Made by a program: the position numbers and the translations under genes. From Polyangiaceae bacterium (GTDB lineage Bacteria; Myxococcota_A; Polyangia; Polyangiales; Polyangiaceae), in assembly GCA_033763455.1 (NCBI GenBank), contig JANRKO010000080.1:30939-94938 (forward strand): 64,000 nt of DNA. Reading direction: 5' to 3'. Every line of letters begins with the position of its first letter. Within the stretch, counting starts at the first letter, position 1. Below are positions 1-64,000 of this stretch, piece after piece. A model generated the notes under the pieces. The model made no database searches, was not told where the DNA came from, and saw only the letters and a program-made list of their open reading frames with translations.

Positions 1-232
1 CGGGATTGCAACGGAGGCCACGCGCTAGTTGGATAGATACGGTGCTTCGATATCGGTCGTGGTTCGCGCGTACTGCCATTGCCTTAAGCATGACGTTGAT
101 GGGCATTCGGACTCGAACAATCCACCCTCGCCGTGCAAATGACTCCCACCTTTGGCTGGGATACTTAACGTCGTCGGTTTCCGGTATCCTATCGGTGCGG
201 CTCTGCTCGTTGGTGCGATATCGGCGCAGCCA

Positions 233-2692
233 TCAATGCTGAACTTTCGGTTTCCGTAAAGGAACAATGTCGGCGCCGGGTTCGGTGGAAATCTTGGGGT
301 GGGCACGGAGCAGGCTGATAATGAGGCTCGTTCCCCAACCTTCTTCGCTACGCAGTGTGAGCCGGCCGTGGCTATTTTCGACAGCCGCTGCCAACGCCCC
401 GAGGCTCGCAAGCCCTGCGGGGGGATCTGCTGGCGCTGTCAACGTGCGTTTCAGCGCAGCTGTCGGCACGTCCAATCGTAGATCAAGGAGTGAGACTTCC
501 ACCCTCAGGTGTCGCTCACGGATAGTGACGACGGGTCCCGTGCCCGAGCCCTCCCGCGCTGCCGCTTCGACTAAAAATTGCTCCAATGTTGCGCTGAGTT
601 CCGGGCGATGACCGATGACTTGAGCAACGACACGGGGGGCTTGAAGGCGGATATTCCCCTGGTTACGTCGCGCCACGGTATCTACAACGTCCGTTATTAC
701 CTGCGCCATGGAAAACACGGTGAGCACGTCCCGTCGCTCCGGAAATGCTTGAACATTGTCGCCTTCCTCACTCACCTGATGGCGCTGCACTTCCACCACA
801 GACCCCACGAAGCCGGCTCCGCCTTGTTCCTCGCTCTCCATCGCCTTGACTGAAATCACGAGCGCTCGCTGGCTTCCGTCACGTCCGAGTGTTGGCAGTT
901 CCACTAGCCAGCCCTTATCGGCCACTTCACTGAGGCTTGGTGCTGGCAGGCTGAGGCGGGAGCTTACCGCGCCGAGTAGGCGCGTGAGGGGCAATGTGCG
1001 CACAGGGATCATGCCGCTAGGTCCGGCCTCCGGAAGCTCGAGCTCACAATACCTCAACAGATCGAGCACTGCGCGGCCCGCGATGCGAATGTCGCCAAAG
1101 GCGTCAGCATACATTAGCCCCACCGGTGCCGACCGCAAAACGCTGCTGAAGAGCTGAAGTTCGTCCAGTGCGGTGCGGGCCTGTGTGATCAAATTGTGAG
1201 AGTCCGCTCCAGCTTCGCCGACTAAAAGCCCGGCGGTACGCCGCCAATCATCCTGACGCCCGCGCTCAATTCGGCGTTTTCTTATTAGCTCGGCAACATC
1301 GTTACCAAGCCGCAACGACAATTCTGGCTTTTTCGCGTAGGAATCTGCGGCGTTCTTGCCGATCAAGAAGATGTAGCCTTCGAGTTCGCCCGCTGCCTCC
1401 AGGGGGATAAACAGCATCGGCACTCCCGCCATCACCACGTAGTCGTGCAGCACCTTGATGGCGCGCGCGCCAGTCTCGTCGACGTACGGAGTGCGGCGAA
1501 CGTCTCTGCGTCGTTCGCGAATAATGGACTCGTTGAGGTCGCCGTGTGGCCACACTTTCAAGCGCCAACTAAACGCAGGGAGCTCCGCAACAAGGACTGC
1601 GTCCGCCGGGTGAGATTGCGCGATTCTGTCAGCTAGGCGCTCAAAGAATTCAGCGTCTGGGAGTGCGTGTGTTCCTGGTGTGCCCAAGGTTGCGCCTGCG
1701 AGCAGCTTCTCGGCGCTGCTTCTCGCACGGCGTTGAGCGAACACGCGGGGAGCGTGAAGCGTGGCAGTGTGCACAAGCAACGCGAGGCCAAGGCTTGGAA
1801 GTGGCCACAAAACGCCAATTCCGCGGGCTCCAAAGAGCGAGGCCGAAACGAGTAGCAAGTAGATCGCGAGAGGAGGCAGGTGCCCGAGCGAACGCCACCG
1901 CCTATGCCGCCCGAGGAACAGGAGAAAAGCGCCCGTTCCAACTGCTACGAGGGCAACTTGCCAAAACACCGCCGGCTCGCGTGGCCCTTCCTCGATGGCA
2001 CCCGCCATGGAAGCTGCCACTCGGGCACTCAAGGGGCCAAGTGCGTTCACGTGATTTCCGTCGATGAGTGCGTCGTCCAGTGAAAGCAGCGCGATCCGCC
2101 GCTTCAAGACGTCCGCTTCGACCCGACCCTCGCGTAGATCGGTCAACGAGATGCGTGGCACCGATTCCCAAGGGCGCGGGGAAACCCAGCGTGTTCGGGC
2201 GAACCCTAAGGGTTTCAGGCGATGGAAATCTGCAGGGGGCGCGTAGAATCCCAATATCCTTCCGTCGCTGTCACGCAGCAGCGTTGGAGCGGGCAGCACT
2301 GCTAGGTTCGACACCACGGCGTCGCCTTGCGGTCCGCACAGTTTGTCGAGTGGAGGCAACAGTAGGCTGAAGCGCGCCCCCCCAACGTGTGCGGCTTTCA
2401 CTACCGAAGTAAAACAGTCGGAGCGGTGCGCCTCGCTTGCGTCGACGGATACCACGACAACGCTCGTTGGCGGTTCGCGCTTGGCCGTCAGCTCCAAAAG
2501 GGTGCGGTGTAGCCAGTGGTCAACGAACCCGAGCGGAGAACTGACCGCGACGAGTACGAGCAAGGTTGCTGCTAGAGCATCGAGTGAGACGTAGTCCCAG
2601 AACGGGTGCTGTCGTCGAACCGCGGACGCCATAGGGCGCGGCAGCAAGAACTTGCGCGGCACCTTTCCCGGCTTCGAACGGAACCATTTCAT
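233..2692 (-). CDS. CHASE2-like membrane sensor with GAF/PAS-like regions and a degenerate HATPase_c domain (pseudo-histidine kinase)
   Basis: N-terminal TM then 'PPTSVVVVSVD' (CHASE2-like start) and three further TM helices. PAS-like 'APVGLMYADAFGDIRIA'. C-terminal 'VENSHGRLTLRSEEGWGTSLIISL' resembles HATPase_c, but the N and G1 boxes are degenerate. Confidence 0.7.
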   Translation of the reverse strand: MKWFRSKPGKVPRKFLLPRPMASAVRRQHPFWDYVSLDALAATLLVLVAVSSPLGFVDHWLHRTLLELTAKREPPTSVVVVSVDASEAHRSDCFTSVVKAAHVGGARFSLLLPPLDKLCGPQGDAVVSNLAVLPAPTLLRDSDGRILGFYAPPADFHRLKPLGFARTRWVSPRPWESVPRISLTDLREGRVEADVLKRRIALLSLDDALIDGNHVNALGPLSARVAASMAGAIEEGPREPAVFWQVALVAVGTGAFLLFLGRHRRWRSLGHLPPLAIYLLLVSASLFGARGIGVLWPLPSLGLALLVHTATLHAPRVFAQRRARSSAEKLLAGATLGTPGTHALPDAEFFERLADRIAQSHPADAVLVAELPAFSWRLKVWPHGDLNESIIRERRRDVRRTPYVDETGARAIKVLHDYVVMAGVPMLFIPLEAAGELEGYIFLIGKNAADSYAKKPELSLRLGNDVAELIRKRRIERGRQDDWRRTAGLLVGEAGADSHNLITQARTALDELQLFSSVLRSAPVGLMYADAFGDIRIAGRAVLDLLRYCELELPEAGPSGMIPVRTLPLTRLLGAVSSRLSLPAPSLSEVADKGWLVELPTLGRDGSQRALVISVKAMESEEQGGAGFVGSVVEVQRHQVSEEGDNVQAFPERRDVLTVFSMAQVITDVVDTVARRNQGNIRLQAPRVVAQVIGHRPELSATLEQFLVEAAAREGSGTGPVVTIRERHLRVEVSLLDLRLDVPTAALKRTLTAPADPPAGLASLGALAAAVENSHGRLTLRSEEGWGTSLIISLLRAHPKISTEPGADIVPLRKPKVQH

Positions 2693-2776
2693 AGGGGGCT
2701 ACCAGGACTCCTACGGCCGGGTTCGGCTATTTTTTGGGGGTCTTCTGCCGATTGAGCTCCGCATGGCCGGTTTGTC

Positions 2777-2861
2777 GCTTCGCTAAGTGACGGGCAAAGC
2801 AGGGACGGCGCCGCCTGGGGGGCGAAACCGCACTTATCTCAGTGCGCGGATCTGCCGAAGT
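2777..2861 (+). ncRNA. Possible degenerate c-di-GMP-I (GEMM-I)-like riboswitch in the pgsC leader
   Basis: GGGCAAA (2792), CAGG/CCTG stem, GGGGGCGAAACC, GCAC/GTGC stem, TGCCGAA, directly before RBS GGAGG (2862). No GNRA tetraloop or receptor. Confidence 0.3.
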
Positions 2862-2874
2862 GGAGGACACGCTT

Positions 2875-5800
2875 GTGTTGGAATTTCTCGGGATAGGCAC
2901 CTCCCACGCCTGGAACGTATTTCCGGACAACGGTTTGGACCGGAGCTTGCACGCGCCGATCTTGATCGGGCTTTTGTTCCTCACGTTTTTCCGAGAAACG
3001 TTCGGCTGGAGCTACGCGGGATTGGTCGTGCCCGGCTACCTCGCCGTGGTGGCGCTTTCGGCACCTGTTACCGGTGCTCTCATCGTTGGAGAAGCGATCT
3101 TGGCTTACTGGTTGGCGTACGCCGTTGGGCGTCTCCTACCGCGGTTGGGGCTGTGGTCGCCACTATTTGGCAGAGAGCGATTCCTGCTGATCATACTGGC
3201 CTCTTTGGTGGTGCGGCTTGCGCTGGAAGGATACTGGATCAGTTGGTTGGTAAATCGCTACGGACTCACCCATTCTCGCGAGCTCCATAGCATTGGGCTG
3301 GTGCTCGTGGCCCTTTTGGCCAACGCGTTCTGGAATTCAGGGTTCGTTGCAGTCTTACCGCGACTCGGCTTGGTCGTAGGGGCTACGTACTTGGTTGTTG
3401 GCCAGGTATTGCTTGCCCATACAAACTTCACGCTAGCGCGCTTTCAAGTAGCCAATGAGAGCGTGTCCCTCGCTTTTCTGGAGACGCCCCACGCCCACAT
3501 TATTTTGGCGCTCGGTGCCATCATGGCAGCGCGGGATAACGTCCGCTACGGGTGGGATTATAACGGAATTCTAGTGCCCGCCCTCCTGGCGGTAGCCTGG
3601 TATTCGCCCACCAAGCTCCTAACAACCGTCTTGGAGGCGCTGCTGGTGTTGTGGCTCTCCAAGCTCGTCACGCAATATGGGCCGCTTGCGCGCGTGCTGA
3701 TGGTTGGCTCGCGGCGTATGTTGGTTGCCTATTCCGTTGGGTTCTTTACCAAATGGGTGGTTGGTTTTGCGATGATGCGGCTTCTGCCGGGCGTGCAACT
3801 ATTGGATTTTTTCGGGTTCGGATACCTATTGCCGTCGCTCTTGGCGATCAAAATGTGGAACACGGGGCGCATTCCCACCGTTATTATGCCGACGCTTCAG
3901 GTTTCGCTGGGTGCCTTCATCGCGGGAAACGCCCTGGCTTATAGCCTTCGTTTGGCTGAAAACGCGTTGGCTTCTGCGCAGCCCGGATCGACGATTGAAA
4001 CATCACGCTCCGTTGCCTGGGATCTTCTACGCGCGGACAGTGCACCGGAGCCGCGCCCACAGGCCCTGCGAGTGTTTGAGAGATCACCCGCTCAACAGGT
4101 GCTGCAAGTTATCGAGGCGATTCCTGGGGCGAGCGCAGATCTTGGAGGCATCGAATGGGAGCCGAGCATTCGAGTCGCTAAAACCCCAGATAAATGGTGG
4201 GTTTTGGGCCCGCGCTCGCTCGACCCGGACAACGATTGGGTATGCCCTCGTGTCGCGCTATCGTTCGATAGCAAGCAGAACTGGCTCGTAGTGGCCGAAA
4301 CTTCCGAGGCCGCTTCTGCTAACATCGTTGTGGCATCTGAGCTTGCGAAGAGGATCTCTGCCAGAGCTGTAGTGGTGCGTTCCACACAGCCGGCGTTGGC
4401 ACCCTTTGACGATGCCTTCATTGACGAGCTAAACCAACGTCTCAATATCGAGTTGGTGATCATTGTGCGCCAGAGTGCGGGGCCCGCTCGGCTGGAGCTT
4501 TCCGGCAAGTTGCCTGAGGGGCTCGATGCGGCGTGGATGCGGCGGACTGTGGGCGGGCAGTTGGCGCTTACCTGGCGTGCGCCGAGCGTGGGGAAAAGTC
4601 CCACGGACAACGCCCCGATCCTGTTGATTGACCGAGCAACCGCCGAGACAACTGCGGCGGCTTTGCTTTCCGCGCCGGAACCGGAACTTTGGGGCCCGAG
4701 CTTGCGCGAGGTGTTGGACGTGAAAATGCCAGCACTCACCTCCGTACTTCCCGGCCACCACAGGAATCCAACCATCGAAGAGCTTCGCATTTTCTCCAAA
4801 GGTGTTGGTCGAACCTTCCTCCGCTTCGCTAGAGGTGAGGCAGCCCCGACGGCCTATAGTCGAGCGATAGCTGCAGAGCTCGGGCTTAGAACGGCCAAGG
4901 TCAGCGATCCGACTGGAGACATGTGGGCGTTGTTCTCCCCACCGGGCGAAGAACGAGAGGGGCATGCTACGTGGATAGTTCGAGGTCCAGGGAAGGTTGA
5001 AGATCGAGGCCGGCGGCCGGTATTGCTCGAAGTTCCGAGTCCGCTGTGGGAACGGGGAACGCTTAGCGCCGCGCTGTCGTTCTCTCGCGCGCTTGGTTCA
5101 CAATCGATGCTCCTATCCGGTTCCTTTCCCACGGCCACCCCAGATGGCAGTGCGGACGTGCGTAGTGTTTTCGGCAAGCGTTCTTACTTTCAACATATTC
5201 ACGAGCTTTGGATACAACAGCAGGGCTTGGTTCTGAGCGTTCAAGGCATTGCACCTTCTCGTATCGCGAATGCTGACGTGATCGTGACGTTGCCGCAGGA
5301 CTTGAGCGACTTCGGTCGCGCACCCAGCTGGGCACATCCGCTACTGCAACTTCTAAAAGGCAGTGGGCTGGAGGTAGCGCCGGTCGATGGCTCCCTTGAA
5401 AGAGCGCCATTCGAAGCCACGGCTCAACCGACGATGGCCTACGCCCGGCGCTTCGGCGATCAACAAATGCTGATTGCCTGGCTCACCGCCGAGACGCGAC
5501 TACGCTTTGTCGCTGCGGACGAACAAGACGCCTTGACGCAGGCTAGGTTGCTGCGAATGGGCAAGCCCGTGGCCGCTCTCTCTGTGGCGGAGCGGGCCCG
5601 GTTCCTGGCTGTGTGTAAGGCCGGCGTTAGCGGCTGCCCGAGCCTTGGCTCCGAATGTTCTCTCGACACTCAAGCCCTCGCGATTGGAAGTTATGTGCGT
5701 GAACGCAATCCGTACTGGTTACGGAGTGTGCTTTCAGCAGAGCGAGGCTGCTTTGCCGAAGTTGCGCAGGATGCTGCGGGGGGAACGCTCTTTGCGCTTT

Positions 5801-5943
5801 TGGCTAACGCCAAAGAGGTTCGTTTGGTTCCACTGCGTACTGGGAGTCTGATGACGCTCGGGCGCCCCCTGCGGGACCCACCCAATCTTGAGCAGGCGGT
5901 TGCGCTAGGGCTCTCGGCCATCGCCATTGGGGCTGTGCGATGA
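2875..5943 (+). CDS. pgsC: Giant PgsC/CapC-family PGA biosynthesis membrane protein: two PgsC repeats plus an extracytoplasmic degenerate hydrolase-like region
   Basis: Repeat 1: AGLVVPGYLA, LFGRERF, IGLVLVALLANAF (PgsC signatures). Repeat 2: NGILVPALLA, GFGYLLPSLLA. Start moved to GTG 2875 behind GGAGG; the ORF track begins at 2842. Confidence 0.88.
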   Translation: MLEFLGIGTSHAWNVFPDNGLDRSLHAPILIGLLFLTFFRETFGWSYAGLVVPGYLAVVALSAPVTGALIVGEAILAYWLAYAVGRLLPRLGLWSPLFGRERFLLIILASLVVRLALEGYWISWLVNRYGLTHSRELHSIGLVLVALLANAFWNSGFVAVLPRLGLVVGATYLVVGQVLLAHTNFTLARFQVANESVSLAFLETPHAHIILALGAIMAARDNVRYGWDYNGILVPALLAVAWYSPTKLLTTVLEALLVLWLSKLVTQYGPLARVLMVGSRRMLVAYSVGFFTKWVVGFAMMRLLPGVQLLDFFGFGYLLPSLLAIKMWNTGRIPTVIMPTLQVSLGAFIAGNALAYSLRLAENALASAQPGSTIETSRSVAWDLLRADSAPEPRPQALRVFERSPAQQVLQVIEAIPGASADLGGIEWEPSIRVAKTPDKWWVLGPRSLDPDNDWVCPRVALSFDSKQNWLVVAETSEAASANIVVASELAKRISARAVVVRSTQPALAPFDDAFIDELNQRLNIELVIIVRQSAGPARLELSGKLPEGLDAAWMRRTVGGQLALTWRAPSVGKSPTDNAPILLIDRATAETTAAALLSAPEPELWGPSLREVLDVKMPALTSVLPGHHRNPTIEELRIFSKGVGRTFLRFARGEAAPTAYSRAIAAELGLRTAKVSDPTGDMWALFSPPGEEREGHATWIVRGPGKVEDRGRRPVLLEVPSPLWERGTLSAALSFSRALGSQSMLLSGSFPTATPDGSADVRSVFGKRSYFQHIHELWIQQQGLVLSVQGIAPSRIANADVIVTLPQDLSDFGRAPSWAHPLLQLLKGSGLEVAPVDGSLERAPFEATAQPTMAYARRFGDQQMLIAWLTAETRLRFVAADEQDALTQARLLRMGKPVAALSVAERARFLAVCKAGVSGCPSLGSECSLDTQALAIGSYVRERNPYWLRSVLSAERGCFAEVAQDAAGGTLFALLANAKEVRLVPLRTGSLMTLGRPLRDPPNLEQAVALGLSAIAIGAVR

Positions 5944-8369
5944 TTCGCTGGGTTGGTGTGACATTGGTCGTCTTGTTAACTGCGCTGGTGCTGTACAAAG
6001 TGCGAGAGCACGAGGGGGATACCGAGCTCGTAGATGAGATCCTCGCTTACGAATTGGTTCCAGGTCGCGCCTTGGAGGTTCCCCTCTATTCCGACATGAC
6101 CGAAGTCAACTTTACCAGTTGGATGCTCTTGCCGGATTCTTATAGCCGCGATCCCTCGCAAAGATTCGAGTATGGCGTGCAGCTCTCCCTGATCGATGCC
6201 GCAGGGCATATGCTGAGCCAGCAGGTGATTCGTTTGGTGAGTCGGGTCAGCGGAGATCCAGCTGAACCAGCTGAGCTTGGTAGATTCTCCGCTCGGCTCG
6301 TGGATGGTTCCGAACGGGTCACCGACTCACGCACCAAGGTCGTGGATACGAGTGCACTGAACGGGCGTGGGCGTCTCCGCCTCACCACTGTGCCAGGTGA
6401 ACCGGATACAGTGCTGGTGCGCTTGGCTTACCCCGAGGAAAGAAGCGAGCTCATGCAGCGGATCGCCGCCCGAACGTTAGCCCTCGGCAAGCGTCGCCGG
6501 CTGGTTGAGCAGAGCTTCAGTCTTGGCTTTTCCGATCTGCCAGAAGAAGCACGTTTGCGCGCAGTCACGGCCTGGGGCAGACGCCTTACTGCGGCTGGGC
6601 GCGCGGATACTGATTACGTGACGAGGCGGCTCCTGCTGGGATCGCTTCGCTCCGATACTGCGCCATACCAAGCAGAGCAGGTGGGTGTTCCGCTGGGCCC
6701 ACTCCACAACGCCACATTTAATCTCAAGCATAGTGTCACGTTGCGTATTGAGGCGGAGCCCGGTCGTCAATTTTCCGTACGCGAGGGGGACGCGAAGCCA
6801 AGAGAGGTGTTAGTTGGCGACAGTGGGCGAGTCGAACTGAAGGCTTCTGGTGAGGTTCCGCGTACACTCAATATCGAATCCAAGAGCAACTTGAACGCGC
6901 AGTTCAGCCTACCCGCTAGCGATTCATCGGCCCTCATTGGCGATCTTGAGCCGATGTTGAAAGGTGGCCGTCTCTGGCTATCTCCGGACGTGCGGAACGC
7001 TCGCTTCTATCGGCTGGATCCTGCTGAACCTGTCCAATTCTCGATTGCGCCTCTGCAAGCCGTTCTGAGGTTGGTGGTGCGTGGGCTCGTTTTTGACTCC
7101 ACGGCGCCTAAGCCTGTGTGGGTAAGAGTATTGTGGGATGGCCAGGCTCCAGACCAAGTTCCCGAGCTACAAGCCGAGCTCCCAGTCAGTCCCACTGATG
7201 ACGCAGATGGAAGTCACGTGACGGCTGAGAAGAAGGTGTTGCTGCGCCTTCCGGCCCATGTGCGAAAGGTACGCGTCGTAGGCGACGGCAGTACCGTTGT
7301 GGCGGCTTTCAGCGAAGAACCGGGAGTTGCCGAGAGTCGCATTCACCCGGCGTATGATGTGCCTCTGGCGGCCAACCAGGTGTGGCGCGCTGCCCCCTAC
7401 GATATCCGGCGCTTCGCCGGCCTGCGCCCTTCCAACGAAGAAGCACTTGTTGGGGCGGCTAGAGTTGCGCGCGTAGGGTCTCAGGTTCGCATCGAATCCT
7501 TGGCGGAAGGTGTAGGCGAGCGCATTGCAGAACGCGTCCTCATTCCTCTAGCGGCACCGATGGTGCGTTCCCTTTACACACCCACTTGGGCGGCACGCGG
7601 GCGACCTTCAATGGAGGCGATCTGGAGCGTGCAGCAGGGAGAACCAACAAGCGAGCAAGTCTACTGGGTTCCTCAGTCGGGGGAGAGAGCCGCTCGGATG
7701 CCGTTGATCTACAGGGCGGATCCACGAAGCCTTGGCGGAACACTTCGGGTCACGAGTGCTCAGAAGTCGATCGCTGAGCGCCCGCTCCTTGCTCTCGATG
7801 GTGAGCTCACGTTACGGGGCCTGCCGGCGAGCCTTCCGCTCGGTGTCTCGGGCTTGGGTGCGGGCGGCATACTTCTAATCGGTGCCGCCCCGGACGCAGG
7901 TGGCAAAGTTATAGTGCGAAGCCAGAAGGTCTTCGAGCTGACCTCCCAGCGGCCCTTGCTTTTCTCCTTTCAGGTGAAGGAAGGGGAGCTGCTGTCGGCC
8001 TGGCTCAACCTAACCTCTTTGAACAAGCGCCAAAGCTACCGAGTAAAGTACGCGATCGACCGGGGCAAGCCTCGACCCGCGCCGCAGCGCTTCTTTCGCA
8101 GGATGAGCCAATGGGAGGGTGAGCTTTTGGGTTCGACGGGAAGCAAGCTCGGCCTGATCTGGGAGGCTCCGCGAGAAGGCGAAGTTAACGCGCTGTTCTT
8201 GGATCACATCGGGCTGGCGCGCATTGAGTTGGGTGATGACTTGGCGCCCGGTGTGCATACTTTGGAGCTTCGGCTAATCGGACCGGAGCCCTTGTGGGTA
8301 CGGGCCGTGCTTGCGGGGCGAGTGGCCGCCCCATCAGAAGATTTGCCTGCGCTTGCTGAGGAGGAATGA
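5940..8369 (+). CDS. Exported or membrane-anchored beta-rich protein of the PGA operon, function unknown
   Basis: 809-aa ORF with an N-terminal hydrophobic helix; ATGA overlaps with both neighbours. Confidence 0.8.
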   Translation: MIRWVGVTLVVLLTALVLYKVREHEGDTELVDEILAYELVPGRALEVPLYSDMTEVNFTSWMLLPDSYSRDPSQRFEYGVQLSLIDAAGHMLSQQVIRLVSRVSGDPAEPAELGRFSARLVDGSERVTDSRTKVVDTSALNGRGRLRLTTVPGEPDTVLVRLAYPEERSELMQRIAARTLALGKRRRLVEQSFSLGFSDLPEEARLRAVTAWGRRLTAAGRADTDYVTRRLLLGSLRSDTAPYQAEQVGVPLGPLHNATFNLKHSVTLRIEAEPGRQFSVREGDAKPREVLVGDSGRVELKASGEVPRTLNIESKSNLNAQFSLPASDSSALIGDLEPMLKGGRLWLSPDVRNARFYRLDPAEPVQFSIAPLQAVLRLVVRGLVFDSTAPKPVWVRVLWDGQAPDQVPELQAELPVSPTDDADGSHVTAEKKVLLRLPAHVRKVRVVGDGSTVVAAFSEEPGVAESRIHPAYDVPLAANQVWRAAPYDIRRFAGLRPSNEEALVGAARVARVGSQVRIESLAEGVGERIAERVLIPLAAPMVRSLYTPTWAARGRPSMEAIWSVQQGEPTSEQVYWVPQSGERAARMPLIYRADPRSLGGTLRVTSAQKSIAERPLLALDGELTLRGLPASLPLGVSGLGAGGILLIGAAPDAGGKVIVRSQKVFELTSQRPLLFSFQVKEGELLSAWLNLTSLNKRQSYRVKYAIDRGKPRPAPQRFFRRMSQWEGELLGSTGSKLGLIWEAPREGEVNALFLDHIGLARIELGDDLAPGVHTLELRLIGPEPLWVRAVLAGRVAAPSEDLPALAEEE

Positions 8370-9388
8370 TGAATGCTTGGAAGCTTACTGCTGTGTCCTT
8401 AGCCGTCGTTCTCACCGGCTGTCGCGGTTGCGAGCCGGACAAACGTGACGAATCCACCGAGATGACTCCGCCGCCCCCAGCTTCGTCAGCTCCGCCTGTG
8501 CCGTCTGCCACTTTAGGCGAGGAAAAGCCGCAAGCCGGCCCCCTTCCGCTACTGGAGCATTTGCGCTTCAGCCGCCGCAGCGAAGGCGTGCAGTTCGTGA
8601 ATCCAACGCCTGAGGAAGGTCGAGCCTTTGTCGGTTGGGTAACGGCGGTGAGCCGAGCTGCTTGGTCGGATCGACTACCCGGCGCGGCCCCACCGGATGG
8701 CTTCGAAGGTGTGTTGACCCAGCTTGGAACGCTCTGGCTGCTGCGGGAGAAATCAGACCAGCGGCGTGGTGCGGGCGCGTACGTACTTCGGGCAAGCGCG
8801 GGGCGTCCGCTCATCCTGCAGGCGCCCCACACCTTCTTCGATGCAGGCACTCTGCCCATTGCTACGCGACTCTTCGAACGGCTGCAAGCCAAAGCCCTGT
8901 TGATCAACACCGTGCATCGATCGGGTGGCCAAGAAGGCGAAGGCGAGGAGGAAAAAGAGAAAGCCCGGAGCGGTAAGTCAGAAGCTGATGTCGCTCACAA
9001 CCGTGAGAGCTTCTATTCGTTGGTTCATGAATCGTTGCTCACGGTAGATCCCACGCTGTTGGTTATTCAAATTCATGGTTTTCGAGATGCCAAAGTGCCC
9101 GGTGTCGATCTTGTGGTGAGCGCAGCAGACACGCAGGCTGATATCAGACCGATGGGGAGAATCATGAAAGGCCTGCTGGGTGCGAACCGAGTTCGACTCT
9201 ATCCCGAAGAAATTAAGCTTCTCGGTGGAACCACGAACGCTCAGGCGTTTATCAGCCGCAAAAAGCGAACCGCCTTCATTCACCTTGAGCTGTCCGCAAA
9301 GCTCCGAAAAGCGCTCGAAAAGGACGACATTTTCTTCGCAAAATTCCTCCGAGCATTTTCTCAGGCAATCCCGGAGGGCCGTCGTTGA
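8366..9388 (+). CDS. Lipoprotein, Zn-carboxypeptidase-fold PGA-hydrolase-like (PghP/DUF867 or N-formylglutamate amidohydrolase clan)
   Basis: Lipobox LTG-C and a Pro-rich linker. Motifs APHTFFDAGT, QIHGF, GGTTN and HLELS parallel the PghP-type H/E/H ligands and QLEI motif. Confidence 0.7.
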   Translation: MMNAWKLTAVSLAVVLTGCRGCEPDKRDESTEMTPPPPASSAPPVPSATLGEEKPQAGPLPLLEHLRFSRRSEGVQFVNPTPEEGRAFVGWVTAVSRAAWSDRLPGAAPPDGFEGVLTQLGTLWLLREKSDQRRGAGAYVLRASAGRPLILQAPHTFFDAGTLPIATRLFERLQAKALLINTVHRSGGQEGEGEEEKEKARSGKSEADVAHNRESFYSLVHESLLTVDPTLLVIQIHGFRDAKVPGVDLVVSAADTQADIRPMGRIMKGLLGANRVRLYPEEIKLLGGTTNAQAFISRKKRTAFIHLELSAKLRKALEKDDIFFAKFLRAFSQAIPEGRR

Positions 9389-12300
9389 CGATGCGGTTGA
9401 ACGCTCGTGTTGCCCGCCACCTGTTCGTGAGTTTGGTCTTTATTGTAGGCTGGCTTACGTCGCAGCGTGCGAACGCCTGGGACGCTCTCGCCTGGGGTGT
9501 GCCGCAGCAGGTGCGCGTGTTTCGCTGGGAGGATGCACGCATGCCTGCCATGCTACTGCGAAGCGTCGATCCACTGGTGGATGCCGAGCTGTTGGATCAA
9601 GAGCTTTTGCTCTCTCCAGTGAAACCGGGGCAAGAGGTGCGTATCTTTGGTGATCCGGTTGAAGTTGGCCTCGGAAGTGGTAGTCGAGACTTACCAGACG
9701 TGATCACCTGGCAAGCTCCCGGGGCGTGGTTGCGGCGAGTTGCTGCAGGTGTGCATGAGCTCAGAGTCCCCACCTATGAGAGTGCGCGTTGGGTGGTCGT
9801 GCGCTCGCCATACCCGAAAACCAGAGTACGCTTGGAGGTCGCTTTGCCGGAGGTCAGCAATATCCTCTGGTACCGTGCAGAAGAGAATGTGTGGCGCATG
9901 CTCGAAGGCGGACCCGTGCCAACGCTTTTGGGACCTCTAGCATCGCACCAGAGCGAAATACGCTTTCTCGACGCGGCGCGCCGAGCATTCCCCGAAGGCG
10001 TGGGCAGGGAGTTCCTGCAGAGCCATTGGCTCGAATTCGCGTGGCAGGAAAGGGGATTGGGGCGACCCTACTTCGTGTCGGCACAGGTGGGCCCTGCGCC
10101 GGCGCCGGTGCCGTTGTTGCAGCAAGCGAGCGCACCATGGGTCCCGCAGCCCGATGGCTCCTGGGTCACTTCGCTGACTGAGGGGCACACCGCAGCAGTG
10201 CATTCCGATGAGGCCGAGGTCGTAACGCTCTTCGTCCGCGCCCACGCAGTAGGTCAGATCCGGATCGTCGTCCGCCAAGGCGCGGGGCTCGTCGCTGTCA
10301 TGAAGCAGGACATTGCCAGGAATGCAGAAGATCCCGCGAGGCTGACTCCAGCGACAAGATTTCGGTTGCCGATGGCTCCTGGTACGCCAATTTCGATCCA
10401 AGTTCAGCGAGGAACTGCGGAGCTCAGCATTTCGGGGTACCGAGCGCGGCCAAGCATCACTGACGGCACTCCGATACGGCAACGCACCGAGCTCCTGCGA
10501 TTGGGCATGCGGGGCAAAGGGGCTTCAGCCGCAGAGCGTGTGGCGCGTGTTCTCTCTAAGCTAGCGCTGTGTCGTTGCCCAGAAGCGGTAGAGGAAGGGC
10601 AAGAGCTGCTAACCATAACAACCGGAAAGGTACGGGCGTTGGTCCTGTTTGAGCTGATCTATCAGGGGATTGGCTTGGTGGATGTGAATGTGCTCCTGCC
10701 GCAATTTTGGAAGGCGACGGCCGGGCTCGAGGAAACTGACCGCTTAGCATTTCGGCGACAACTCTTGCAGCGTCTCACGGAGGTCGATGCTGAGCCCCTA
10801 CAGGTGGAGCATCTGGAGGATGTGGCGATTCGCTCCGGTTTTGTCGAAACCGAAGCACTGAGTGAAGACGCGTTCGCCACCGCGGCACTGGCCGAGATGA
10901 TCGCCGTTCCTCGGGACGGTGCACGTCCGTGGTTCGCTGCAGCCGCAGAGGTGCGGGCGGCAGAGAGGCCCGAGCGGGCGGATCTTGTCGAGCTCGGACG
11001 TCGCTCTTGGTTTCGCACGGCGCCATGGTCGTGGATCGATCCAAGCGGCAGCGAAACGATCTCCAGGGTGCGCAATGTATATGGGGCTCGCCCCGAAGAG
11101 CTCTGCGAGAGCCAAGGAGATCGCGGCCCGCGCTGGCTCAGGCTAAGCCATACGCCAGAACCCCTCGCGATAAGAGCCGATAGTGGCACCCATGCGCGCG
11201 TGCTGCTGCGGAGCGAGGCGGAGGTTCCGGCAGCGGACACAAGCGTGCAGGTGGGCGCTACTCAGATTCATGTTCACGCGGGTATAGGCCTTTACTCAAG
11301 CATGGGGCTTGCACCCGGCACACACGAAATTCATGTCCAAAGTGGCCCGGACATCCTCGCCCAGCTTCCACTTGCCCAGCCGGTGCCGTGCGGGAGGTTG
11401 CGTGAGATTGAGCGTTGGGTTCCCATACGCCAGAGCGTGCACTTCGCGATCACCCGCGGTGAGGTGGGTACGGTCGGTAGGCTCCTTCTAGATCTAGATC
11501 AGGCCAACCCCAAATTCGGCGAAGTCGAGGTGCGTGTACAGAACGAAGTGCACCGTGCGTGGGCGCGTGCACCTGCAACAGGAGCCGTGGAGTTTCCGCT
11601 GCCGAAGGATGTTGAGGCGTTTGAGGTTCGGTCTGGCGAACCAGTCCTCGTGCGTGCTCTCCAGCGATTGCACAAGATGCCAAAGGCCCAAGCTCCGCGG
11701 GCACTTGCCAAGCTTGACGTCCCCTTGAACGAACCCGAGCTCCTGGCTCAGGTTCGGCGGAGCACGCGTGCCCTTGGCACCTCTAAGTCTGCCAAGGAGC
11801 GAGCTACCCTGCGTTTGGCTCGCGCGAAAGCTCTACAAGATCTAGGTTACTTGCGCCTCGCGGCGGTGGATCGAGTGCGCGCGAATCAGCCGGAATCCGA
11901 TACGGACCGGTCGGATGCCACAGCTGAGTGGTTGCTTCTTCCTCCGGGTAGTCCACCCGTGGTGGCGTTGAACCTCTTAGCTAAAATCCCGCCCCTACCG
12001 CTGCCAATTCCAAGCAAGACACTAGAGCTCGCGTTCCGGCAACGCCAGCTGGGCGCTCCTCCGGTCGATGTTATCTCCACGTTGGGCGCGTCCGCACAGT
12101 ACTCCAGTGCCGTGGACGCCTTGCTACTGGCTGTGCTTGCCGAACAGCTCGGACTGCTAGAGGTGTCGGCTTCGGCGTACGAGCGAATTGGCCACGCGCT
12201 GCGCTCGGGCCATGCGTTGGCTCACTCGGCAGAGCTGCGAGCAGATTTCGCCGAAAAAGAACAAAGCCTCGACCAAACGATGACCGCCTACATCACGGCA

Positions 12301-14214
12301 AGGCAAGCCGAGGCGTCGCTCGTGCCGGCGGGGGATGTTCTAGCGCGCATGGATCGCGCGATTGAGTGGGTAAACGTATCCGTTCAAGGGGCTGCGGGGG
12401 TTCGTTGGCTCGAAAACGAAGGCCGTGGCGATGGCAACACCACTCTTGGGGAACGCACGCGCAGAGCGCTGACGGACGCCCCAGCGGAAGCAACCAGCAG
12501 CGGGAAAGATCCCATTGAGATTAGCCTTTTGGGGATGAAATCGAGAAGTTTGAGAGTGCATTCCTTGTGCCACGCCAGCGATGGTCAAAACGAATACTGC
12601 AGTTTCCGCTTTGAAATAGATCATCGCCCTGTCGTTTGCGGCGCATCGCCCGTAGCCTCAAGTGCGCGGGACTTCGTTGCTCTCCCTACGGAGTGTGAAC
12701 TGACGGTTCCGGAGGGGGCAGCACGCTTAAGCGTGTTTCCGCCAGCGGACCGCGACGTCTTCGGGTGGATAAACGCGCAGGAGAAGACCGTTACGGGTTT
12801 TGCACCCTTGGTTCGAGCCACTCGGTGGACGGAGATCGACGTTCCTCGACCCATGGAGTTCCAGGTGGTTGGGCCAACGGTACTCAAGATCCAGACACGT
12901 GGTTTGATCCCAGGACCGCCAAGCTTTCGTGTGGACATAGTAGAGCCCGGTGGGCAGAGCTCAGAAGCCATGGAGCCAGTGTTGTCCTCCGCGGTAGATC
13001 CGGTGTCTGTATTGAGGGATGTGGGCTCGCAGGTGACCGTGGCTGGGCGACAATACGTAACGCTCCCACTCAAGGGACAATATCGCGTTCGTCTGTCCAC
13101 ACCGAGCGGGCGTATTTTGGCAAAGGTCGAAGCGGCTTTTGCCAAAGGCTTTCCGCGTGCGCGGACCGAGGATCCGAAGGAGGATGCTGCACCTGTCGTG
13201 CAGAGTGGCGCGGCTCCAGGGCCTGCAGTTTGGCCGGCGATTGGGCTGGATCCGAAGCCAGGAGCACTCACGTTAACAGCATTTTCGAAGTACATCGATG
13301 ACCGGCGCTTGCTCGACGAGGACGCTGTTTTACGCACGAATTACGCCGAGTTGGGTGTCGGCGCGGGGCGTGAAGTCATCGACGGAACGTTGTTGGGGGC
13401 AGTCTCCCTAGCTCGACGTTTTCGCGCCGGGAGCGACAGCACCCACGCACGTTCGAGTTGGTCACTCTCTTTGGGCAATGGCTTACCCGGTGCTTGGCTC
13501 GACACTTCCTTTACCGTCCAGCGATTGCAAGAATGGCGTTGGGGTGCGGCGCTGGGCACAGGCGTATCTTACGGCGTCCCAGTTACCGAGGACTTTAAAC
13601 TGATACCCGAACTAGCGCTCGCGTTGCGGAGAGTCGATGCAGGCGCCAGAGGTAACGGTGAAGTTGATTCGGATGTCTACTCCCCTTACGGCAGAACGCG
13701 GCCCGCGACGTACGACGCCATCCTGAGCGCGTTGCACCAGCCCTGGGTCGACGCGAAAATGAGTTACCGAGCTCGCGCACGGCTTTTGCCCTCATTCCAG
13801 GGGCTCGACCGCGTCGATGGCCGAGCGCGCTTCAACGCTCTCGTTTTGCGTGATTACTTTCCTTGGCTAGGTGCGGACTTGGAACTCAGCTACCGTCCCG
13901 TTTCACCATTGCGAACGCTGAGCTTTTGGCGTGCCGAGGTTAGCCCTGGGGCGTCGTTCTGGTGTTGGACGCATGCCTCGGGTCGCTTCGTACTGAGCGG
14001 ATTGTTGGCCTATTCTGAAGACTTCCCGCGCAGTAGGGGTCGCGGTCGAGAGTTGTCGGCTCAACTCGGACTTCGCTATGACATGACTTGGCTTCGCGGT
14101 CTCTCGGATTACAGCGCCGACGAGCGGCCTTTTCAAGACAGGCTTGAGGAAGGTTCAGCGCCACCTCGTCGGGGAGTTGCTCCGCGGGATCCGAACTGGA
14201 GCGAGCCGCCGTGA
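9385..14214 (+). CDS. Large secreted protein with helical (TPR-like) and beta-sandwich segments and a predicted C-terminal outer-membrane beta-barrel
   Basis: Signal peptide ending ANA-W; helical Ala/Leu/Arg-rich blocks; amphipathic beta-strand pattern from about 13260 to 14090; 4-nt overlaps with both neighbours. Confidence 0.7.
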   Translation: MTMRLNARVARHLFVSLVFIVGWLTSQRANAWDALAWGVPQQVRVFRWEDARMPAMLLRSVDPLVDAELLDQELLLSPVKPGQEVRIFGDPVEVGLGSGSRDLPDVITWQAPGAWLRRVAAGVHELRVPTYESARWVVVRSPYPKTRVRLEVALPEVSNILWYRAEENVWRMLEGGPVPTLLGPLASHQSEIRFLDAARRAFPEGVGREFLQSHWLEFAWQERGLGRPYFVSAQVGPAPAPVPLLQQASAPWVPQPDGSWVTSLTEGHTAAVHSDEAEVVTLFVRAHAVGQIRIVVRQGAGLVAVMKQDIARNAEDPARLTPATRFRLPMAPGTPISIQVQRGTAELSISGYRARPSITDGTPIRQRTELLRLGMRGKGASAAERVARVLSKLALCRCPEAVEEGQELLTITTGKVRALVLFELIYQGIGLVDVNVLLPQFWKATAGLEETDRLAFRRQLLQRLTEVDAEPLQVEHLEDVAIRSGFVETEALSEDAFATAALAEMIAVPRDGARPWFAAAAEVRAAERPERADLVELGRRSWFRTAPWSWIDPSGSETISRVRNVYGARPEELCESQGDRGPRWLRLSHTPEPLAIRADSGTHARVLLRSEAEVPAADTSVQVGATQIHVHAGIGLYSSMGLAPGTHEIHVQSGPDILAQLPLAQPVPCGRLREIERWVPIRQSVHFAITRGEVGTVGRLLLDLDQANPKFGEVEVRVQNEVHRAWARAPATGAVEFPLPKDVEAFEVRSGEPVLVRALQRLHKMPKAQAPRALAKLDVPLNEPELLAQVRRSTRALGTSKSAKERATLRLARAKALQDLGYLRLAAVDRVRANQPESDTDRSDATAEWLLLPPGSPPVVALNLLAKIPPLPLPIPSKTLELAFRQRQLGAPPVDVISTLGASAQYSSAVDALLLAVLAEQLGLLEVSASAYERIGHALRSGHALAHSAELRADFAEKEQSLDQTMTAYITARQAEASLVPAGDVLARMDRAIEWVNVSVQGAAGVRWLENEGRGDGNTTLGERTRRALTDAPAEATSSGKDPIEISLLGMKSRSLRVHSLCHASDGQNEYCSFRFEIDHRPVVCGASPVASSARDFVALPTECELTVPEGAARLSVFPPADRDVFGWINAQEKTVTGFAPLVRATRWTEIDVPRPMEFQVVGPTVLKIQTRGLIPGPPSFRVDIVEPGGQSSEAMEPVLSSAVDPVSVLRDVGSQVTVAGRQYVTLPLKGQYRVRLSTPSGRILAKVEAAFAKGFPRARTEDPKEDAAPVVQSGAAPGPAVWPAIGLDPKPGALTLTAFSKYIDDRRLLDEDAVLRTNYAELGVGAGREVIDGTLLGAVSLARRFRAGSDSTHARSSWSLSLGNGLPGAWLDTSFTVQRLQEWRWGAALGTGVSYGVPVTEDFKLIPELALALRRVDAGARGNGEVDSDVYSPYGRTRPATYDAILSALHQPWVDAKMSYRARARLLPSFQGLDRVDGRARFNALVLRDYFPWLGADLELSYRPVSPLRTLSFWRAEVSPGASFWCWTHASGRFVLSGLLAYSEDFPRSRGRGRELSAQLGLRYDMTWLRGLSDYSADERPFQDRLEEGSAPPRRGVAPRDPNWSEPP

Positions 14215-17200
14215 GCCTGGACGCGTTAGCTGAAGATCTGGCTCGGCGCCTCACGCCGCTATTGCCACTATTAGATGCTAGAGTGCGCCAGCCGGCGCTG
14301 TTGGCTGTCACCGGGCGCGCCGTGATGCTCAACCATGGCCACGTGGAAACCTCATCTAGGCTGCTCGTGGGTCTGGTTCGAGCCGCTGCCGAAGCTTGTT
14401 CTGCTTTGGCGCAACATAGGAAGCAACGAGAACAAATCATCCAAACGTACCATGGCAAGGAGAGCCCAGAGGAAAGGCGCCAGGTCATTACCGACGCGCT
14501 TCCGGCACTCGCATCCTCGCCCGCCCAGTTGGCCGCCGATCTAGCAGCTACGCGGCGAAACTTAGGTATCGAAGCCCTGATGGAGCGCCTACAAGAGCGC
14601 CTCTCCGATGACGTGGACCAGGTGGAAGTCGCCTACAAGGCAGCGCGCGCCGTCGTAGCGCTCATCTCAGCCGAGGCGCAGAGTCTTGCCGGACATGAAG
14701 TCGAGGCCCTTTTGGCCCTCGCATTCAAACACGTGTGCGCGAACCACCACGATGCCATATCGATTGTGGCTTTGGAGTTTACCGAAGCACTTCTCGGTAC
14801 TTTGCGAGCGAACGACCGCTTACTCGTGCTCACGCCGGATCGTTACACAGCTTTTCGCAAGCTCGCCTTAGAGCCGAACCTCAATCCATGGGTCCGCGTG
14901 GCAGCTCTGGGCGCATGTATTGTGGCGGCTCCGAAGCATGGCGTAGCGCTTCTCGAACAGGTACTCGATGACCGAACGGGTAGGGACGCCCAGATCCTGC
15001 GACATCGGGCGGTAAAACGCCTACTCGAGGTGGAACCAGAGAGGTCGCGGCTACTCGCCCTCATTCGGCAGATCCGAAGCGATCCGAGCGAACACGTGCG
15101 CCAAGGCCTCTGCTGGTTTCTGGCGCGAACGAACGATGGCGCACCAAATCTCGGAGCGCTGTGTCTGAGTGATCCGAGCCCGAGCGTACGTGGCTACGCG
15201 TTGCGCGAACTTTCTCGAAGTGCGGCGGCAAGCGGACAGGGCTTGGATGTCCTCTTGGCGACGGTTCTTGAACTACTGAAGAAGGCGGCAACCGGCACGG
15301 ACGCCCCCATCGTTCTGCGCGTCTTACTGGAAGAAATTACCCGGCACGCGACGGCATCGCCACGGGCCTTTCCGCTGACGCCTTTCGTGAAGCCTCTAGA
15401 GGCGCTACTTGCGGCGACGTCAGTCGCGAGCAGCCTCAAGGCCAACGTCGCTGAGCTGCTCCTCAAGCTTGAGATATACTCGGATGCCGAGTTGTTAGAT
15501 CTCTGTCGCGAGTTTGAGGCCCATCTTGAGGAGCTTGAGGAAGGGCAGAGCCGGATCGTGGATTTGCCGAGCCAGGCTTCCGAAGAGCAGGTGGAAAAGG
15601 CTCTTATGGTGGCCGGCAGGCATGATTTGTCTATTTCCGCTCGCTGGGCAGGCTCCGGAAGTCTCGTCATTATGCGCGGTGAGCCAAGAGGCTGGCGCCT
15701 TTGGCGGACGCTTTTCGAAGTCAGAACTCCGGCACCCGATAAACGCCAGGGGTATGCTCACTCCAAAGCACGGGTTCGGTTTGGTACCATCTACATTGCT
15801 CCTCGCGGCTTGGCTGAGGTAACGCCCACGCGGGTTCCTGGTGAACGCCAATGGTACCCGGACCTAGGCGGTTGGGGGGAATTTCTGCCGAGGGTCGATG
15901 ACCTCCTGTTCGTTTCTGGCCTGAGCGCACGCGCACGGCGAATCGTCACCGCATTTGGGACGTTGGTGATCTCCCCTCCCGTAAGTTTCTACAGAAGGCT
16001 CAAGAACTACTTTCAGCTCACCTTCCATTACGAGCGCTGGAGCCAGCTGCGCGAACGATCTCTCCGAGCAAAGCAGCCGGATGAGCGGCTTCAGTTTTCT
16101 GAGCACGTTGCCTCGTTGGGGTACACTGTCCGGCTATCTAATACCGAAAGCGAAGCCTCTGGTGTAAAGTGCGATAGGCGCCCAGCTCACGCTGAGCATT
16201 ACCTATCCTTGGCCCTGCCATTCTGGTTCGACGACTTGATCAACTCGGGGCTCTCGTCGTCCGGCAACAGTGCCTGGCATCTGGCGATTGTTATCTGGCT
16301 AGCATTTTGTGGAATGATCGTGCGTTCGGCATGGATTCGGCGAAATATCGAGCGGGCGCGGAGGCGCATACCCCTCAGGATCGGAGGTTGGGGTAGCCGA
16401 GGAAAGAGTGGCACCGAGCGGATCAAAGCCGCCCTGTTCCATGCCATGCGCTATGAAACAGTCGTAAAAACGACAGGCTGTGAGGCAATGTTCATTCATG
16501 CGCGGCGTGATCAGCCCGCGCGCGAGATGTTTGTCTACCGACCGTACGACAAGGCAACCATTTGGGAACAGCGCAATGTGCTTGAGACGGCTTCGCGCCT
16601 CAAGGCGCAGGTGTTCTTATGGGAGTGCATGGCCTTGCAACCTGTATTTGTGCGTCAGCTCATGCTCGATTGGATGCAAGATAAGCTGGCTACGCTCACC
16701 AACGCCTATCCAGATCACGAAGACATCATGGGCCCCTCAGGGGAAGATGTAGCGCGGGTGATTGCGAGCTTTATGCCCGAAAATGGCGTTGCCTTCACCG
16801 CGGAAGACCAAATGTTTCCGATCATTGCCGATTCGGCACGGCGCCGCCATACCGAGCTTCACACGGTGACCGACACGGATGCGCAACTCTTGCCTAAAGA
16901 TCTGCTCGATCGCTTCCCCTATCAGGAGCACCCAAAGAACATCGCACTCGTTTTGGCGCTGGCTGCCCATCTCGGAGTTGAGCCTGATTGGGCCATGGTA
17001 AAGATGGCTGATTACGTTGTTCCGGATCTGGGGGTGTTGAAAACTTATCCGGAAATCGTCGTCAGAAATCGAAAGATGAAGTTCTCTAACGGCATGAGCG
17101 CCAACGAACGTGCGGGGTTTCTGTCCAACTGGCAGCGGCTTGGTTTTGATGTTTTGGACGCGGAAAATCAGCCTGAAATCGTCAGTGTGGCCGTTGTGAA

Positions 17201-18473
17201 CAACCGAGCTGACCGGGTGCCGCGCTCACGGGTGTTCGCTGAGCTCCTGGTAAAAGATGCCGCGTGCGACGTCATTGTTCTTATCAATTCAAATTTGATC
17301 GCGATGCGACGGTTCCTTCTGGAGAATGTTGCGCAGGTAACCCTTGGCGTCGCGTTTCAGGCCACAGGAGGCCCTGCGGCCGTCGCCCAGGCAACCTCGG
17401 TATTAGACGAGCTTTGGCAGAGGTTCCGCATTCTGAATAAGCGTTCGGTGGTTCGACGCAAGTTGGAGCTTATTGTTCTCGCGAGCGGCCTCGACATTGC
17501 TCTCGTTGAAAAGCTCTGTGAAAAACTCGATGAAGTGTCGGTGCCCGAGATCGAGGGCCTCGTGCGTGCGGCGAGTCCGGCGGCTCCGCCAGGTTCGGAG
17601 GCGCTGGACCCAAGTGTTCCATCTTCGCTCCCAAGTGACGAAGACACGCTTCGTCACATCGTCCAAATGGTGGAGTCTTATCAGATCGCCGTGCAGGCGC
17701 GGCAGGCCGTTCTTTCGGCCGTTGAACAAGGTCAAGCTGGGCAAGCGCGACGAAAGCTGGATGAGGCGCTTTTGAAGCTTCTAGAGCGGCGAATTTGCGT
17801 TCTCATGGACGTGCGCGCCAATGGCGATCAGGTAATCGACTTCATCGCCGACCAGGTGCCTCCCGGGCACCGTGCACATTTGCTTGGGTGCCAGAACATC
17901 AAGGGAACCGGGCTTGATTTCGTCTATCGCTGGATCTCTATGGAGCAGGTGTTTCGTACTCTGGAGGGCCTTCGGTCAGAGCCGGATCGGCGCGCGGACC
18001 ACTTGCAGGCACTCATCGAACACACTGACTACGGTTACTTCGATGCGCGGGACGCCCACGCACGGCTCTTAGAGTTGGCACACGACCCGGGGTTTGATGG
18101 CCTCCGGGCAGAGTTGAGCGTAGCGGAGCGGCACCTAGCCGGAGTTGTGGCTGCGCGCCTTGCCAAGCTCAAGGGGGGCTCGACAACAACACGGCTGAGC
18201 CAAGTACTCGGACACATCGAGCCCTGGTTCGACCACCTGGACTCCATCCATCGCACGCGGTTCGCTCAGCGCGTATTGCGCCAGCTTTGCGCACAGCAGA
18301 TCGGGCAGGGGCGCGCGGCAGAACTTCTGCGAGAGGTCACGGCACGTGGGAAAGGCGGGTGGCTGTACGCGATGGCCAAAAGTAGGCTGCCTCGGCTCAC
18401 CGCAAAAGGGGCCCCAAAAACAAGAGGGGCCCCAAAAGCAAAAGAGGCCCCGAAGAAGTCCGACCGAGGTTAA
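14211..18473 (+). CDS. pgsB: PGA synthase PgsB/CapB (Mur-ligase family) with an about 690-aa N-terminal HEAT-repeat extension
   Basis: GSRGKS P-loop (about 16392), KTTG, ECMALQP, DHEDIMGP, NGMSANE, NNRADRVPRS and GCQNIKG, in PgsB order. HEAT-like DPSEHVRQ and DPSPSVR repeats. TM at about 16272-16338. Confidence 0.9.
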   Translation: MSLDALAEDLARRLTPLLPLLDARVRQPALLAVTGRAVMLNHGHVETSSRLLVGLVRAAAEACSALAQHRKQREQIIQTYHGKESPEERRQVITDALPALASSPAQLAADLAATRRNLGIEALMERLQERLSDDVDQVEVAYKAARAVVALISAEAQSLAGHEVEALLALAFKHVCANHHDAISIVALEFTEALLGTLRANDRLLVLTPDRYTAFRKLALEPNLNPWVRVAALGACIVAAPKHGVALLEQVLDDRTGRDAQILRHRAVKRLLEVEPERSRLLALIRQIRSDPSEHVRQGLCWFLARTNDGAPNLGALCLSDPSPSVRGYALRELSRSAAASGQGLDVLLATVLELLKKAATGTDAPIVLRVLLEEITRHATASPRAFPLTPFVKPLEALLAATSVASSLKANVAELLLKLEIYSDAELLDLCREFEAHLEELEEGQSRIVDLPSQASEEQVEKALMVAGRHDLSISARWAGSGSLVIMRGEPRGWRLWRTLFEVRTPAPDKRQGYAHSKARVRFGTIYIAPRGLAEVTPTRVPGERQWYPDLGGWGEFLPRVDDLLFVSGLSARARRIVTAFGTLVISPPVSFYRRLKNYFQLTFHYERWSQLRERSLRAKQPDERLQFSEHVASLGYTVRLSNTESEASGVKCDRRPAHAEHYLSLALPFWFDDLINSGLSSSGNSAWHLAIVIWLAFCGMIVRSAWIRRNIERARRRIPLRIGGWGSRGKSGTERIKAALFHAMRYETVVKTTGCEAMFIHARRDQPAREMFVYRPYDKATIWEQRNVLETASRLKAQVFLWECMALQPVFVRQLMLDWMQDKLATLTNAYPDHEDIMGPSGEDVARVIASFMPENGVAFTAEDQMFPIIADSARRRHTELHTVTDTDAQLLPKDLLDRFPYQEHPKNIALVLALAAHLGVEPDWAMVKMADYVVPDLGVLKTYPEIVVRNRKMKFSNGMSANERAGFLSNWQRLGFDVLDAENQPEIVSVAVVNNRADRVPRSRVFAELLVKDAACDVIVLINSNLIAMRRFLLENVAQVTLGVAFQATGGPAAVAQATSVLDELWQRFRILNKRSVVRRKLELIVLASGLDIALVEKLCEKLDEVSVPEIEGLVRAASPAAPPGSEALDPSVPSSLPSDEDTLRHIVQMVESYQIAVQARQAVLSAVEQGQAGQARRKLDEALLKLLERRICVLMDVRANGDQVIDFIADQVPPGHRAHLLGCQNIKGTGLDFVYRWISMEQVFRTLEGLRSEPDRRADHLQALIEHTDYGYFDARDAHARLLELAHDPGFDGLRAELSVAERHLAGVVAARLAKLKGGSTTTRLSQVLGHIEPWFDHLDSIHRTRFAQRVLRQLCAQQIGQGRAAELLREVTARGKGGWLYAMAKSRLPRLTAKGAPKTRGAPKAKEAPKKSDRG

Positions 18474-18474
18474 C

Positions 18475-19857
18475 TTAGATGGGGGCTGGTTTTTGTTCCA
18501 GCGCCTTAGCCATCAGTGCAGGCAGCTTACCCATACGCTCTGCAACCGCCGAAAGGCGCGTTTCTTGGAAAGTTGCAAGCGTTGAGTGGATCGTGTTGTT
18601 GAAGGGTTGAAGCCAGCGTGGCTCTAGGCTGCCGGGTTCGTGGAATGCGCCGAGAATGGAGCCACAGGTGCAGCCAAAGCTGTCAGTATCGTTGCCTTGC
18701 GATACCTGCATGCAGATGCCCTCGCCAACATTTTTGGCGAAGCGGAGCGTGTTCATCACGGTGCCGATCTCCTGGTAGATCCTACAGTTACCAAAATCGC
18801 CGTACGCGTTGTGGACGCGCTCGTACCCCTCCAGCCAATTTGAGGATGTTTCCACCAGCTTCAGGCAATTGCGGTAGGCATCTGCGAAGCGGCTATTCTG
18901 CGGTACATATTGGCCTGCGATGCGGAAGATCTCCAAAGGATCTTTCACGACGAAGGCCGCGGCAATGGCAGCAGCTGTGAACATGGTCCCATAGATGCCG
19001 GTGCGCGTGTGCGTGAAGCTAGCGTCTCGCCAGGCGAGCTCGGATGCCAGAGCCGGGTTGCCCGCGCACGCATAGCCATAAGCGTCGGCACGAATCAGCG
19101 CTCCACAGAATTCATCGTGCGGGTTCAACAGGCTCACCCATTCATCGTAGGGAGCATCCGCATCGTAAAACGGGAACTCCGGATCATGGTGCATCGACCA
19201 AAGGCTGGCGCTGATGTTGACTACACGCTCGGGGCCCCAGCACCACCATGTTGCTAGGTTCTTAATCCAGGCATCCGCAAGGTGTTTTCGCTCCAGATTA
19301 AGCCCGTGTTTCTCCAGCAGCAACATCCCAAGAATCGAGTAGTTGATGTCATCATCGGGTGCCACAAAAGTGATGCGCTCGCGCACTGTAACCGGCCAAT
19401 CCGGGTGCCGATAGGCGAGTGGTTCCAACATGGCCTCCGTGATGTAGTCGTTGAGTGGCCAGGCTCCAACCTTTTCGGCCGCACTTCTGATCGTAGGAAG
19501 GTCGAGCCAACCCTCGATGGGTTTCCCCAAAATGCATCCCGCCACGGAGCTCAAGAACGCGGCCTCCACGCATGGCGCAATCTGAACAGGATCTACGACA
19601 ACGAGCGGGCGAAGAGCCCGTTTGGGATCGCTTTCGGCCTGGATGCTCAAAAGGTCATCGGGCTCAACATACTTCCAATCGGGGCGCATCGGTTGCTTCA
19701 CCAAGCGCTGAGCTAGCTCCATGAGGGCGTCGTAGCTTTTTTGGGGAGCTAGGCGCTCAAGCTCTTCGTCAAAGCCATCAATGACATGGCCTTGGCTGCC
19801 TTTGCTTTTGATCATGCCTTTGATTTGCTTAACAACGAGCTCAATGGACGGCATCAT
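18475..19857 (-). CDS. ADP-ribosylglycohydrolase family protein
   Basis: GCILGKPIEG, PDDDINY and GNDTDSFG motifs. Start moved to ATG 19857; the ORF track begins at 19980. Confidence 0.85.
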   Translation of the reverse strand: MMPSIELVVKQIKGMIKSKGSQGHVIDGFDEELERLAPQKSYDALMELAQRLVKQPMRPDWKYVEPDDLLSIQAESDPKRALRPLVVVDPVQIAPCVEAAFLSSVAGCILGKPIEGWLDLPTIRSAAEKVGAWPLNDYITEAMLEPLAYRHPDWPVTVRERITFVAPDDDINYSILGMLLLEKHGLNLERKHLADAWIKNLATWWCWGPERVVNISASLWSMHHDPEFPFYDADAPYDEWVSLLNPHDEFCGALIRADAYGYACAGNPALASELAWRDASFTHTRTGIYGTMFTAAAIAAAFVVKDPLEIFRIAGQYVPQNSRFADAYRNCLKLVETSSNWLEGYERVHNAYGDFGNCRIYQEIGTVMNTLRFAKNVGEGICMQVSQGNDTDSFGCTCGSILGAFHEPGSLEPRWLQPFNNTIHSTLATFQETRLSAVAERMGKLPALMAKALEQKPAPI

Positions 19858-19928
19858 GGCGTTGCACCTTTGAAGGAGGGGAATGTTCGCGGTCGCGCAC
19901 TTCACACCTAGCGCGTTCTTCGGGCAAT

Positions 19929-20423
19929 TCAAAGCTTCCGCTGTGGGTAAGGAGCACCGGCCTTGTTGGCCCACGTCCATTTGCCGTCGAGCAGGAGCCC
20001 CTTTAGGTCGTCGTCGGGGTAGGTCGCTTCGTCGCCTGGTGAGCGATCCCCAATCTCCAGGTACACCACTTCTTCGGTGCTGGTGTTAGCCAGACAGTGT
20101 GCGTTGCCGGTTCCTGCCTTAAAGCCAGCGCACATTCCTGGGCAAAGTTGGGTATCGCCTTCATCTGTTCGCAAAGTGGGTTGCCCTTGCAGGATGTAGA
20201 CGAATTCGTCCTGAGTCTTATGGGCGTGGCGCAGCGCGGAGACGGCTCCTGGCGCCAGCCGTGTTAGGTTTACTCCGAAGTTGGTCAGGCCAAAGATGCT
20301 GCCAAGTACGCGTTTCTCACGACCAATCATACGTGAGGCGAAGGGCTCAGGGTACACAGAAGGTGTGGTGCGGAGGGGCGCTTCGGCCGCCACTATGGCA
20401 GTGGGTAGTTTTGCGTCAGTCAT
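19929..20423 (-). CDS. Cupin domain protein
   Basis: YPEPF...GLTNFGVNL...SALRHAH..QDEFVYILQG...NAHCLAN; start at ATG 20423. Confidence 0.85.
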   Translation of the reverse strand: MTDAKLPTAIVAAEAPLRTTPSVYPEPFASRMIGREKRVLGSIFGLTNFGVNLTRLAPGAVSALRHAHKTQDEFVYILQGQPTLRTDEGDTQLCPGMCAGFKAGTGNAHCLANTSTEEVVYLEIGDRSPGDEATYPDDDLKGLLLDGKWTWANKAGAPYPQRKL

Positions 20424-20605
20424 GTCGTTGTCCTTGGTTGATGCCCCAAAGTTGCGCTGTTTGCGTGCCATCGGTGATTGAAAGCACGTTGTTTAGGCGT
20501 CTTGGTCGCCGGAAACAAGCCAGGCACCGCACGTGCCTTGCTTGGCCTAATATCAGTTGCTAGTGCGTGTGCCGCAAGCAACTCCCCCATTGGAGCTACC
20601 CCGAA

Positions 20606-21499
20606 ATGCGTTTTACACCGGAACACGTCTCGCAATGGCGAGAAGAAGGCTTCACAGTAATTGAGAATTTCTTCTCGGCGGAGGAGTGTGCGCCAGTTTT
20701 GGCCGACTATGAGGCGCTATATGGGCACATTCCCCAGGCGCTTGCGGCAAAAAGTAATGAGGGCACCCCGGTAAATGAGTCGCAGTTTCAGCACATCGAT
20801 TCATTGCCGTTTCGCGGTTCTAGCGCCATCAACCTCATGCCGCTGCACCCTCAACTCATAGCTTTTGCCAAGGCGCTGCTCGGGGTGGATGAGGTTCACC
20901 TCTACCAGGCGCATACTTGGGCGAAGTTTACGGGTGCTACCGACTATGATCAGAAGTTTCACTGTGATTTTGGAAACCACACGTTAACTGTTCCGTCTGA
21001 AGACGTGAGTCAGCGCACGGTAGATTTTATCTTCTACTTCACCGATGTTACACGCGCGCACGGCGCGCTTCGTTACGTTACCAAGCCCGACGTGATCGCG
21101 ACGCTCGGGCACCTGGGGCTAGAGCGCCCGAACGATGAGGAAAATCAGCGTTTGTTGCAGAAAGAGCGCGCGGTTGAGGTCCCCGCCGGCTCGCTGGTTG
21201 CCCATGGCATTGATACCATGCACCGAGGGAGCAACCTTACCGCGCCGAACGGGCGCAGATTCTCGATGACAGTGGGGTACAAAGCCGCGGGCAACGACAA
21301 TATCGGCTTTCACGTCTGGCAAGTTCAGCCCAACAGCACCTGGCCGTTGGTGTTCAAACATGCGAGCCCGGAGCAATTGGCATGCCTTGGCATTCCGAGG
21401 CCTGGCGCTCCTTTTTGGACCCAGTGGACGCTTGAGCAGACTCAGGCTCGTTGGCCCGATTGGGACATGCGGGAATACTTCGCTCAGCGAAGTCGCTGA
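20606..21499 (+). CDS. Phytanoyl-CoA dioxygenase (PhyH)-family Fe(II)/2OG dioxygenase
   Basis: WREEGFTVIENFFS start, HxD (FHCD) and distal H (TMHRGS). Confidence 0.85.
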   Translation: MRFTPEHVSQWREEGFTVIENFFSAEECAPVLADYEALYGHIPQALAAKSNEGTPVNESQFQHIDSLPFRGSSAINLMPLHPQLIAFAKALLGVDEVHLYQAHTWAKFTGATDYDQKFHCDFGNHTLTVPSEDVSQRTVDFIFYFTDVTRAHGALRYVTKPDVIATLGHLGLERPNDEENQRLLQKERAVEVPAGSLVAHGIDTMHRGSNLTAPNGRRFSMTVGYKAAGNDNIGFHVWQVQPNSTWPLVFKHASPEQLACLGIPRPGAPFWTQWTLEQTQARWPDWDMREYFAQRSR

Positions 21500-21508
21500 G
21501 CCTGCTCG

Positions 21509-21817
21509 TTAGGCGCTTGCGCTCAGCGCTTGCGGCGGTACGGCGACGGCGAGAGTCGGCATTGCAACGTCGCGCATGTCGATAGTCCCCGACGCGTGAG
21601 AGGTGAGCGCCATCGCTCGCACCATCAGCTCGATCCGATTCGAGCACTCCGCCTTTTTGAGGATGCGCGTGATGTGTGCCTCTACTGTCTTGATTGAGCG
21701 GCTCAATTCGCGCGCGATGGTGCTATTGGGCGTCCCCGTCACAAGTAGGTGGACAACGATTTTCTCCACTTCCGTAAGGTTCCAGTGGCTTGAAAGTTCT
21801 TCGATTGCGATTGACAT
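21509..21817 (-). CDS. Stand-alone LuxR-type helix-turn-helix regulator
   Basis: LTEVE..IV.LLVTG..N..IARELSRSIKTVEAHITRILKK; RBS GGGAGG upstream. Confidence 0.85.
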   Translation of the reverse strand: MSIAIEELSSHWNLTEVEKIVVHLLVTGTPNSTIARELSRSIKTVEAHITRILKKAECSNRIELMVRAMALTSHASGTIDMRDVAMPTLAVAVPPQALSASA

Positions 21818-21872
21818 GGTGCCTCCCTGATTGTGCTTAAAGCCTGCGTGGCTCTGAGGTGCCTGGGCTTAA

Positions 21873-21887
21873 GCATGGGTTGTGCCA
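21873..21887 (-). promoter_or_regulatory. Sigma54 -24/-12 promoter of the LuxR gene
   Basis: Minus strand TGGCAC-AACCC-ATGC, about 55 nt upstream of the ATG. Confidence 0.6.
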
Positions 21888-22196
21888 ATGCATTCTGCGC
21901 ACTGAATTGGGCTCAATTGGCGGAGGTGAGCCAGGATGTGGCACATCAGAAGGGGCCTCGGAAGTGTGCCAATGTTGTGCCAAATCCGCGCCCACCGTCG
22001 TGGTACGCGGCGGAGTGCGGCCCCCATTTTTTCGTCGTCGTGGGTACTTAGCATGACAAGTATCGCTTGGCAGAACCGCAGGCGACCCAGGCGTCGACGC
22101 GTTGTGCCGCGAGCGGCAAGTTGTGCTTACCCCAGGAGTTCGATCGTGAACGGCGGCGCTTTACCAGAGGGGCACGCTGAAGCAACATGCAGAACA

Positions 22197-23378
22197 ATGC
22201 CATTGCGACGGCCTCGCGTCGGGAACCGCCGGAAGACCGCGAAGGTTGCGGGCTGCACGCTGGTCGCTGCGGCCCTCGGCAGTTGCTGGGTGAGCATTGC
22301 TCCGCCCGCGGAGGATCTACCTTTCGGGCTAGCTGGTACCGGTTCTCTGGACACCGGTGGTGCTGCCGTGGTTTTGGGAGGCGGTGGGAGCATGTCCACC
22401 ACCGGCGGCGCTGACGGCGTGGGTGGTGCCAACAGTGCGGGTGGCTCGGAGCCAGCAAATTCGGTCGACTGCAAAGCCGACGAAAAGGTTTGCGGCGGTC
22501 GTTGTGTAAAGCTTGTTGATCCACTCACGGGATGCGCCGATCCCGATTGCGCACCCTGCAATCTGCACGGGGATGCTTCCTGCAACAATATGGGGGCATG
22601 TGTCGTCGAAAGCTGTGCCTCAGGCTGGGCCAACTGTGACGGAAGTGCTCGGAACGGTTGTGAACACCAATTTGGGGACTCTGTGCTGGACACAAGCCCT
22701 GGCTCACCGCTTCTCGTTAGCGAAATTGCTTTACCGCCGATGGCAAGCGATTGGGCTATAGTGCCGCTAGCTCCAGTGGCAAAAGCGTGCGCTGGGTGCA
22801 TCGCAAGCATGCCCGGTGGCAAAAATGAGCCAGCAATCGTGAACGTTGGAGAAGCTCCTCCGTGGAACGATATTTCAGCATATTTTCGCTTGGGCCATAA
22901 CGCCAACGCGCTATATCTGGAGGCTCTGGTGTTCGACAATGAGTTGATTGCGGGCAGCTCCGCGCTCCCGCTCCCGCCTCTTGAGCAAGACTCTATCCTG
23001 GTGCTGTTCGACGGCAAACACGATGGAGGTGGATATGGCGCTGACGACCACTACCTCCAGCTCGGGCTCAATGGCGCGGTCAACGAGCAGGAAAGGGCGA
23101 GCGATCCCGCCGGGGTCACCCTCGGGATCGAGAGCCTAGGGCCCGCGTGCTACCGGATGCAGGCCACGTTCACCTGGGCTTTCATCTCCGGGCTGGTTGG
23201 TACGCCCAACGTGCGCCCTCCGCCGGGTACCACCCTTGGTTTTGACGTCATGGCGAATGACGTAGATAGAAACCCAGAGAACAACATGCCGGAGCGCCAA
23301 TCGTTGCTATTTTGGCAACTGCCGGGAACTACGTTTGCTTACAATACGGATGGCTTCCCGGCGATCACGTTGCAGTAG
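22197..23378 (+). CDS. Lipoprotein with Gly-rich linker, Cys-rich module and CBM9/DOMON-like C-terminal domain
   Basis: ALGS-C lipobox; DISAYFRLGHNANALYL...QDSILVLFDG...LGFDVMAND pattern. Start uncertain; the ORF track begins at 21936. Confidence 0.65.
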   Translation: MPLRRPRVGNRRKTAKVAGCTLVAAALGSCWVSIAPPAEDLPFGLAGTGSLDTGGAAVVLGGGGSMSTTGGADGVGGANSAGGSEPANSVDCKADEKVCGGRCVKLVDPLTGCADPDCAPCNLHGDASCNNMGACVVESCASGWANCDGSARNGCEHQFGDSVLDTSPGSPLLVSEIALPPMASDWAIVPLAPVAKACAGCIASMPGGKNEPAIVNVGEAPPWNDISAYFRLGHNANALYLEALVFDNELIAGSSALPLPPLEQDSILVLFDGKHDGGGYGADDHYLQLGLNGAVNEQERASDPAGVTLGIESLGPACYRMQATFTWAFISGLVGTPNVRPPPGTTLGFDVMANDVDRNPENNMPERQSLLFWQLPGTTFAYNTDGFPAITLQ

Positions 23379-23387
23379 GCCAAAATG

Positions 23388-23424
23388 CCAAATCGCCGCG
23401 GGCGGGGAGCCGGCGGCGACTTGG
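23388..23424. terminator. Hairpin between convergent genes
   Basis: TCGCCGC (23393) and GCGGCGA (23413) arms with CCAA/TTGG flanks. Confidence 0.45.
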
Positions 23425-23443
23425 GGTTACGAACGCTGAGCGA

Positions 23444-24310
23444 TTACTGGGTGATTGCCTTCAGATTTTCAATGCAGAAGTCGAATGCAACAGCTCCCTG
23501 CATGGTGGAAGGGATCTGAAACTGGATCGACAATACTTGCGAAGCATCGATAGGTGTCTTGGTGGTGACCCAGCTGCCTTGCATCGCCTCGGTGAAAAGG
23601 ACGGTATTTTGTCCCACAACGCCGGCTTTGAAGTTGGAGTCCGTTGCCGTACTTGGGGTGGGTAGATTCACGCGGAGGCCCGGCGCCGTTCCTGTGAGCG
23701 TGAACGAGAAGCCCTTCACACCTTTGGACGCTGCGTTGTACGGAAGCTTCATAGCCATGGCTCCGCCGGAATTGTTCAGGTCGAGTGCGATGCCGGCGCC
23801 CCACTTGGTGGAGAATTCGGTAGGGGCCTTCACCTGAGCGGTGGTGCCGCTCGTGCACATCTTGCCGCCCACATTCGCGAACTCGCCCTTGGGAGGCATG
23901 TGGTTCGTCGTGCAATCACTGGGCGAGTCGTTGCAGTCGTTGTACGAGTACCAGGGGCCCTGGATACCGAGCGTGTTGCTGCCAGCGTCGACCCAACCGG
24001 TGGCGGTCGGAGTGAGGGCCTGTCCGCCCGTTGGGGCGGGAACCACGGGCGTGGTGCCGGTGGTGGTGGGCGTGACGTTCGGGGAGGTTGTCGTCGTGGT
24101 GGGGGCCGGCGTGGTGGGGGCTCCTGTGCCGGTGGGCACCGGAACTACGGTTGTGCCGGTTGGGACTGCGCCGGTAGTCATCGAACCTGTGGGGGCAGTC
24201 ATTGCACGGTTGGGGTTTTGGTAGGCGTCGTCGCCTGCGCTACAGCCAGCGAGCGTTGTGGCCGTGAAGCCAAGCAGAAGGAACGTGGACGCGGAAGTTA
24301 TGTGCTGCAT
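23444..24310 (-). CDS. Lipoprotein, Pro/Thr linker plus CBM11-like carbohydrate-binding domain
   Basis: LAG-C lipobox; WYSYND, WGAGIALDLN, GFSFTL and FDFCIENL parallel the 35187 protein. Confidence 0.65.
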   Translation of the reverse strand: MQHITSASTFLLLGFTATTLAGCSAGDDAYQNPNRAMTAPTGSMTTGAVPTGTTVVPVPTGTGAPTTPAPTTTTTSPNVTPTTTGTTPVVPAPTGGQALTPTATGWVDAGSNTLGIQGPWYSYNDCNDSPSDCTTNHMPPKGEFANVGGKMCTSGTTAQVKAPTEFSTKWGAGIALDLNNSGGAMAMKLPYNAASKGVKGFSFTLTGTAPGLRVNLPTPSTATDSNFKAGVVGQNTVLFTEAMQGSWVTTKTPIDASQVLSIQFQIPSTMQGAVAFDFCIENLKAITQ

Positions 24311-24442
24311 AGTGTCTCCGATCGGGGAATAGCCCAGGTAAGCTGTGCCCTGGGTCGAAGTTGAATGTTCGACGCGCGCCCGGTTCGCGGTGTGCTGCGC
24401 CGACCCTGAGCGTTTTAGCTGCAGCTTAGCGACTTACAAGAT

Positions 24443-24542
24443 GATCGATGTGATCGTCCCGGAGCTTGGCGGTTGCGTGGCGCTAACGTCGATGAAAATG
24501 AGGGAATCAAGTCGATTCGATGCGCCTGCGATCTACCGGATC
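24443..24542. promoter_or_regulatory. Two GATC-N5-GATC palindromic sites (24443-24455, 24530-24542)
   Basis: Exact matches in the intergenic region upstream of the CBM lipoprotein gene. Confidence 0.6.
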
Positions 24543-24563
24543 GCTTCGTTTAGCCGTCGAAAT

Positions 24564-25478
24564 CTAAAATTCGAACTTCGGCGAGCTGAGCAGCAAGAGC
24601 CCGGTTCCCGTCGAGGCTGCAGCGCCCGCCCAGGCGAGATTCGTAAAAAGCCGAAGGCTGTGCGCTTGCGATTCCTTGCCCTTATCGCGATTGCCGGAGT
24701 CGTCCCAGGCTTGATTGGCCTGGAGGAACTTCACTCCTAATACTACAGCACCTCCAGCTAACACCGCTCCGGTGCCGACCCCAAACCAGCCCCAAAACTG
24801 CCTGTTGCTATCCGTTCTTGGTTGCTCCGGTCTAGGTGCGGTGAAAGCTGCCATGGGCGCAGCTTTTTGCGCGTTGTGCGACGTGGGCTGGGGTGAAGGT
24901 GCCGGCGCATTTGTCGGGCTGGCCTCGGCGTTCGTGGTGGGCGAAGTGCTTGGCAGGTTGAGCGTCTGCGCTTCGCCCGCAGCAAGCTTAATTTGTTTCG
25001 ATAGGGTGGCGCCGTTCGGGTACACGATGCGGACCAGGTACGTTCCGGCGCCTAGGTGCGTGCGCACTGGAATCGACACGCGTTCCAAGTGGCCCACCGA
25101 AAGCTGCCCGCCGACCGGCTCAGGCACTAGCAGATAGCCGAGCGTCCGCTTCAGAACCTCCAAACGCGAACGCGCCTGGTCAAGGTTGGGCTCCTCCAGG
25201 CCACCAACGGCGAGCGCTGTTTCGAAGTTGTTTGCTGCTCGTTCGGGTTCGTTCGCCTCTTGCCACGCAACGGCTGCGTTGAAGAGGGCTTGGGCACGTG
25301 GGGCGAGGCGATACGCCTCCTCGAAAAGCCGAGCGGCTTCGGCATGGGCTCCTCGCTCGTGAGCTTCGGCGGCTTCATGGAAGCGCTCTTTGGCCAACGA
25401 GAGTTGCTCCGAACTCTCCGCGGCCTCGGCCCGGAGGGCGCACAACGTCACGAAAAGAAAACAGGTGAAGGCGCGCAT
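24564..25478 (-). CDS. Secreted TPR plus PEGA-like protein with a C-terminal hydrophobic/Gly-rich segment
   Basis: Signal peptide AEA; 'AEAARLFEEAYRLAPRAQALFNAA' TPR; Pro-rich linker; ends FEF. Confidence 0.75.
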   Translation of the reverse strand: MRAFTCFLFVTLCALRAEAAESSEQLSLAKERFHEAAEAHERGAHAEAARLFEEAYRLAPRAQALFNAAVAWQEANEPERAANNFETALAVGGLEEPNLDQARSRLEVLKRTLGYLLVPEPVGGQLSVGHLERVSIPVRTHLGAGTYLVRIVYPNGATLSKQIKLAAGEAQTLNLPSTSPTTNAEASPTNAPAPSPQPTSHNAQKAAPMAAFTAPRPEQPRTDSNRQFWGWFGVGTGAVLAGGAVVLGVKFLQANQAWDDSGNRDKGKESQAHSLRLFTNLAWAGAAASTGTGLLLLSSPKFEF

Positions 25479-25481
25479 GAG

Positions 25482-27044
25482 CTAGTAAGGATCTTTGGCA
25501 AGGCTGAGCCCAGGTTCAACCGCCCTCGGCTTCTTAACAACTTTTTGCGGCGCTGGTGCGTCCGCGGCGGGCCTGACCTTCTGTGGTTGGGGGGTCACGA
25601 CGGCCGGTGGTGCAACCGGTGGCGGCGCCTCGGGGGGCGGCGCGGTCGGCGTCAGGCTGCTCGCAGGTGGCTGAACTTCGACCCGAACCATGTTGGGCTC
25701 CGGAGCCGAACCAGCAGAAGGTCCAGCCGGCTGCTCCGGGCGACGAATCAACGCAAGCAAACCCAGAATCAGGATAACGCCTACGGCTGATAACGCCACA
25801 AGCATCGGTGTGCGCTTCTTCGGCGGGCTAACCGAGGCCGCTGAGATGGTGCTCTCCGTAACTTCGCGCGGAGCTCGGGCGAAGTTGGCGCTGGCCTTCG
25901 AAAGAGGCGTCGGGTTCCACTCAATGTTCCCGGGTGCCGCAGCGTGTTGGTAAACGGGAAGCTCGCCCTCGCGTTGTGGCGCAAGCTCGAGCTCGCGTGG
26001 GGTGGCGCTTTGGGGGCCTGCATCGCGAGCTATCTCCACCATGCGTTTTCGTAACTCTTGCACCTCGGCAATGCGTTGGCGCTGCGTGCGCAGGCGCTCT
26101 CCCACGAGCTCCGACACAAATGCCGCTACTTCCTCGCGGTCCGCGATGCCGTCGTGTTTTAGCCAAAACCGTTCCAGGTTCTTTCGAAGCTCAACGGCAC
26201 TTGGGCAGCGCGTTTCCACGTCCATGCTGAGCGCACTCGCGACGATATCGTCGAGCTCGGGAGAAACTTCGGGAAGCACCGTGGAGAGGCGAGGCGGCGC
26301 TTCCGTAACGATTTTGAGCAATGTGGATACGGCATCGCTCTTGGGGAATAGCCTCCGGCTAGCTGCTAATTCCCACAAAACCACGCCTGCCGCCCATACG
26401 TCGCAGCGGCGGTCGAGCGCGTGCCCGCGCGCCTGCTCGGGGGACATATAGCCGATCTTTCCCTTAACCATACCGGTGCGCGTGCGCACGGCGCGGTCGC
26501 TCGCTTTGGCGACGCTAAAATCTGTGAGGCGAGCGACACCATCTACGCCCACCATGATGTTGTGCGGTGAGAAGTCGCGGTGCACGAGGCCGAGAAATGC
26601 GCCATCTTCACCCTTAAGTCCATGCGCTTCTTCCAGCCCGCACAAGGCATCGCTCATGATGCGCGCCAAAAGGCGGTTCTGCTTTTTGGCATCCATGTCG
26701 GGCCACACCCGCAATAGGCCCGCCAGGCTGTCACCCTCAACGTACTCCAGCACCAAATAAAGCCCGAACGCCTCATCGCCGACCTCCAAAACCGGCACAA
26801 CGTTGGGGTGCCGTATGCGGGCCGCCAAGCGGGCTTCATCTAGAAGATGGAGCTTGGATTCCTCATCCTCACGCAGGTGTGCATGCATCACCTTGACGGC
26901 CACGTCGCGCTCGAAGCCACCCGCACCTCGGTAGCGCCCGAGGTACACCGTAGCCATCCCGCCGCTGCCGATGGGAAGCAACAGCTCATAGCGACCCAAG
27001 CGTTCGGGGAAAGCCAGACTCGGGTCAGAAGGGGATATGGACAC
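25482..27044 (-). CDS. Membrane-anchored Hanks-type Ser/Thr protein kinase
   Basis: GSGGMATV, VAVK, HRDFSPHN, DFS, GYMSPEQ, DVWAAG; one TM and a Pro-rich tail. Confidence 0.95.
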   Translation of the reverse strand: MSISPSDPSLAFPERLGRYELLLPIGSGGMATVYLGRYRGAGGFERDVAVKVMHAHLREDEESKLHLLDEARLAARIRHPNVVPVLEVGDEAFGLYLVLEYVEGDSLAGLLRVWPDMDAKKQNRLLARIMSDALCGLEEAHGLKGEDGAFLGLVHRDFSPHNIMVGVDGVARLTDFSVAKASDRAVRTRTGMVKGKIGYMSPEQARGHALDRRCDVWAAGVVLWELAASRRLFPKSDAVSTLLKIVTEAPPRLSTVLPEVSPELDDIVASALSMDVETRCPSAVELRKNLERFWLKHDGIADREEVAAFVSELVGERLRTQRQRIAEVQELRKRMVEIARDAGPQSATPRELELAPQREGELPVYQHAAAPGNIEWNPTPLSKASANFARAPREVTESTISAASVSPPKKRTPMLVALSAVGVILILGLLALIRRPEQPAGPSAGSAPEPNMVRVEVQPPASSLTPTAPPPEAPPPVAPPAVVTPQPQKVRPAADAPAPQKVVKKPRAVEPGLSLAKDPY

Positions 27045-27047
27045 TGA

Positions 27048-28454
27048 TTAGCCTGCCGGAGCCTTACCTAGCTTGGCTTTTAGCACTTGAAAGTAGCGGC
27101 GTGCCACCTGAGCGCCTTCGGCGGCCCGCGTGACGTTCCCCCCATGTTTGCTCATCATGCGACGAACGTAGGCTCTTTCGAACTGTTCCACGACACGTTG
27201 GCGAGCATCCCCGAGCGGAAGTTCGAGCGCCTCATCGAGGACGCGAGCCAGGGCGGCCCCGTCCGCTGGAGAAGAAGAGGGCGGTGCGTCCTCGTCGCCG
27301 GAGGCTCGCTCCATCAACTCAAGGCTTGCAAGCTCTCCGAGCGCAAGGTGTCGTGCGACAGTGTTCCTAAGTTCTCGGATATTTCCCGGCCATGGGAGCT
27401 CCTCCCAGCGGGCGATGAGGCTTTGGCTGATGAGGGCGGGGTCTCCGCCGAGCTCTTCGCAGAAGTGTTGAACCAGCACCGCGATATCACCGCGCCTTCG
27501 ATTCAGTGGTGGTAGCTCGATGCGCGCAACTGCCAAGCGGTGGAAGAGATCATCGCGGAAGCGACCACTTTGGACTTCACGATCAAGGTCGCGCCGTGTG
27601 GCGGCAATGATCCGCACATCCACCTTGACCACCCGCTCCCCCCCGATTGGGCGGAATTCTCCCCGCTCCATCGCTCTCAAAAGCTTCGGTTGAAGGGAAA
27701 GATCGAGATCCCCGATTTCGTCGATCAGCAACGTGCCGCCGTGTGCCTGCTCAAGCACACCACGACGCGAGCTAACGGCACCGGTGAAGGCGCCGCGTTC
27801 ATGCCCAAAGAGCTCCGTTTCGATCAGATTTACTGGCACCGCCGTGCAGTCGAAAACAAGGAACGGGGCTGCTGCGCGCGGGCCTTGTTCATGAATCGCC
27901 TCGGCTAGTAGTTCCTTTCCGGTGCCGGTCTCGCCTTCAATGATCACCGGGACACTGCTGGCCGCGAGGCGTTCGCATAAGGGGTACAAGCGGCGCATTT
28001 CTGTGCTCGCACCGAGCACTCGCCCAAATCCCATTGCCTGGGAAAGGCGTGGAGCTGAAGCGGCCCCTTCGGCTTCCAACCTGAACAGCGTGGACCCCAC
28101 ACGCACGAGCTCGCCCCCTTGAAGAAAGGCGTCAAGTATGGGGAGCTCACCCACGAAGGTGCCGTTCTTGGAGCCAAGATCCACGATTCTCACGCGTTGC
28201 CCCGTGGGCTCTAGAGCGACGTGGCGCCGCGATACCATCGGATCGGTTAATCGAATGTCACACGCCGGACCTTGCCCCACCAGGATCCGTGACGCTTGGG
28301 ATCCATCCAGCCGAATCTCTAGCCCTTTGTCCGGCCCATCCACGACCTTTAGCCTGAAGGCTTTGGATGCTGGCGTTGGGTCGAACCGTGCATGCATGAC
28401 GGTAGAGTTCTCGTCACCAAGGCTTCTAAGGTCGTTGGTATCAGCGAATGGCAT
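27048..28454 (-). CDS. FHA-domain sigma54 enhancer-binding protein
   Basis: FHA (VSRRH, DLGSKNGT), GETGTGKE, GAFTGA, WPGNIREL and a C-terminal Fis-type HTH. Confidence 0.95.
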   Translation of the reverse strand: MPFADTNDLRSLGDENSTVMHARFDPTPASKAFRLKVVDGPDKGLEIRLDGSQASRILVGQGPACDIRLTDPMVSRRHVALEPTGQRVRIVDLGSKNGTFVGELPILDAFLQGGELVRVGSTLFRLEAEGAASAPRLSQAMGFGRVLGASTEMRRLYPLCERLAASSVPVIIEGETGTGKELLAEAIHEQGPRAAAPFLVFDCTAVPVNLIETELFGHERGAFTGAVSSRRGVLEQAHGGTLLIDEIGDLDLSLQPKLLRAMERGEFRPIGGERVVKVDVRIIAATRRDLDREVQSGRFRDDLFHRLAVARIELPPLNRRRGDIAVLVQHFCEELGGDPALISQSLIARWEELPWPGNIRELRNTVARHLALGELASLELMERASGDEDAPPSSSPADGAALARVLDEALELPLGDARQRVVEQFERAYVRRMMSKHGGNVTRAAEGAQVARRYFQVLKAKLGKAPAG

Positions 28455-28752
28455 GGTGCGTGGATCCTCTGTGGTAACAGCGGCGAGCGAACGGAAGTGC
28501 TCTCGTTCTTTTGCCGAGTATAGCGATCGCCCTTCGAAAATCGATGAGTCTGATGGGATATCGACGCCACAAGAGGTCTCGGTTTGGGACGAGCGCAGAT
28601 CACCTATCGTGCATGTTTGCTGCCTGCATGTGATCTCGGCGCTCTAGCGTGATGGCGATAGGTGCGATCTCGGACTTCGCACCTCGTCATTTTGAGGTCT
28701 CAAATGTGCCGTTTTGTCGGCCAAAACGCATGTAGCTGAGTCGCTCTATTGC

Positions 28753-28767
28753 TGGCCCGTTCCTTGC
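28753..28767 (+). promoter_or_regulatory. Sigma54 -24/-12 promoter of the porin gene
   Basis: TGGCCC-GTTCC-TTGC (GG-N10-GC), 77 nt before ATG 28844; near-match palindromes at 28632 and 28666. Confidence 0.6.
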
Positions 28768-28843
28768 GTACGCGGCGCGCAACGAGCGAGCGAGGCGACC
28801 TCGACGGCGCTCTTTAGAAAAACGCACAGGAGAGTTCTGACTC

Positions 28844-30538
28844 ATGAAATTATTCGTGCCCACCGTCACATCCACACTGGTTCTCTTGCCAAGCTTTGCT
28901 TTGGCACAGGGGGCCACCGCCAGCGCATCCGCGGCCGCGACACCCGAAGTGGTTCAGATGACGGACACACGCTCCGCTTCCGCCACGACCCCCGCGGAGG
29001 CGGCGAAATCTGAAAGCACGGTAACTACGAGCGGAGGTGGGCCCGCGGCGAACTCTGACGGCTGGGACTTTGAGTACCACGGCTACTTTCGCGCTCCGAT
29101 GCGCGTCGGCATAGCAAGCCGGGACACCCGGGCCCCCGGTCAGGGCAAAACTACGTACCACACGCCCATTGTGCCCGATGATCAGTACCTCAGTTGGCAA
29201 CACACGCGGCACTCGCAGCGGTCCTGGGCCGAGGCCTTTCTTTCGGTAGGAAATAAGCTTGCCAAGGGCACCATTGCGCTCCAGGGCTTTCAGCTCACCG
29301 ATGCTGCGTGGGTAGACCCAAGCTCGAACTTTGGGATCTCTCAGGCTTTCATCACGCTCACGCCTGACACGGGCTACGAGAACATGCGGTTGGTGGGCAA
29401 GGTTGGTAGCTTCTGGAATTCGTACGGTAAAGCTGGCCGTTACGATGCTGGTGCCTACGACACGTATCTCTTCGGGCGCACGCATGCACTCGGGGGCACG
29501 CTTCGCGGAGAGCTCGATACGGAGGGGACCACCCTCTGGGGCGAATGGGGCGTGGGCGCCAAGGAGCCGAACCCGAATGCGTACAACCGCTCGCAGTTCA
29601 CACTTTTGAACCACCTGCACGCGGGGATCAAGATCGGCAGCTTGGCGGAATTGGGCTTACATTACTTAGACTCCTTCGCGAAAAGCGAGTTTCGCCCTGG
29701 TTCTATGACGCCGGATGTGAACCCCAACACGCCCGACGGCAGCCTCAGCGTGTACGGCGTGGAAGGCCGTGTGGAAGGCGGAATGTACGGCTACGGGTAC
29801 CTCGGCTTCTCCCATGTAAGTGCGAAAGATGCCATCACGGTAGGACCAGCTATCGAGGTGATTCACGCCTTCGGCGGAGGTGACTTCTCGCTTGGGGTTA
29901 ACGATCAGTACTTGAATGCTCCGGGCTGCGCTGCGCGTATGCAATGCAGCAACGGCAACGGGAGCGTGAACACCTTGCTCGGCCAATACGAGTTCAGCTT
30001 GGTGAACTTCACCCAAGGGCTCGAGGGGAAAGGCCAATTCTGGGGAGAGGGCCAAGATCTAAAGGCCACTTTGTACGGCATGTACAACATGGTGGCGAGC
30101 GATGACCCCGCGCAGGACGGTGTGAAGAAGCTCAAATTCGGAGCTGATCTTGAAGTGTCCGCGCTGCCCTGGTTGGCAGCGGGCCTACGCATGGACAGGC
30201 TGTCGCCAAATTCCAAGGTGCCCGAGCAGAAGTTTAGCGTTATCTCTCCGCGGGTCGTTTTCCGTTCGAAGTGGGTCACGAAGGAAGAAATAAGCCTGCA
30301 ATATAGCCGCTATATCTACAATCAGCGCACTTGTGCCACGGCCTTGGATCCAACGGCAACACCTGCAGACGGCGTGTACACGGTGGGCGATGAACGCTGT
30401 GTGCAGCCGCCGAGCGCTCCCGTTTTGCCGGCTGGCTTCGGTGCCACTACCACCAACCAAGACGCTGGCAATCGCGCGACGGGTACGGCCCGCCCGGATG
30501 TAGATGTCGTTGCGCTCACCGCTACGATGTGGTGGTGA
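28844..30538 (+). CDS. Outer-membrane beta-barrel, probable LamB-like carbohydrate porin
   Basis: Signal peptide ALA-Q; 'DFEYHGYFR' resembles the maltoporin N-terminal DFHGYAR; amphipathic strands; terminal aromatic MWW; RBS AGGAG. Confidence 0.65.
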   Translation: MKLFVPTVTSTLVLLPSFALAQGATASASAAATPEVVQMTDTRSASATTPAEAAKSESTVTTSGGGPAANSDGWDFEYHGYFRAPMRVGIASRDTRAPGQGKTTYHTPIVPDDQYLSWQHTRHSQRSWAEAFLSVGNKLAKGTIALQGFQLTDAAWVDPSSNFGISQAFITLTPDTGYENMRLVGKVGSFWNSYGKAGRYDAGAYDTYLFGRTHALGGTLRGELDTEGTTLWGEWGVGAKEPNPNAYNRSQFTLLNHLHAGIKIGSLAELGLHYLDSFAKSEFRPGSMTPDVNPNTPDGSLSVYGVEGRVEGGMYGYGYLGFSHVSAKDAITVGPAIEVIHAFGGGDFSLGVNDQYLNAPGCAARMQCSNGNGSVNTLLGQYEFSLVNFTQGLEGKGQFWGEGQDLKATLYGMYNMVASDDPAQDGVKKLKFGADLEVSALPWLAAGLRMDRLSPNSKVPEQKFSVISPRVVFRSKWVTKEEISLQYSRYIYNQRTCATALDPTATPADGVYTVGDERCVQPPSAPVLPAGFGATTTNQDAGNRATGTARPDVDVVALTATMWW

Positions 30539-30572
30539 GCTGAACCGGAGGGGGGGCGGGGGAGTTAGCGCA

Positions 30573-30604
30573 CGCCTGAGTCTGCTAAAGCGGCGACTCA
30601 GGCG
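30573..30604. terminator. Hairpin between the convergent porin and GH9 genes
   Basis: Perfect 10-bp arms CGCCTGAGTC / GACTCAGGCG. Confidence 0.6.
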
Positions 30605-30612
30605 CGGAGGCG

Positions 30613-32937
30613 TTAGCGTGCGGCTTGGTCTAGGAAGGCCGTGACCCAAGCGAGGGGAGCGTTCCAGTTGATCGTGATCTCGTTGACGGACCAAGCCTCA
30701 ATGTTGTCTACGTAGCACTTTTCTGGGGCGCAGCCCTTCAGGCCTGCGGCTTTAACGTAAGGATCCTCAAGGCCAGAGTTGGGCCCTCCCGAAATCGCGC
30801 CGGGGGGTGCCATCGGATATTTGGCGTTGACCTGATGGGACCAGAAGCGATGGTGGGGATTCTCAACAGCGTGCTCCCCGTAGCCGGTGACATACGAGAG
30901 GCTCATGGGGTTGCGCCCCAAAAGGTAGTCCATGCCGGTGATAGTGGCAGCAAGGAAACGTTGATCGTGGCTGAGATCGTAGGCTGCACCCAGAATGATC
31001 AAATTGTTGAGCACAAAAGAGTTCGAGCCCCAGGGAAAACGCCCGCCTGAGCCGCCCTGGAATGGGAGCCCATAGCCCTGCTTTTTCGCTGTTGCGAGGT
31101 ATTCCTCGGCCGCTGTGGTGAGCTGAATCTCAAGGGCTGTGCGCTCTGCCTGCGAAAGGGTGCTTTCGGCCGTAAGGAGCGAGAGCTTCCCCAATGTGTC
31201 GGTACGCGCCCAGTTCATGGACGAGAGCGCACTGCCGGCATTCATGGTGAAACTCTTATGATGAGGCGAACGCACCAAAAAATCCCGATACACCGCGTTG
31301 CCCGTGGTGATGAAAAGCTCGGCCGCAGCCCAATAGAAATCATCACTCACTTGTGGGTCGTCATACGCGCCGCCTCCCGAGCTGTCGCTTGCCGGTGCGA
31401 TCATGTCCGGGTGCGCTTCTGCTGCACGCCAGGCTCGCTCAGCTGCCTTCAAACACTTTGCGGCAAAATCTTTATCGAAAGGGCCGTAGAGGCGTGCTGC
31501 CTGAGCTAAGGTGGCCGCTGTGTTCAGCGTTGCTGCTGTGCTCACCGGCCGCAGGTAACGCTTCATTTGGCTCTCATGCGGCGCCATACCGAGGGCCGTC
31601 CACGCCTCGTCGTGGATCTTGTGGTGCACCATTCCTGAAAGCGGATTGCCCTCGGGAACCTGCATCTTCATGAAGAATTCCAGCTCAAAACGAGCTTCAT
31701 CCAGGAGATCCGGCACTTGGTTGCTGTTCTCCGGAATGCTGAGCTTGCCGTCGTGGAAGGCAGCCGTTTGGTGAAGCTTGTGTGCGCGCTCGTAGAGGTT
31801 CAGGAGTGTCCACACGCTGATCCCACCATTTACGACGTATTTCCCGTGGTCCCCTGCGTCGTACCAGCCACCGGAGACATCCAGGCTGTAGCTGCAGCCT
31901 GCATCTTTTGCACAGCTCACCTTGCTATCGGATAGGTGCCCAGCTGGGCGCGCCCATTCGGCTTTCTTGACGAACGGAAGCTTTATCTCGATGCCACTTC
32001 GATTGTGGTAGAAATAGGCCAACGCATCGTACTTGAGCTCCGCATAGAGATCGTTCGCTATCTTAAACGGCGGGCTTTCTTCCGTGCCCACGCGCACTCG
32101 ATAGCCTGCGCCAGGCTTCTGTAGCGTCGAAAAGTCAATGATGTGTAGGGGCTCTCCCGAGTCGCGATCGAGCCCAAATACCTTCGTTTTGCCTGTCTGA
32201 ACCACAGCGCCATCGGCGTCAACTACAGAAAAATCCACCGAGCTTGAGGCTGGGCTCACTAGTGTTGCGAGCTTTTCGCGCTTCGGAAAATAGCCCACCT
32301 GGTTAACTCGCACGAGCGCCGCCGCTTGCTCGTGTTCGCGAGGCTTGGCAGTAAAGGCTGGGTCCGAAAGGCTCACATCGTCCACACAAAGCTCAAGCGG
32401 AGCACCAGCGGCCAGATTCCCCCCCACGTGAAACGCAAGCTCCGCGGTGGGGTCGTTGTCAGATGCCATAGTGAAGCCGCCTTGAAACAGGCGCGGAGCA
32501 GTTGTGAGGTCGATCGTGCTCGTCCAATATTCTGCGTACGGAGGCCCCGCCATACCGATCTTGGCACGGACTTTTGTGGCTCGATTGGCTCGGGCCACGA
32601 AGCTTACCGAGTAGGCGTGCCCCTTCTCTAGAATCATCTCGCGGTGACGCACCTGCGCGTCCCAAGGGTTCTTGCCAACCTCGACGACATTCAGGCAAAG
32701 CGCTCCCTCCTTCACACTCGCTTCACCCGTGGCCGGAGCAGAGAAGGAGGTTGTCCAGGGGAGGCTCGTTCCGTCCTCGAAGGTGCTGTTCTTCAGCAGA
32801 TTGTTCTGGGGCGAAAGCGCGGCAGTTGCGGAACTTCCAGGGCTCGCGGCAGCTTTGGTGGCTTGGGGCGCGCAGCTTGTGAGGCTTGAAAAAAGTGGCG
32901 AACAAAACGCAAGGTAGCTGAAGCGGCGTAGTATCAT
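30613..32937 (-). CDS. GH9 cellulase lipoprotein (CBM4/9 + Ig-like + GH9)
   Basis: LTS-C lipobox, NLLKNSTFE (CBM4), VRVNQVGY (Ig-like), GGWYDAGDHGKY, PHHR, NEITINWNAPL. ATG 32937 overlaps the GH48 stop. Confidence 0.93.
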   Translation of the reverse strand: MILRRFSYLAFCSPLFSSLTSCAPQATKAAASPGSSATAALSPQNNLLKNSTFEDGTSLPWTTSFSAPATGEASVKEGALCLNVVEVGKNPWDAQVRHREMILEKGHAYSVSFVARANRATKVRAKIGMAGPPYAEYWTSTIDLTTAPRLFQGGFTMASDNDPTAELAFHVGGNLAAGAPLELCVDDVSLSDPAFTAKPREHEQAAALVRVNQVGYFPKREKLATLVSPASSSVDFSVVDADGAVVQTGKTKVFGLDRDSGEPLHIIDFSTLQKPGAGYRVRVGTEESPPFKIANDLYAELKYDALAYFYHNRSGIEIKLPFVKKAEWARPAGHLSDSKVSCAKDAGCSYSLDVSGGWYDAGDHGKYVVNGGISVWTLLNLYERAHKLHQTAAFHDGKLSIPENSNQVPDLLDEARFELEFFMKMQVPEGNPLSGMVHHKIHDEAWTALGMAPHESQMKRYLRPVSTAATLNTAATLAQAARLYGPFDKDFAAKCLKAAERAWRAAEAHPDMIAPASDSSGGGAYDDPQVSDDFYWAAAELFITTGNAVYRDFLVRSPHHKSFTMNAGSALSSMNWARTDTLGKLSLLTAESTLSQAERTALEIQLTTAAEEYLATAKKQGYGLPFQGGSGGRFPWGSNSFVLNNLIILGAAYDLSHDQRFLAATITGMDYLLGRNPMSLSYVTGYGEHAVENPHHRFWSHQVNAKYPMAPPGAISGGPNSGLEDPYVKAAGLKGCAPEKCYVDNIEAWSVNEITINWNAPLAWVTAFLDQAAR

Positions 32938-35039
32938 GGGTTTTTCTTTTCTTCGAAGAGCCAGCCGTAGGTGCCGTAGGCCAACGCTAGGTGTGCTTGA
33001 GCCCAGAAGCGGTGGTACTTGAATTCCGGTGGGGCGCCGCCATCCAGGTATTTCTGAACTTTGGGCCAATCCGTGTCGCGTTTGAACTTGGAGCGAATGC
33101 TGAGGAAGGTGGAGTGGTTGTCAATGCTGTCCCCATTTGGCATCTTGCCGACCCAGCCCTTCGGGAGCTCTAGCTTATCGGCGAAACGCTTATAGTCCTT
33201 ACGAACTTCTGGGTTTGCGAGGCCCAGTGGATCTCGGTACTTGGCCCACATTCGATCGAGGAGCTCGCCTGCAACTCTCTCTGCTTCACGATCGTTGGCG
33301 CGTTTGGCGTAGAACGATAACGTGTGCACGAGCCCGGCCGTAGTTCCTACATCATCGGTGGTGCTCGTTACCGATACGTGGAGCGTGGAGTTGAAGTTGG
33401 CTTCCTTCGGATCGAAGTGAGTGTTGTCGGCGTCCCAACTTTGGCTGGGCTTCCCGCTCCACTTGAGCGATGAAGGTATAGAATAGCCGCCGTTTGGATC
33501 CAACCGAACGTTGGAAAGGGCCCAGCTTACCCACTTTTTGAGAATGAGCTCAGCTCGGGGATCACCCGTTACATAATAGTATTCGGCTACGCGCTGTAGC
33601 GACCACACCTGAAAACCAAACCACTCGTTGCTGGGCGGGTCCGTGAAAACCGGCGAAGCGTCGTAGGCCATACCGTAGAATTGAGGTGTGTTCGGAGGCG
33701 GTGCCTCGTAGCGCCCTTTCCAGCTGTTGGTGGCACCGCCCGCAATTCCGCCTTCCGCTGCCTGGAGCCAGCGGTAGAACTCAAGCTGCCGCGATAGGCT
33801 CTCAGCCCAGTCGCTCGAACCGCGGGGTGAGCGCGGCTTTAGAGTATCAATATTGCTCAGGGCGTAGGCCGCCATCGGGTTTTGATAACCCGAATGCACG
33901 TGGCTTGAACCAATTCGCCACGACCACACACTGCGTTCGGGGATCGCACCGCCCCACGCGAAGTACCACGACACCAGGTAGTGTGCCGATTCGTATTCCT
34001 TGGCGGGCGCACAATCTAGACTGGTGCAGCCCATAGTCTTGAAATACTTGTCAAAGAACGCGTAACGGATGTTGTCACCCATTTGCGCTGCGCGTTCGCT
34101 GAGATCATTGACACTTGCGTCCCCGCCGCGCTCATCAGCCCAGCGCTTGGCCCAGTAAATCGCCTGGATGGCGCGCGCGTCCGCATCAGGAGCGTTGGTG
34201 TATTTCCACTGTTTTGCAAAGTCCCCGGATTGCGTGAAAAGGTCCAAAAACCCGTGTTTCCCGCCCCACCGGAAGTTGTCCCACGCCGGCTGGGTGATGG
34301 CCTCCCATACCGATTCCTGGGTGCCTCGCTGAAAAGTATTGATGAACGAAGGCTTACTCGTGCCGTCACCACGTTGGCCGAAGCCAAACCAATTATCGAC
34401 ATCTAAAAGCCAATGCATCGCATACACATCTGAAGTGCCATAAGTGGCCTTCAGCTCATCACCGATCGGGTCCCGACCGACCGCAACGGAGCCATCGAGC
34501 GGGACTGGATAGGCGCTCGGTTCATCCCCCTCGGGTGCGTAACTGGCAGGCTTGTTGGGTCGGTAAGCGGAGGTCGAGGGCTGATCCGCGGCGGCAGGGA
34601 TCATGAAATATTCGAGGCTTTGCCAAGAGCGCTTTAGGAACGAAAAATCGCCGCTCACTTTTCCGTAGAGCGCCTCCATCCATACCCAATAGCTGTAGGC
34701 CTCAGAGGTGGTTTCGTGGCCGTGGTCGGGAGCCTCCACCAGCAAGGTCTCTACCGAGTGATAGGGGATCCCCTCCGCGCTGAAATAGCCGTTGTCGAAG
34801 TCGTGGATGTCCGTCCAAAGTTCTAGAAAGCGACCCGTATTCTTAGAGTTTGTTGGCGCTGCCGGAGGCTTGGGTGCGCGCGGCGCGGGGCTCGGAGGTA
34901 CCCGTGGGGCGGGCGCAGGCGCAGTTGCAAGGGGTGGCGGCGCTGTTGTTGTGAGGGGATCTGTGCCCTGGCTCTTCTTCACGCAAGCATTGCCCAAAAG
35001 GGCCAAAATAACGCCAACTTGGGCTCTAGATACGCGCAT
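32934..35039 (-). CDS. GH48 cellobiohydrolase, predicted lipoprotein
   Basis: GIPYHSVETLLVEAPDHGHETTSEAYSY, MHWLLDVDNWFGFG, YTNAPDADARA, YHRFWAQ; N-terminal LLGNA-C plus Pro linker. Confidence 0.95.
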   Translation of the reverse strand: MRVSRAQVGVILALLGNACVKKSQGTDPLTTTAPPPLATAPAPAPRVPPSPAPRAPKPPAAPTNSKNTGRFLELWTDIHDFDNGYFSAEGIPYHSVETLLVEAPDHGHETTSEAYSYWVWMEALYGKVSGDFSFLKRSWQSLEYFMIPAAADQPSTSAYRPNKPASYAPEGDEPSAYPVPLDGSVAVGRDPIGDELKATYGTSDVYAMHWLLDVDNWFGFGQRGDGTSKPSFINTFQRGTQESVWEAITQPAWDNFRWGGKHGFLDLFTQSGDFAKQWKYTNAPDADARAIQAIYWAKRWADERGGDASVNDLSERAAQMGDNIRYAFFDKYFKTMGCTSLDCAPAKEYESAHYLVSWYFAWGGAIPERSVWSWRIGSSHVHSGYQNPMAAYALSNIDTLKPRSPRGSSDWAESLSRQLEFYRWLQAAEGGIAGGATNSWKGRYEAPPPNTPQFYGMAYDASPVFTDPPSNEWFGFQVWSLQRVAEYYYVTGDPRAELILKKWVSWALSNVRLDPNGGYSIPSSLKWSGKPSQSWDADNTHFDPKEANFNSTLHVSVTSTTDDVGTTAGLVHTLSFYAKRANDREAERVAGELLDRMWAKYRDPLGLANPEVRKDYKRFADKLELPKGWVGKMPNGDSIDNHSTFLSIRSKFKRDTDWPKVQKYLDGGAPPEFKYHRFWAQAHLALAYGTYGWLFEEKKNP

Positions 35040-35104
35040 TCGAATCTCCCGCTGAGGCTTTGAGCCCAGAGATCAAAGCAGAGATTGAGTGCTCGGAAAA
35101 GTGC

Positions 35105-35117
35105 GATCCTTGGGATC
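35105..35117. promoter_or_regulatory. GATC-N5-GATC site between divergent GH48 and CBM11-like genes
   Basis: gtgc-GATC-CTTGG-GATC-atc. Confidence 0.6.
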
Positions 35118-35186
35118 ATCAGAGCGCTCGATTGTGATCAAAAATGTCAGCCTGACACCGGATCCATCAAGCGGTATGCGACTGCC

Positions 35187-35909
35187 ATGTTGACTCTAAG
35201 ATCTTTGGGAGTTGGGGTAGCGATTGCAGTTGTGAGTGTTGGGTGTGTCAAGAAGGTGGACCCAGCTTCTCCCGATGGTGCTTCCTCACCGGAGGGCAAA
35301 GCCTGCCCTCCGAGTGCTGTTATTAGTGATGGGGAAGCCAATAATAACCAAGTCAATGTCCAGGAAGGTCGCGGCGGCTACTGGTACACGTTCGTGGACA
35401 AAGCCGGGTCAACTGTTACACCTGCGGCGGGCGAGCAAGGTGGCATCTTTGAGATGACGCCCGGTGGTGCCAACGGTTCCAAGTTCGCGGCACACATGAA
35501 GGGCAAATTAGGTGGGGGTGGAGTGCTTTTTGCCGGGATGGGCCTCAACTTCACCGATCCAAAGGGGCCCTACGACGCCAGCCGATACCAGGGTATCTCA
35601 TTTTTTGCCAAAAAAGCACCAGGATCGAGCGGAAGTGTGCGCTTGAAGTTGCCGGATTCAGATACCGATCCGGACGGAAAGGTGTGCACCGAGTGCTACA
35701 ACGATTTCGGCACCGACCTAGAGCTTACTGACGAATGGCAGCGTTATACCGTTCCCTTTAATCGCATGCGCCAAATGCAGGGTTGGGGAAGCCCCATCGT
35801 TGCGAGCATCAAGCCGAACGCCATTTACGGGGTCCAGTTCCAAGTCAATCAGCCTGGCGCAAGCTTCGACATTTGGGTGGATGACCTGGCATTTACAGGC
35901 TGCCCCTAA
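35187..35909 (+). CDS. Stand-alone CBM11-like carbohydrate-binding lipoprotein
   Basis: SVG-C lipobox; GGYWYTFVD, YDASRYQGISFFAK, WQRYTVPF, FDIWVDDLAF. Confidence 0.75.
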   Translation: MLTLRSLGVGVAIAVVSVGCVKKVDPASPDGASSPEGKACPPSAVISDGEANNNQVNVQEGRGGYWYTFVDKAGSTVTPAAGEQGGIFEMTPGGANGSKFAAHMKGKLGGGGVLFAGMGLNFTDPKGPYDASRYQGISFFAKKAPGSSGSVRLKLPDSDTDPDGKVCTECYNDFGTDLELTDEWQRYTVPFNRMRQMQGWGSPIVASIKPNAIYGVQFQVNQPGASFDIWVDDLAFTGCP

Positions 35910-35988
35910 AGCGCCAGGTGAAACAAGTCGTCGAGTGCCTCGAGGCACCCTTAGGCACTCGGCGAATCACAAGGCCAGCTCGTAACTA

Positions 35989-37161
35989 TCAGCGTATGAT
36001 AACAGCCTTGCATGGGAAATCGAACAAGATGCCCGAAGTTGCCGGATCTTGAAGCGATTTGCAGGCGGTGCCGAGCAATTCGATCTGAGTGGTACCCTTC
36101 AGTTGCCAACCGTTCGGATCCTGGTAGGGCAGAGCTGTGCCGTTGAGCACCACTTTTCCGAGGCCTGCGTTTGCTGGATCGAGCTCTAGCCGTGATTCTA
36201 GGTCAAATACACAGCTTTTCACTCCAGCAACTACAGCGCGCAGCTGATCGGTGAGGGCCGTTTCGTTGAGCTCTGGGGCAAAAACCTTCGCGTTGCCACC
36301 GGTGGGTGCGTAGCTTCCCTTGAGAGGATTACTCCCGCAGTACCCAAGATCTTGCCCTGGGTTCTTTACGGGTTGGCCGGCGCCCGCGTTGGCGAGATCT
36401 GCCAATGCATCCACGCTCCCCAAGCCCAAGACAAAGGTGGTGATGCCCTGCGTGTACGCGGTCTGCACCGCCGCGACCGATTGATCTTTGGCGCAGGGCT
36501 CCTGACCATCATTGCAGAAATCTGGTTCGCCGTCAGTGACGAGAACGAAGTACTTGGAGCCTGGGCCAGGCGCCGCCACAAGCTTCGGGATCATTTGTTC
36601 AATCGCGCGCATGGTGGGCGTTTCCGTCTTTCCAGCACCGGATTCGATGCGTGGATCGGCGCTTGCCATATCGTAGGCTTGTTGGATCACAGGGGCGTTG
36701 CCGAGCGCAAAGCTATCCACCACATTGAGCATTGGGCAGGTGCCGCCATTCACGCCAGTATAGGCGGCAAATCCGAAATTAACGTCTCGGTCTAACGCTT
36801 TTACAACGTTCAGCACAGCCGCCTTGAGCGGTTCCCAGTAGTGGCTGTCGAACATGCTCGACGAGCGATCTACGACGAACATGACAGTGGGCGTTTGGGG
36901 TGTGAACTCCACTTTAAAATCGTTGCAGCCGTCGCCCACGGCGCCGTTTACCCCAGCTCCCGGATTGAGCCCCGAAGCACCTGCGGTGGGGCCCATCAAA
37001 TTGAGCGTCGGTTGTGTGGGCGCCGCGGTGGCGCTCGTGTTGCCCTCGGGAGAGCCCGATGCAAACGGGTTTGTTTTCGAGCCGCCAGCGCTGCAGCTCG
37101 CAACGAGGAACGTGAATCCTACTCCGATGGGGCCTATGCGGAACAGTTTGGTGTACGCCAC
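35989..37161 (-). CDS. von Willebrand factor A domain lipoprotein
   Basis: VAS-C lipobox; MIDAS DRSSS, TPT, VTDGEP. Start moved to GTG 37161. Confidence 0.85.
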   Translation of the reverse strand: MAYTKLFRIGPIGVGFTFLVASCSAGGSKTNPFASGSPEGNTSATAAPTQPTLNLMGPTAGASGLNPGAGVNGAVGDGCNDFKVEFTPQTPTVMFVVDRSSSMFDSHYWEPLKAAVLNVVKALDRDVNFGFAAYTGVNGGTCPMLNVVDSFALGNAPVIQQAYDMASADPRIESGAGKTETPTMRAIEQMIPKLVAAPGPGSKYFVLVTDGEPDFCNDGQEPCAKDQSVAAVQTAYTQGITTFVLGLGSVDALADLANAGAGQPVKNPGQDLGYCGSNPLKGSYAPTGGNAKVFAPELNETALTDQLRAVVAGVKSCVFDLESRLELDPANAGLGKVVLNGTALPYQDPNGWQLKGTTQIELLGTACKSLQDPATSGILFDFPCKAVIIR

Positions 37162-37200
37162 GACGTAAGAGTTATCATGTGAACGCGGCGCAAGCAGGAT

Positions 37201-37213
37201 GATCAAATAGATC
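37201..37213. promoter_or_regulatory. GATC-N5-GATC site between divergent vWA and GH9 genes
   Basis: gat-GATC-AAATA-GATC-acc. Confidence 0.6.
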
Positions 37214-37291
37214 ACCTTCGAAGGGGTTCCGCGAGGTGGTGGATCCAATTGTAAAGATTGCCGCTATGCTGTACCTGAGTATTCAAGAAAG

Positions 37292-39067
37292 GTGGCTCAT
37301 TTGCCCCACTATCTCCGACACTTTGTGCTGGCGTTCGGTTTCTTCTGCTCGTTGTCTGGTTGCGAGGAACCAAAGACCCAGGGGGTGCCTTGGCGGCCGT
37401 ATTACGGCTGCCCGAGTGGGTCGCTCAACTGCGGGGGCGAATGTTTGCCGGTGCTTACGGATAACAACAACTGCGGCGAATGCGGCCGCGTGTGCGCCAC
37501 GGGGGCAAGCTGCACCAACGGCACCTGTACGTGTCCGATTGGTGTAAGTTGCACTGGCGGCGTAGTGCCGATGAGCTCAAACAGCCCCACAAGCCCTACT
37601 GCGGCTCCTATGGGTGCGCCTAGCGGGACAACTACAACCTCCGCGCCCACAACCACCACAAGCTCACCTCTGCCCAAGCCCCCGATCGACAACACGCCGG
37701 GCATCGACAGCACGTACGAAACGGTGCTCCGTTTGGCCGTTCACTTCTATGGTGCTCAGCGCGCAGGCACGCAACCCAATTGGCTGCTGCGTCAGGTGAA
37801 TGGGGGCGGCCAAGGTTGCTTTACTGCCGACGGAAAGCCCTACGGCGTGGATCTTTCGGGCGGTTGGTTTGACGCCGGCGACCACATTAAGCCTACTCTC
37901 ACCATCAGCTACGCAGCGCTCTTGTTGCTGAAAGCGTATGAAGCTTTTCCTAACGCATTTGACGATCTTTATGGGCCAACAGACGCCGCTCCGCTTGTGG
38001 GCGCGAGCATTTCGGGTACCCCCAACGGGATCCCGGATGTGCTGGACGAAGTGAAAGCAGCGACTGATTATCTAGAGAAGATCGTGGTCAACGGATCGCT
38101 TGTGATGCAAGTTGGTAACACCGAGTTGGATCATCGCAGGTTTTATTCTTGCCCCGCTCAGGCAAATTTCGACCTCGCAACCGGTGGCGAAATGCAGGGC
38201 GCAACGCGGATAGGGCGAGAGGTAAGCCTAGGTAACGGGGGTGCCGCGGGTGGTCTTGCAGCCGCAAGCTTAGCGTTGATGGCTCAGTTGTACGCGCCGT
38301 TTGATCCCACCGCAGCGTCCCGTTATCTTGCGGCGGCTACCGCTATCTATCCTCTGGTAAGTGAGCAGGCCATGGGTGTTAGTCCATATCCAGGCAGTAA
38401 GCCTGCCGTAGGCAAGCTCTGTGCGGCTGCGGAATTGTTGCGCACCACCAAAGGAGAGAATTACCGAGCAGATACGCTGCGGCTCTTGGGCAGCACCGGC
38501 CCGCACTATTGGGTAGCGGGTTGGGATAATCCCCACGAGTTTTGTCTACAGAGCGCGTACGTTGCCACGGACGATTTTACTGCACTTGCAAAGTGGTCGG
38601 AGAATCTCAACCTTGGAATTTCCCAAGAAGCCAACGTGCGAGGCCTCATCTTGAAGCCTGACTGGGGCGACTGGGGTGTCTTACGAAACGCCACCACCGC
38701 GGGGTTTTCGGCGGCTCTTTTAGGTCACCTTCGCAAGACGACGGATTACCAAGCGCTGGCGAAGAGCCAACTGGATTGGGTGCTCGGGCAAAATCCCACG
38801 GGGCGTTCGTACGTGGTGGGGATCGGCACCAATCCGCCGAGGAGCCCGCACCATCGTAACGCTTGCGAGCAGGAGGCCTCTGGCCCAAACGACAGCGTGG
38901 GTTGCAAACATCTGCTCTACGGAGCCCTCGTGAGCGGACCGAGTGTGGGTCGCGCTTACGCGGATAACGTGAGCGACTATGTTCAGAACGAAGTGGCGCT
39001 GGATTACAACGCGGGCTTGGTAGGTTTGGCGGCTTACGCTGTGTACCTGGAGCGCGGTGGGAATTGA
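37292..39067 (+). CDS. GH9 glucanase lipoprotein (Cys-rich module, PT linker, catalytic domain)
   Basis: LSG-C lipobox; GGWFDAGDHIK, PHHR, GALVSGP, NEVALDYNAGL. Confidence 0.92.
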   Translation: MAHLPHYLRHFVLAFGFFCSLSGCEEPKTQGVPWRPYYGCPSGSLNCGGECLPVLTDNNNCGECGRVCATGASCTNGTCTCPIGVSCTGGVVPMSSNSPTSPTAAPMGAPSGTTTTSAPTTTTSSPLPKPPIDNTPGIDSTYETVLRLAVHFYGAQRAGTQPNWLLRQVNGGGQGCFTADGKPYGVDLSGGWFDAGDHIKPTLTISYAALLLLKAYEAFPNAFDDLYGPTDAAPLVGASISGTPNGIPDVLDEVKAATDYLEKIVVNGSLVMQVGNTELDHRRFYSCPAQANFDLATGGEMQGATRIGREVSLGNGGAAGGLAAASLALMAQLYAPFDPTAASRYLAAATAIYPLVSEQAMGVSPYPGSKPAVGKLCAAAELLRTTKGENYRADTLRLLGSTGPHYWVAGWDNPHEFCLQSAYVATDDFTALAKWSENLNLGISQEANVRGLILKPDWGDWGVLRNATTAGFSAALLGHLRKTTDYQALAKSQLDWVLGQNPTGRSYVVGIGTNPPRSPHHRNACEQEASGPNDSVGCKHLLYGALVSGPSVGRAYADNVSDYVQNEVALDYNAGLVGLAAYAVYLERGGN

Positions 39068-39072
39068 GCTGA

Positions 39073-39100
39073 AGGGGGCCGCTTGCAGGTTGAGCCCCCT
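39073..39100. terminator. Hairpin between convergent genes
   Basis: AGGGGGC ... GCCCCCT arms. Confidence 0.45.
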
Positions 39101-39114
39101 CTTTAGAGCGGCTT

Positions 39115-40467
39115 TTAGAGGCCCACTTGGTAGCCGACGAGCAAGCCGGCGTTCGTGGAGCTCACCCCAAACATCTGGAGTGTTTTTATTTCGATGGTCG
39201 GGCCCTGGCCTGGAGCCAACGCATATAAGCCCCCGATGCCAGCTTCAGCGAAGGTTGTTCCAGTCTTCAGCCAAGCGTCTACTTCACGCCGCGAACCGCG
39301 TGCGCTGGGGTTCCCACCAAGGCCATCAAACACCGTAACCTTCATGTGTGCGTCGATCTGGGCCATCCCGCCGCCCAGCACGAAGAACGGGTGAAAACCT
39401 TTGGTGGCAAACGGTAAGGCTCCGGGCCAGTAGGTGATCCGGCCTTCTGCGTGCCAAGGAACAAAAGCGGCGCCACCCGGAGCTTTGGGACCACCCAAGA
39501 ACGCAAATCCGGTGCGCACACCGAGCCCGAAGTGATCACCAAGAAAGCGATCATACCCAAGCAGCACGCGCAAGGTTCCTGTGGTTGGCCCACCCACTAT
39601 CTCGTTGCCGTTCTGATTACCCTCAAAAGGCAGCTGATCGTAGAACCCTTCGGTGGACTCACTCTGAAAACACGTCCAGTCCCCCGTGCCTGAGCAAATA
39701 TTCTCGGAGGAGTTCAGAAATAGAATGTCTTGCTGAAAGCCAAGGGATAACCCATTTCGTGAAGGCTTCGGTTGCCCACACACCCCGGCCGTACACGTGA
39801 GCCCGGCGTCACACTGGGCATCGCTCGTGCACGCGCTAGCAGAATCTTTAGCATTGCAGCCAGGGAAATCCGGCGGGCAAATGTCGATGGTAACCGCACC
39901 GTTGTCTGAAGTCGTGAGCGACTGGGAGGCGGGTGCCTTTGCTGCGGGAGCCTCGGTGGCGTCGCTATCCGGTTCATTGCTCTGTGGAGGCAATTGGGCA
40001 CTGGTTCCTGTCGCGGCGGGTGCCACCGGAAGCGGCTCCCGGACAGCATCCGGATCGCCTCCGAGTGAAACAAAAAGACTTCGGAGTTCAGGCGTAGCAA
40101 GCTCCGCGTCGAGAGCTGCCTTCGGATCGAGTTTCAGTGCAAGCTCTAAGTTCGCTTTGCCTGCATCCAAAAGCCGTTGCCCCACGACCTGCACAGTCGC
40201 CAGATCACACAGAATGCGTGCGTGAAGCGGTTTGGCGCAGGCGAGAGTTTCACAGGCACGCTTAGCGTGTTCGAGCTTCTTTGCGGCGCCAATGAAGTCC
40301 GCGGAAAGGTACTCTTCCGACATCGCTCCAGTTGCCAATTGTGCAGCCTCCGCTTCCGAGGTGGGCTCTTTCGTGGGTGTATCAACAGCCTTGGCCGCGT
40401 GACCCCACAAGATGGCTAGCAAGATGGGCGAAACCCTGATTGCGGAACGAAAAATGCGGCGGTTCAT
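39115..40467 (-). CDS. Secreted protein with TPR-like N-terminus, Cys module and predicted C-terminal beta-barrel
   Basis: Signal peptide AKA; helical region; CPPDFPGC; amphipathic strands ending GYQVGL. Confidence 0.65.
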   Translation of the reverse strand: MNRRIFRSAIRVSPILLAILWGHAAKAVDTPTKEPTSEAEAAQLATGAMSEEYLSADFIGAAKKLEHAKRACETLACAKPLHARILCDLATVQVVGQRLLDAGKANLELALKLDPKAALDAELATPELRSLFVSLGGDPDAVREPLPVAPAATGTSAQLPPQSNEPDSDATEAPAAKAPASQSLTTSDNGAVTIDICPPDFPGCNAKDSASACTSDAQCDAGLTCTAGVCGQPKPSRNGLSLGFQQDILFLNSSENICSGTGDWTCFQSESTEGFYDQLPFEGNQNGNEIVGGPTTGTLRVLLGYDRFLGDHFGLGVRTGFAFLGGPKAPGGAAFVPWHAEGRITYWPGALPFATKGFHPFFVLGGGMAQIDAHMKVTVFDGLGGNPSARGSRREVDAWLKTGTTFAEAGIGGLYALAPGQGPTIEIKTLQMFGVSSTNAGLLVGYQVGL

Positions 40468-40517
40468 AAGATGCCTAGAGGGCGCATCGTGGCCGCGATA
40501 TCAGCTAAAAACAATGT

Positions 40518-40593
40518 GATCGATAGGATCGCAGCGTGCCTCAGACTGGGACCTGAAAGCCGCGCGTTGCTCGCAACGATGATCTAACAGATC
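40518..40593. promoter_or_regulatory. Two GATC-N5-GATC sites (40518-40530, 40581-40593)
   Basis: tgt-GATC-GATAG-GATC-gca and gat-GATC-TAACA-GATC-gtc in a divergent intergenic region. Confidence 0.6.
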
Positions 40594-40636
40594 GTCTTTT
40601 CTACTGCCTCCACTCGTGTCAAGCCAACGTATCGAC

Positions 40637-41533
40637 ATGCGAAACAGAGAGACGAGAGCTGTGTGCGGTTGGGTGGCGCTGGCTTTAGGATGTGGAGCTG
40701 CAGCTGCATGCGCCCACGCGGTGGAGCCCAACTACGATGAAGGCGTTTCGTTCACGGAAGCGGGTGGCGGATCGGGTGGGGCTCTGCCGGTTTCAAGCGG
40801 CGTACCTTCTGCAACGAACACCAGCCCGAGTGTTCCCGCTTCAGGCGGTGGCGGAAGCGGCCCCGTTTCGGCAAGCGGTGGTGCCGTTGGGATGAGCGCT
40901 GGAGGCACGGGGGGCGCTAACAATGTTGGAAGTGGCGGCGTTTCCGCGAGTGGCGGTGGTTCCGCGAGTGGTGGTGCTCCTCCCATGGGAGGCAGTACAT
41001 CGAGTGTTGGAGGTGCGCCGGGCCTCGGCGACGCCTTTGAATGCACCCAGGGAGTTGTGGGAGCGAAGTCCTTTGAAGTAAAGGCCAAGAGCAATACAGG
41101 TTCCGCGCCGACCAACCAGATCAGCTTAGTGCTCAACTTGCGGCACACGGGCGTGATCACCAACGCAGTTCCACTCAATGAGCTGAGCATACGCTACTGG
41201 TTCAATGCCGACGGTGTGACCAACCTAGTAGCAGACTGTGATTACGCGGTTGTAGGTTGCACCAACGTACGAACGCGCTTTGTCTCGGCTTCTTCGGGCG
41301 GTGCAGATACCTACCTCGAGGTCGGCTTTGTGGGTGCGGCTGGAAGCCTCATGCCAAACTTTGAAACCGGTGAGATCCAGTTGAGATTTCACAACGCCAA
41401 TTATCAAGGAAGTTTGGCGTTGGGTAACGATCCTTCCAGTGCTGGTTTGGGTGTCGACTACGCTGTTCAAACCGCTATTCCTGCTTACCAAGCCTGCCAA
41501 CTCGTTTGGGGCACAGAGCCCCTTGCAAACTGA
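40637..41533 (+). CDS. Stand-alone CBM3 cellulose-binding lipoprotein
   Basis: AAA-C lipobox, Gly/Ser linker, LSIRYWF, CDYA, ADTYLEVGF, EIQLRF, LVWGTEP. Confidence 0.85.
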   Translation: MRNRETRAVCGWVALALGCGAAAACAHAVEPNYDEGVSFTEAGGGSGGALPVSSGVPSATNTSPSVPASGGGGSGPVSASGGAVGMSAGGTGGANNVGSGGVSASGGGSASGGAPPMGGSTSSVGGAPGLGDAFECTQGVVGAKSFEVKAKSNTGSAPTNQISLVLNLRHTGVITNAVPLNELSIRYWFNADGVTNLVADCDYAVVGCTNVRTRFVSASSGGADTYLEVGFVGAAGSLMPNFETGEIQLRFHNANYQGSLALGNDPSSAGLGVDYAVQTAIPAYQACQLVWGTEPLAN

Positions 41534-41557
41534 CTGACCCTGTGTGAAGGCGCGATC

Positions 41558-42925
41558 ATGAAAGCAGAGAAATTTCCGGAAGGCTTTGTCTGGGGTTCGG
41601 CTACAGCGGCGTACCAGATTGAAGGCGCGGTGAACGAAGGTGGGCGAGCCCCGAGCGTGTGGGATACGTTTTCCGAGCTGCCCGGGCGCGTGCGTGAGGG
41701 CCAGACAGGGCGCGTGGCGTGCGATCACTACCACCGTTTTGACGAAGATTTTCGCCTGATGGCGGAGCTCGGCTTTAGGAATTATAGGCTCTCGCTTGCC
41801 TGGTCGCGCATATTGCCGGATGGCACGGGGAAGGTGAATCAGGCAGGGTTAGATTTTTACAAACGTCTTCTAGATTCGCTGCAGCGCCACAACATAACTC
41901 CCTACGTGACGCTGTTCCATTGGGATAGCCCCCAAGCGCTGGAAGATCGTTTTGGATCCTGGCAGAGCCGCGAAATGGCGTCAGCGTTTGCCGAATATTG
42001 CGGCGTCGCCGTGGGAGCCTTGGGCGATAGGGTCCAAAATTGGTTCACAATTAACGAGATCCACTGTTTTACGCGCATGGGGTACGCAGTTGGGAGCACC
42101 CCTCCTCACGCTCCTGGAACGACGGTGGCGAGCGAGCAGGTGGTGAATCAAACGGTGCACCACGCCATCTTAGCTCATGGTCTCGGGATGCAGGCCATTC
42201 GTGCAGCGAGCCCCGTGCCGTGTCGCGCCGGCATTGTAGATAACGTGAACGCGTATGTGCCTTTGGCTGAAACCGAAGCACATGTTGAAGCTACACTGCG
42301 CTGCTTCCGTCGGAAAAATGGCTCGATTTTGGTGCCAATACTCACGGGAGAATACGACACCGGGTACCTTGAGGATGCTGGTGCCAACGCACCAAAGTTC
42401 TTCCCGGAAGATCTCAAGAACATCCACCAGCCGCTCGATTTCCTCGGAGTCAATCTGTACAGTGGCTTTAGCGTGAGAGCTTCTTCGGCGCCGAGCGGGT
42501 TTGAAATCTTGCCGAACCCCACGGGTTATCCGCGCATGAATATGCCGTGGCTGCAGTTCCTACCGGATGTGATGTATTGGGCTGCCAAGGGCGTGGCGCA
42601 CGTGAATGGCCATAGCAAGCTCGATCTTTATGTGACGGAAAATGGAGCCGCCTGTGAAGATAAGCTAACGCTGAGCGGTGAGGTTTTGGACACGGACCGC
42701 ATCCTTTTCTATCGGCACTACCTCAGGGCCATGCAGCGTGCGATGCAAGAGGGCGAGCCATACAAAGGCTATTTCGCCTGGAGCTTCATGGACAACTTCG
42801 AGTGGGCCTGGGGTTACGACCGCCGCTTTGGGCTTGTCTACGTGAATTACGAGTCGCAGGAACGCACGCCCAAAGCCAGTGCGCGTTGGTTCTCCGAGGT
42901 GATGCGCCACAACCGCGTGCTTTAA
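41558..42925 (+). CDS. GH1 beta-glucosidase (cytoplasmic)
   Basis: FPEGFVWGSATAAYQIEG, TINE acid/base, VTENG nucleophile, WSFMDNFEW; no signal peptide. Confidence 0.96.
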   Translation: MKAEKFPEGFVWGSATAAYQIEGAVNEGGRAPSVWDTFSELPGRVREGQTGRVACDHYHRFDEDFRLMAELGFRNYRLSLAWSRILPDGTGKVNQAGLDFYKRLLDSLQRHNITPYVTLFHWDSPQALEDRFGSWQSREMASAFAEYCGVAVGALGDRVQNWFTINEIHCFTRMGYAVGSTPPHAPGTTVASEQVVNQTVHHAILAHGLGMQAIRAASPVPCRAGIVDNVNAYVPLAETEAHVEATLRCFRRKNGSILVPILTGEYDTGYLEDAGANAPKFFPEDLKNIHQPLDFLGVNLYSGFSVRASSAPSGFEILPNPTGYPRMNMPWLQFLPDVMYWAAKGVAHVNGHSKLDLYVTENGAACEDKLTLSGEVLDTDRILFYRHYLRAMQRAMQEGEPYKGYFAWSFMDNFEWAWGYDRRFGLVYVNYESQERTPKASARWFSEVMRHNRVL

Positions 42926-43024
42926 GAGCGCGAAGGCCAACGCAGGCGAAAGCCGGGGCGTGGCTGTCGATCTCCGCGCCTAGCGCGAGTACCATCGCCA
43001 TCAGAGTCCGAAAGGAGCTGAACG

Positions 43025-43609
43025 ATGAGTGCGAATAATCCTGCCGTTGATGCGTTCGTTTCCCGAGCCAAGGCCTGGCGAGGGGAGATCGAGAAACTGC
43101 GGTCTCTCCTCATGGAGTGTGGGCTTGAGGAAGAGCTGAAATGGGGAAAGCCGTGTTACGCAATTGGTGGGAAGAACGTCGCCATCATTCAGCCGTTCAA
43201 GGAGCACTGCTCCCTCATGTTCTTCAAGGGCGCACTCTTGAAGGATACGCATGGCCTTTTGCGCAGCCAGGGAGAAAACACTCAGTCGGCGTTGCGCCTG
43301 GAGTTCCGGAGCGAAGCCGAGATCGTCAAGGCAACCGTCAAATCCTATGTGAAGCAGGCCATCGCCGCGGAAAAAGCTGGGCTTGCGGTCGAATTTAAGG
43401 CCAAGGAAGAGTTGACGCTTCCAGCAGAACTCACGGATATTCTGAAAAAGAACGGCAAGCTTGCGAAGGCCTTCAACGCGCTCACACCCGGACGCAAACG
43501 CGCGTACGTGATGCACTTCACCGGCGCAAAGCAGTCGCAGACGCGAACCGCTCGAATCGAGAAATGCATCCCGAAAATCCTCGCAGGGTTGGGCATGAAC
43601 GACCGCTAG
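43025..43609 (+). CDS. YdeI/OmpD-associated (DUF1801 + OmdA) family protein
   Basis: EELKWGKPCY, FFKGALLKD, FNALTPGRKRAY..HF..AKQSQTR; RBS AAGGAG. Confidence 0.9.
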   Translation: MSANNPAVDAFVSRAKAWRGEIEKLRSLLMECGLEEELKWGKPCYAIGGKNVAIIQPFKEHCSLMFFKGALLKDTHGLLRSQGENTQSALRLEFRSEAEIVKATVKSYVKQAIAAEKAGLAVEFKAKEELTLPAELTDILKKNGKLAKAFNALTPGRKRAYVMHFTGAKQSQTRTARIEKCIPKILAGLGMNDR

Positions 43610-43622
43610 GCGGCGGGTAACG

Positions 43623-43844
43623 ATGGGTCTCGAGTACCTAGGGGTTCCCCTAGACCCGTTGGAGATCGTTGCCGTCGACGCGGCCGGCAACGAGAGCGAG
43701 CCGTCCAAGGAGATCCGCATTCAGCATGGTGGCGACGATGCGGGGTGCACAACCAAACACCAACGTAGCTCCTCACCCGTCGTATGGCTGCTCCCCGGAG
43801 TGGTGGCCCTTGTGCTGCTGGGGCGACGTGCGGTGAGGCCTTAG
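43623..43844 (+). pseudogene. C-terminal remnant of a Fn3-type protein with a MYXO-CTERM-like anchor
   Basis: AVDAAGNESEPS (Fn3 terminal strand), then GC, a hydrophobic helix and RR; no signal peptide. Confidence 0.55.
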
Positions 43845-44000
43845 GGCCCCACCCGCTTCCTCAGGGTGGAGGGCAGAGCCCGACCGGGACACCAACGTCG
43901 GTGGGGGCCTTTTCTGCGGACGAAATGTACTTAGCATGGCAAGTGTCTCGTGTTGGCGCGAAGGCGTCTGACGCCATCACAAGTACTGATCCCCCGTGCG

Positions 44001-45347
44001 CTATGCCGGAACTTCCGTAGCACCTGGTGCCCCCGAAGCTTCGGACACTGGGCTTTCTTCGCTTTCCTCCGCATCGGGATTGTTCGGAAAGGGCGCAAAC
44101 CACGCTGCCAAGAGCGACGGAATGCTGGCAAACATGACCAGAAGAAAATAGGATTGGTAGCCCAACGCATCGGCAAGGGGTCCACTCAACATCTGCGTTG
44201 GCACTAAGGTGAGATTCATGATGGAGGTAGCAAAAGCGTAGTGCGTCATCTTGTATTTGCCCGGCGCAATTTGCTGCATCATGTAGAGCATGTTGCCAAC
44301 GAAGCCAAAGCCATAGCCAAACTTCTCGATGCTCACGAGCGCGGCCACGGTGGTGAAGGGAAGCGTTGCCGCTGTGGACACACTTTGGCTCAGGTATACG
44401 AAGGCGAAGTGGGGCACATTGAGGCAAAGGGCGAGCACAAAGAGGGTCTTCTTGAGCCCAAAACGCGAGACAAACATGCCGCCGAGCAGCCCGCCAACGA
44501 TACTCGCTACAGTGGCCACCGTGCCATCGATGATGCCCTTTTCAGCGAGGCTGAGCCCTACCCCGCCTCGAGCAATGGGCGCCTGGAGAAATAGCGGTGC
44601 TTCTACCAGGAGCAACCCTTCTCCGCAGCGGAAGAGCAATACGAAGGTGAGCATTCCCCAAATCTTATCTTTCTTGAAGAACTCCTTCACTGTATCGGTG
44701 AACGTAGCGACAACTTCAGCCGCATCTTTCGGCCGCTTCGCTACCTGCCCCCTGGGCAACATGAAGAAGTGATACGCGGCGAGTAGGCCCATCGTGGCCG
44801 CACTCAGTAAAAGTGCCCACATCCAAGCTGTGCGTGGAGCTAGGTGGTGGCTTTCCTGCAGAGTGCCCGCCACTCCGACAATCACCGCGGTCGCAAAGAT
44901 ACGCCCGACATTCCAGCACATGCCCTGAACGCCCACGTATTTGGCCTGATCGGCCTTGTCGAGCGCAGTGATGTATACGCCGTCAATACAGATGTCTTGA
45001 GTGGCCGATGCGAAGGCGAGGGCCCAGAGCGCCGCAATCGTGATCTGAAAGTAGTTTGCGAGCGGGAGCGCGAGCGCAATGCCGGCCAAGATGAGGGTCA
45101 TCAAGCCCTGCATGGCAATGACGAAGAACTTCTTCGTGCGGTACATATCGAGGAAAGCGGCCCAGAAGGGCTTCAGGGACCAGGCAATACCCACGCTTGC
45201 TGTTGCCATGGTGATCTCTCCGTCGCTGTGGCCGAGATCTTTGAATAGAGTGCCTGCTACCCAGATAACCATCGCGAACGGAATACCTTCGGCGAGGTAA
45301 GAGGTAGGAACCCAGGAGATGGGACGGTGCCTTTTAGTTTGTTGCAT
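44001..45347 (-). CDS. MFS transporter, AmpG-like
   Basis: YLAEGIPF, WSLKPFWA, ASATQDICIDG; about 12 TM segments. Confidence 0.88.
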   Translation of the reverse strand: MQQTKRHRPISWVPTSYLAEGIPFAMVIWVAGTLFKDLGHSDGEITMATASVGIAWSLKPFWAAFLDMYRTKKFFVIAMQGLMTLILAGIALALPLANYFQITIAALWALAFASATQDICIDGVYITALDKADQAKYVGVQGMCWNVGRIFATAVIVGVAGTLQESHHLAPRTAWMWALLLSAATMGLLAAYHFFMLPRGQVAKRPKDAAEVVATFTDTVKEFFKKDKIWGMLTFVLLFRCGEGLLLVEAPLFLQAPIARGGVGLSLAEKGIIDGTVATVASIVGGLLGGMFVSRFGLKKTLFVLALCLNVPHFAFVYLSQSVSTAATLPFTTVAALVSIEKFGYGFGFVGNMLYMMQQIAPGKYKMTHYAFATSIMNLTLVPTQMLSGPLADALGYQSYFLLVMFASIPSLLAAWFAPFPNNPDAEESEESPVSEASGAPGATEVPA

Positions 45348-45367
45348 CGTGGAGGCTTTCTAGTGAA

Positions 45368-47332
45368 TCATCGGATGATGACAGTGACTGGGGGGACGTA
45401 GAATTCGTCCCATGCTGGCGTAAGGTTGCTGCTGCGTAGTTCGAAGACCTGTGCGTCGGCTCCGCTCTTGTTCACGAGGAATTCCTGATTCCACAGGTAA
45501 ACAGCCGGAAACGTCTGCACGCTGCCGTCGGCGTTCTCAACCACGGGCGCCATGTAGAGTCGAGAAGCACGCTTGTCGGCCTCGCCCTGTACGTTGAGCA
45601 CGAATGGTGAATTGCGCGCAGAAGAGAAGATCAGGAAGTAGTACTTTTTGCCGTTCGCGGCGCGCACAGCGGGTGACCACTTGGGCCAGCTATTCAGCGG
45701 CCCCTTCGGGTCTTGCACTGAACAGGCTGGTGGATCATTTGCCGCTAGCCGAATCGCGGTGCCACCGGCGGCGGGCACGATGTGGATCTCGCCATCCGGG
45801 CGATAGAACATATAGCCCGTCATGCTGGGCACCCGATTGAAGGCAACCCAACGATCATCTGCAGAATAGTCCGGATAATATTCCGCTACGTTCGGGAGGC
45901 TTGCCCCCGGCAGTGGAGTAGCGACTCCGCCCGCTCCGTTGGCGTAAGGCACCGTGTAGAGGTCGACAACAGTTGGGTTCGGCGTGCCTTCTACACCACC
46001 TCCACCCACGTGCCCGTCCAGGATACTGTCCGTTGAGGTGTAGACAATGCGGTCCCCCGCGTGACTGAATTCTGGAGTGATCGCCCCGCGTGGATCGCCC
46101 GTGCGTGCGAGCGTTCCCCAGGCTGTGCCCTTGCCACTCGCGAGTGTGCGAGCAGCTTCCTCACTCGCCGAGCCGTTGGCATTGAGCTTGACGTTGCCCG
46201 GGGCGCTGAGGTCCATCCAAACGAGCTCATCCGGCCCCTTGTTGGAGTTCTGCGGAATGAACGTTTCCCCGAGCACGTTGTTGGCATCTGGCGTGTACCC
46301 CGGCATCAGCATCTTTCGCGGACCCATCGAGGTCACCAAAATGCGACGATTGCGCATCGTCCAGTCGTCGCGAGAGAACGTCGCGATGCCTTGCCAAGGT
46401 AAGTTGAGCATCAGCGTACCGAGGGGCGTTACATAGTCCGGTGTTTTGCCGATGGCGGTGTTGATATCTGCAATGGCGAGATTCCAGGGCCAGTGGTCCA
46501 CGATGGCGACGGCATTTCCGTCTGGCGTCGAGGTATGGCAGCCCACACATCGCACCTTGCCTTCGGGTGCGCCGCTATCCGGGCTCTTGAGGCCCCCGTT
46601 TTGCCCGTACGTTACTTGCTGCACGTCGGGTGGCGAGAGCGTTTGGATCACGGCCTCGTCTCCAACGTTGAATCCGTAGAGCGTCGTCGTGTAACGCCCG
46701 GTTGCCGGGTCAATGCCGGGCCGATTTGTGGTGGATGCCCAGAACACCAAGCTTCCTCCGGCCGCAATCGGCGCAATCGTGAAATCAGAAGTGCTCGATT
46801 TGCCCGTGGCGTCGGTGACGGTAACGGTAACGGGTTCAAACACATTCGCGCGGAGCCCGTCCCACACTGGCTTTGGCAAAAGTGCGATCGTGTCCGCCGT
46901 GTAGATGTCGAGCGTGCCCGTTTCTCGTGGCGTACTGAGCGAGATGCGATAGGGTGCCGTTCCTCCCTCGAAGTGAAAACGCGGCCGGAGCCAGTTGGCT
47001 GGCAGCAACGTGCCAGCTTGGGGCTCAAGGATGCACGGGCCAGAAGCTCCGCTCGCGCTCGGGAAGTTCTTCGCGATATCCGGACCGAGATTGTCTTCGA
47101 AGACTGGCCCACCCGCGAAGTGGGTGCAGGGGTTGCACGTCTGGGTGGGGTCTATGCTGATATCGGTGACCGCTCCGCCGAGATCGAGCGTTGGTGTTGA
47201 AGATGGCACACCGGGCATGGTCGCCTCGCCGGAAGGAACACCGCGAGAAGGTGTTTTTGAGCCACCCGCTGAGCAAGCACAAGTTAATGTCAGTATTGAG
47301 GTTGAAATAAGGAATCGCAAGTTCCGTTGCAT
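45368..47332 (-). CDS. Lipoprotein with TolB/PD40-like beta-propeller repeats and a CxxCH motif
   Basis: TCA-C lipobox; PEFSHAGDRIVYTS, PDYSADDRWVAFNR, SWPKWSP; CVGCH. Confidence 0.75.
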   Translation of the reverse strand: MQRNLRFLISTSILTLTCACSAGGSKTPSRGVPSGEATMPGVPSSTPTLDLGGAVTDISIDPTQTCNPCTHFAGGPVFEDNLGPDIAKNFPSASGASGPCILEPQAGTLLPANWLRPRFHFEGGTAPYRISLSTPRETGTLDIYTADTIALLPKPVWDGLRANVFEPVTVTVTDATGKSSTSDFTIAPIAAGGSLVFWASTTNRPGIDPATGRYTTTLYGFNVGDEAVIQTLSPPDVQQVTYGQNGGLKSPDSGAPEGKVRCVGCHTSTPDGNAVAIVDHWPWNLAIADINTAIGKTPDYVTPLGTLMLNLPWQGIATFSRDDWTMRNRRILVTSMGPRKMLMPGYTPDANNVLGETFIPQNSNKGPDELVWMDLSAPGNVKLNANGSASEEAARTLASGKGTAWGTLARTGDPRGAITPEFSHAGDRIVYTSTDSILDGHVGGGGVEGTPNPTVVDLYTVPYANGAGGVATPLPGASLPNVAEYYPDYSADDRWVAFNRVPSMTGYMFYRPDGEIHIVPAAGGTAIRLAANDPPACSVQDPKGPLNSWPKWSPAVRAANGKKYYFLIFSSARNSPFVLNVQGEADKRASRLYMAPVVENADGSVQTFPAVYLWNQEFLVNKSGADAQVFELRSSNLTPAWDEFYVPPVTVIIR

Positions 47333-47480
47333 ACAACACCTTTCGAACTAGCCATGCTGCGGAGGGGCTCCGTGCAACATGGCTATACGGGGGCGTTGAG
47401 TTGTCGCCAATGCGATCAAGATCCTCACCCATAAGGTTTAGACGGGTGCGCCTCGTTTGCAGGGCTCCAGCGCTCGGGGC

Positions 47481-47493
47481 GATCTTCTGGATC
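47481..47493. promoter_or_regulatory. GATC-N5-GATC site
   Basis: gc-GATC-TTCTG-GATC-ac upstream of the TolB-like gene; near-match at 47414-47426. Confidence 0.55.
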
Positions 47494-47872
47494 ACGTGAG
47501 TGTTCGGCGCGTTCGGCGTCTTCGGCGTGGCGTGCGGAGCCTCCTACGTGCTGGTGCTTTGCCTGCACCTGGGGCGCTGTGCGTGGTCGAAGTTACCCCT
47601 TTCGGACCATTGATACTGAGTTGTGCCCCCGGTACACGGTAGTGCCGTAGCTTGTCTTCGTTTCGGCTGTTGCCGTCAATCTTCAGTGTGGACTTCCGGG
47701 AACGTGTTCGCGTCGCCAAAAATGTCGAATTTGCTGCAATGTGGGCTTTGCGGAAAGGCTGAACCGCCTTGCCGAGCCGGGGTTTCCTTGATACGTAATT
47801 CTGCGTTTCGCGTCGGTGAGAGCGTTGGGCTCGCAGCCGGTTCATCCTGCTATCCACCAATAGGTTACCTAT

Positions 47873-48406
47873 ATGAAAATCAAGATGCTCTCTCTCGTCA
47901 CAGGGCTTACGGTCGCTCCCTGGTTGATTCTCGCCTGCGGAGAAAGTACCGACACCAGGGACGGTTTCGGCACTGCTAACGCTGGCACCAACGGAGTGAT
48001 CACGCAGTCTGGTGGGGCCACGGGCAGCGGTGGCGCGTCCAGCAAAGCTACCGGAGGCACCTCTAGCCCCGCTTCGAAGACGGGCGGGACTCCGGGGGTG
48101 AACAATCCCCTTCCCCTTCCGCCTGCTACTGGCGGTGCGGCCAACAACAATAACAACAACACGGGCGGGCGTACGAGCACAGGTGGGGCGCCAAGCACCG
48201 CAACGGGCGGTACGCCAAACAGTGGTACGGGTGGTTGCATGATGGCGGTTGAACCGCCTCCCGACGGAGAAGAGCCGCCTCCGGACGGGGGAGAGCCGCC
48301 TCCCGACGAAGGAGCTGCGGATCAAACAGCTCTCCAGGTAGAAGAGCCGCCCATGTGCGAGCCGCCTCCGGATGGAGGAGAGCCGCCTCCCGTCGACGAG
48401 CCATGA
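47873..48406 (+). CDS. Low-complexity lipoprotein with EPPP(D) repeats
   Basis: ILA-C lipobox, Gly/Thr linker, N6 run, five EPPP units. Confidence 0.65.
   Translation: MKIKMLSLVTGLTVAPWLILACGESTDTRDGFGTANAGTNGVITQSGGATGSGGASSKATGGTSSPASKTGGTPGVNNPLPLPPATGGAANNNNNNTGGRTSTGGAPSTATGGTPNSGTGGCMMAVEPPPDGEEPPPDGGEPPPDEGAADQTALQVEEPPMCEPPPDGGEPPPVDEP
48254..48391 (+). repeat. Intragenic CCGCCTCC repeats encoding EPPPDG
   Basis: Five ccgcctcc copies with 21-nt spacing within clusters. Confidence 0.7.
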
Positions 48407-48736
48407 AGATGGCACAGCCTGAGTTCCAAGCTCAGGTGGTGTCAAGCTAAGTTTGAGTTCTCGCGCACAAAGCCCGGGCCTCTACCAGCACTTGCTCGGT
48501 AAGGTCCGGGTTTTTCCATTTCGCATCGCCGGGCACTTGAGGTTAATCAGGATATGCGTGTTTCGTGGGTGTGCCTGCGCTCAGCCTTGGTGCCGAAACT
48601 GCTTGAACGCGATCCGCTGCATCGCGCCTAGACCGCAACCGACGCAAAAGGATCATACTTTTCGCGCGCAATCGATTCCGATACTCAAGGCTTGAGGCGG
48701 CTCCTGTCATTTGGGGGCGTCAATCAGGAGAATCGC

Positions 48737-49753
48737 ATGCGCGGCAGCAAGAAATACCTTTGGTTGGTGATTGGGCTTATAGGCTGTTCGGCGGGGGGCG
48801 CCAAAGCTCCGACAGGCGAAGATGGCCCGTCCCCAGCGGGCACCACGTCTCCCGGCGTTTTGGCAGGAATGCCCTCGGCCTCGGCTTCGAACACCACGGC
48901 GATTGACCTGACGTCTGGTGTTAGCACTAGCAGCAACGGCGCTGTTCCGGACCTCGGAAGCGAAGAGGCTTGTGACGGCATGGACGGCAATAAAAACGGC
49001 ATCATCGATGACGTAGACAAAGGCAAAGATGGGCTGTGCGATTGCCTGAATATTGGATTTATCGGCGATATTGCCTCCGATGCGGGGACCATGACAGCCG
49101 CATTCCAAAATTGGCTTGAGGCACGTAGCGACGTGCCCGTGACGAGGCTCTCTGCAACTGCTGAGATCACCGAGCAGAGTCTCAAGCCGCTTCAGGTTCT
49201 CATTGTGGGCAATATGACCGCGCGCATCACCCAAAATAGCTCCGCCTACAGCCCGGCTGAGCTGCTCGTGCTCAAAAAGTGGGTTACAGAACGTGGCGGC
49301 GGTTTGATGACGTTGGGTGGGTTCACTGGCAACGAAACCCACATGTTGCCAACAGTGCAGCTCTTGGCGCCTTTTGATTTGAGTTACGACTATCTGGGCA
49401 GAGGCCCCGGGATCTTAGGCGAAGGCGCACCGCCGGTAGTTATAACGGGCATCACAGCGCCACAGCACCCAACTGTGGCCGGAGTAAAGGCGCTTGGCGT
49501 GTACTACGGCTACCCCGTTGTGGGTGATGGCGAAGTGATCCTCAGCGAACGAGGCTTCAACTTGGCAATGGCCAAGCAGGCGGGCAAGGGGCGCGTGTTC
49601 CTTTTTGCAGATGAGTGGATTACCCAAGACACACTCTGGACGCCCGGTGCGCTACCTACCCAGCTAGATGTGGCCGGATTTTGGCTAAATGTCATCAATT
49701 GGCTGTCCCCCGCCGATGAGTGCAAGGTCACGATCCCGGCTATCCTGAAGTAG
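48737..49753 (+). CDS. Lipoprotein with CDGxDxxxxGxxDD motif and class I GATase-like (DUF4350-type) domain
   Basis: LIG-C lipobox, RBS AGGAG; WVTERGGGLMTLG, GKGRVFLFADEW, FWLNVINWL. Confidence 0.7.
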   Translation: MRGSKKYLWLVIGLIGCSAGGAKAPTGEDGPSPAGTTSPGVLAGMPSASASNTTAIDLTSGVSTSSNGAVPDLGSEEACDGMDGNKNGIIDDVDKGKDGLCDCLNIGFIGDIASDAGTMTAAFQNWLEARSDVPVTRLSATAEITEQSLKPLQVLIVGNMTARITQNSSAYSPAELLVLKKWVTERGGGLMTLGGFTGNETHMLPTVQLLAPFDLSYDYLGRGPGILGEGAPPVVITGITAPQHPTVAGVKALGVYYGYPVVGDGEVILSERGFNLAMAKQAGKGRVFLFADEWITQDTLWTPGALPTQLDVAGFWLNVINWLSPADECKVTIPAILK

Positions 49754-49807
49754 TTGCTTGGCGCGCCCTAGCGCCTGACGCGCGCAATCTATTCGCCGCT
49801 TAGGCGG

Positions 49808-51457
49808 TTGACGCTTTCGGGCAACGTGCGCACCTGTTATCGCACGTCCATCGCGAATCTTGCATCGCCCACAGTAGTCAGGAGGTCCCGTAGTCGGAGC
49901 CAGAGCCACGCGTGGCTGGTGCTTGGGGCTCTTTGGGCCGTAACATCCTCCGCTCAGGCGCAATCAGAAGATCAGACGGCAAGTGCATTGGTGCGAACAG
50001 CTGAGCCTCAAGAAGAAGCGCCCCTGACTTTTTCTTACGAGGAAGCCTCGGTGGAGCGGCACTATCTTCGCGCCACGTTGGAGTTCCAAGCCGTGTTTAC
50101 GGCTGGGTTTCTCTGGTACGCCACCACGACGCACAAGAATTGGCAGGTGGATTACAGCTGGCCCGTCTTCAGAAAGAAGGTATCTGGCCACGCTTTCGGG
50201 CTGGATACGAACCATTTCGGTACGAATTTCATCGGGCACCCGCTAGGCGGAACGGGCTATTACCTTTCGGCTCGCGGCAATCGCTTGAGTATTCTCTCGT
50301 CTTTTGGTTTTGCGGTGGCGGGGTCGGGGTTGTGGGAGCTTTTCGGAGAGGTAGGGGAGATCATCAGCACCAACGATTCTATAGTCACGCCTCTGGCTGG
50401 TTTGGCTATCGGGGAGCCTCTTACGCAGTTGGGTGCTTTTTTTGACCGCAGCTCGCCGAGCGATTTGCATCGTACGCTCGGATCCGTATTCGGTCCCTTC
50501 AAGAGCCTGAACGACAGGTTGGACGGTGTGCACGTGAGGCGCTCCGGGCGTTACGATGCGCTTGGGTTTCCCACCAACGAATGGCATCGGTTTGAGCTCG
50601 GTGCTTCGGCTGCTCTTACCGTTCAAGAGGCAGGGCAGGGGCACGGGGAAGCGCATTTTCCCGAGGGCCGGATCGAGTTGTCTTCGGAGTTAGCACGCCT
50701 CACGGGGTACAGCTCGAAAGCTAAGCGGAATGAATGGTTTTCGGAGGCGAACCTCTCCAATCTGTCGCTGGAATTAGCAATTGGTAGCGCCGGGGTTAGT
50801 GACGCCTGGTTCACCTCTCGAGCAGTGCTTTTCGGGCACTACTATAGGCACGCCGTACAAACTGAGCGGAGCCTTGAGGGGGGAGGAGTTGCGCTCGGGT
50901 TGGCCACTGGGTTCTCCTACGCTGTTCACGATTTCTCGCGGCAAGAGCCGGGGCCGCGTGATCGCATCGCGGGAGTTCGCCCGGCGGGCCTAGTAGTGGC
51001 ATCCCACGTGGCCACTTCGGGAATAGATATTTCGTCTGAGCTCGACGCTGGTCCTGATTTCTCTGGGATTACGCCGCTCGCACTTGCTGGTTACCTGTCC
51101 ACGGCTGAAGTTTCTGCTTTGCCTCCGGTGCTGCAGCTCCGCAGCTACTACTTCGGTGCCGGCTACCACGTAACGTCGTTATTGCGAGCACGGAGAGGTG
51201 CTGTCGAGCTGCGCGGAAGGCTGCGCAACGATCAGTTCTGGGGGCTCACCGGGACGCGTGGCATGCGTTCCCTAGATTCGGGCGTGCCCTTTCGAGATCT
51301 TCGTTCGGTGGGGGATGTGCGGTTTGGATATTACATAGCCCCCCACGGGGCCTTTACTTTAGATTTGCAGAAGAGGTTACGCTTAGGCTGGGCTGGTGCA
51401 GCGCGGGCCAAGGCGGCTGAGTGGTCGTTGGGCCTTGGTTTTCAGGGGGTTTTGTGA
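49808..51457 (+). CDS. DUF3943-like outer-membrane protein, paralogue 1
   Basis: DTNHFGTNFIGHP..G..YYL.ARGN, LWELFGE, STND..VTP; C-terminal beta strands. Start uncertain. Confidence 0.75.
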   Translation: MTLSGNVRTCYRTSIANLASPTVVRRSRSRSQSHAWLVLGALWAVTSSAQAQSEDQTASALVRTAEPQEEAPLTFSYEEASVERHYLRATLEFQAVFTAGFLWYATTTHKNWQVDYSWPVFRKKVSGHAFGLDTNHFGTNFIGHPLGGTGYYLSARGNRLSILSSFGFAVAGSGLWELFGEVGEIISTNDSIVTPLAGLAIGEPLTQLGAFFDRSSPSDLHRTLGSVFGPFKSLNDRLDGVHVRRSGRYDALGFPTNEWHRFELGASAALTVQEAGQGHGEAHFPEGRIELSSELARLTGYSSKAKRNEWFSEANLSNLSLELAIGSAGVSDAWFTSRAVLFGHYYRHAVQTERSLEGGGVALGLATGFSYAVHDFSRQEPGPRDRIAGVRPAGLVVASHVATSGIDISSELDAGPDFSGITPLALAGYLSTAEVSALPPVLQLRSYYFGAGYHVTSLLRARRGAVELRGRLRNDQFWGLTGTRGMRSLDSGVPFRDLRSVGDVRFGYYIAPHGAFTLDLQKRLRLGWAGAARAKAAEWSLGLGFQGVL

Positions 51458-51468
51458 GGCGTTGGTTA

Positions 51469-52707
51469 ATGATGCAAGTGTCCACTAAGGTGCGTACGGT
51501 GAATCACTCTCGCGTGGCGTTGGCAGTAGGGCTCTTTGCGATGGCGTTAGGTGTTCGCGCCTTAGCGCAGGAGGCTCCGCTTGCGCCTCAGCTTCCAACG
51601 GATTCCGGGCAGATTTCACCCAGCGGGGAAGCGGCCGCAGCTTCTCCCTCAGTGTTGCTATGGCGCAAGCGCTATCAGCAAGCTCGGGATGATATTGGTG
51701 CTGCCCGCTATGCTGAGGCGCTGCGTACACTGCAGGCCATCCAAGACAGCGCACCAACTCCCGCCGAGCGGTTGCTCGCCCATGAGCTTGGGTTTATCGC
51801 GCAAGAGCGTTTGGAGCACGAAGAAAGGGAATCGGCGGAGCCGCCCGATATTCGCACGGCCGATGAGATGTCCGTGCTGTACGCCACCTCGTTCCTTTAC
51901 GGGCTAGGCACGAGCTCTTGGGTAACGCTGCAATTGAAACCAAAAACGGTGTCGGCTGCATTTCTGCCTTTCGCCGTGCTCACAACAGCGGCTGTAGGTG
52001 GGGTAACGGTCGCCGACGGTTACCGACCTCTTCGCCGCGGCGTACCCCAGTCCATTGCTGCTGGCCTGTATTTGGGCTTGGGGGAAGGGATCTGGGTGGT
52101 GGGTTATCAGCAAGCCGTGGCCAAGCGCAGGCCTAGCGTCAAACGTTGGCAAGCAGAACGCGTCTCCACAGTGTTGTGGGCTGGTTCCACGCTGTTTGGC
52201 TTCGGTGGTGGCGTCGTTGGCGGGCTGCGTCAGCCAACCCCAGGCCGTGTTTCCTACACGTCTTCCACCACTGTTTGGGGTGGCATTTTGGCTGGCTTTG
52301 GGGCTTCCGCCCTTTCAACCGATAGAAGCCGCCGCGCCGAGAACTCAATGTTAAGTGCGGGGGTTGGCTATAATCTGGGGTTACTGGGAGGCTTACTGAC
52401 CTCTCCGATGGTTTCACCATCCGTAGCGCGGGTGCGTTTGGTGGATTTGGGCGGAATTGGCGGAGGCCTCTTGGGTGCCGGGGTCTACGCGCTGGCTGAC
52501 GAAAAGGCTCAAACTCCATCCCTCCTTGGCGCTATGGCCATCAGTTCAGGCATCGGCCTACTCGGCACCGCATGGGCCACGAGCGATATGCCCAAGGTGC
52601 TGGCTCCCGGCACCAGCGCTGCGAGCGCTTCGCCGCAATCCACGCTTCAGCCTGCCATCACACCCTTGAAGGGCGGCTGGTTAGTCGGAGTTTCGGGTGA
52701 GCTGTGA
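51469..52707 (+). CDS. Secreted or membrane protein with glycine-zipper helices
   Basis: Signal peptide ALA-Q, short helical domain, many GxxxG hydrophobic segments, terminal GWLVGVSGEL. Confidence 0.65.
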   Translation: MMQVSTKVRTVNHSRVALAVGLFAMALGVRALAQEAPLAPQLPTDSGQISPSGEAAAASPSVLLWRKRYQQARDDIGAARYAEALRTLQAIQDSAPTPAERLLAHELGFIAQERLEHEERESAEPPDIRTADEMSVLYATSFLYGLGTSSWVTLQLKPKTVSAAFLPFAVLTTAAVGGVTVADGYRPLRRGVPQSIAAGLYLGLGEGIWVVGYQQAVAKRRPSVKRWQAERVSTVLWAGSTLFGFGGGVVGGLRQPTPGRVSYTSSTTVWGGILAGFGASALSTDRSRRAENSMLSAGVGYNLGLLGGLLTSPMVSPSVARVRLVDLGGIGGGLLGAGVYALADEKAQTPSLLGAMAISSGIGLLGTAWATSDMPKVLAPGTSAASASPQSTLQPAITPLKGGWLVGVSGEL

Positions 52708-54233
52708 AGCTTCGGTGGTTGCTCACGTGGGCGGTGCCGGTTGCGCTTTTAACCGCTGCCACACCCGTGTTGGCTGAACCAGCCGCTCGTTTCACCAGCG
52801 ACACTTTCCGGTATTCGAGCCAAGAAGAGCGTCATTATGGGCGCGCTGCGCTCGAGCAGCTCGGCATCCTTGGGCTTGGTTCCGTCTGGTACTTCAGCAA
52901 TCGCGACGCCAATTCTGTCGACTGGGATCTCAACTACGATTGGCCGAGCTTCCGGCAAAAGCTCGATGGCCGCGCGTACGCGTTTGACACCAATCATTTC
53001 GAAACCAACTTCTTATCGCACCCTACCGCGGGCACGCTCTATTACCTGGCTGCACGCGGTAATCGTCTGAGCCCGCTTGTATCTCTCAGCTACGCCGTCG
53101 GTTCCTCCACGCTCTGGGAGTTCGTGGGTGAGTTTCGGGAGCGCGTCAGCGTCAATGATATGATGGTGACGCCCCTTTCAGGGTTCGTCTTGGGTGAGGC
53201 ACTCACCCAATTGGGAGGCTTTTTCGATCGCAGTTGCGATACCTCCGGGACGCGCGTTTTGGGGAGTGTGTTCGGCCCCAGCAAATCCTTCCACGATGCT
53301 CTTGACGGTGCCGTGCTCGATCGCACGAATTCGTGCGACGCCCACGGGTTTTCTCGGATAGGGTCCCATCGCTTTGGGTTCTCGCTTGGGCCGCGCGCCG
53401 TATGGCAGCTCAAAGGGCGGACGCAGCCATTTATGGAGATGGCCGAGGAGCTGAACCTCGCCGTTGAGAATCTGTCGGCGCTAGGGCTGCCGGGGCGTGG
53501 GTTTAGGTCCTTTTCAGACGGCAATATTGCGGAGCTTTCGGCGAAAATTGCAGGAGGAAGCTTCGGTTGGTCCGATTTTTTCCTGGCTGCGAAGGTGGTT
53601 CCCGTGGGGATCCACTATCGGGATATTCCGTGGTTGGGCGAGCACGGAGAGTCGGGTCGGGAAGCGATCTTTGGCCTGCTTCTAGGGGCTGAATATAGCT
53701 CCCACGCCTACGCGCGCGGGGTCGCGGCTGCCGATAAGATGTTCGTCCTTGATGCGCCCGCCGTGCGCCTCAGCTATCGCGTGCATCCGCGTGGAAAAGG
53801 GCTCGTGTTTACGCTTGATGGGGGAAGCTCGTTTGCCGGAGTGAGTGCGTTCGCCATAGATGCGTATGAGCGCACCGCTACCTTGGATACCTTGCCAACC
53901 ATTGCAGAAGCACGCGGCTACAATTACTCCGTGGGTGCGCACCTTGGGCCCAGCATTCGGCTGGAAGGCAAAGATCTCGATCTTTCCGTAACAGCACGCG
54001 CGGATCGCTTCTGGGCGCTCAAGGTGCTAGATCGCGTACGGGAAGCACCCGGTGAATTCATGATCGTCGAAGGTCGGCGTGACATTAGCGCACGGCTGGA
54101 TTTTCACCCCGCGCGCTTCCCCATTTCCCTGTTTGCGACGGCCGACGCTCGAAATCGCTTTGGAAGCATCGGTGAGGTGAGAGTGAGTCGCGCCGAAGTC
54201 GCGCTGGGCGCGGGGCTTGGCGGTAGGCTTTAG
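52704..54233 (+). CDS. DUF3943-like outer-membrane protein, paralogue 2
   Basis: DTNHFETNFLSHP, YYLAARGNRLS, LWEFVGE, LTQLGGFFDRS; clearly homologous to the 49808 gene. Confidence 0.78.
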   Translation: MKLRWLLTWAVPVALLTAATPVLAEPAARFTSDTFRYSSQEERHYGRAALEQLGILGLGSVWYFSNRDANSVDWDLNYDWPSFRQKLDGRAYAFDTNHFETNFLSHPTAGTLYYLAARGNRLSPLVSLSYAVGSSTLWEFVGEFRERVSVNDMMVTPLSGFVLGEALTQLGGFFDRSCDTSGTRVLGSVFGPSKSFHDALDGAVLDRTNSCDAHGFSRIGSHRFGFSLGPRAVWQLKGRTQPFMEMAEELNLAVENLSALGLPGRGFRSFSDGNIAELSAKIAGGSFGWSDFFLAAKVVPVGIHYRDIPWLGEHGESGREAIFGLLLGAEYSSHAYARGVAAADKMFVLDAPAVRLSYRVHPRGKGLVFTLDGGSSFAGVSAFAIDAYERTATLDTLPTIAEARGYNYSVGAHLGPSIRLEGKDLDLSVTARADRFWALKVLDRVREAPGEFMIVEGRRDISARLDFHPARFPISLFATADARNRFGSIGEVRVSRAEVALGAGLGGRL

Positions 54234-54335
54234 GTAAGTCCCGAGGCCGATAGCGTTGAGGTGTGGCTGATCTACGGCAGGCGGGTTGAGTGGGGCACGG
54301 ACAAAGCGTTCGCCAGTTACTGCTCGCACGAAACC

Positions 54336-54350
54336 TGGCACGGGAGATGC
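54336..54350 (+). promoter_or_regulatory. Candidate sigma54 promoter upstream of the ABC operon
   Basis: TGGCAC-GGGAG-ATGC. Confidence 0.45.
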
Positions 54351-54625
54351 GTGGTGGGGTCTGTCGCAGATCGCACCATCAGTCGCCCACGACGCCAATG
54401 GCGCACGAGGCTCGCCCATGCCTAGGACTGGCGTGGGCCCCATGCTCCGGCACGAGAGGTACTTAGCATACCAAGTACTTGTTGCTGAAACGAAGATGCC
54501 TGAATCTGCTCCTAACCCCTTTCTCAGCGCGTTGTTTTCAGAGCCGCATCGAGCCCATGACGATGCACCCCCACTCCCGTTCACCCTAGCTAATCACTCC
54601 CGAACTATGGAAGCTTACGTTCACT

Positions 54626-55492
54626 GTGAAACGCGAGCACCTCGGGTATCTGTTCATTAGCCCATGGCTTTTAGGGTTTCTGGGCCTCACCGTATTTCCG
54701 TTTCTAGCTTGCCTTTACCTTTCTTTCTGCCGGTACGATGTGATGGCGCCTCCGGTGTGGATTGGGCTAGGGAACTACCAGGAGTTGTTTTTCAACGATC
54801 CGCTTTTTTGGAAGTCGCTGCAAAACACGCTGCTCTATGCTGTGCTTGCCGTGCCGCTCGGGATCGCGGCGGCGGTTGGGCTGGCGCTCTTGTTGAATGT
54901 TGAGGTGCGGGGCGTCAGCGTTTACCGCACCGTGTTCTTCTTGCCCCACATCGTGCCAACGGTAGCAACATCGGTGGTGTTCATGTGGATCCTCAATCCG
55001 CAGATCGGCCTCATGAACAACGTGCTGGGTCTTTTTGGCGTGGAAGGGCCGGCTTGGCTGCAAGATCCGCAGTGGGCCATGCGTACCTTGATTTTCATGT
55101 CGCTCTGGGGCGTGGGGGGCAGTGTGATCACGTATTTGGCGGGCCTGAAAGATATCCCGCTCTCGCTCTATGAAGCTGCCCGTTGCGATGGCGCGGGAGC
55201 TTTGGCACGGGCGCGCCACATCACGCTCCCCATGCTAACGCCCGTTATCTTCTTCAATCTGATCATGGGTATTATCGGAGCATTCCAGTACTTCACCCAA
55301 GCGTACATCATGACGCAGGGCGGCCCCCAAGATAGTACGCTCTTCTACTCGCTTTATCTTTTCTACCGTTCATGGCGCTACCTGGATATGGGGTACGCGA
55401 GTGCCATGGCGTGGATTTTATTTGTTGTGGTGAGCACAACGACGTTCGTGGTGTTCAAGACGCATCGGCGCTGGGTGCATTATGGCAGCTAA
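54626..55492 (+). CDS. Carbohydrate ABC transporter permease
   Basis: GYLFISPW, WIGLGNY, LYEAARCDGA (EAA loop), MGYASAMAW. Confidence 0.93.
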   Translation: MKREHLGYLFISPWLLGFLGLTVFPFLACLYLSFCRYDVMAPPVWIGLGNYQELFFNDPLFWKSLQNTLLYAVLAVPLGIAAAVGLALLLNVEVRGVSVYRTVFFLPHIVPTVATSVVFMWILNPQIGLMNNVLGLFGVEGPAWLQDPQWAMRTLIFMSLWGVGGSVITYLAGLKDIPLSLYEAARCDGAGALARARHITLPMLTPVIFFNLIMGIIGAFQYFTQAYIMTQGGPQDSTLFYSLYLFYRSWRYLDMGYASAMAWILFVVVSTTTFVVFKTHRRWVHYGS

Positions 55493-56858
55493 AAAAGTGG
55501 CCCAGGAGGATAAGGTCTCCGTCTTTCACGCGCTCAAGAAGCGCGCGTTGTTCGCCCTGCAAGTGCTAGTTGCGGTTGCCCTGCTCGCTTGGGTCGTGAA
55601 TCCATCAAAGGAGCCGCGCCTATTTCCTGAACGCATCCCCGTGCGCTTCTGGCACATGTGGTCGGGCGAGTGGAAAGACGTCGTGGATAAGATTGTGGCG
55701 CGCTTCAATGCAAGTCAAAGCCGCTACGAAGTGATCGCTCTTTCCGTGCCCTCGGGGAGCGCGGATCAGAAGCTACTGATGGGAGTCTCCGGCGGGGATC
55801 CGCCGGATGTGATGGCTCAGTGGAATCAGGTGATCCCTGCCTGGGCAGAAAGCGGGTTGCTCACTCCGCTCGATAGCCTGATGACGCCCAATGAGTGGGA
55901 AGAGCTGCAGGCAACAGCGTATCCGGTGGCTCTCAAGATCGGCCGTTACCAGGGGCACCTGTATGGGTTAACGACAGGGGTAAACGTCTTTGCCTGCTAT
56001 TATCGGCCGGATCACCTTGCGGCCCAGGGCGCAAGGACCTTCCCTGCCACGCTTGAGGAGCTAACAGAACTTGGCAGCAAGCTCACGCGGCTAGACGAAA
56101 AAGGCCAGATCACTCGTATGGGCTTCATGCCCATGGGTTTCAATATTTATGCGCCCATCTTTGGCGGAGGCTTTTTCGATCGCACCCGAAACGCTTTGAC
56201 CCTCAACACGCCGGAGAATCTACGAGCGCTGACCTTCCTTGCAGAAAGCAGAGGACGCTACGGCTACGAGCAAGTCGTGAAGTTTGAGTCGTCGTTGAAT
56301 ACGGGTGGGTTTGCGATCGAGTGGCCGTTTATCTCAGGGCAATATTCGGTCACGGTCGATGGACAGTGGCGTGTCGAGCAGCTCGCCAAGTACGCTCCAG
56401 AGTTGAAGTATGCGACGGCCCCTATCCCACCGCCCCAAGGCGGTAGAACGCTTGCAGGTTTCGCCAACGGGAACTTCATGATCATTCCAAAAGGCGCACG
56501 GGAGGCTCGGGGGGCCTTTGAGTTCGTCAAATTCTGGTCTGGAGTGGACCAGCCGGAACGTGCCGCAGAGTTTTACACTTGGGGCGGGTGGCTGCCTCTT
56601 TCCCCAAAAATAGCGCAAACACCAGTGTATAAGGCGTACGTAAAACAGTACCCACAGTTTCAAACCTTTCTGGATCTTCTGGCGAGCGAGAACATCCAGC
56701 CCACCGCACCTGTGCCCTTTCAGGTGCTACTGACCGACCGCTTAACGCGCACGGAGGAGGCGGCGGTGCGGGGCACGGCAACGCCTAAGGCTGCTTTGCT
56801 CGCTCTGGAAGTGGACATCCAGCGGGAGCTCGAACGAAGGAAGCGGTTCGGACTATGA
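55482..56858 (+). CDS. Sugar ABC transporter substrate-binding protein
   Basis: N-terminal TM, VRFWHMW, GDPPDV, P.T.EEL, DGQW; family-1 SBP pattern. Confidence 0.88.
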   Translation: MAAKKVAQEDKVSVFHALKKRALFALQVLVAVALLAWVVNPSKEPRLFPERIPVRFWHMWSGEWKDVVDKIVARFNASQSRYEVIALSVPSGSADQKLLMGVSGGDPPDVMAQWNQVIPAWAESGLLTPLDSLMTPNEWEELQATAYPVALKIGRYQGHLYGLTTGVNVFACYYRPDHLAAQGARTFPATLEELTELGSKLTRLDEKGQITRMGFMPMGFNIYAPIFGGGFFDRTRNALTLNTPENLRALTFLAESRGRYGYEQVVKFESSLNTGGFAIEWPFISGQYSVTVDGQWRVEQLAKYAPELKYATAPIPPPQGGRTLAGFANGNFMIIPKGAREARGAFEFVKFWSGVDQPERAAEFYTWGGWLPLSPKIAQTPVYKAYVKQYPQFQTFLDLLASENIQPTAPVPFQVLLTDRLTRTEEAAVRGTATPKAALLALEVDIQRELERRKRFGL

Positions 56859-57727
56859 AGAGCTCTACCTTCGGTAAGCCTTCTTTGGGGGTGCGTATTG
56901 CAACGCACCTCACGCTGCTGTTGTTGGCGGTGCCCTACATGCTCCCCCTCTTGTGGATGTTATCTACTTCCCTCAAAGAAGACACTCAGATCTTCCCACG
57001 CGAAGGAGCCGCCACCTCCGCTCTGGCGCTTGAGAATCTCCTGCCGCACCCCATTGCGTGGCACAACTACCCGGATGCAATGGCTACGGTGCCTTTCGGT
57101 GTTTATCTCAAAAATACGCTGCTTCTGTGCGTGGTCAACGTCGTTGGCGCTGTTCTTTCGAGTGCCATCATCGCGTATGGCTTCGCGCGTTTGCAGTTCC
57201 GTGGGCGGGATGCCCTATTCATGCTGATGATTGCCACCATGGCTCTTCCTGGCCAGGTTACGATGATCCCAACCTTTGCCCTCTTCAGGGAGCTCGGGTG
57301 GTACGGCACGTTTCTGCCGCTGACGGTGCCCGCGTTTTTCGGCGCGCCGTTCTTTGTATTTTTGATGCGCCAGTTCTTCCTCACGTTGCCCACGGAGCTT
57401 TCAGAAGCTGCGCGAATGGAAGGGGCTACCGAATGGCAGATTTTGTGGCGAGTGGTGCTCCCGCTATCCAAGCCCGTTCTGGCAACGTGTGCGCTCTTTC
57501 AATTCTTGGGCACTTGGAACGATTTCTTTGGTCCGTTGCTCTACGTGAACGATCCTCAGAAGTATACGTTGGCGTACGGTCTTCAGCAGTTCATGTCGAG
57601 TTACGGCGGGAAGTGGGCTCAGCTGATGGCGGCCTCAACGCTCTTCATCCTCCCCATCCTGGTGCTGTTCTTTCTCGCACAAAAGACCTTCATTCAGGGC
57701 ATTGCTACGACTGGCTCGAAGGATTGA
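56855..57727 (+). CDS. Carbohydrate ABC transporter permease
   Basis: AYGFARLQFRGRD, LSEAARMEGA, WNDFFGPLLY, FIQGIATTG. Confidence 0.93.
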   Translation: MKSSTFGKPSLGVRIATHLTLLLLAVPYMLPLLWMLSTSLKEDTQIFPREGAATSALALENLLPHPIAWHNYPDAMATVPFGVYLKNTLLLCVVNVVGAVLSSAIIAYGFARLQFRGRDALFMLMIATMALPGQVTMIPTFALFRELGWYGTFLPLTVPAFFGAPFFVFLMRQFFLTLPTELSEAARMEGATEWQILWRVVLPLSKPVLATCALFQFLGTWNDFFGPLLYVNDPQKYTLAYGLQQFMSSYGGKWAQLMAASTLFILPILVLFFLAQKTFIQGIATTGSKD

Positions 57728-57878
57728 AGTGGGCTTAAGGCGAGGGTTTTCAGCCGTGCAGCATAAGTTCGCAATGCCGACCCGAAGGCCGATGTGGTGA
57801 GCTTGGCGTTGCCGTGCGCTCGCAGATCTATTCTTCACGTGAGTTTGCCCGTACGCTGCACAGCTACGGGAGATACTC

Positions 57879-58256
57879 ATGGAACAGCAGAACATAGCAA
57901 TCATTGGGCTCGGTAGGATCGGCTCTGCGTTTCTTGAGGAAATGCTCAAAAAGAAAGCTGGCGGCATACGGATTGCGTGTGTTGCCGAGTTCAACGAAAC
58001 TGCCGGCAGGGCTCTGGCTGAGGCGAACGGGATCCAGGTTGTCACGTTGGACGATATCGTGGCCATGGGCAACGATATCGACGTCATCTTTGATCTTACC
58101 GGTCTGCCAACTGTGCGCAAAGAGCTTCGCGAAAAACTCACGACTGCGAACAATCGTCACACGGTGATTGCGTCTGAGACCATCATGCGTGTCATCTGGG
58201 CATTGATCAGCGACTCATCTTTGCCTTTCATCGCGGGACGCAAGGTCGGTTACTAG
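57879..58256 (+). CDS. Small stand-alone NAD(P)-binding Rossmann-domain protein
   Basis: IAIIGLGRIG, IDVIFDLTG; RBS GGGAG. Confidence 0.7.
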   Translation: MEQQNIAIIGLGRIGSAFLEEMLKKKAGGIRIACVAEFNETAGRALAEANGIQVVTLDDIVAMGNDIDVIFDLTGLPTVRKELREKLTTANNRHTVIASETIMRVIWALISDSSLPFIAGRKVGY

Positions 58257-58378
58257 CGGTTCTGGTGAAACCCGCCATTGGTGCCGCGAGCCTCTTTTCG
58301 CTAGGTTCGCTCGCGTGCGCCCGTTTCAAAGGATTCAATGGCCGCCTGCGCTAGCTGCAGTGAATACGGGGCGAGATT

Positions 58379-58411
58379 TGACCAAATTCGTTTGTGATCG
58401 TAATTTGGTCA
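58379..58411. promoter_or_regulatory. Perfect 10-bp inverted repeat abutting the ATPase start codon
   Basis: TGACCAAATT-N13-AATTTGGTCA. Confidence 0.55.
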
Positions 58412-58412
58412 G

Positions 58413-59636
58413 ATGGATCGTCGCTATCTTACGCCCGAAATTGAGTCTCTTGCTTTTGGAAGCTTTAAGATGGCTTTCCTCTCCGGCCCGCGTCAGGTCG
58501 GCAAAACCACCCTATCCAAGTTGCTCCTCGGGGAGAGGGAGCTAGGAGCCTACTACTCCTGGGACGATGTGGTCTTTCGAAGGCAATGGGTCAAGGATCC
58601 TAAAGAGCTCGTTCCGGCGGGCAAGCCTAACTGCAAGCCACTCGTGATCTTGGACGAAATCCACAAAGCAAAGTTGTGGAAGCGTTCACTCAAAGGTGTA
58701 TTTGACGTCATGGGTGAGAAGGTTGATCTCCTCGTGACCGGCAGTGCACGACTCGGCGTCTATCGACGGGGAAGCGACAGCCTTTTGGGTCGCTATTTTC
58801 ACTTTCGGTTGCATCCTTTTTCCATCGCTGAACTTTCGCGGGCTCGTCCGCGTGAGCCCGAGGAAGCGCTCAACGAGATCATTTCCCGTTCACGTGTCAG
58901 TTCGGAACGTAACCAAAGCGTGCTCAATGCGCTTCTGCGCTACGGAGGCTTCCCAGAGCCGTTTTTGGCAGCCAGCGATAAGCGTGCTCGTCTTTGGCGA
59001 CGAGGGCGTGTGGAGAAGGTTATCCGTGAAGATCTGCGCGATCTAAGTCGGCTACCAGATCTCAGCCGTATCGAAATGTTAGCTTCACTTCTTCCAGAGC
59101 GTGTTGGTTCGTTAGTGAGCGTGGCCTCCCTCAGGGAAGATCTCGAGGTAAGCCACGACAGCGTCAAGCGCTGGTTGGGCGCGTTGAGCGAGCTGTACTA
59201 CCTCTATGAGGTCAAGCCGTACCACCCAGGGATCCGGCGATCTTTGCGTAAGGAGGGCAAGATCTACCTGTGGGATCACAGTGAAGTGGAAGCGCCGGGC
59301 CCTCGTTTTGAGAACTTAGTAGCGGGGCATTTGCTCAAGGCGTGCGACTACTGGACGGACACGGGAGAAGGCGATTTCTCGCTACGATACCTACGTGACA
59401 AGGAGAAACGTGAGCTAGATTTCTTGATTGTTCGCGACAAGAAGCCATGGCTGCCGGTCGAAGTGAAGCTGAGTGACCTCGAACCATCACCAGCCTGGAA
59501 GCATTTCCTTCCTCAACTCCCCTGCAACGTCGGCCTCCAATTGGTCGCAACTCCCGGGCACTGGAAGTGGCACACTGTCGGCAACAAGCGGGTTCTAGTT
59601 GCATCCGCGGCAGCGTTGCTTGAGTACCTAATCTGA
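58413..59636 (+). CDS. AAA_14 ATPase with DUF4143 C-terminal domain
   Basis: GPRQVGKT, ILDEIHK, VTGS, YGGFPE, FENLV, ELDF, PVEVK. Confidence 0.9.
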   Translation: MDRRYLTPEIESLAFGSFKMAFLSGPRQVGKTTLSKLLLGERELGAYYSWDDVVFRRQWVKDPKELVPAGKPNCKPLVILDEIHKAKLWKRSLKGVFDVMGEKVDLLVTGSARLGVYRRGSDSLLGRYFHFRLHPFSIAELSRARPREPEEALNEIISRSRVSSERNQSVLNALLRYGGFPEPFLAASDKRARLWRRGRVEKVIREDLRDLSRLPDLSRIEMLASLLPERVGSLVSVASLREDLEVSHDSVKRWLGALSELYYLYEVKPYHPGIRRSLRKEGKIYLWDHSEVEAPGPRFENLVAGHLLKACDYWTDTGEGDFSLRYLRDKEKRELDFLIVRDKKPWLPVEVKLSDLEPSPAWKHFLPQLPCNVGLQLVATPGHWKWHTVGNKRVLVASAAALLEYLI

Positions 59637-60173
59637 CACTCCGGCACCCGGTGGTCCGCCTTCAGCCAACGGAAATCGGCGCGCCGCTTGATACACGACG
59701 ATGGCCGCCGCCGTGGTGAGATTGATCGAACCGCCCATGCCATCCGTCGGGATCTCGATGAATTGGTCCGCAAGAGCTAGCACTTCTTTGGAGACACCGT
59801 GGCGCTCAGCGCCCAGCACCAAGCAAAGGGGCGCTTCGGTGCGTATTCCCTCTGGCGGCACGCTTCCCTCGCACAGCTCGATCGCAGCAATCGAGTAGCC
59901 CGCGGCACGGCTTTCAAGCACAATTTCGGTGGCTGTGGCGCGAGGTTCCCACGGAACCCACCCGAGTGTTCCGGATGCAGCACGGGTGAGCCTGCGCTTG
60001 TGAAGCGCAAGATCGAAACCACACACATACAATCGCTCGACGCGAAACGCGTCGCACAGACGAAAGAGTGTTCCGATGTTGGGAAGGTGGGTGACGCCGT
60101 CGAGTACGAGGCGGATCGGGCGCCGCGGTAAGCTTGGAAATTCACGGCGATCAGGGCGAGGTGCGCGTGGCAT
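59628..60173 (-). CDS. TrmH/SpoU-family RNA methyltransferase
   Basis: NIGTLFRLCDAF, LVLGAERHGV, IEIP..G...SINL. Confidence 0.9.
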   Translation of the reverse strand: MPRAPRPDRREFPSLPRRPIRLVLDGVTHLPNIGTLFRLCDAFRVERLYVCGFDLALHKRRLTRAASGTLGWVPWEPRATATEIVLESRAAGYSIAAIELCEGSVPPEGIRTEAPLCLVLGAERHGVSKEVLALADQFIEIPTDGMGGSINLTTAAAIVVYQAARRFPLAEGGPPGAGVSD

Positions 60174-60509
60174 GGCGGAGCCACTTCATATCAAGCCCTG
60201 GCTCCGAAACCAGACCCACATGTGCCCCAAAATCGCTCATTCGCGTGAGCGATTCACAAAGCTCCTATATTTGCCGATAAATCGCAGCTGCGTGTGTAGG
60301 TGTCTATCCTGCCAATGGAGATAGCGCCCTGCAATGTGTGGAGTATCAATACTGAATTAGAGCTTTCGGTTGCAACTTCACTGCATGGGAAAATGCACAG
60401 CGCTTGCGAAGAAGTGTTGATCTTTCTTTCGTGCGTTGCAATCGTGCGGTCGACCTTCGGAGGTCTTCGCTGATCTCTGTTTTACGTTTGCCGTTGAGAG
60501 GAAGCTTAC

Positions 60510-63500
60510 ATGAAGTACGCATCACTTAGGTTGGTTAGCATCGTCTGGCTTGTCATCCTTTCTGTGCGTTGCGGCACCTCGCCGTCTTCGCCAGGGGGAG
60601 CGCCAGAGGTAACTACCTCCAACGCAACGACGCCAACGCCAGTGCTTGATTTGACGGGATCAGGGGGATCCATGTCTGGGCCCGTGAGCATCAACCTGGG
60701 CAATGCGGGAGCGAGCGGTGCCGGAATGTGCGCGAACATGTCGTGCCCTCCAGAAGGTATGCCGACGGCAACGTGCGGTAATGGGCTGATCGAAACCGGG
60801 GAGGTATGTGATGATGGCAATTCGACGCCGGGTGACGGCTGTTCGGGCCTCTGCCGTGTGGAAGCCAATTTTGCCTGTCCGGCACCCGGGGCAGCGTGCG
60901 TGACGACGATCGTTTGTGGCAACGGAACGCTTGAAGGCAGCGAGGCCTGCGACGATCGCAACGTTCTCCCACTCGATGGCTGCGATGCCGGTTGTAACGT
61001 TGAGACCGGGTATGGCTGCGCAACCCCTGGGCAGCCCTGCACGCCTGTGGCCCAAGCGGTTTGCGGTGATAGTGTCCCCAATGCCGGGGAAACCTGTGAC
61101 GACGGAGGAACTCTATCTGGCGACGGTTGCAGCGCTAGTTGCCAGCTTGAGCCTGGCTACAATTGTCCCCAGCCGGGGCAAGCCTGTGTGCTCGATGAGT
61201 ACTGTGGCAATGGCAATCTGAGCGACACTGAAGCCTGTGACGACGGCAACCCCACACCGGGCGATGGTTGCACGGGTCTTTGCAACATAGAGCCCTTCTT
61301 CGTTTGCCCGACGCCCGGCACGCCCTGCCAAAGCACTATCGTCTGCGGCGATTCTAAGGTGGTCGGCGATGAAGCCTGCGACGACGGCGACATGGCTCCA
61401 GGAGATGGCTGTGCCGGTGACTGCAAATCGACCGAACCTGGCTTTTCGTGCCCCACCACCGCCGGCGTGGGCGGATCTTGTACCGCGGTGCCTGTCGCCC
61501 GGTGTGGCGATGGCTCCCTCGACTTTGGCGAATACTGCGACGATGGCAATACCAATCCAGCCGACGGTTGCACCGACCTTTGTGAGGTCACCGCTGGCTA
61601 CACATGCGCCCAACCGGGTTACGCGTGCTCGATCATTGAATGGTGTGGCGACGGCAAACTCAGCTTGGCTCGCAACGAGCAATGTGACGACGGTTCCAAG
61701 TGCGACAACGGCACAGCGTGCTCCAGCGATGCAGGTTGCGTGAATATTGGCAGCGGAAAGTGCCTACCCCGCGGAGGCGATGGCTGCGCGGCCACTTGCG
61801 TTACTGAAGCCAACTTCGCGTGTCCAGAGCCGGGTTCCCCCTGCGTTTCCACGGTTGTTTGCGGCGACGGTAAGGTTACCGGCAATGAAACCTGTGACGA
61901 TAAGAATGGCGCCTCAGGTGATGGTTGTAGTGCCTGTCAAGTGGAAGCTGGCTGGACGTGTTTGCCGGGTAGCGTGTGCCTGCCGACCCAATGCGGCGAT
62001 TCGTTAAAGGTTGGGTCGGAACAATGTGACGACGGCAACGGAACGGCCGGCGACGGATGTGGTTCAACGTGCAAGCTTGAATTACCCGGACCAACGGAAC
62101 CGAACGGCTGGAAGTGTCCCACAGTGGGAAGCCCATGTGTGCGCACTACCTGCGGAAATGGAGTGGCGGAGGGTTCCGAGCAATGCGACGACGGCAACAC
62201 CTACTCAGGTGACGGGTGCAACCCCTTTTGTAGACGAGAGCCCCAATGCCCCGTAGCGGGCGGTGCTTGCACGACGCTTTGCGGTGACGGGCTACTTTTG
62301 CCCGTCGATATTGCCGCGGGGCAAGAGTGCGATGATGGCAACCAGCTAGGTGGCGACGGTTGCTCTGCAACGTGCAAGGTCGAATCGGGGTACCTCTGCC
62401 CGGCAGTGGGAACCACGCCCAATCCGCTCATCTACCCCATCACCTACCGGGACTTTAAGGCGAACGGCCAAACCGGCGGCCACCAGGACTTTGAGAACCA
62501 GTGTTGCTATTCCTCCACCCCCGGCTCCGTACAATCGACGTTAGCTGCCGACGGTAAGCCTCTTTGGAACGGCAATGATGACTGGATAACAAGTGCAGCT
62601 TCATTCAACTCCTGGTACCACGACAGTAGCCTCAATAAGCCTATTCTTGATACGATCACATTCACGGAGGTGACCCCTGGCGTTTATCAGTTTGAAGATT
62701 CAAGTTTCTATCCGGTTGATGGTAAGGGCTGGGGTAATTATCAGCCATTTATGAGTGGTGTGCACAATTATCACTTCACATCAGAGCTTCGTTACTGGTT
62801 TCAGTACAATGGCAACGAGAAGCTCGATTTTTATGGCGATGATGATTTGTGGGTGTTCATCAACAAGAAGCTCGCTATCGATTTGAGCGGTGTGCATCCT
62901 GCAGCCAACGGTAGCGTGCTCCTCAATGCCAGTAACGGTACAGGGCGTGTGTGCGATTTCACGAGCCCCTGCCCGACGCGCCGCACGGTGGATTTTGGCC
63001 TTGTTCAAGGGCAGGTGTACGAAGTGGCCATCTTCCAAGCCGAGCGCCACACGGACGGCTCTGGGTACAAGCTCACCCTTTCGAATTTCAACATTCCACG
63101 CAGTAATTGCACCACGTTTTGCGGAGATGGAATCGTTGCTGGAACTGAGGCCTGTGATTTGGGCACTGCCAAGAACACAGGCGCGTATGGTACCTGTAAC
63201 AGCAACTGCACCTTACCTCCGAGCTGTGGAGATAAGACGGTGCAGGCAGGCAACGGCGAGCAGTGCGACGACGGCATCAACCTCGCGACGTACGGTGGAA
63301 GCGTTCAAAAGTGTGGGCCAGGCTGCAAGTGGGCTCCCTATTGTGGTGATGGCGCGATTGGCGCGGGTGAGCAATGCGACGCGGGCGCCAACAATCAAGC
63401 AGGCGCGGCGTATGGTGGCTGTACCACGAGCTGCACGCTTGGGCCTGCCTGCGGAGATGGCGTTACCACCAATGGCGAAGCGTGTGACGCTGGTGTGTTG

Positions 63501-63890
63501 AACGGCACCTCCTCCAGCAAGTGCCAGCTTGATTGCAAGCTCAAGTGCGGCAATGGCACCCTCGATGCTGGCGAACAGTGTGACGAGGGCACCGCGAATA
63601 ACACTGGCGGTTACGGCAAATGCACCAACACCTGCTTGTTCGGTCCACGCTGTGGCGACGGCGTCAAGCAGGTGAACGAAATGTGTGACGACGGGAAAAA
63701 CGACGGCAGCTATGGGACCTGCGCCCCCCTCTGTGTACTTGGTCCACGCTGCGGAGACGGCGCGTTACAAGCCACAGCTGGCGAGCTCTGCGACAATGGA
63801 GCTCAAAACATGAGCGCTGCCTATGGCAAGAACCTCTGCAGCACCGCGTGCCGGCCGGCCCTGTCAGCGGGCATCCGAAACAGCGGCTAG
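60510..63890 (+). CDS. Fibro-slime/PA14 domain lipoprotein with 18 myxobacterial Cys-rich (DUF4215-type) repeats; C-terminus possibly truncated
   Basis: 11 + 7 CG[DN]x...ExCD repeats flank a domain with YRDF, HNYHFTSE, GDDDLWVFIN and FQAERH. Confidence 0.88.
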   Translation: MKYASLRLVSIVWLVILSVRCGTSPSSPGGAPEVTTSNATTPTPVLDLTGSGGSMSGPVSINLGNAGASGAGMCANMSCPPEGMPTATCGNGLIETGEVCDDGNSTPGDGCSGLCRVEANFACPAPGAACVTTIVCGNGTLEGSEACDDRNVLPLDGCDAGCNVETGYGCATPGQPCTPVAQAVCGDSVPNAGETCDDGGTLSGDGCSASCQLEPGYNCPQPGQACVLDEYCGNGNLSDTEACDDGNPTPGDGCTGLCNIEPFFVCPTPGTPCQSTIVCGDSKVVGDEACDDGDMAPGDGCAGDCKSTEPGFSCPTTAGVGGSCTAVPVARCGDGSLDFGEYCDDGNTNPADGCTDLCEVTAGYTCAQPGYACSIIEWCGDGKLSLARNEQCDDGSKCDNGTACSSDAGCVNIGSGKCLPRGGDGCAATCVTEANFACPEPGSPCVSTVVCGDGKVTGNETCDDKNGASGDGCSACQVEAGWTCLPGSVCLPTQCGDSLKVGSEQCDDGNGTAGDGCGSTCKLELPGPTEPNGWKCPTVGSPCVRTTCGNGVAEGSEQCDDGNTYSGDGCNPFCRREPQCPVAGGACTTLCGDGLLLPVDIAAGQECDDGNQLGGDGCSATCKVESGYLCPAVGTTPNPLIYPITYRDFKANGQTGGHQDFENQCCYSSTPGSVQSTLAADGKPLWNGNDDWITSAASFNSWYHDSSLNKPILDTITFTEVTPGVYQFEDSSFYPVDGKGWGNYQPFMSGVHNYHFTSELRYWFQYNGNEKLDFYGDDDLWVFINKKLAIDLSGVHPAANGSVLLNASNGTGRVCDFTSPCPTRRTVDFGLVQGQVYEVAIFQAERHTDGSGYKLTLSNFNIPRSNCTTFCGDGIVAGTEACDLGTAKNTGAYGTCNSNCTLPPSCGDKTVQAGNGEQCDDGINLATYGGSVQKCGPGCKWAPYCGDGAIGAGEQCDAGANNQAGAAYGGCTTSCTLGPACGDGVTTNGEACDAGVLNGTSSSKCQLDCKLKCGNGTLDAGEQCDEGTANNTGGYGKCTNTCLFGPRCGDGVKQVNEMCDDGKNDGSYGTCAPLCVLGPRCGDGALQATAGELCDNGAQNMSAAYGKNLCSTACRPALSAGIRNSG

Positions 63891-64000
63891 CTGAGCGGAA
63901 AGGCGCCCAAGCTTATTTATCCGCTGGCACAAAGCTCAGATTCTGCGCTCAGGGGAAAGGCGTAAAATTGGTCCAAAGCGCGTTAGCTCTTGGATGATCG

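Follow-up and report, generated by a model that had tools for sequence, protein, structure and literature searches.

The biology of poly-gamma-glutamate (PGA) is known almost entirely from Bacillus and other single-membrane bacteria, and our literature search found no account of how a diderm would carry such a large, anionic polyamide through its periplasm and outer membrane. The locus described here raises the question of how a diderm might do so. It comes from a Polyangiaceae bacterium (GCA_033763455.1, contig JANRKO010000080.1) and lies in a stretch of 64,000 nt (contig positions 30,939–94,938), which we call the window. The organism has an outer membrane, because its genome contains BamA (619 bits). 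The original prediction was that five genes of the window (here g1–g5) form a trans-envelope machine for a glutamate-type polyamide, built like a synthase-dependent exopolysaccharide system. Those elements of it that computation can probe were all borne out. On balance, we read the locus as a conserved six-gene envelope-spanning module around the two core enzymes of PGA synthesis, with g0 as the sixth member, and hold this to be somewhat more probable than not.

Gene layout and conservation

The predicted arrangement of g1–g5 bears out in its coordinates, strand and junctions (Table 1). From g1/g2 to g4/g5, every junction is a 4-nt stop/start overlap (ATGA, ATGA, TTGA and GTGA), and overlaps this tight imply that the five genes are co-translated. 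The longest g1 ORF starts at GTG 2842, but GTG 2875 is the likelier start because it is preceded by GGAGGA at 2862–2867 and relatives have an equivalent start. In the window, g0 is transcribed divergently from g1. Profile searches with g2, g3 and g4 gave no Pfam or NCBIfam match, and all three proteins bear export signals.

Table 1. Genes, domains and other features of the locus (positions refer to the window)
Feature	Position	Strand	Basis
g0, 819-aa sensor-like membrane protein	233..2692	-	hydrophobic segments, homologues upstream of g1 elsewhere
g1, tandem CapC/PgsC membrane protein with ~650-aa C-terminal extension	2875..5943	+	PF14102
g1 CapC/PgsC domain 1 (residues 42-170)	2965..3351	+	PF14102, 88 bits
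g1 CapC/PgsC domain 2	3511..3882	+	PF14102, 82.6 bits
g1 first g3-like domain, partial (residues ~431-517)	4132..4392	+	hhalign against g3 family
g1 second g3-like (PghP/FGase-like) domain (residues ~640-889)	4759..5508	+	hhalign, blastp
g2, 809 aa, N-terminal hydrophobic helix and large body	5940..8369	+	hydropathy, homologue family
g3, 340-aa lipoprotein, predicted PghP/YndL/FGase-like carboxypeptidase-type fold	8366..9388	+	lipobox, model
g4, 1609-aa secreted protein with predicted C-terminal barrel	9385..14214	+	signal peptide, model, hhalign
g4 predicted beta-barrel, ~14 strands (residues ~1296-1567)	13270..14085	+	model, structure comparison
g5, 1420-aa PgsB-like protein	14211..18473	+	TIGR04012
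g5 HEAT repeats (residues 283-369)	15057..15317	+	PF13646
g5 hydrophobic helix (residues 691-709)	16281..16337	+	hydropathy 2.06
g5 PgsB-type amide-ligase domain (residues 694-1039)	16290..17327	+	TIGR04012, E 1.8e-64

The long form of g5 occurs in 43 of the 401 genomes in our sample of the phylum, while a further 78 have a short PgsB match only. We fetched 32 of the 42 other long-g5 genomes; two of their loci were stubs of less than 5 kb, leaving 30 that were informative. In 27 of these 30, g1, g2, g4 and g5 are found in the same order on one strand, and 25 of the 27 also contain g3, either free or fused to g2 or g4 (it was not found in the other two). The set extends to other phyla: the five genes stand in identical order in a Gammaproteobacteria MAG, and in Blastocatellia and Planctomycetota genomes they are split over two adjacent units. 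The original prediction had been made to depend on the five genes recurring together elsewhere, and they do. Looser arrangements also exist. For example, in Sorangium cellulosum So ce56 the g5 homologue is separated from g1-g2-g4 by 120 kb, g4 is missing between g3 and g5 in an Alphaproteobacteria MAG, and one sampled locus has g5 alone within 19 kb.

The long PgsB form comprises at least 1338 clusters at 90% identity, spanning Sorangium, Chondromyces, Polyangium and other diderm phyla. As had been anticipated, these relatives already carry an automatic name ('capsule biosynthesis protein CapB'), and we found no paper that describes the system.

Spurious long ORFs are frequent in high-GC DNA, and g2 and g4 belong to no database family, so one could suspect chance neighbours or mis-called ORFs rather than one system. 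The conservation data refute this: order and strand are kept in most informative loci and across phyla, and because the set is conserved elsewhere, its arrangement is not due to chance. Profile comparisons also tie together all g2 and g4 homologues, the structural models of g3 and the g4 barrel are confident, and the barrel domain alone forms a family of 1106 representative clusters at 50% identity (C-terminal in the 150 clusters listed). We give this explanation next to no credence.

The predicted synthase

The last gene, g5, was expected to be an oversized PgsB, and it matches the PgsB equivalog model TIGR04012 over profile positions 2–332 of 380. Its score is 217.8 bits (221.6 in a six-frame search), with both values just below the cut-off of 222.7, and the next-best family, FolC, reaches an E-value of only 0.063. 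Across 18 homologues, the P-loop GGWGSRGKSG (G725–G734) is invariant, as are N831, A832 and P834–D838 of the motif NAYPDHED (831–838), with Y833 nearly so. We take this combination of a GxxGKS/T P-loop and an acidic/His motif to be the PgsB/Mur-ligase-type signature.

The ligase domain of g5 is embedded in a much larger protein: a ~690-aa N-terminal part with HEAT repeats, a hydrophobic helix and, after the ligase domain, a ~380-aa C-terminal extension. The HEAT match is marginal in Pfam (PF13646, 27.8 bits against a cut-off of 27.7), and a PDB search with the corresponding profile picks up alphaRep proteins (E 4e-12). Both extensions are conserved in the homologue alignment (residues 1–690, with a very conserved stretch at 485–565, and residues 1040–1420). 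The helix stands directly ahead of the ligase domain; an Arg-rich stretch comes after it, and then the P-loop. It is preceded by 690 residues that lack a signal peptide, and the charges flanking it suggest an N-out orientation. Bacillus PgsB likewise has a hydrophobic helix before its ligase domain, and PhoA fusions place PgsB in the cytoplasm and the PgsC C-terminus in the periplasm (PMC7490850).

The PgsC-like identity proposed for g1 is upheld by the CapC model PF14102, which scores 153 bits over two stretches (cut-off 27). Against the PgsC equivalog model TIGR04011, however, g1 reaches 75.8 bits, well below the cut-off of 96.45. Since both core proteins fall short of their NCBIfam equivalog cut-offs, which sets them apart from Bacillus PgsB and PgsC, their substrate could differ from that of characterised PgsBC.

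Compared with the Bacillus PgsBCA(E)/CapBCA(DE) systems, the locus shares an ATP-dependent PgsB-type ligase with a hydrophobic helix directly before its P-loop, and a CapC/PgsC membrane partner encoded in the ligase's operon. Bacillus PgsB is ~400 aa and its characterised forms have neither of the g5 extensions; Bacillus PgsC is single, whereas g1 is a tandem duplicate fused to ~650 aa with two apparently degenerate hydrolase-like domains. The gene order is B-C-A in Bacillus but C...B here, and the locus adds three extra envelope proteins, one of which has a predicted outer-membrane barrel.

More compact loci occur in the same phylum. In the three compact loci examined, pgsB adjoins pgsC in B-C order, encoding a PgsB of 396–407 aa and a single-domain PgsC of 147–170 aa (258 aa in the longest ORF of one locus). 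The ligase domains of compact PgsB proteins in the phylum are 31–38% identical to g5 residues ~680–1040, and the CapC domain is likewise common to both types. The next ORF in the compact loci (380–440 aa) has no Pfam family, and no relatives of g2, g3 or g4 were detected in the 18 kb covered.

The absence of a recognisable capA/pgsA from the window had been noted, and it extends to the whole genome (93.7% complete): PF09587 has no matches, including at its canonical place beside B and C. The same model found the family in 7 of 14 reference genomes used as a control. A CapD is also missing from the locus, as the genome's two gamma-glutamyltranspeptidase matches are both on other contigs, and so is glutamate racemase. 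PgsA is dispensable in B. subtilis, where 26 g/L of L-rich PGA was obtained with pgsBC alone (PMC6029982). As a separate observation, the same genome encodes the system a second time in divergent form, which the original prediction had not included.

Predicted periplasmic proteins, barrel and sensor

The third gene had been described as a hydrolase-like lipoprotein, and g3 has both a lipobox (LTGC) and a model (pLDDT 79.6) with the fold of gamma-PGA hydrolases. Foldseek matched it to 2odf (1.3e-5) and 3a9l (4.9e-5). In structural comparison, its five best neighbours are two FGase-family proteins (2odf, Z 14.2; 2q7s, 12.9) and three gamma-PGA hydrolases (YndL 5onj, 13.4; PghP 3a9l from phage PhiNIT1, 13.0; PM1 PghP 21dc, 12.8), with 171–183 aligned residues (171–181 for the hydrolases). 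Carboxypeptidases score Z ~10, i.e., 2–4 units lower than these five. Aligning 17 homologues leaves P154, H155, D159, N181, R185, D208, H237, G238, S252, N291, H306 and E308 invariant, including the motifs H-x3-D, H-G and H-x-E. In the model, H155, D159, H237, H306 and E308 are at strand ends, which we take to be the placement seen in zinc carboxypeptidase-type sites.

The likeness is one of fold, with no significant sequence match between g3 and these neighbours. The Gamma_PGA_hydro family (PF05908) matches neither g3 nor anything else in the genome at E<=0.1, it matches one of the 17 homologues (E 0.0089), and a sequence-profile search of the PDB with g3 was empty. Two features set g3 apart from PghP and YndL: it is a lipoprotein, and it has an additional helical part at its N-terminus. 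It is also encoded inside a synthesis operon, whereas PghP is encoded in phage. From the model, we regard g3 as a candidate metal-dependent hydrolase of the PghP/YndL/FGase fold.

In these model comparisons, FGase-family proteins fit g3 as well as gamma-PGA hydrolases do, which leaves room for a different product: the acceptor to which g5 adds glutamate or some other amino acid might be a protein, a lipid, a glycan or a peptidoglycan precursor, or g5 might make a different polyamide, with the other genes processing and displaying the product. The sub-cut-off scores of the core proteins and the large conserved g5 extensions absent from characterised PgsB fit that idea, and we know of no demonstration of polyglutamate for the Francisella capBCA homologues. 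Against it, no other models match nearly as well as those of PgsB and PgsC, the compact pgsB-pgsC pairs of relatives are 31–38% identical across the same domain, and ligase, membrane partner and hydrolase fold give three independent pointers to gamma-glutamyl chemistry. We judge a non-PGA product to be quite unlikely.

The original prediction had not recorded that g1 itself contains relatives of g3. Its C-terminal profile aligns with the g3 family twice (hhalign probability 85%, E 6e-6 for the first copy; 97.1%, E 6e-11 for the second). The second copy also matches a g3 paralogue (blastp E 2e-4) and, weakly, PF05908 and PF05013 in the atlas. Missing from it are the His residues conserved throughout the g3 family (PHTFFD in g3 against PSPLWE in g1, and IQIHGF against SVQGI). 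By sequence, then, g1 appears to carry two degenerate copies of the g3 hydrolase fold.

The exported unknown of the original prediction, g2, remains a protein with one N-terminal hydrophobic helix and no family match, and its body is probably periplasmic. Its own family includes 29 further ORFs in other loci; PDB sequences gave no match, and the atlas has 'hypothetical' clusters only, with a poor model.

Whether g4 ends in a barrel had been made a test of the original prediction, and a barrel is present in the model. The protein begins with a signal peptide ending in ANA, followed by a ~1260-aa, probably periplasmic part with no Pfam match. Its C-terminal 400-residue piece was modelled with a pLDDT of 82.9 and has long strands at piece residues 87–358. 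The best structural matches are CymA (Foldseek 2.4e-7; Z 18.9 over 254 residues, rmsd 3.3) and OmpG (3.9e-7; Z 17.2–18.4), with 226–259 residues aligned across both and a sequence identity of 6–10%, which does not support common descent. With 14 strands, these two channels are smaller than PgaA, BcsC and AlgE, which export polysaccharides. The g4 model itself points to an outer-membrane barrel of ~14 strands. Unlike the monomeric CymA and OmpG, this barrel is the C-terminal domain of a much longer protein and is followed by a conserved tail (PFxDRLEEGS). In other loci, the protein encoded at this position is a homologue of g4 (hhalign probability 97.9–99.9%).

If a gamma-glutamyl polymer is made, it could stay in the periplasm or be fixed to the envelope like a capsule, with g4 as an anchor or assembly platform and g3 acting in a transpeptidase-like or trimming role. 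This would suit a barrel closest to 14-strand channels rather than to exporters of 16–18 strands, as well as the conserved tail; the non-catalytic hydrolase-fold copies in g1 could simply bind polymer, and the PGA of B. anthracis is anchored rather than released. However, the locus has no CapD-type gamma-glutamyltranspeptidase, and known polymer exporters are laid out in just this way, as a barrel fused to a long periplasmic part; of these, PelB (Z 14.6) and BcsC (Z 14.1) do match the barrel. We therefore consider retention in the envelope unlikely, though worth serious thought.

CymA and OmpG function as uptake channels, g3 resembles PGA-degrading enzymes and many carriers are predatory or saprophytic myxobacteria, so the cluster could instead import and degrade foreign polyglutamate, with the membrane proteins as transporters. 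The ATP-dependent ligase, whose P-loop is intact, and the doubled PgsC belong to synthesis rather than catabolism, though, and searches of g1, g2 and g5 turned up no family of transporters or peptidases. Uptake is very improbable.

A sensor-like protein encoded upstream of g1 is a further feature that had been overlooked. The g0 protein has one N-terminal helix, a ~180-aa outside segment, a helix cluster at 242–295 and a ~520-aa cytoplasmic part. It has no Pfam match of its own, but phmmer finds homologues in 15 other loci, where they immediately precede g1 and share its strand, and hhalign links it to such upstream genes with probabilities of 100% and 98.8%. Ten of the 15 homologues match CHASE2 (PF05226, E<0.01; seven over the cut-off), and HATPase_c, HisKA or PAS domains occur in some of them. 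Via these homologues, g0 looks like a CHASE2-type sensor related to CHASE2 sensor kinases.

A proposed route and its meaning

Starting from computed observations (domain content, the g3 and barrel folds, conservation of gene set and order, and no PgsA match), we infer which polymer is made, on which side of the membrane the g1 and g5 extensions lie, how the chain passes the barrel and what g0, g2 and g3 do, as follows. The g5 ligase domain, held at the inner membrane by its helix, would use ATP to add glutamate via gamma-amide bonds. The doubled PgsC domain of g1 would partner g5 and hand the chain to the periplasm as Bacillus PgsBC does, with no PgsA. There, the two catalytically degenerate PghP-like domains of g1 and the membrane-anchored g2 would handle the chain, which would exit through the ~14-strand barrel at the end of g4. 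The g3 enzyme may trim, release or clear polymer, and the g0 sensor may couple production to an outside signal.

The predicted resemblance to synthase-dependent exopolysaccharide systems (PgaABCD, BcsABZC, Alg8/44/K/E/L and PelA-G) stands for the layout and the barrel. In both, a polymerase in the inner membrane is accompanied by a periplasmic partner with a membrane anchor, by an enzyme that cleaves polymer in the periplasm and by a large periplasmic protein whose end is a barrel. The components themselves differ. Those systems use a GT2 glycosyltransferase, whereas the candidate polymerase here is an amide ligase and Pfam finds no glycosyltransferase family in g0–g5. They also use a TPR scaffold, which Pfam searches did not find in the window's g4 (no TPR at E<=10, nor any other known scaffold) and found in only one of 18 g4 relatives (TPR_19, 9e-11, in L157). 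Finally, they have a c-di-GMP receptor, and no PilZ, GGDEF, EAL or other c-di-GMP module was detected in the locus proteins with Pfam. The likeness is thus in layout only.

We tentatively propose a broader reading, which we find plausible but stop short of calling probable: that a polyamide, i.e., a polymer that is neither polysaccharide nor protein, here has an outer-membrane export pathway of its own, the first of its kind. The pathway would combine a PgsA-independent PgsBC with proteins that handle the chain in the periplasm, a PghP-like enzyme that trims it, a CHASE2 sensor and a porin of 14 strands, and would have evolved in parallel to the synthase-dependent polysaccharide machines. Besides Myxococcota, where it would be widespread, its range would include Pseudomonadota, Acidobacteriota and Planctomycetota, and polyglutamate would be a common, overlooked matrix polymer of soil and sediment diderms.

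The module offers concrete candidates for each step of PGA synthesis and export in a diderm. It also contributes new parts: three families without a Pfam or NCBIfam model, a duplicated PgsC with pseudo-hydrolase domains, and a PgsB 3–4 times the usual size. Because its carriers include cultivable, genetically tractable myxobacteria (Sorangium cellulosum So ce56, Chondromyces and Polyangium), the hypothesis is directly testable. If it is true, a PgsA-free route to PGA, which may be L-rich by analogy with the B. subtilis result (PMC6029982), would be of interest for Gram-negative production hosts. A polyamide branch would then join the known envelope-spanning polymer secretion systems, and bacteria of soil and sediment would seem to have a matrix or capsule polymer that has gone unnoticed.

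Layout and conservation of the gene set

The original prediction described five co-oriented genes joined by 4-nt stop/start overlaps, and this holds: g1 (a tandem CapC/PgsC protein), g2, g3 (a lipoprotein), g4 (a barrel protein) and g5 (a long PgsB-like protein) meet at ATGA, ATGA, TTGA and GTGA. The predicted g1 start at GTG 2875 is likelier than the one at 2842, because GGAGGA lies at 2862-2867, seven bases 5' of it, and because the N-termini of g1 relatives start at the equivalent place. The gene after g5 is convergent, so g5 is the last gene of the operon. The downstream neighbours (18475-23378) are apparently unrelated to the module. Runs listed for window positions 8400-18399 are DNA only, from sediment and soil metagenomes, with no RNA run among them.

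Positions of the genes, their parts and related loci (window coordinates unless residues or a fetched locus, L, are named)
Feature	Position	Strand	Remarks
g0, sensor-like gene	233-2692	-	divergent, upstream of g1
g1	2842-5943 (longest, GTG 2842); likely start GTG 2875	+	ORF listing
g2	5940-8369	+	ORF listing
g3	8366-9388	+	ORF listing
g4	9385-14214	+	ORF listing
g4 C-terminal tail	14086-14211		motif R.L.D..P....PF.DRLEEGSG ... P.W, common to g4 and closest relatives
g5	14211-18473	+	ORF listing
g5 HEAT repeats	residues 283-369		family match and alphaRep matches (PDB profile search)
g5 nearly invariant stretch	residues 485-565 = 15663-15905		outside PgsB model
g5 hydrophobic helix	residues 691-709		then Arg-rich stretch, then P-loop GGWGSRGKSG; directly precedes ligase domain
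g5 nearly invariant stretch	residues 1205-1240 = 17823-17930		outside PgsB model
ADP-ribosylglycohydrolase (PF03747, 501 aa)	18475-19980	-	convergent, next gene after g5
PhyH-family dioxygenase	20567-21499		downstream neighbour
CBM9-containing protein	21936-23378		downstream neighbour
Split g5	L053 14514-18679
Split g5	L054 1370-5730
Split g5	L062 896-5190
Second copy, contig C5 part	L007 42-11647	-	its g4 relative runs to contig start
Second copy, long PgsB	L008 11304-15344 (end of C65)	-	1346 aa, 36% identical to g5
Third g3-family member	L007 9352-10608	+	418 aa; blastp E 4e-7, family HMM 4e-61
g4 homologue with TPR	L157 16113-19637		Blastocatellia MAG

Long g5-like proteins are numerous: clustering at 90% identity gives at least 1338 relatives, 781-2485 aa in length. 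Those closest to g5 (45-46% identical) come from Polyangiaceae MAGs, and named ones are called 'capsule biosynthesis protein CapB' in Polyangiaceae, Sorangium, Chondromyces and Polyangium. Across an even sample of the window's phylum, 121 of 401 genomes had a g5 match at E<=1e-20, and reading the match table split these in two: 43 (window's genome included) reached E<=1e-70 with matches beyond the ligase core, and the other 78 (E 1e-23 to 1e-45) had matches over roughly residues 650-1080 alone, for the most part in open reading frames some 400-500 aa long. We fetched up to 20 kb around the match in 32 of the 42 other long-form genomes, leaving out G292, G096, G048, G112, G206, G232, G276, G352, G381 and G387 (little upstream sequence or lower rank). 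Two loci (L049 and L070) were stubs of <5 kb, which left 30 informative loci.

In 27 of these 30 loci, g1, g2, g4 and g5 share a strand and follow one another in this order. Between g2 and g4, 25 of the 27 have g3, as a separate gene in 20, joined to the g2 C-terminus in four (L041, L043, L051 and L056) and within one ORF with g4 in L064; it was not found in L040 or L062. As for the rest, g0-g1-g2 diverges from g4-g5 in L060, L061 has g4 and g5 only, and L069 has g5 alone within 19 kb. The family HMMs behind this tally were built from the same loci, and independent links come from single-sequence phmmer (g1, g3 and g5), an iterated profile (g2; 9 then 30 members) and profile-profile alignment (g4). 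Relatives of g4 are hard to find (only four by word-based search, and none in the fetched loci by single-sequence phmmer), and its homology was therefore established by profiles: the g4 proteins form five phmmer clusters, all aligning with the window's g4 profile at 97.9-99.9% probability.

Other phyla have the set too, so its co-occurrence beyond this genome, on which the original prediction depended, is borne out. In a Gammaproteobacteria MAG the order g1-g2-g3-g4-g5 is the same (1079, 818, 291, 1682 and 1402 aa). A Blastocatellia MAG combines g1-g2-g3 with an adjoining g4-g5 that is convergent, in Candidatus Uabimicrobium (Planctomycetota) g1-g2 and g4-g5 diverge, and an Alphaproteobacteria MAG has g1-g2-g3-g5 without g4 in between. 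The model myxobacterium Sorangium cellulosum So ce56 (NC_010162; L154 and L160) has g1, g2 and g4 homologues clustered near 10.48-10.50 Mb and its long PgsB homologue near 10.37 Mb, about 120 kb off; the 20 kb examined there contained no further member. That the set is not contiguous everywhere counts against the synthesis-and-export reading.

The divergent gene g0 encodes 819 aa with a helix at the N-terminus, about 180 aa on the outside, a helix cluster (242-295) and a long cytoplasmic part, and it has no match in Pfam or NCBIfam. Homologues (4 found by phmmer and 11 by hhalign, at 100% and 98.8% probability) lie directly upstream of g1 on the same strand in 15 fetched loci; relative to these, g0 is reversed in the window. 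CHASE2 matches (E<0.01) occur in 10 of the 15, seven of them above the cut-off, and some homologues also match HATPase_c, HisKA or PAS. Judging by this position and these matches, g0 is a sixth conserved member of the module, probably a CHASE2-type sensor kinase-like protein.

The window's genome also contains a second, divergent copy of the system, on contig C5 and the end of contig C65. On C5, a g3 paralogue of 340 aa comes first. It is followed by a tandem-CapC protein of 646 aa with 42% identity to g1, an ORF of 338 aa, a g2 relative of 662 aa and a g4 relative, of which 1446 aa are encoded up to the contig start. The second long PgsB starts 476 bases from the end of its contig, and C5 could be joined to C65. 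Identity to the window's protein is 81% for the g3 paralogue and about 42% or less for the other parts. The third g3-family member is encoded on the other strand, flanked by the g3 paralogue and the second CapC gene; it is secreted and has a Gly/Ser-rich linker and many cysteines.

A short PgsB match only was seen in about 78 of the 401 genomes, including 11 of 29 from the window's own family; the long form was in none of those 29. In three compact pgsB-pgsC loci (L161, L162 and L163, from genomes G275, G085 and G012), PgsB is 396-407 aa long and PgsC 147-170 aa, or 258 aa if the longest ORF of L161 is taken. The ORF after the pair (380-440 aa) has no Pfam family and is not PgsA (PF09587) in any of the three, and no g2-g4 relatives lie nearby.

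The PgsC- and PgsB-like core

PgsB is an ATP-dependent ligase, and PgsC is its membrane partner. The operon's first and last genes resemble them, as predicted: g1 (1033 aa with the 2842 start) carries a pair of CapC/PgsC domains (PF14102, cut-off 27 bits; 153 bits in all, 88 and 82.6 bits for the separate copies), and g5 (1420 aa) matches the PgsB equivalog TIGR04012 (an NCBIfam model with a curated cut-off) at E 1.8e-64 over residues 694-1039, with FolC its second-best family at only E 0.063. Both fall below their equivalog cut-offs, g1 with 75.8 bits for the PgsC model (cut-off 96.45) and g5, just under, with 217.8 bits (221.6 in a six-frame search; cut-off 222.7), which again weighs against the synthesis-and-export reading. 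Use of another acceptor, or production of another polyamide, is a reading to set beside these scores, and we consider it improbable. The P-loop, NAYPDHED (Y833 nearly invariant) and many core positions are invariant in an alignment of 18 g5 homologues.

The g5 extensions also hold invariant positions across these homologues, notably in residues 485-565 (GEPR..RLWR..ELRTP.PDKR.GY.H..AR...) and 1205-1240 (GDQVIDF...GCQNIKGTGLDFVYRW). These two stretches have no family match and could be regulatory or partner-binding sites. Family scans of segments 1-440, 440-690 and 1040-1420 gave no match, and a PDB profile search with the g5 family returned HEAT-like alphaRep only, with no Mur ligase/PgsB structure at E<=1. 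The hydrophobic helix is preceded by 690 residues without a signal peptide, although the charges on either side of it point to an N-out orientation, which also counts against the synthesis-and-export reading. Three loci encode g5 as two ORFs, one with the HEAT repeats (about 680-740 aa) and one with the ligase (about 710-740 aa). The break falls exactly ahead of this helix, so the N-terminal part is a separable module.

The C-terminal ~650 residues of g1 have no family match, including when segment 397-1033 is scanned separately. Their profile aligns twice with the g3 family, at residues ~640-889 (97.1% probability, E 6e-11) and ~431-517 (85% probability), and g1 666-823 matches the g3 paralogue of the same genome by blastp (E 2e-4). 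Because residues invariant in g3 are substituted in the g1 copies (PHTFFD to PSPLWE and IQIHGF to SVQGI), these domains look like non-catalytic relatives of g3. The ESM Atlas gave PF05908 (0.78) and PF05013 (0.76) for this region, beneath the tool's level for more than a lead. In the second copy, the 338-aa protein and the C-terminus of the 646-aa CapC protein align with the g1 C-terminus and g3 at <=47% probability (hhalign).

The original prediction saw no capA/pgsA, capD or glutamate racemase in the window. No PgsA was found genome-wide: PF09587 (PgsA/CapA) has no match in the whole genome (93.7% complete), and the same search was positive in 7 of 14 control genomes. The others are encoded off the window's contig, with two gamma-glutamyltranspeptidase (CapD-type) matches on C2 and C6 and glutamate racemase on C50.

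A hydrolase fold and a predicted barrel

The lipoprotein g3 (340 aa) has a signal sequence ending in the lipobox LTGC, and 12 of its residues are invariant in 17 homologues (P154, H155, D159, N181, R185, D208, H237, G238, S252, N291, H306 and E308). Pfam and NCBIfam scans were empty and a PDB profile search with its family gave 0 matches; by sequence it is not in PF05908, which had 0 matches in the genome and matched 1 of 17 homologues (E 0.009). The AlphaFold2 model (mean pLDDT 79.6; >90 across most of the core) supports the 'hydrolase-like' description at fold level. Its nearest structures are Atu2144, an N-formylglutamate amidohydrolase (FGase)-family protein (2odf; Z 14.2), YndL with bound poly-gamma-glutamate (PGA; 5onj; Z 13.4), phage PghP (3a9l; Z 13.0), an N-formylglutamate amidohydrolase (2q7s; Z 12.9) and PghP of phage PM1 (21dc; Z 12.8), followed by carboxypeptidases and others (Z 10.8 or less). 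Foldseek gave the same leaders (E 1e-5 to 4e-4). Glutamate amides are the substrates of all these nearest folds. The modelled fold is as near to FGase-family proteins as to PGA hydrolases, which speaks against the synthesis-and-export reading. A system for uptake or degradation is very improbable in our view.

Upstream of g3, g2 (809 aa) has a single N-terminal hydrophobic helix and no family in Pfam or NCBIfam. A PDB profile search with its family gave chance-level matches only (designed Ig proteins, E 0.055 or worse), and the ESM Atlas gave unnamed clusters only and a poor model (pLDDT 0.54) to which no fold could be assigned.

The 1609-aa g4 has a signal peptide (...SQRANA/WD) and no Pfam or NCBIfam match, also none when segments 31-805 and 806-1272 are scanned separately. 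We modelled its last 400 residues from 30 aligned sequences (mean pLDDT 82.9), and the predicted barrel appears: about 14 long antiparallel strands in piece residues 87-358 (g4 1296-1567). Structural neighbours are CymA (Z 18.9; 254 residues aligned, rmsd 3.3), OmpG (Z 17.2-18.4), FhaC (Z 14.8), PelB (Z 14.6) and BcsC (Z 14.1), and Foldseek also lists the PgaA barrel (4y25, 1.1e-6). The genome encodes BamA (619 bits, above cut-off), so the organism has an outer membrane to hold the barrel. The model places the barrel in the 14-strand class, a further point against the synthesis-and-export reading; retention of the polymer in the envelope is the reading we set beside it, and we think it unlikely, though the likeliest of the rivals.

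The barrel domain alone is found in 1106 representative clusters at 50% identity (E<=1e-3; 1034 at 1e-10 and 630 at 1e-30). It is C-terminal in the 150 proteins listed, most of which have 1000-2000 aa; about a quarter are shorter and possibly fragments. Extensions C-terminal to a barrel, such as the g4 tail, are unusual among outer-membrane proteins. No TPR scaffold is recognisable in the window's g4, which likewise counts against the synthesis-and-export reading. Among 18 relatives scanned, the Blastocatellia homologue alone has clear TPR matches (TPR_19, 9e-11, over cut-off); they lie towards the N-terminus, and the same barrel domain comes after them.

A proposed synthase with an export arm

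BcsZ, AlgL, PgaB and PelA have a cutting or releasing role in polysaccharide systems, and g3 would cut or release the chain in the same way. We propose an inner-membrane synthase made up of g5 and g1 that works without PgsA. The g1 C-terminal pseudo-hydrolase domains would take the chain in the periplasm together with g2, g4 would carry it over the periplasm and outer membrane, and g0 would be the regulator. The pseudo-hydrolase domains are placed in the periplasm because they are homologous to a secreted protein and lie behind a PgsC whose C-terminus is periplasmic: according to PMC7490850, E. coli fusions put PgsB in the cytoplasm and the C-termini of PgsC, PgsA and PgsE in the periplasm. 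PMC6029982 reports that B. subtilis pgsBC without pgsA made 26 g/L PGA with a D/L ratio of 5/95; by analogy, we speculate that the product here, without PgsA or a local racemase, may be L-rich.

The system would thus work like PgsBC with an outer-membrane export arm, and it is in the layout of this arm that it resembles synthase-dependent polysaccharide machines. Two established classes do not cover it: the canonical PgsBCA operon, since PgsA is missing and g1 and g5 stay under the equivalog thresholds, and the synthase-dependent EPS systems, since it lacks a glycosyltransferase and neither a c-di-GMP module nor TPR was found here. As far as sequence and structure prediction reach, the original interpretation is supported, and we put envelope-spanning synthesis and export by g0-g5 at somewhat better than even.

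The sole trace of the system that we found in print is a 2015 BLAST survey (PMC4497714). One of its supplementary tables lists, and does not analyse further, PgsB/PgsC matches of Sorangium, Chondromyces and Haliangium whose subject sequences measure 1138-1414 aa. A MAG paper (PMC9324843) infers 'CapBC' PGA synthesis from annotation in other phyla. Searches for PGA genes in myxobacteria, or for PgsB with outer membrane, found nothing relevant in a literature scope that leaves out most subscription journals. The module is widespread and apparently undescribed, and with it PGA export in diderms becomes directly testable in cultivable myxobacteria.
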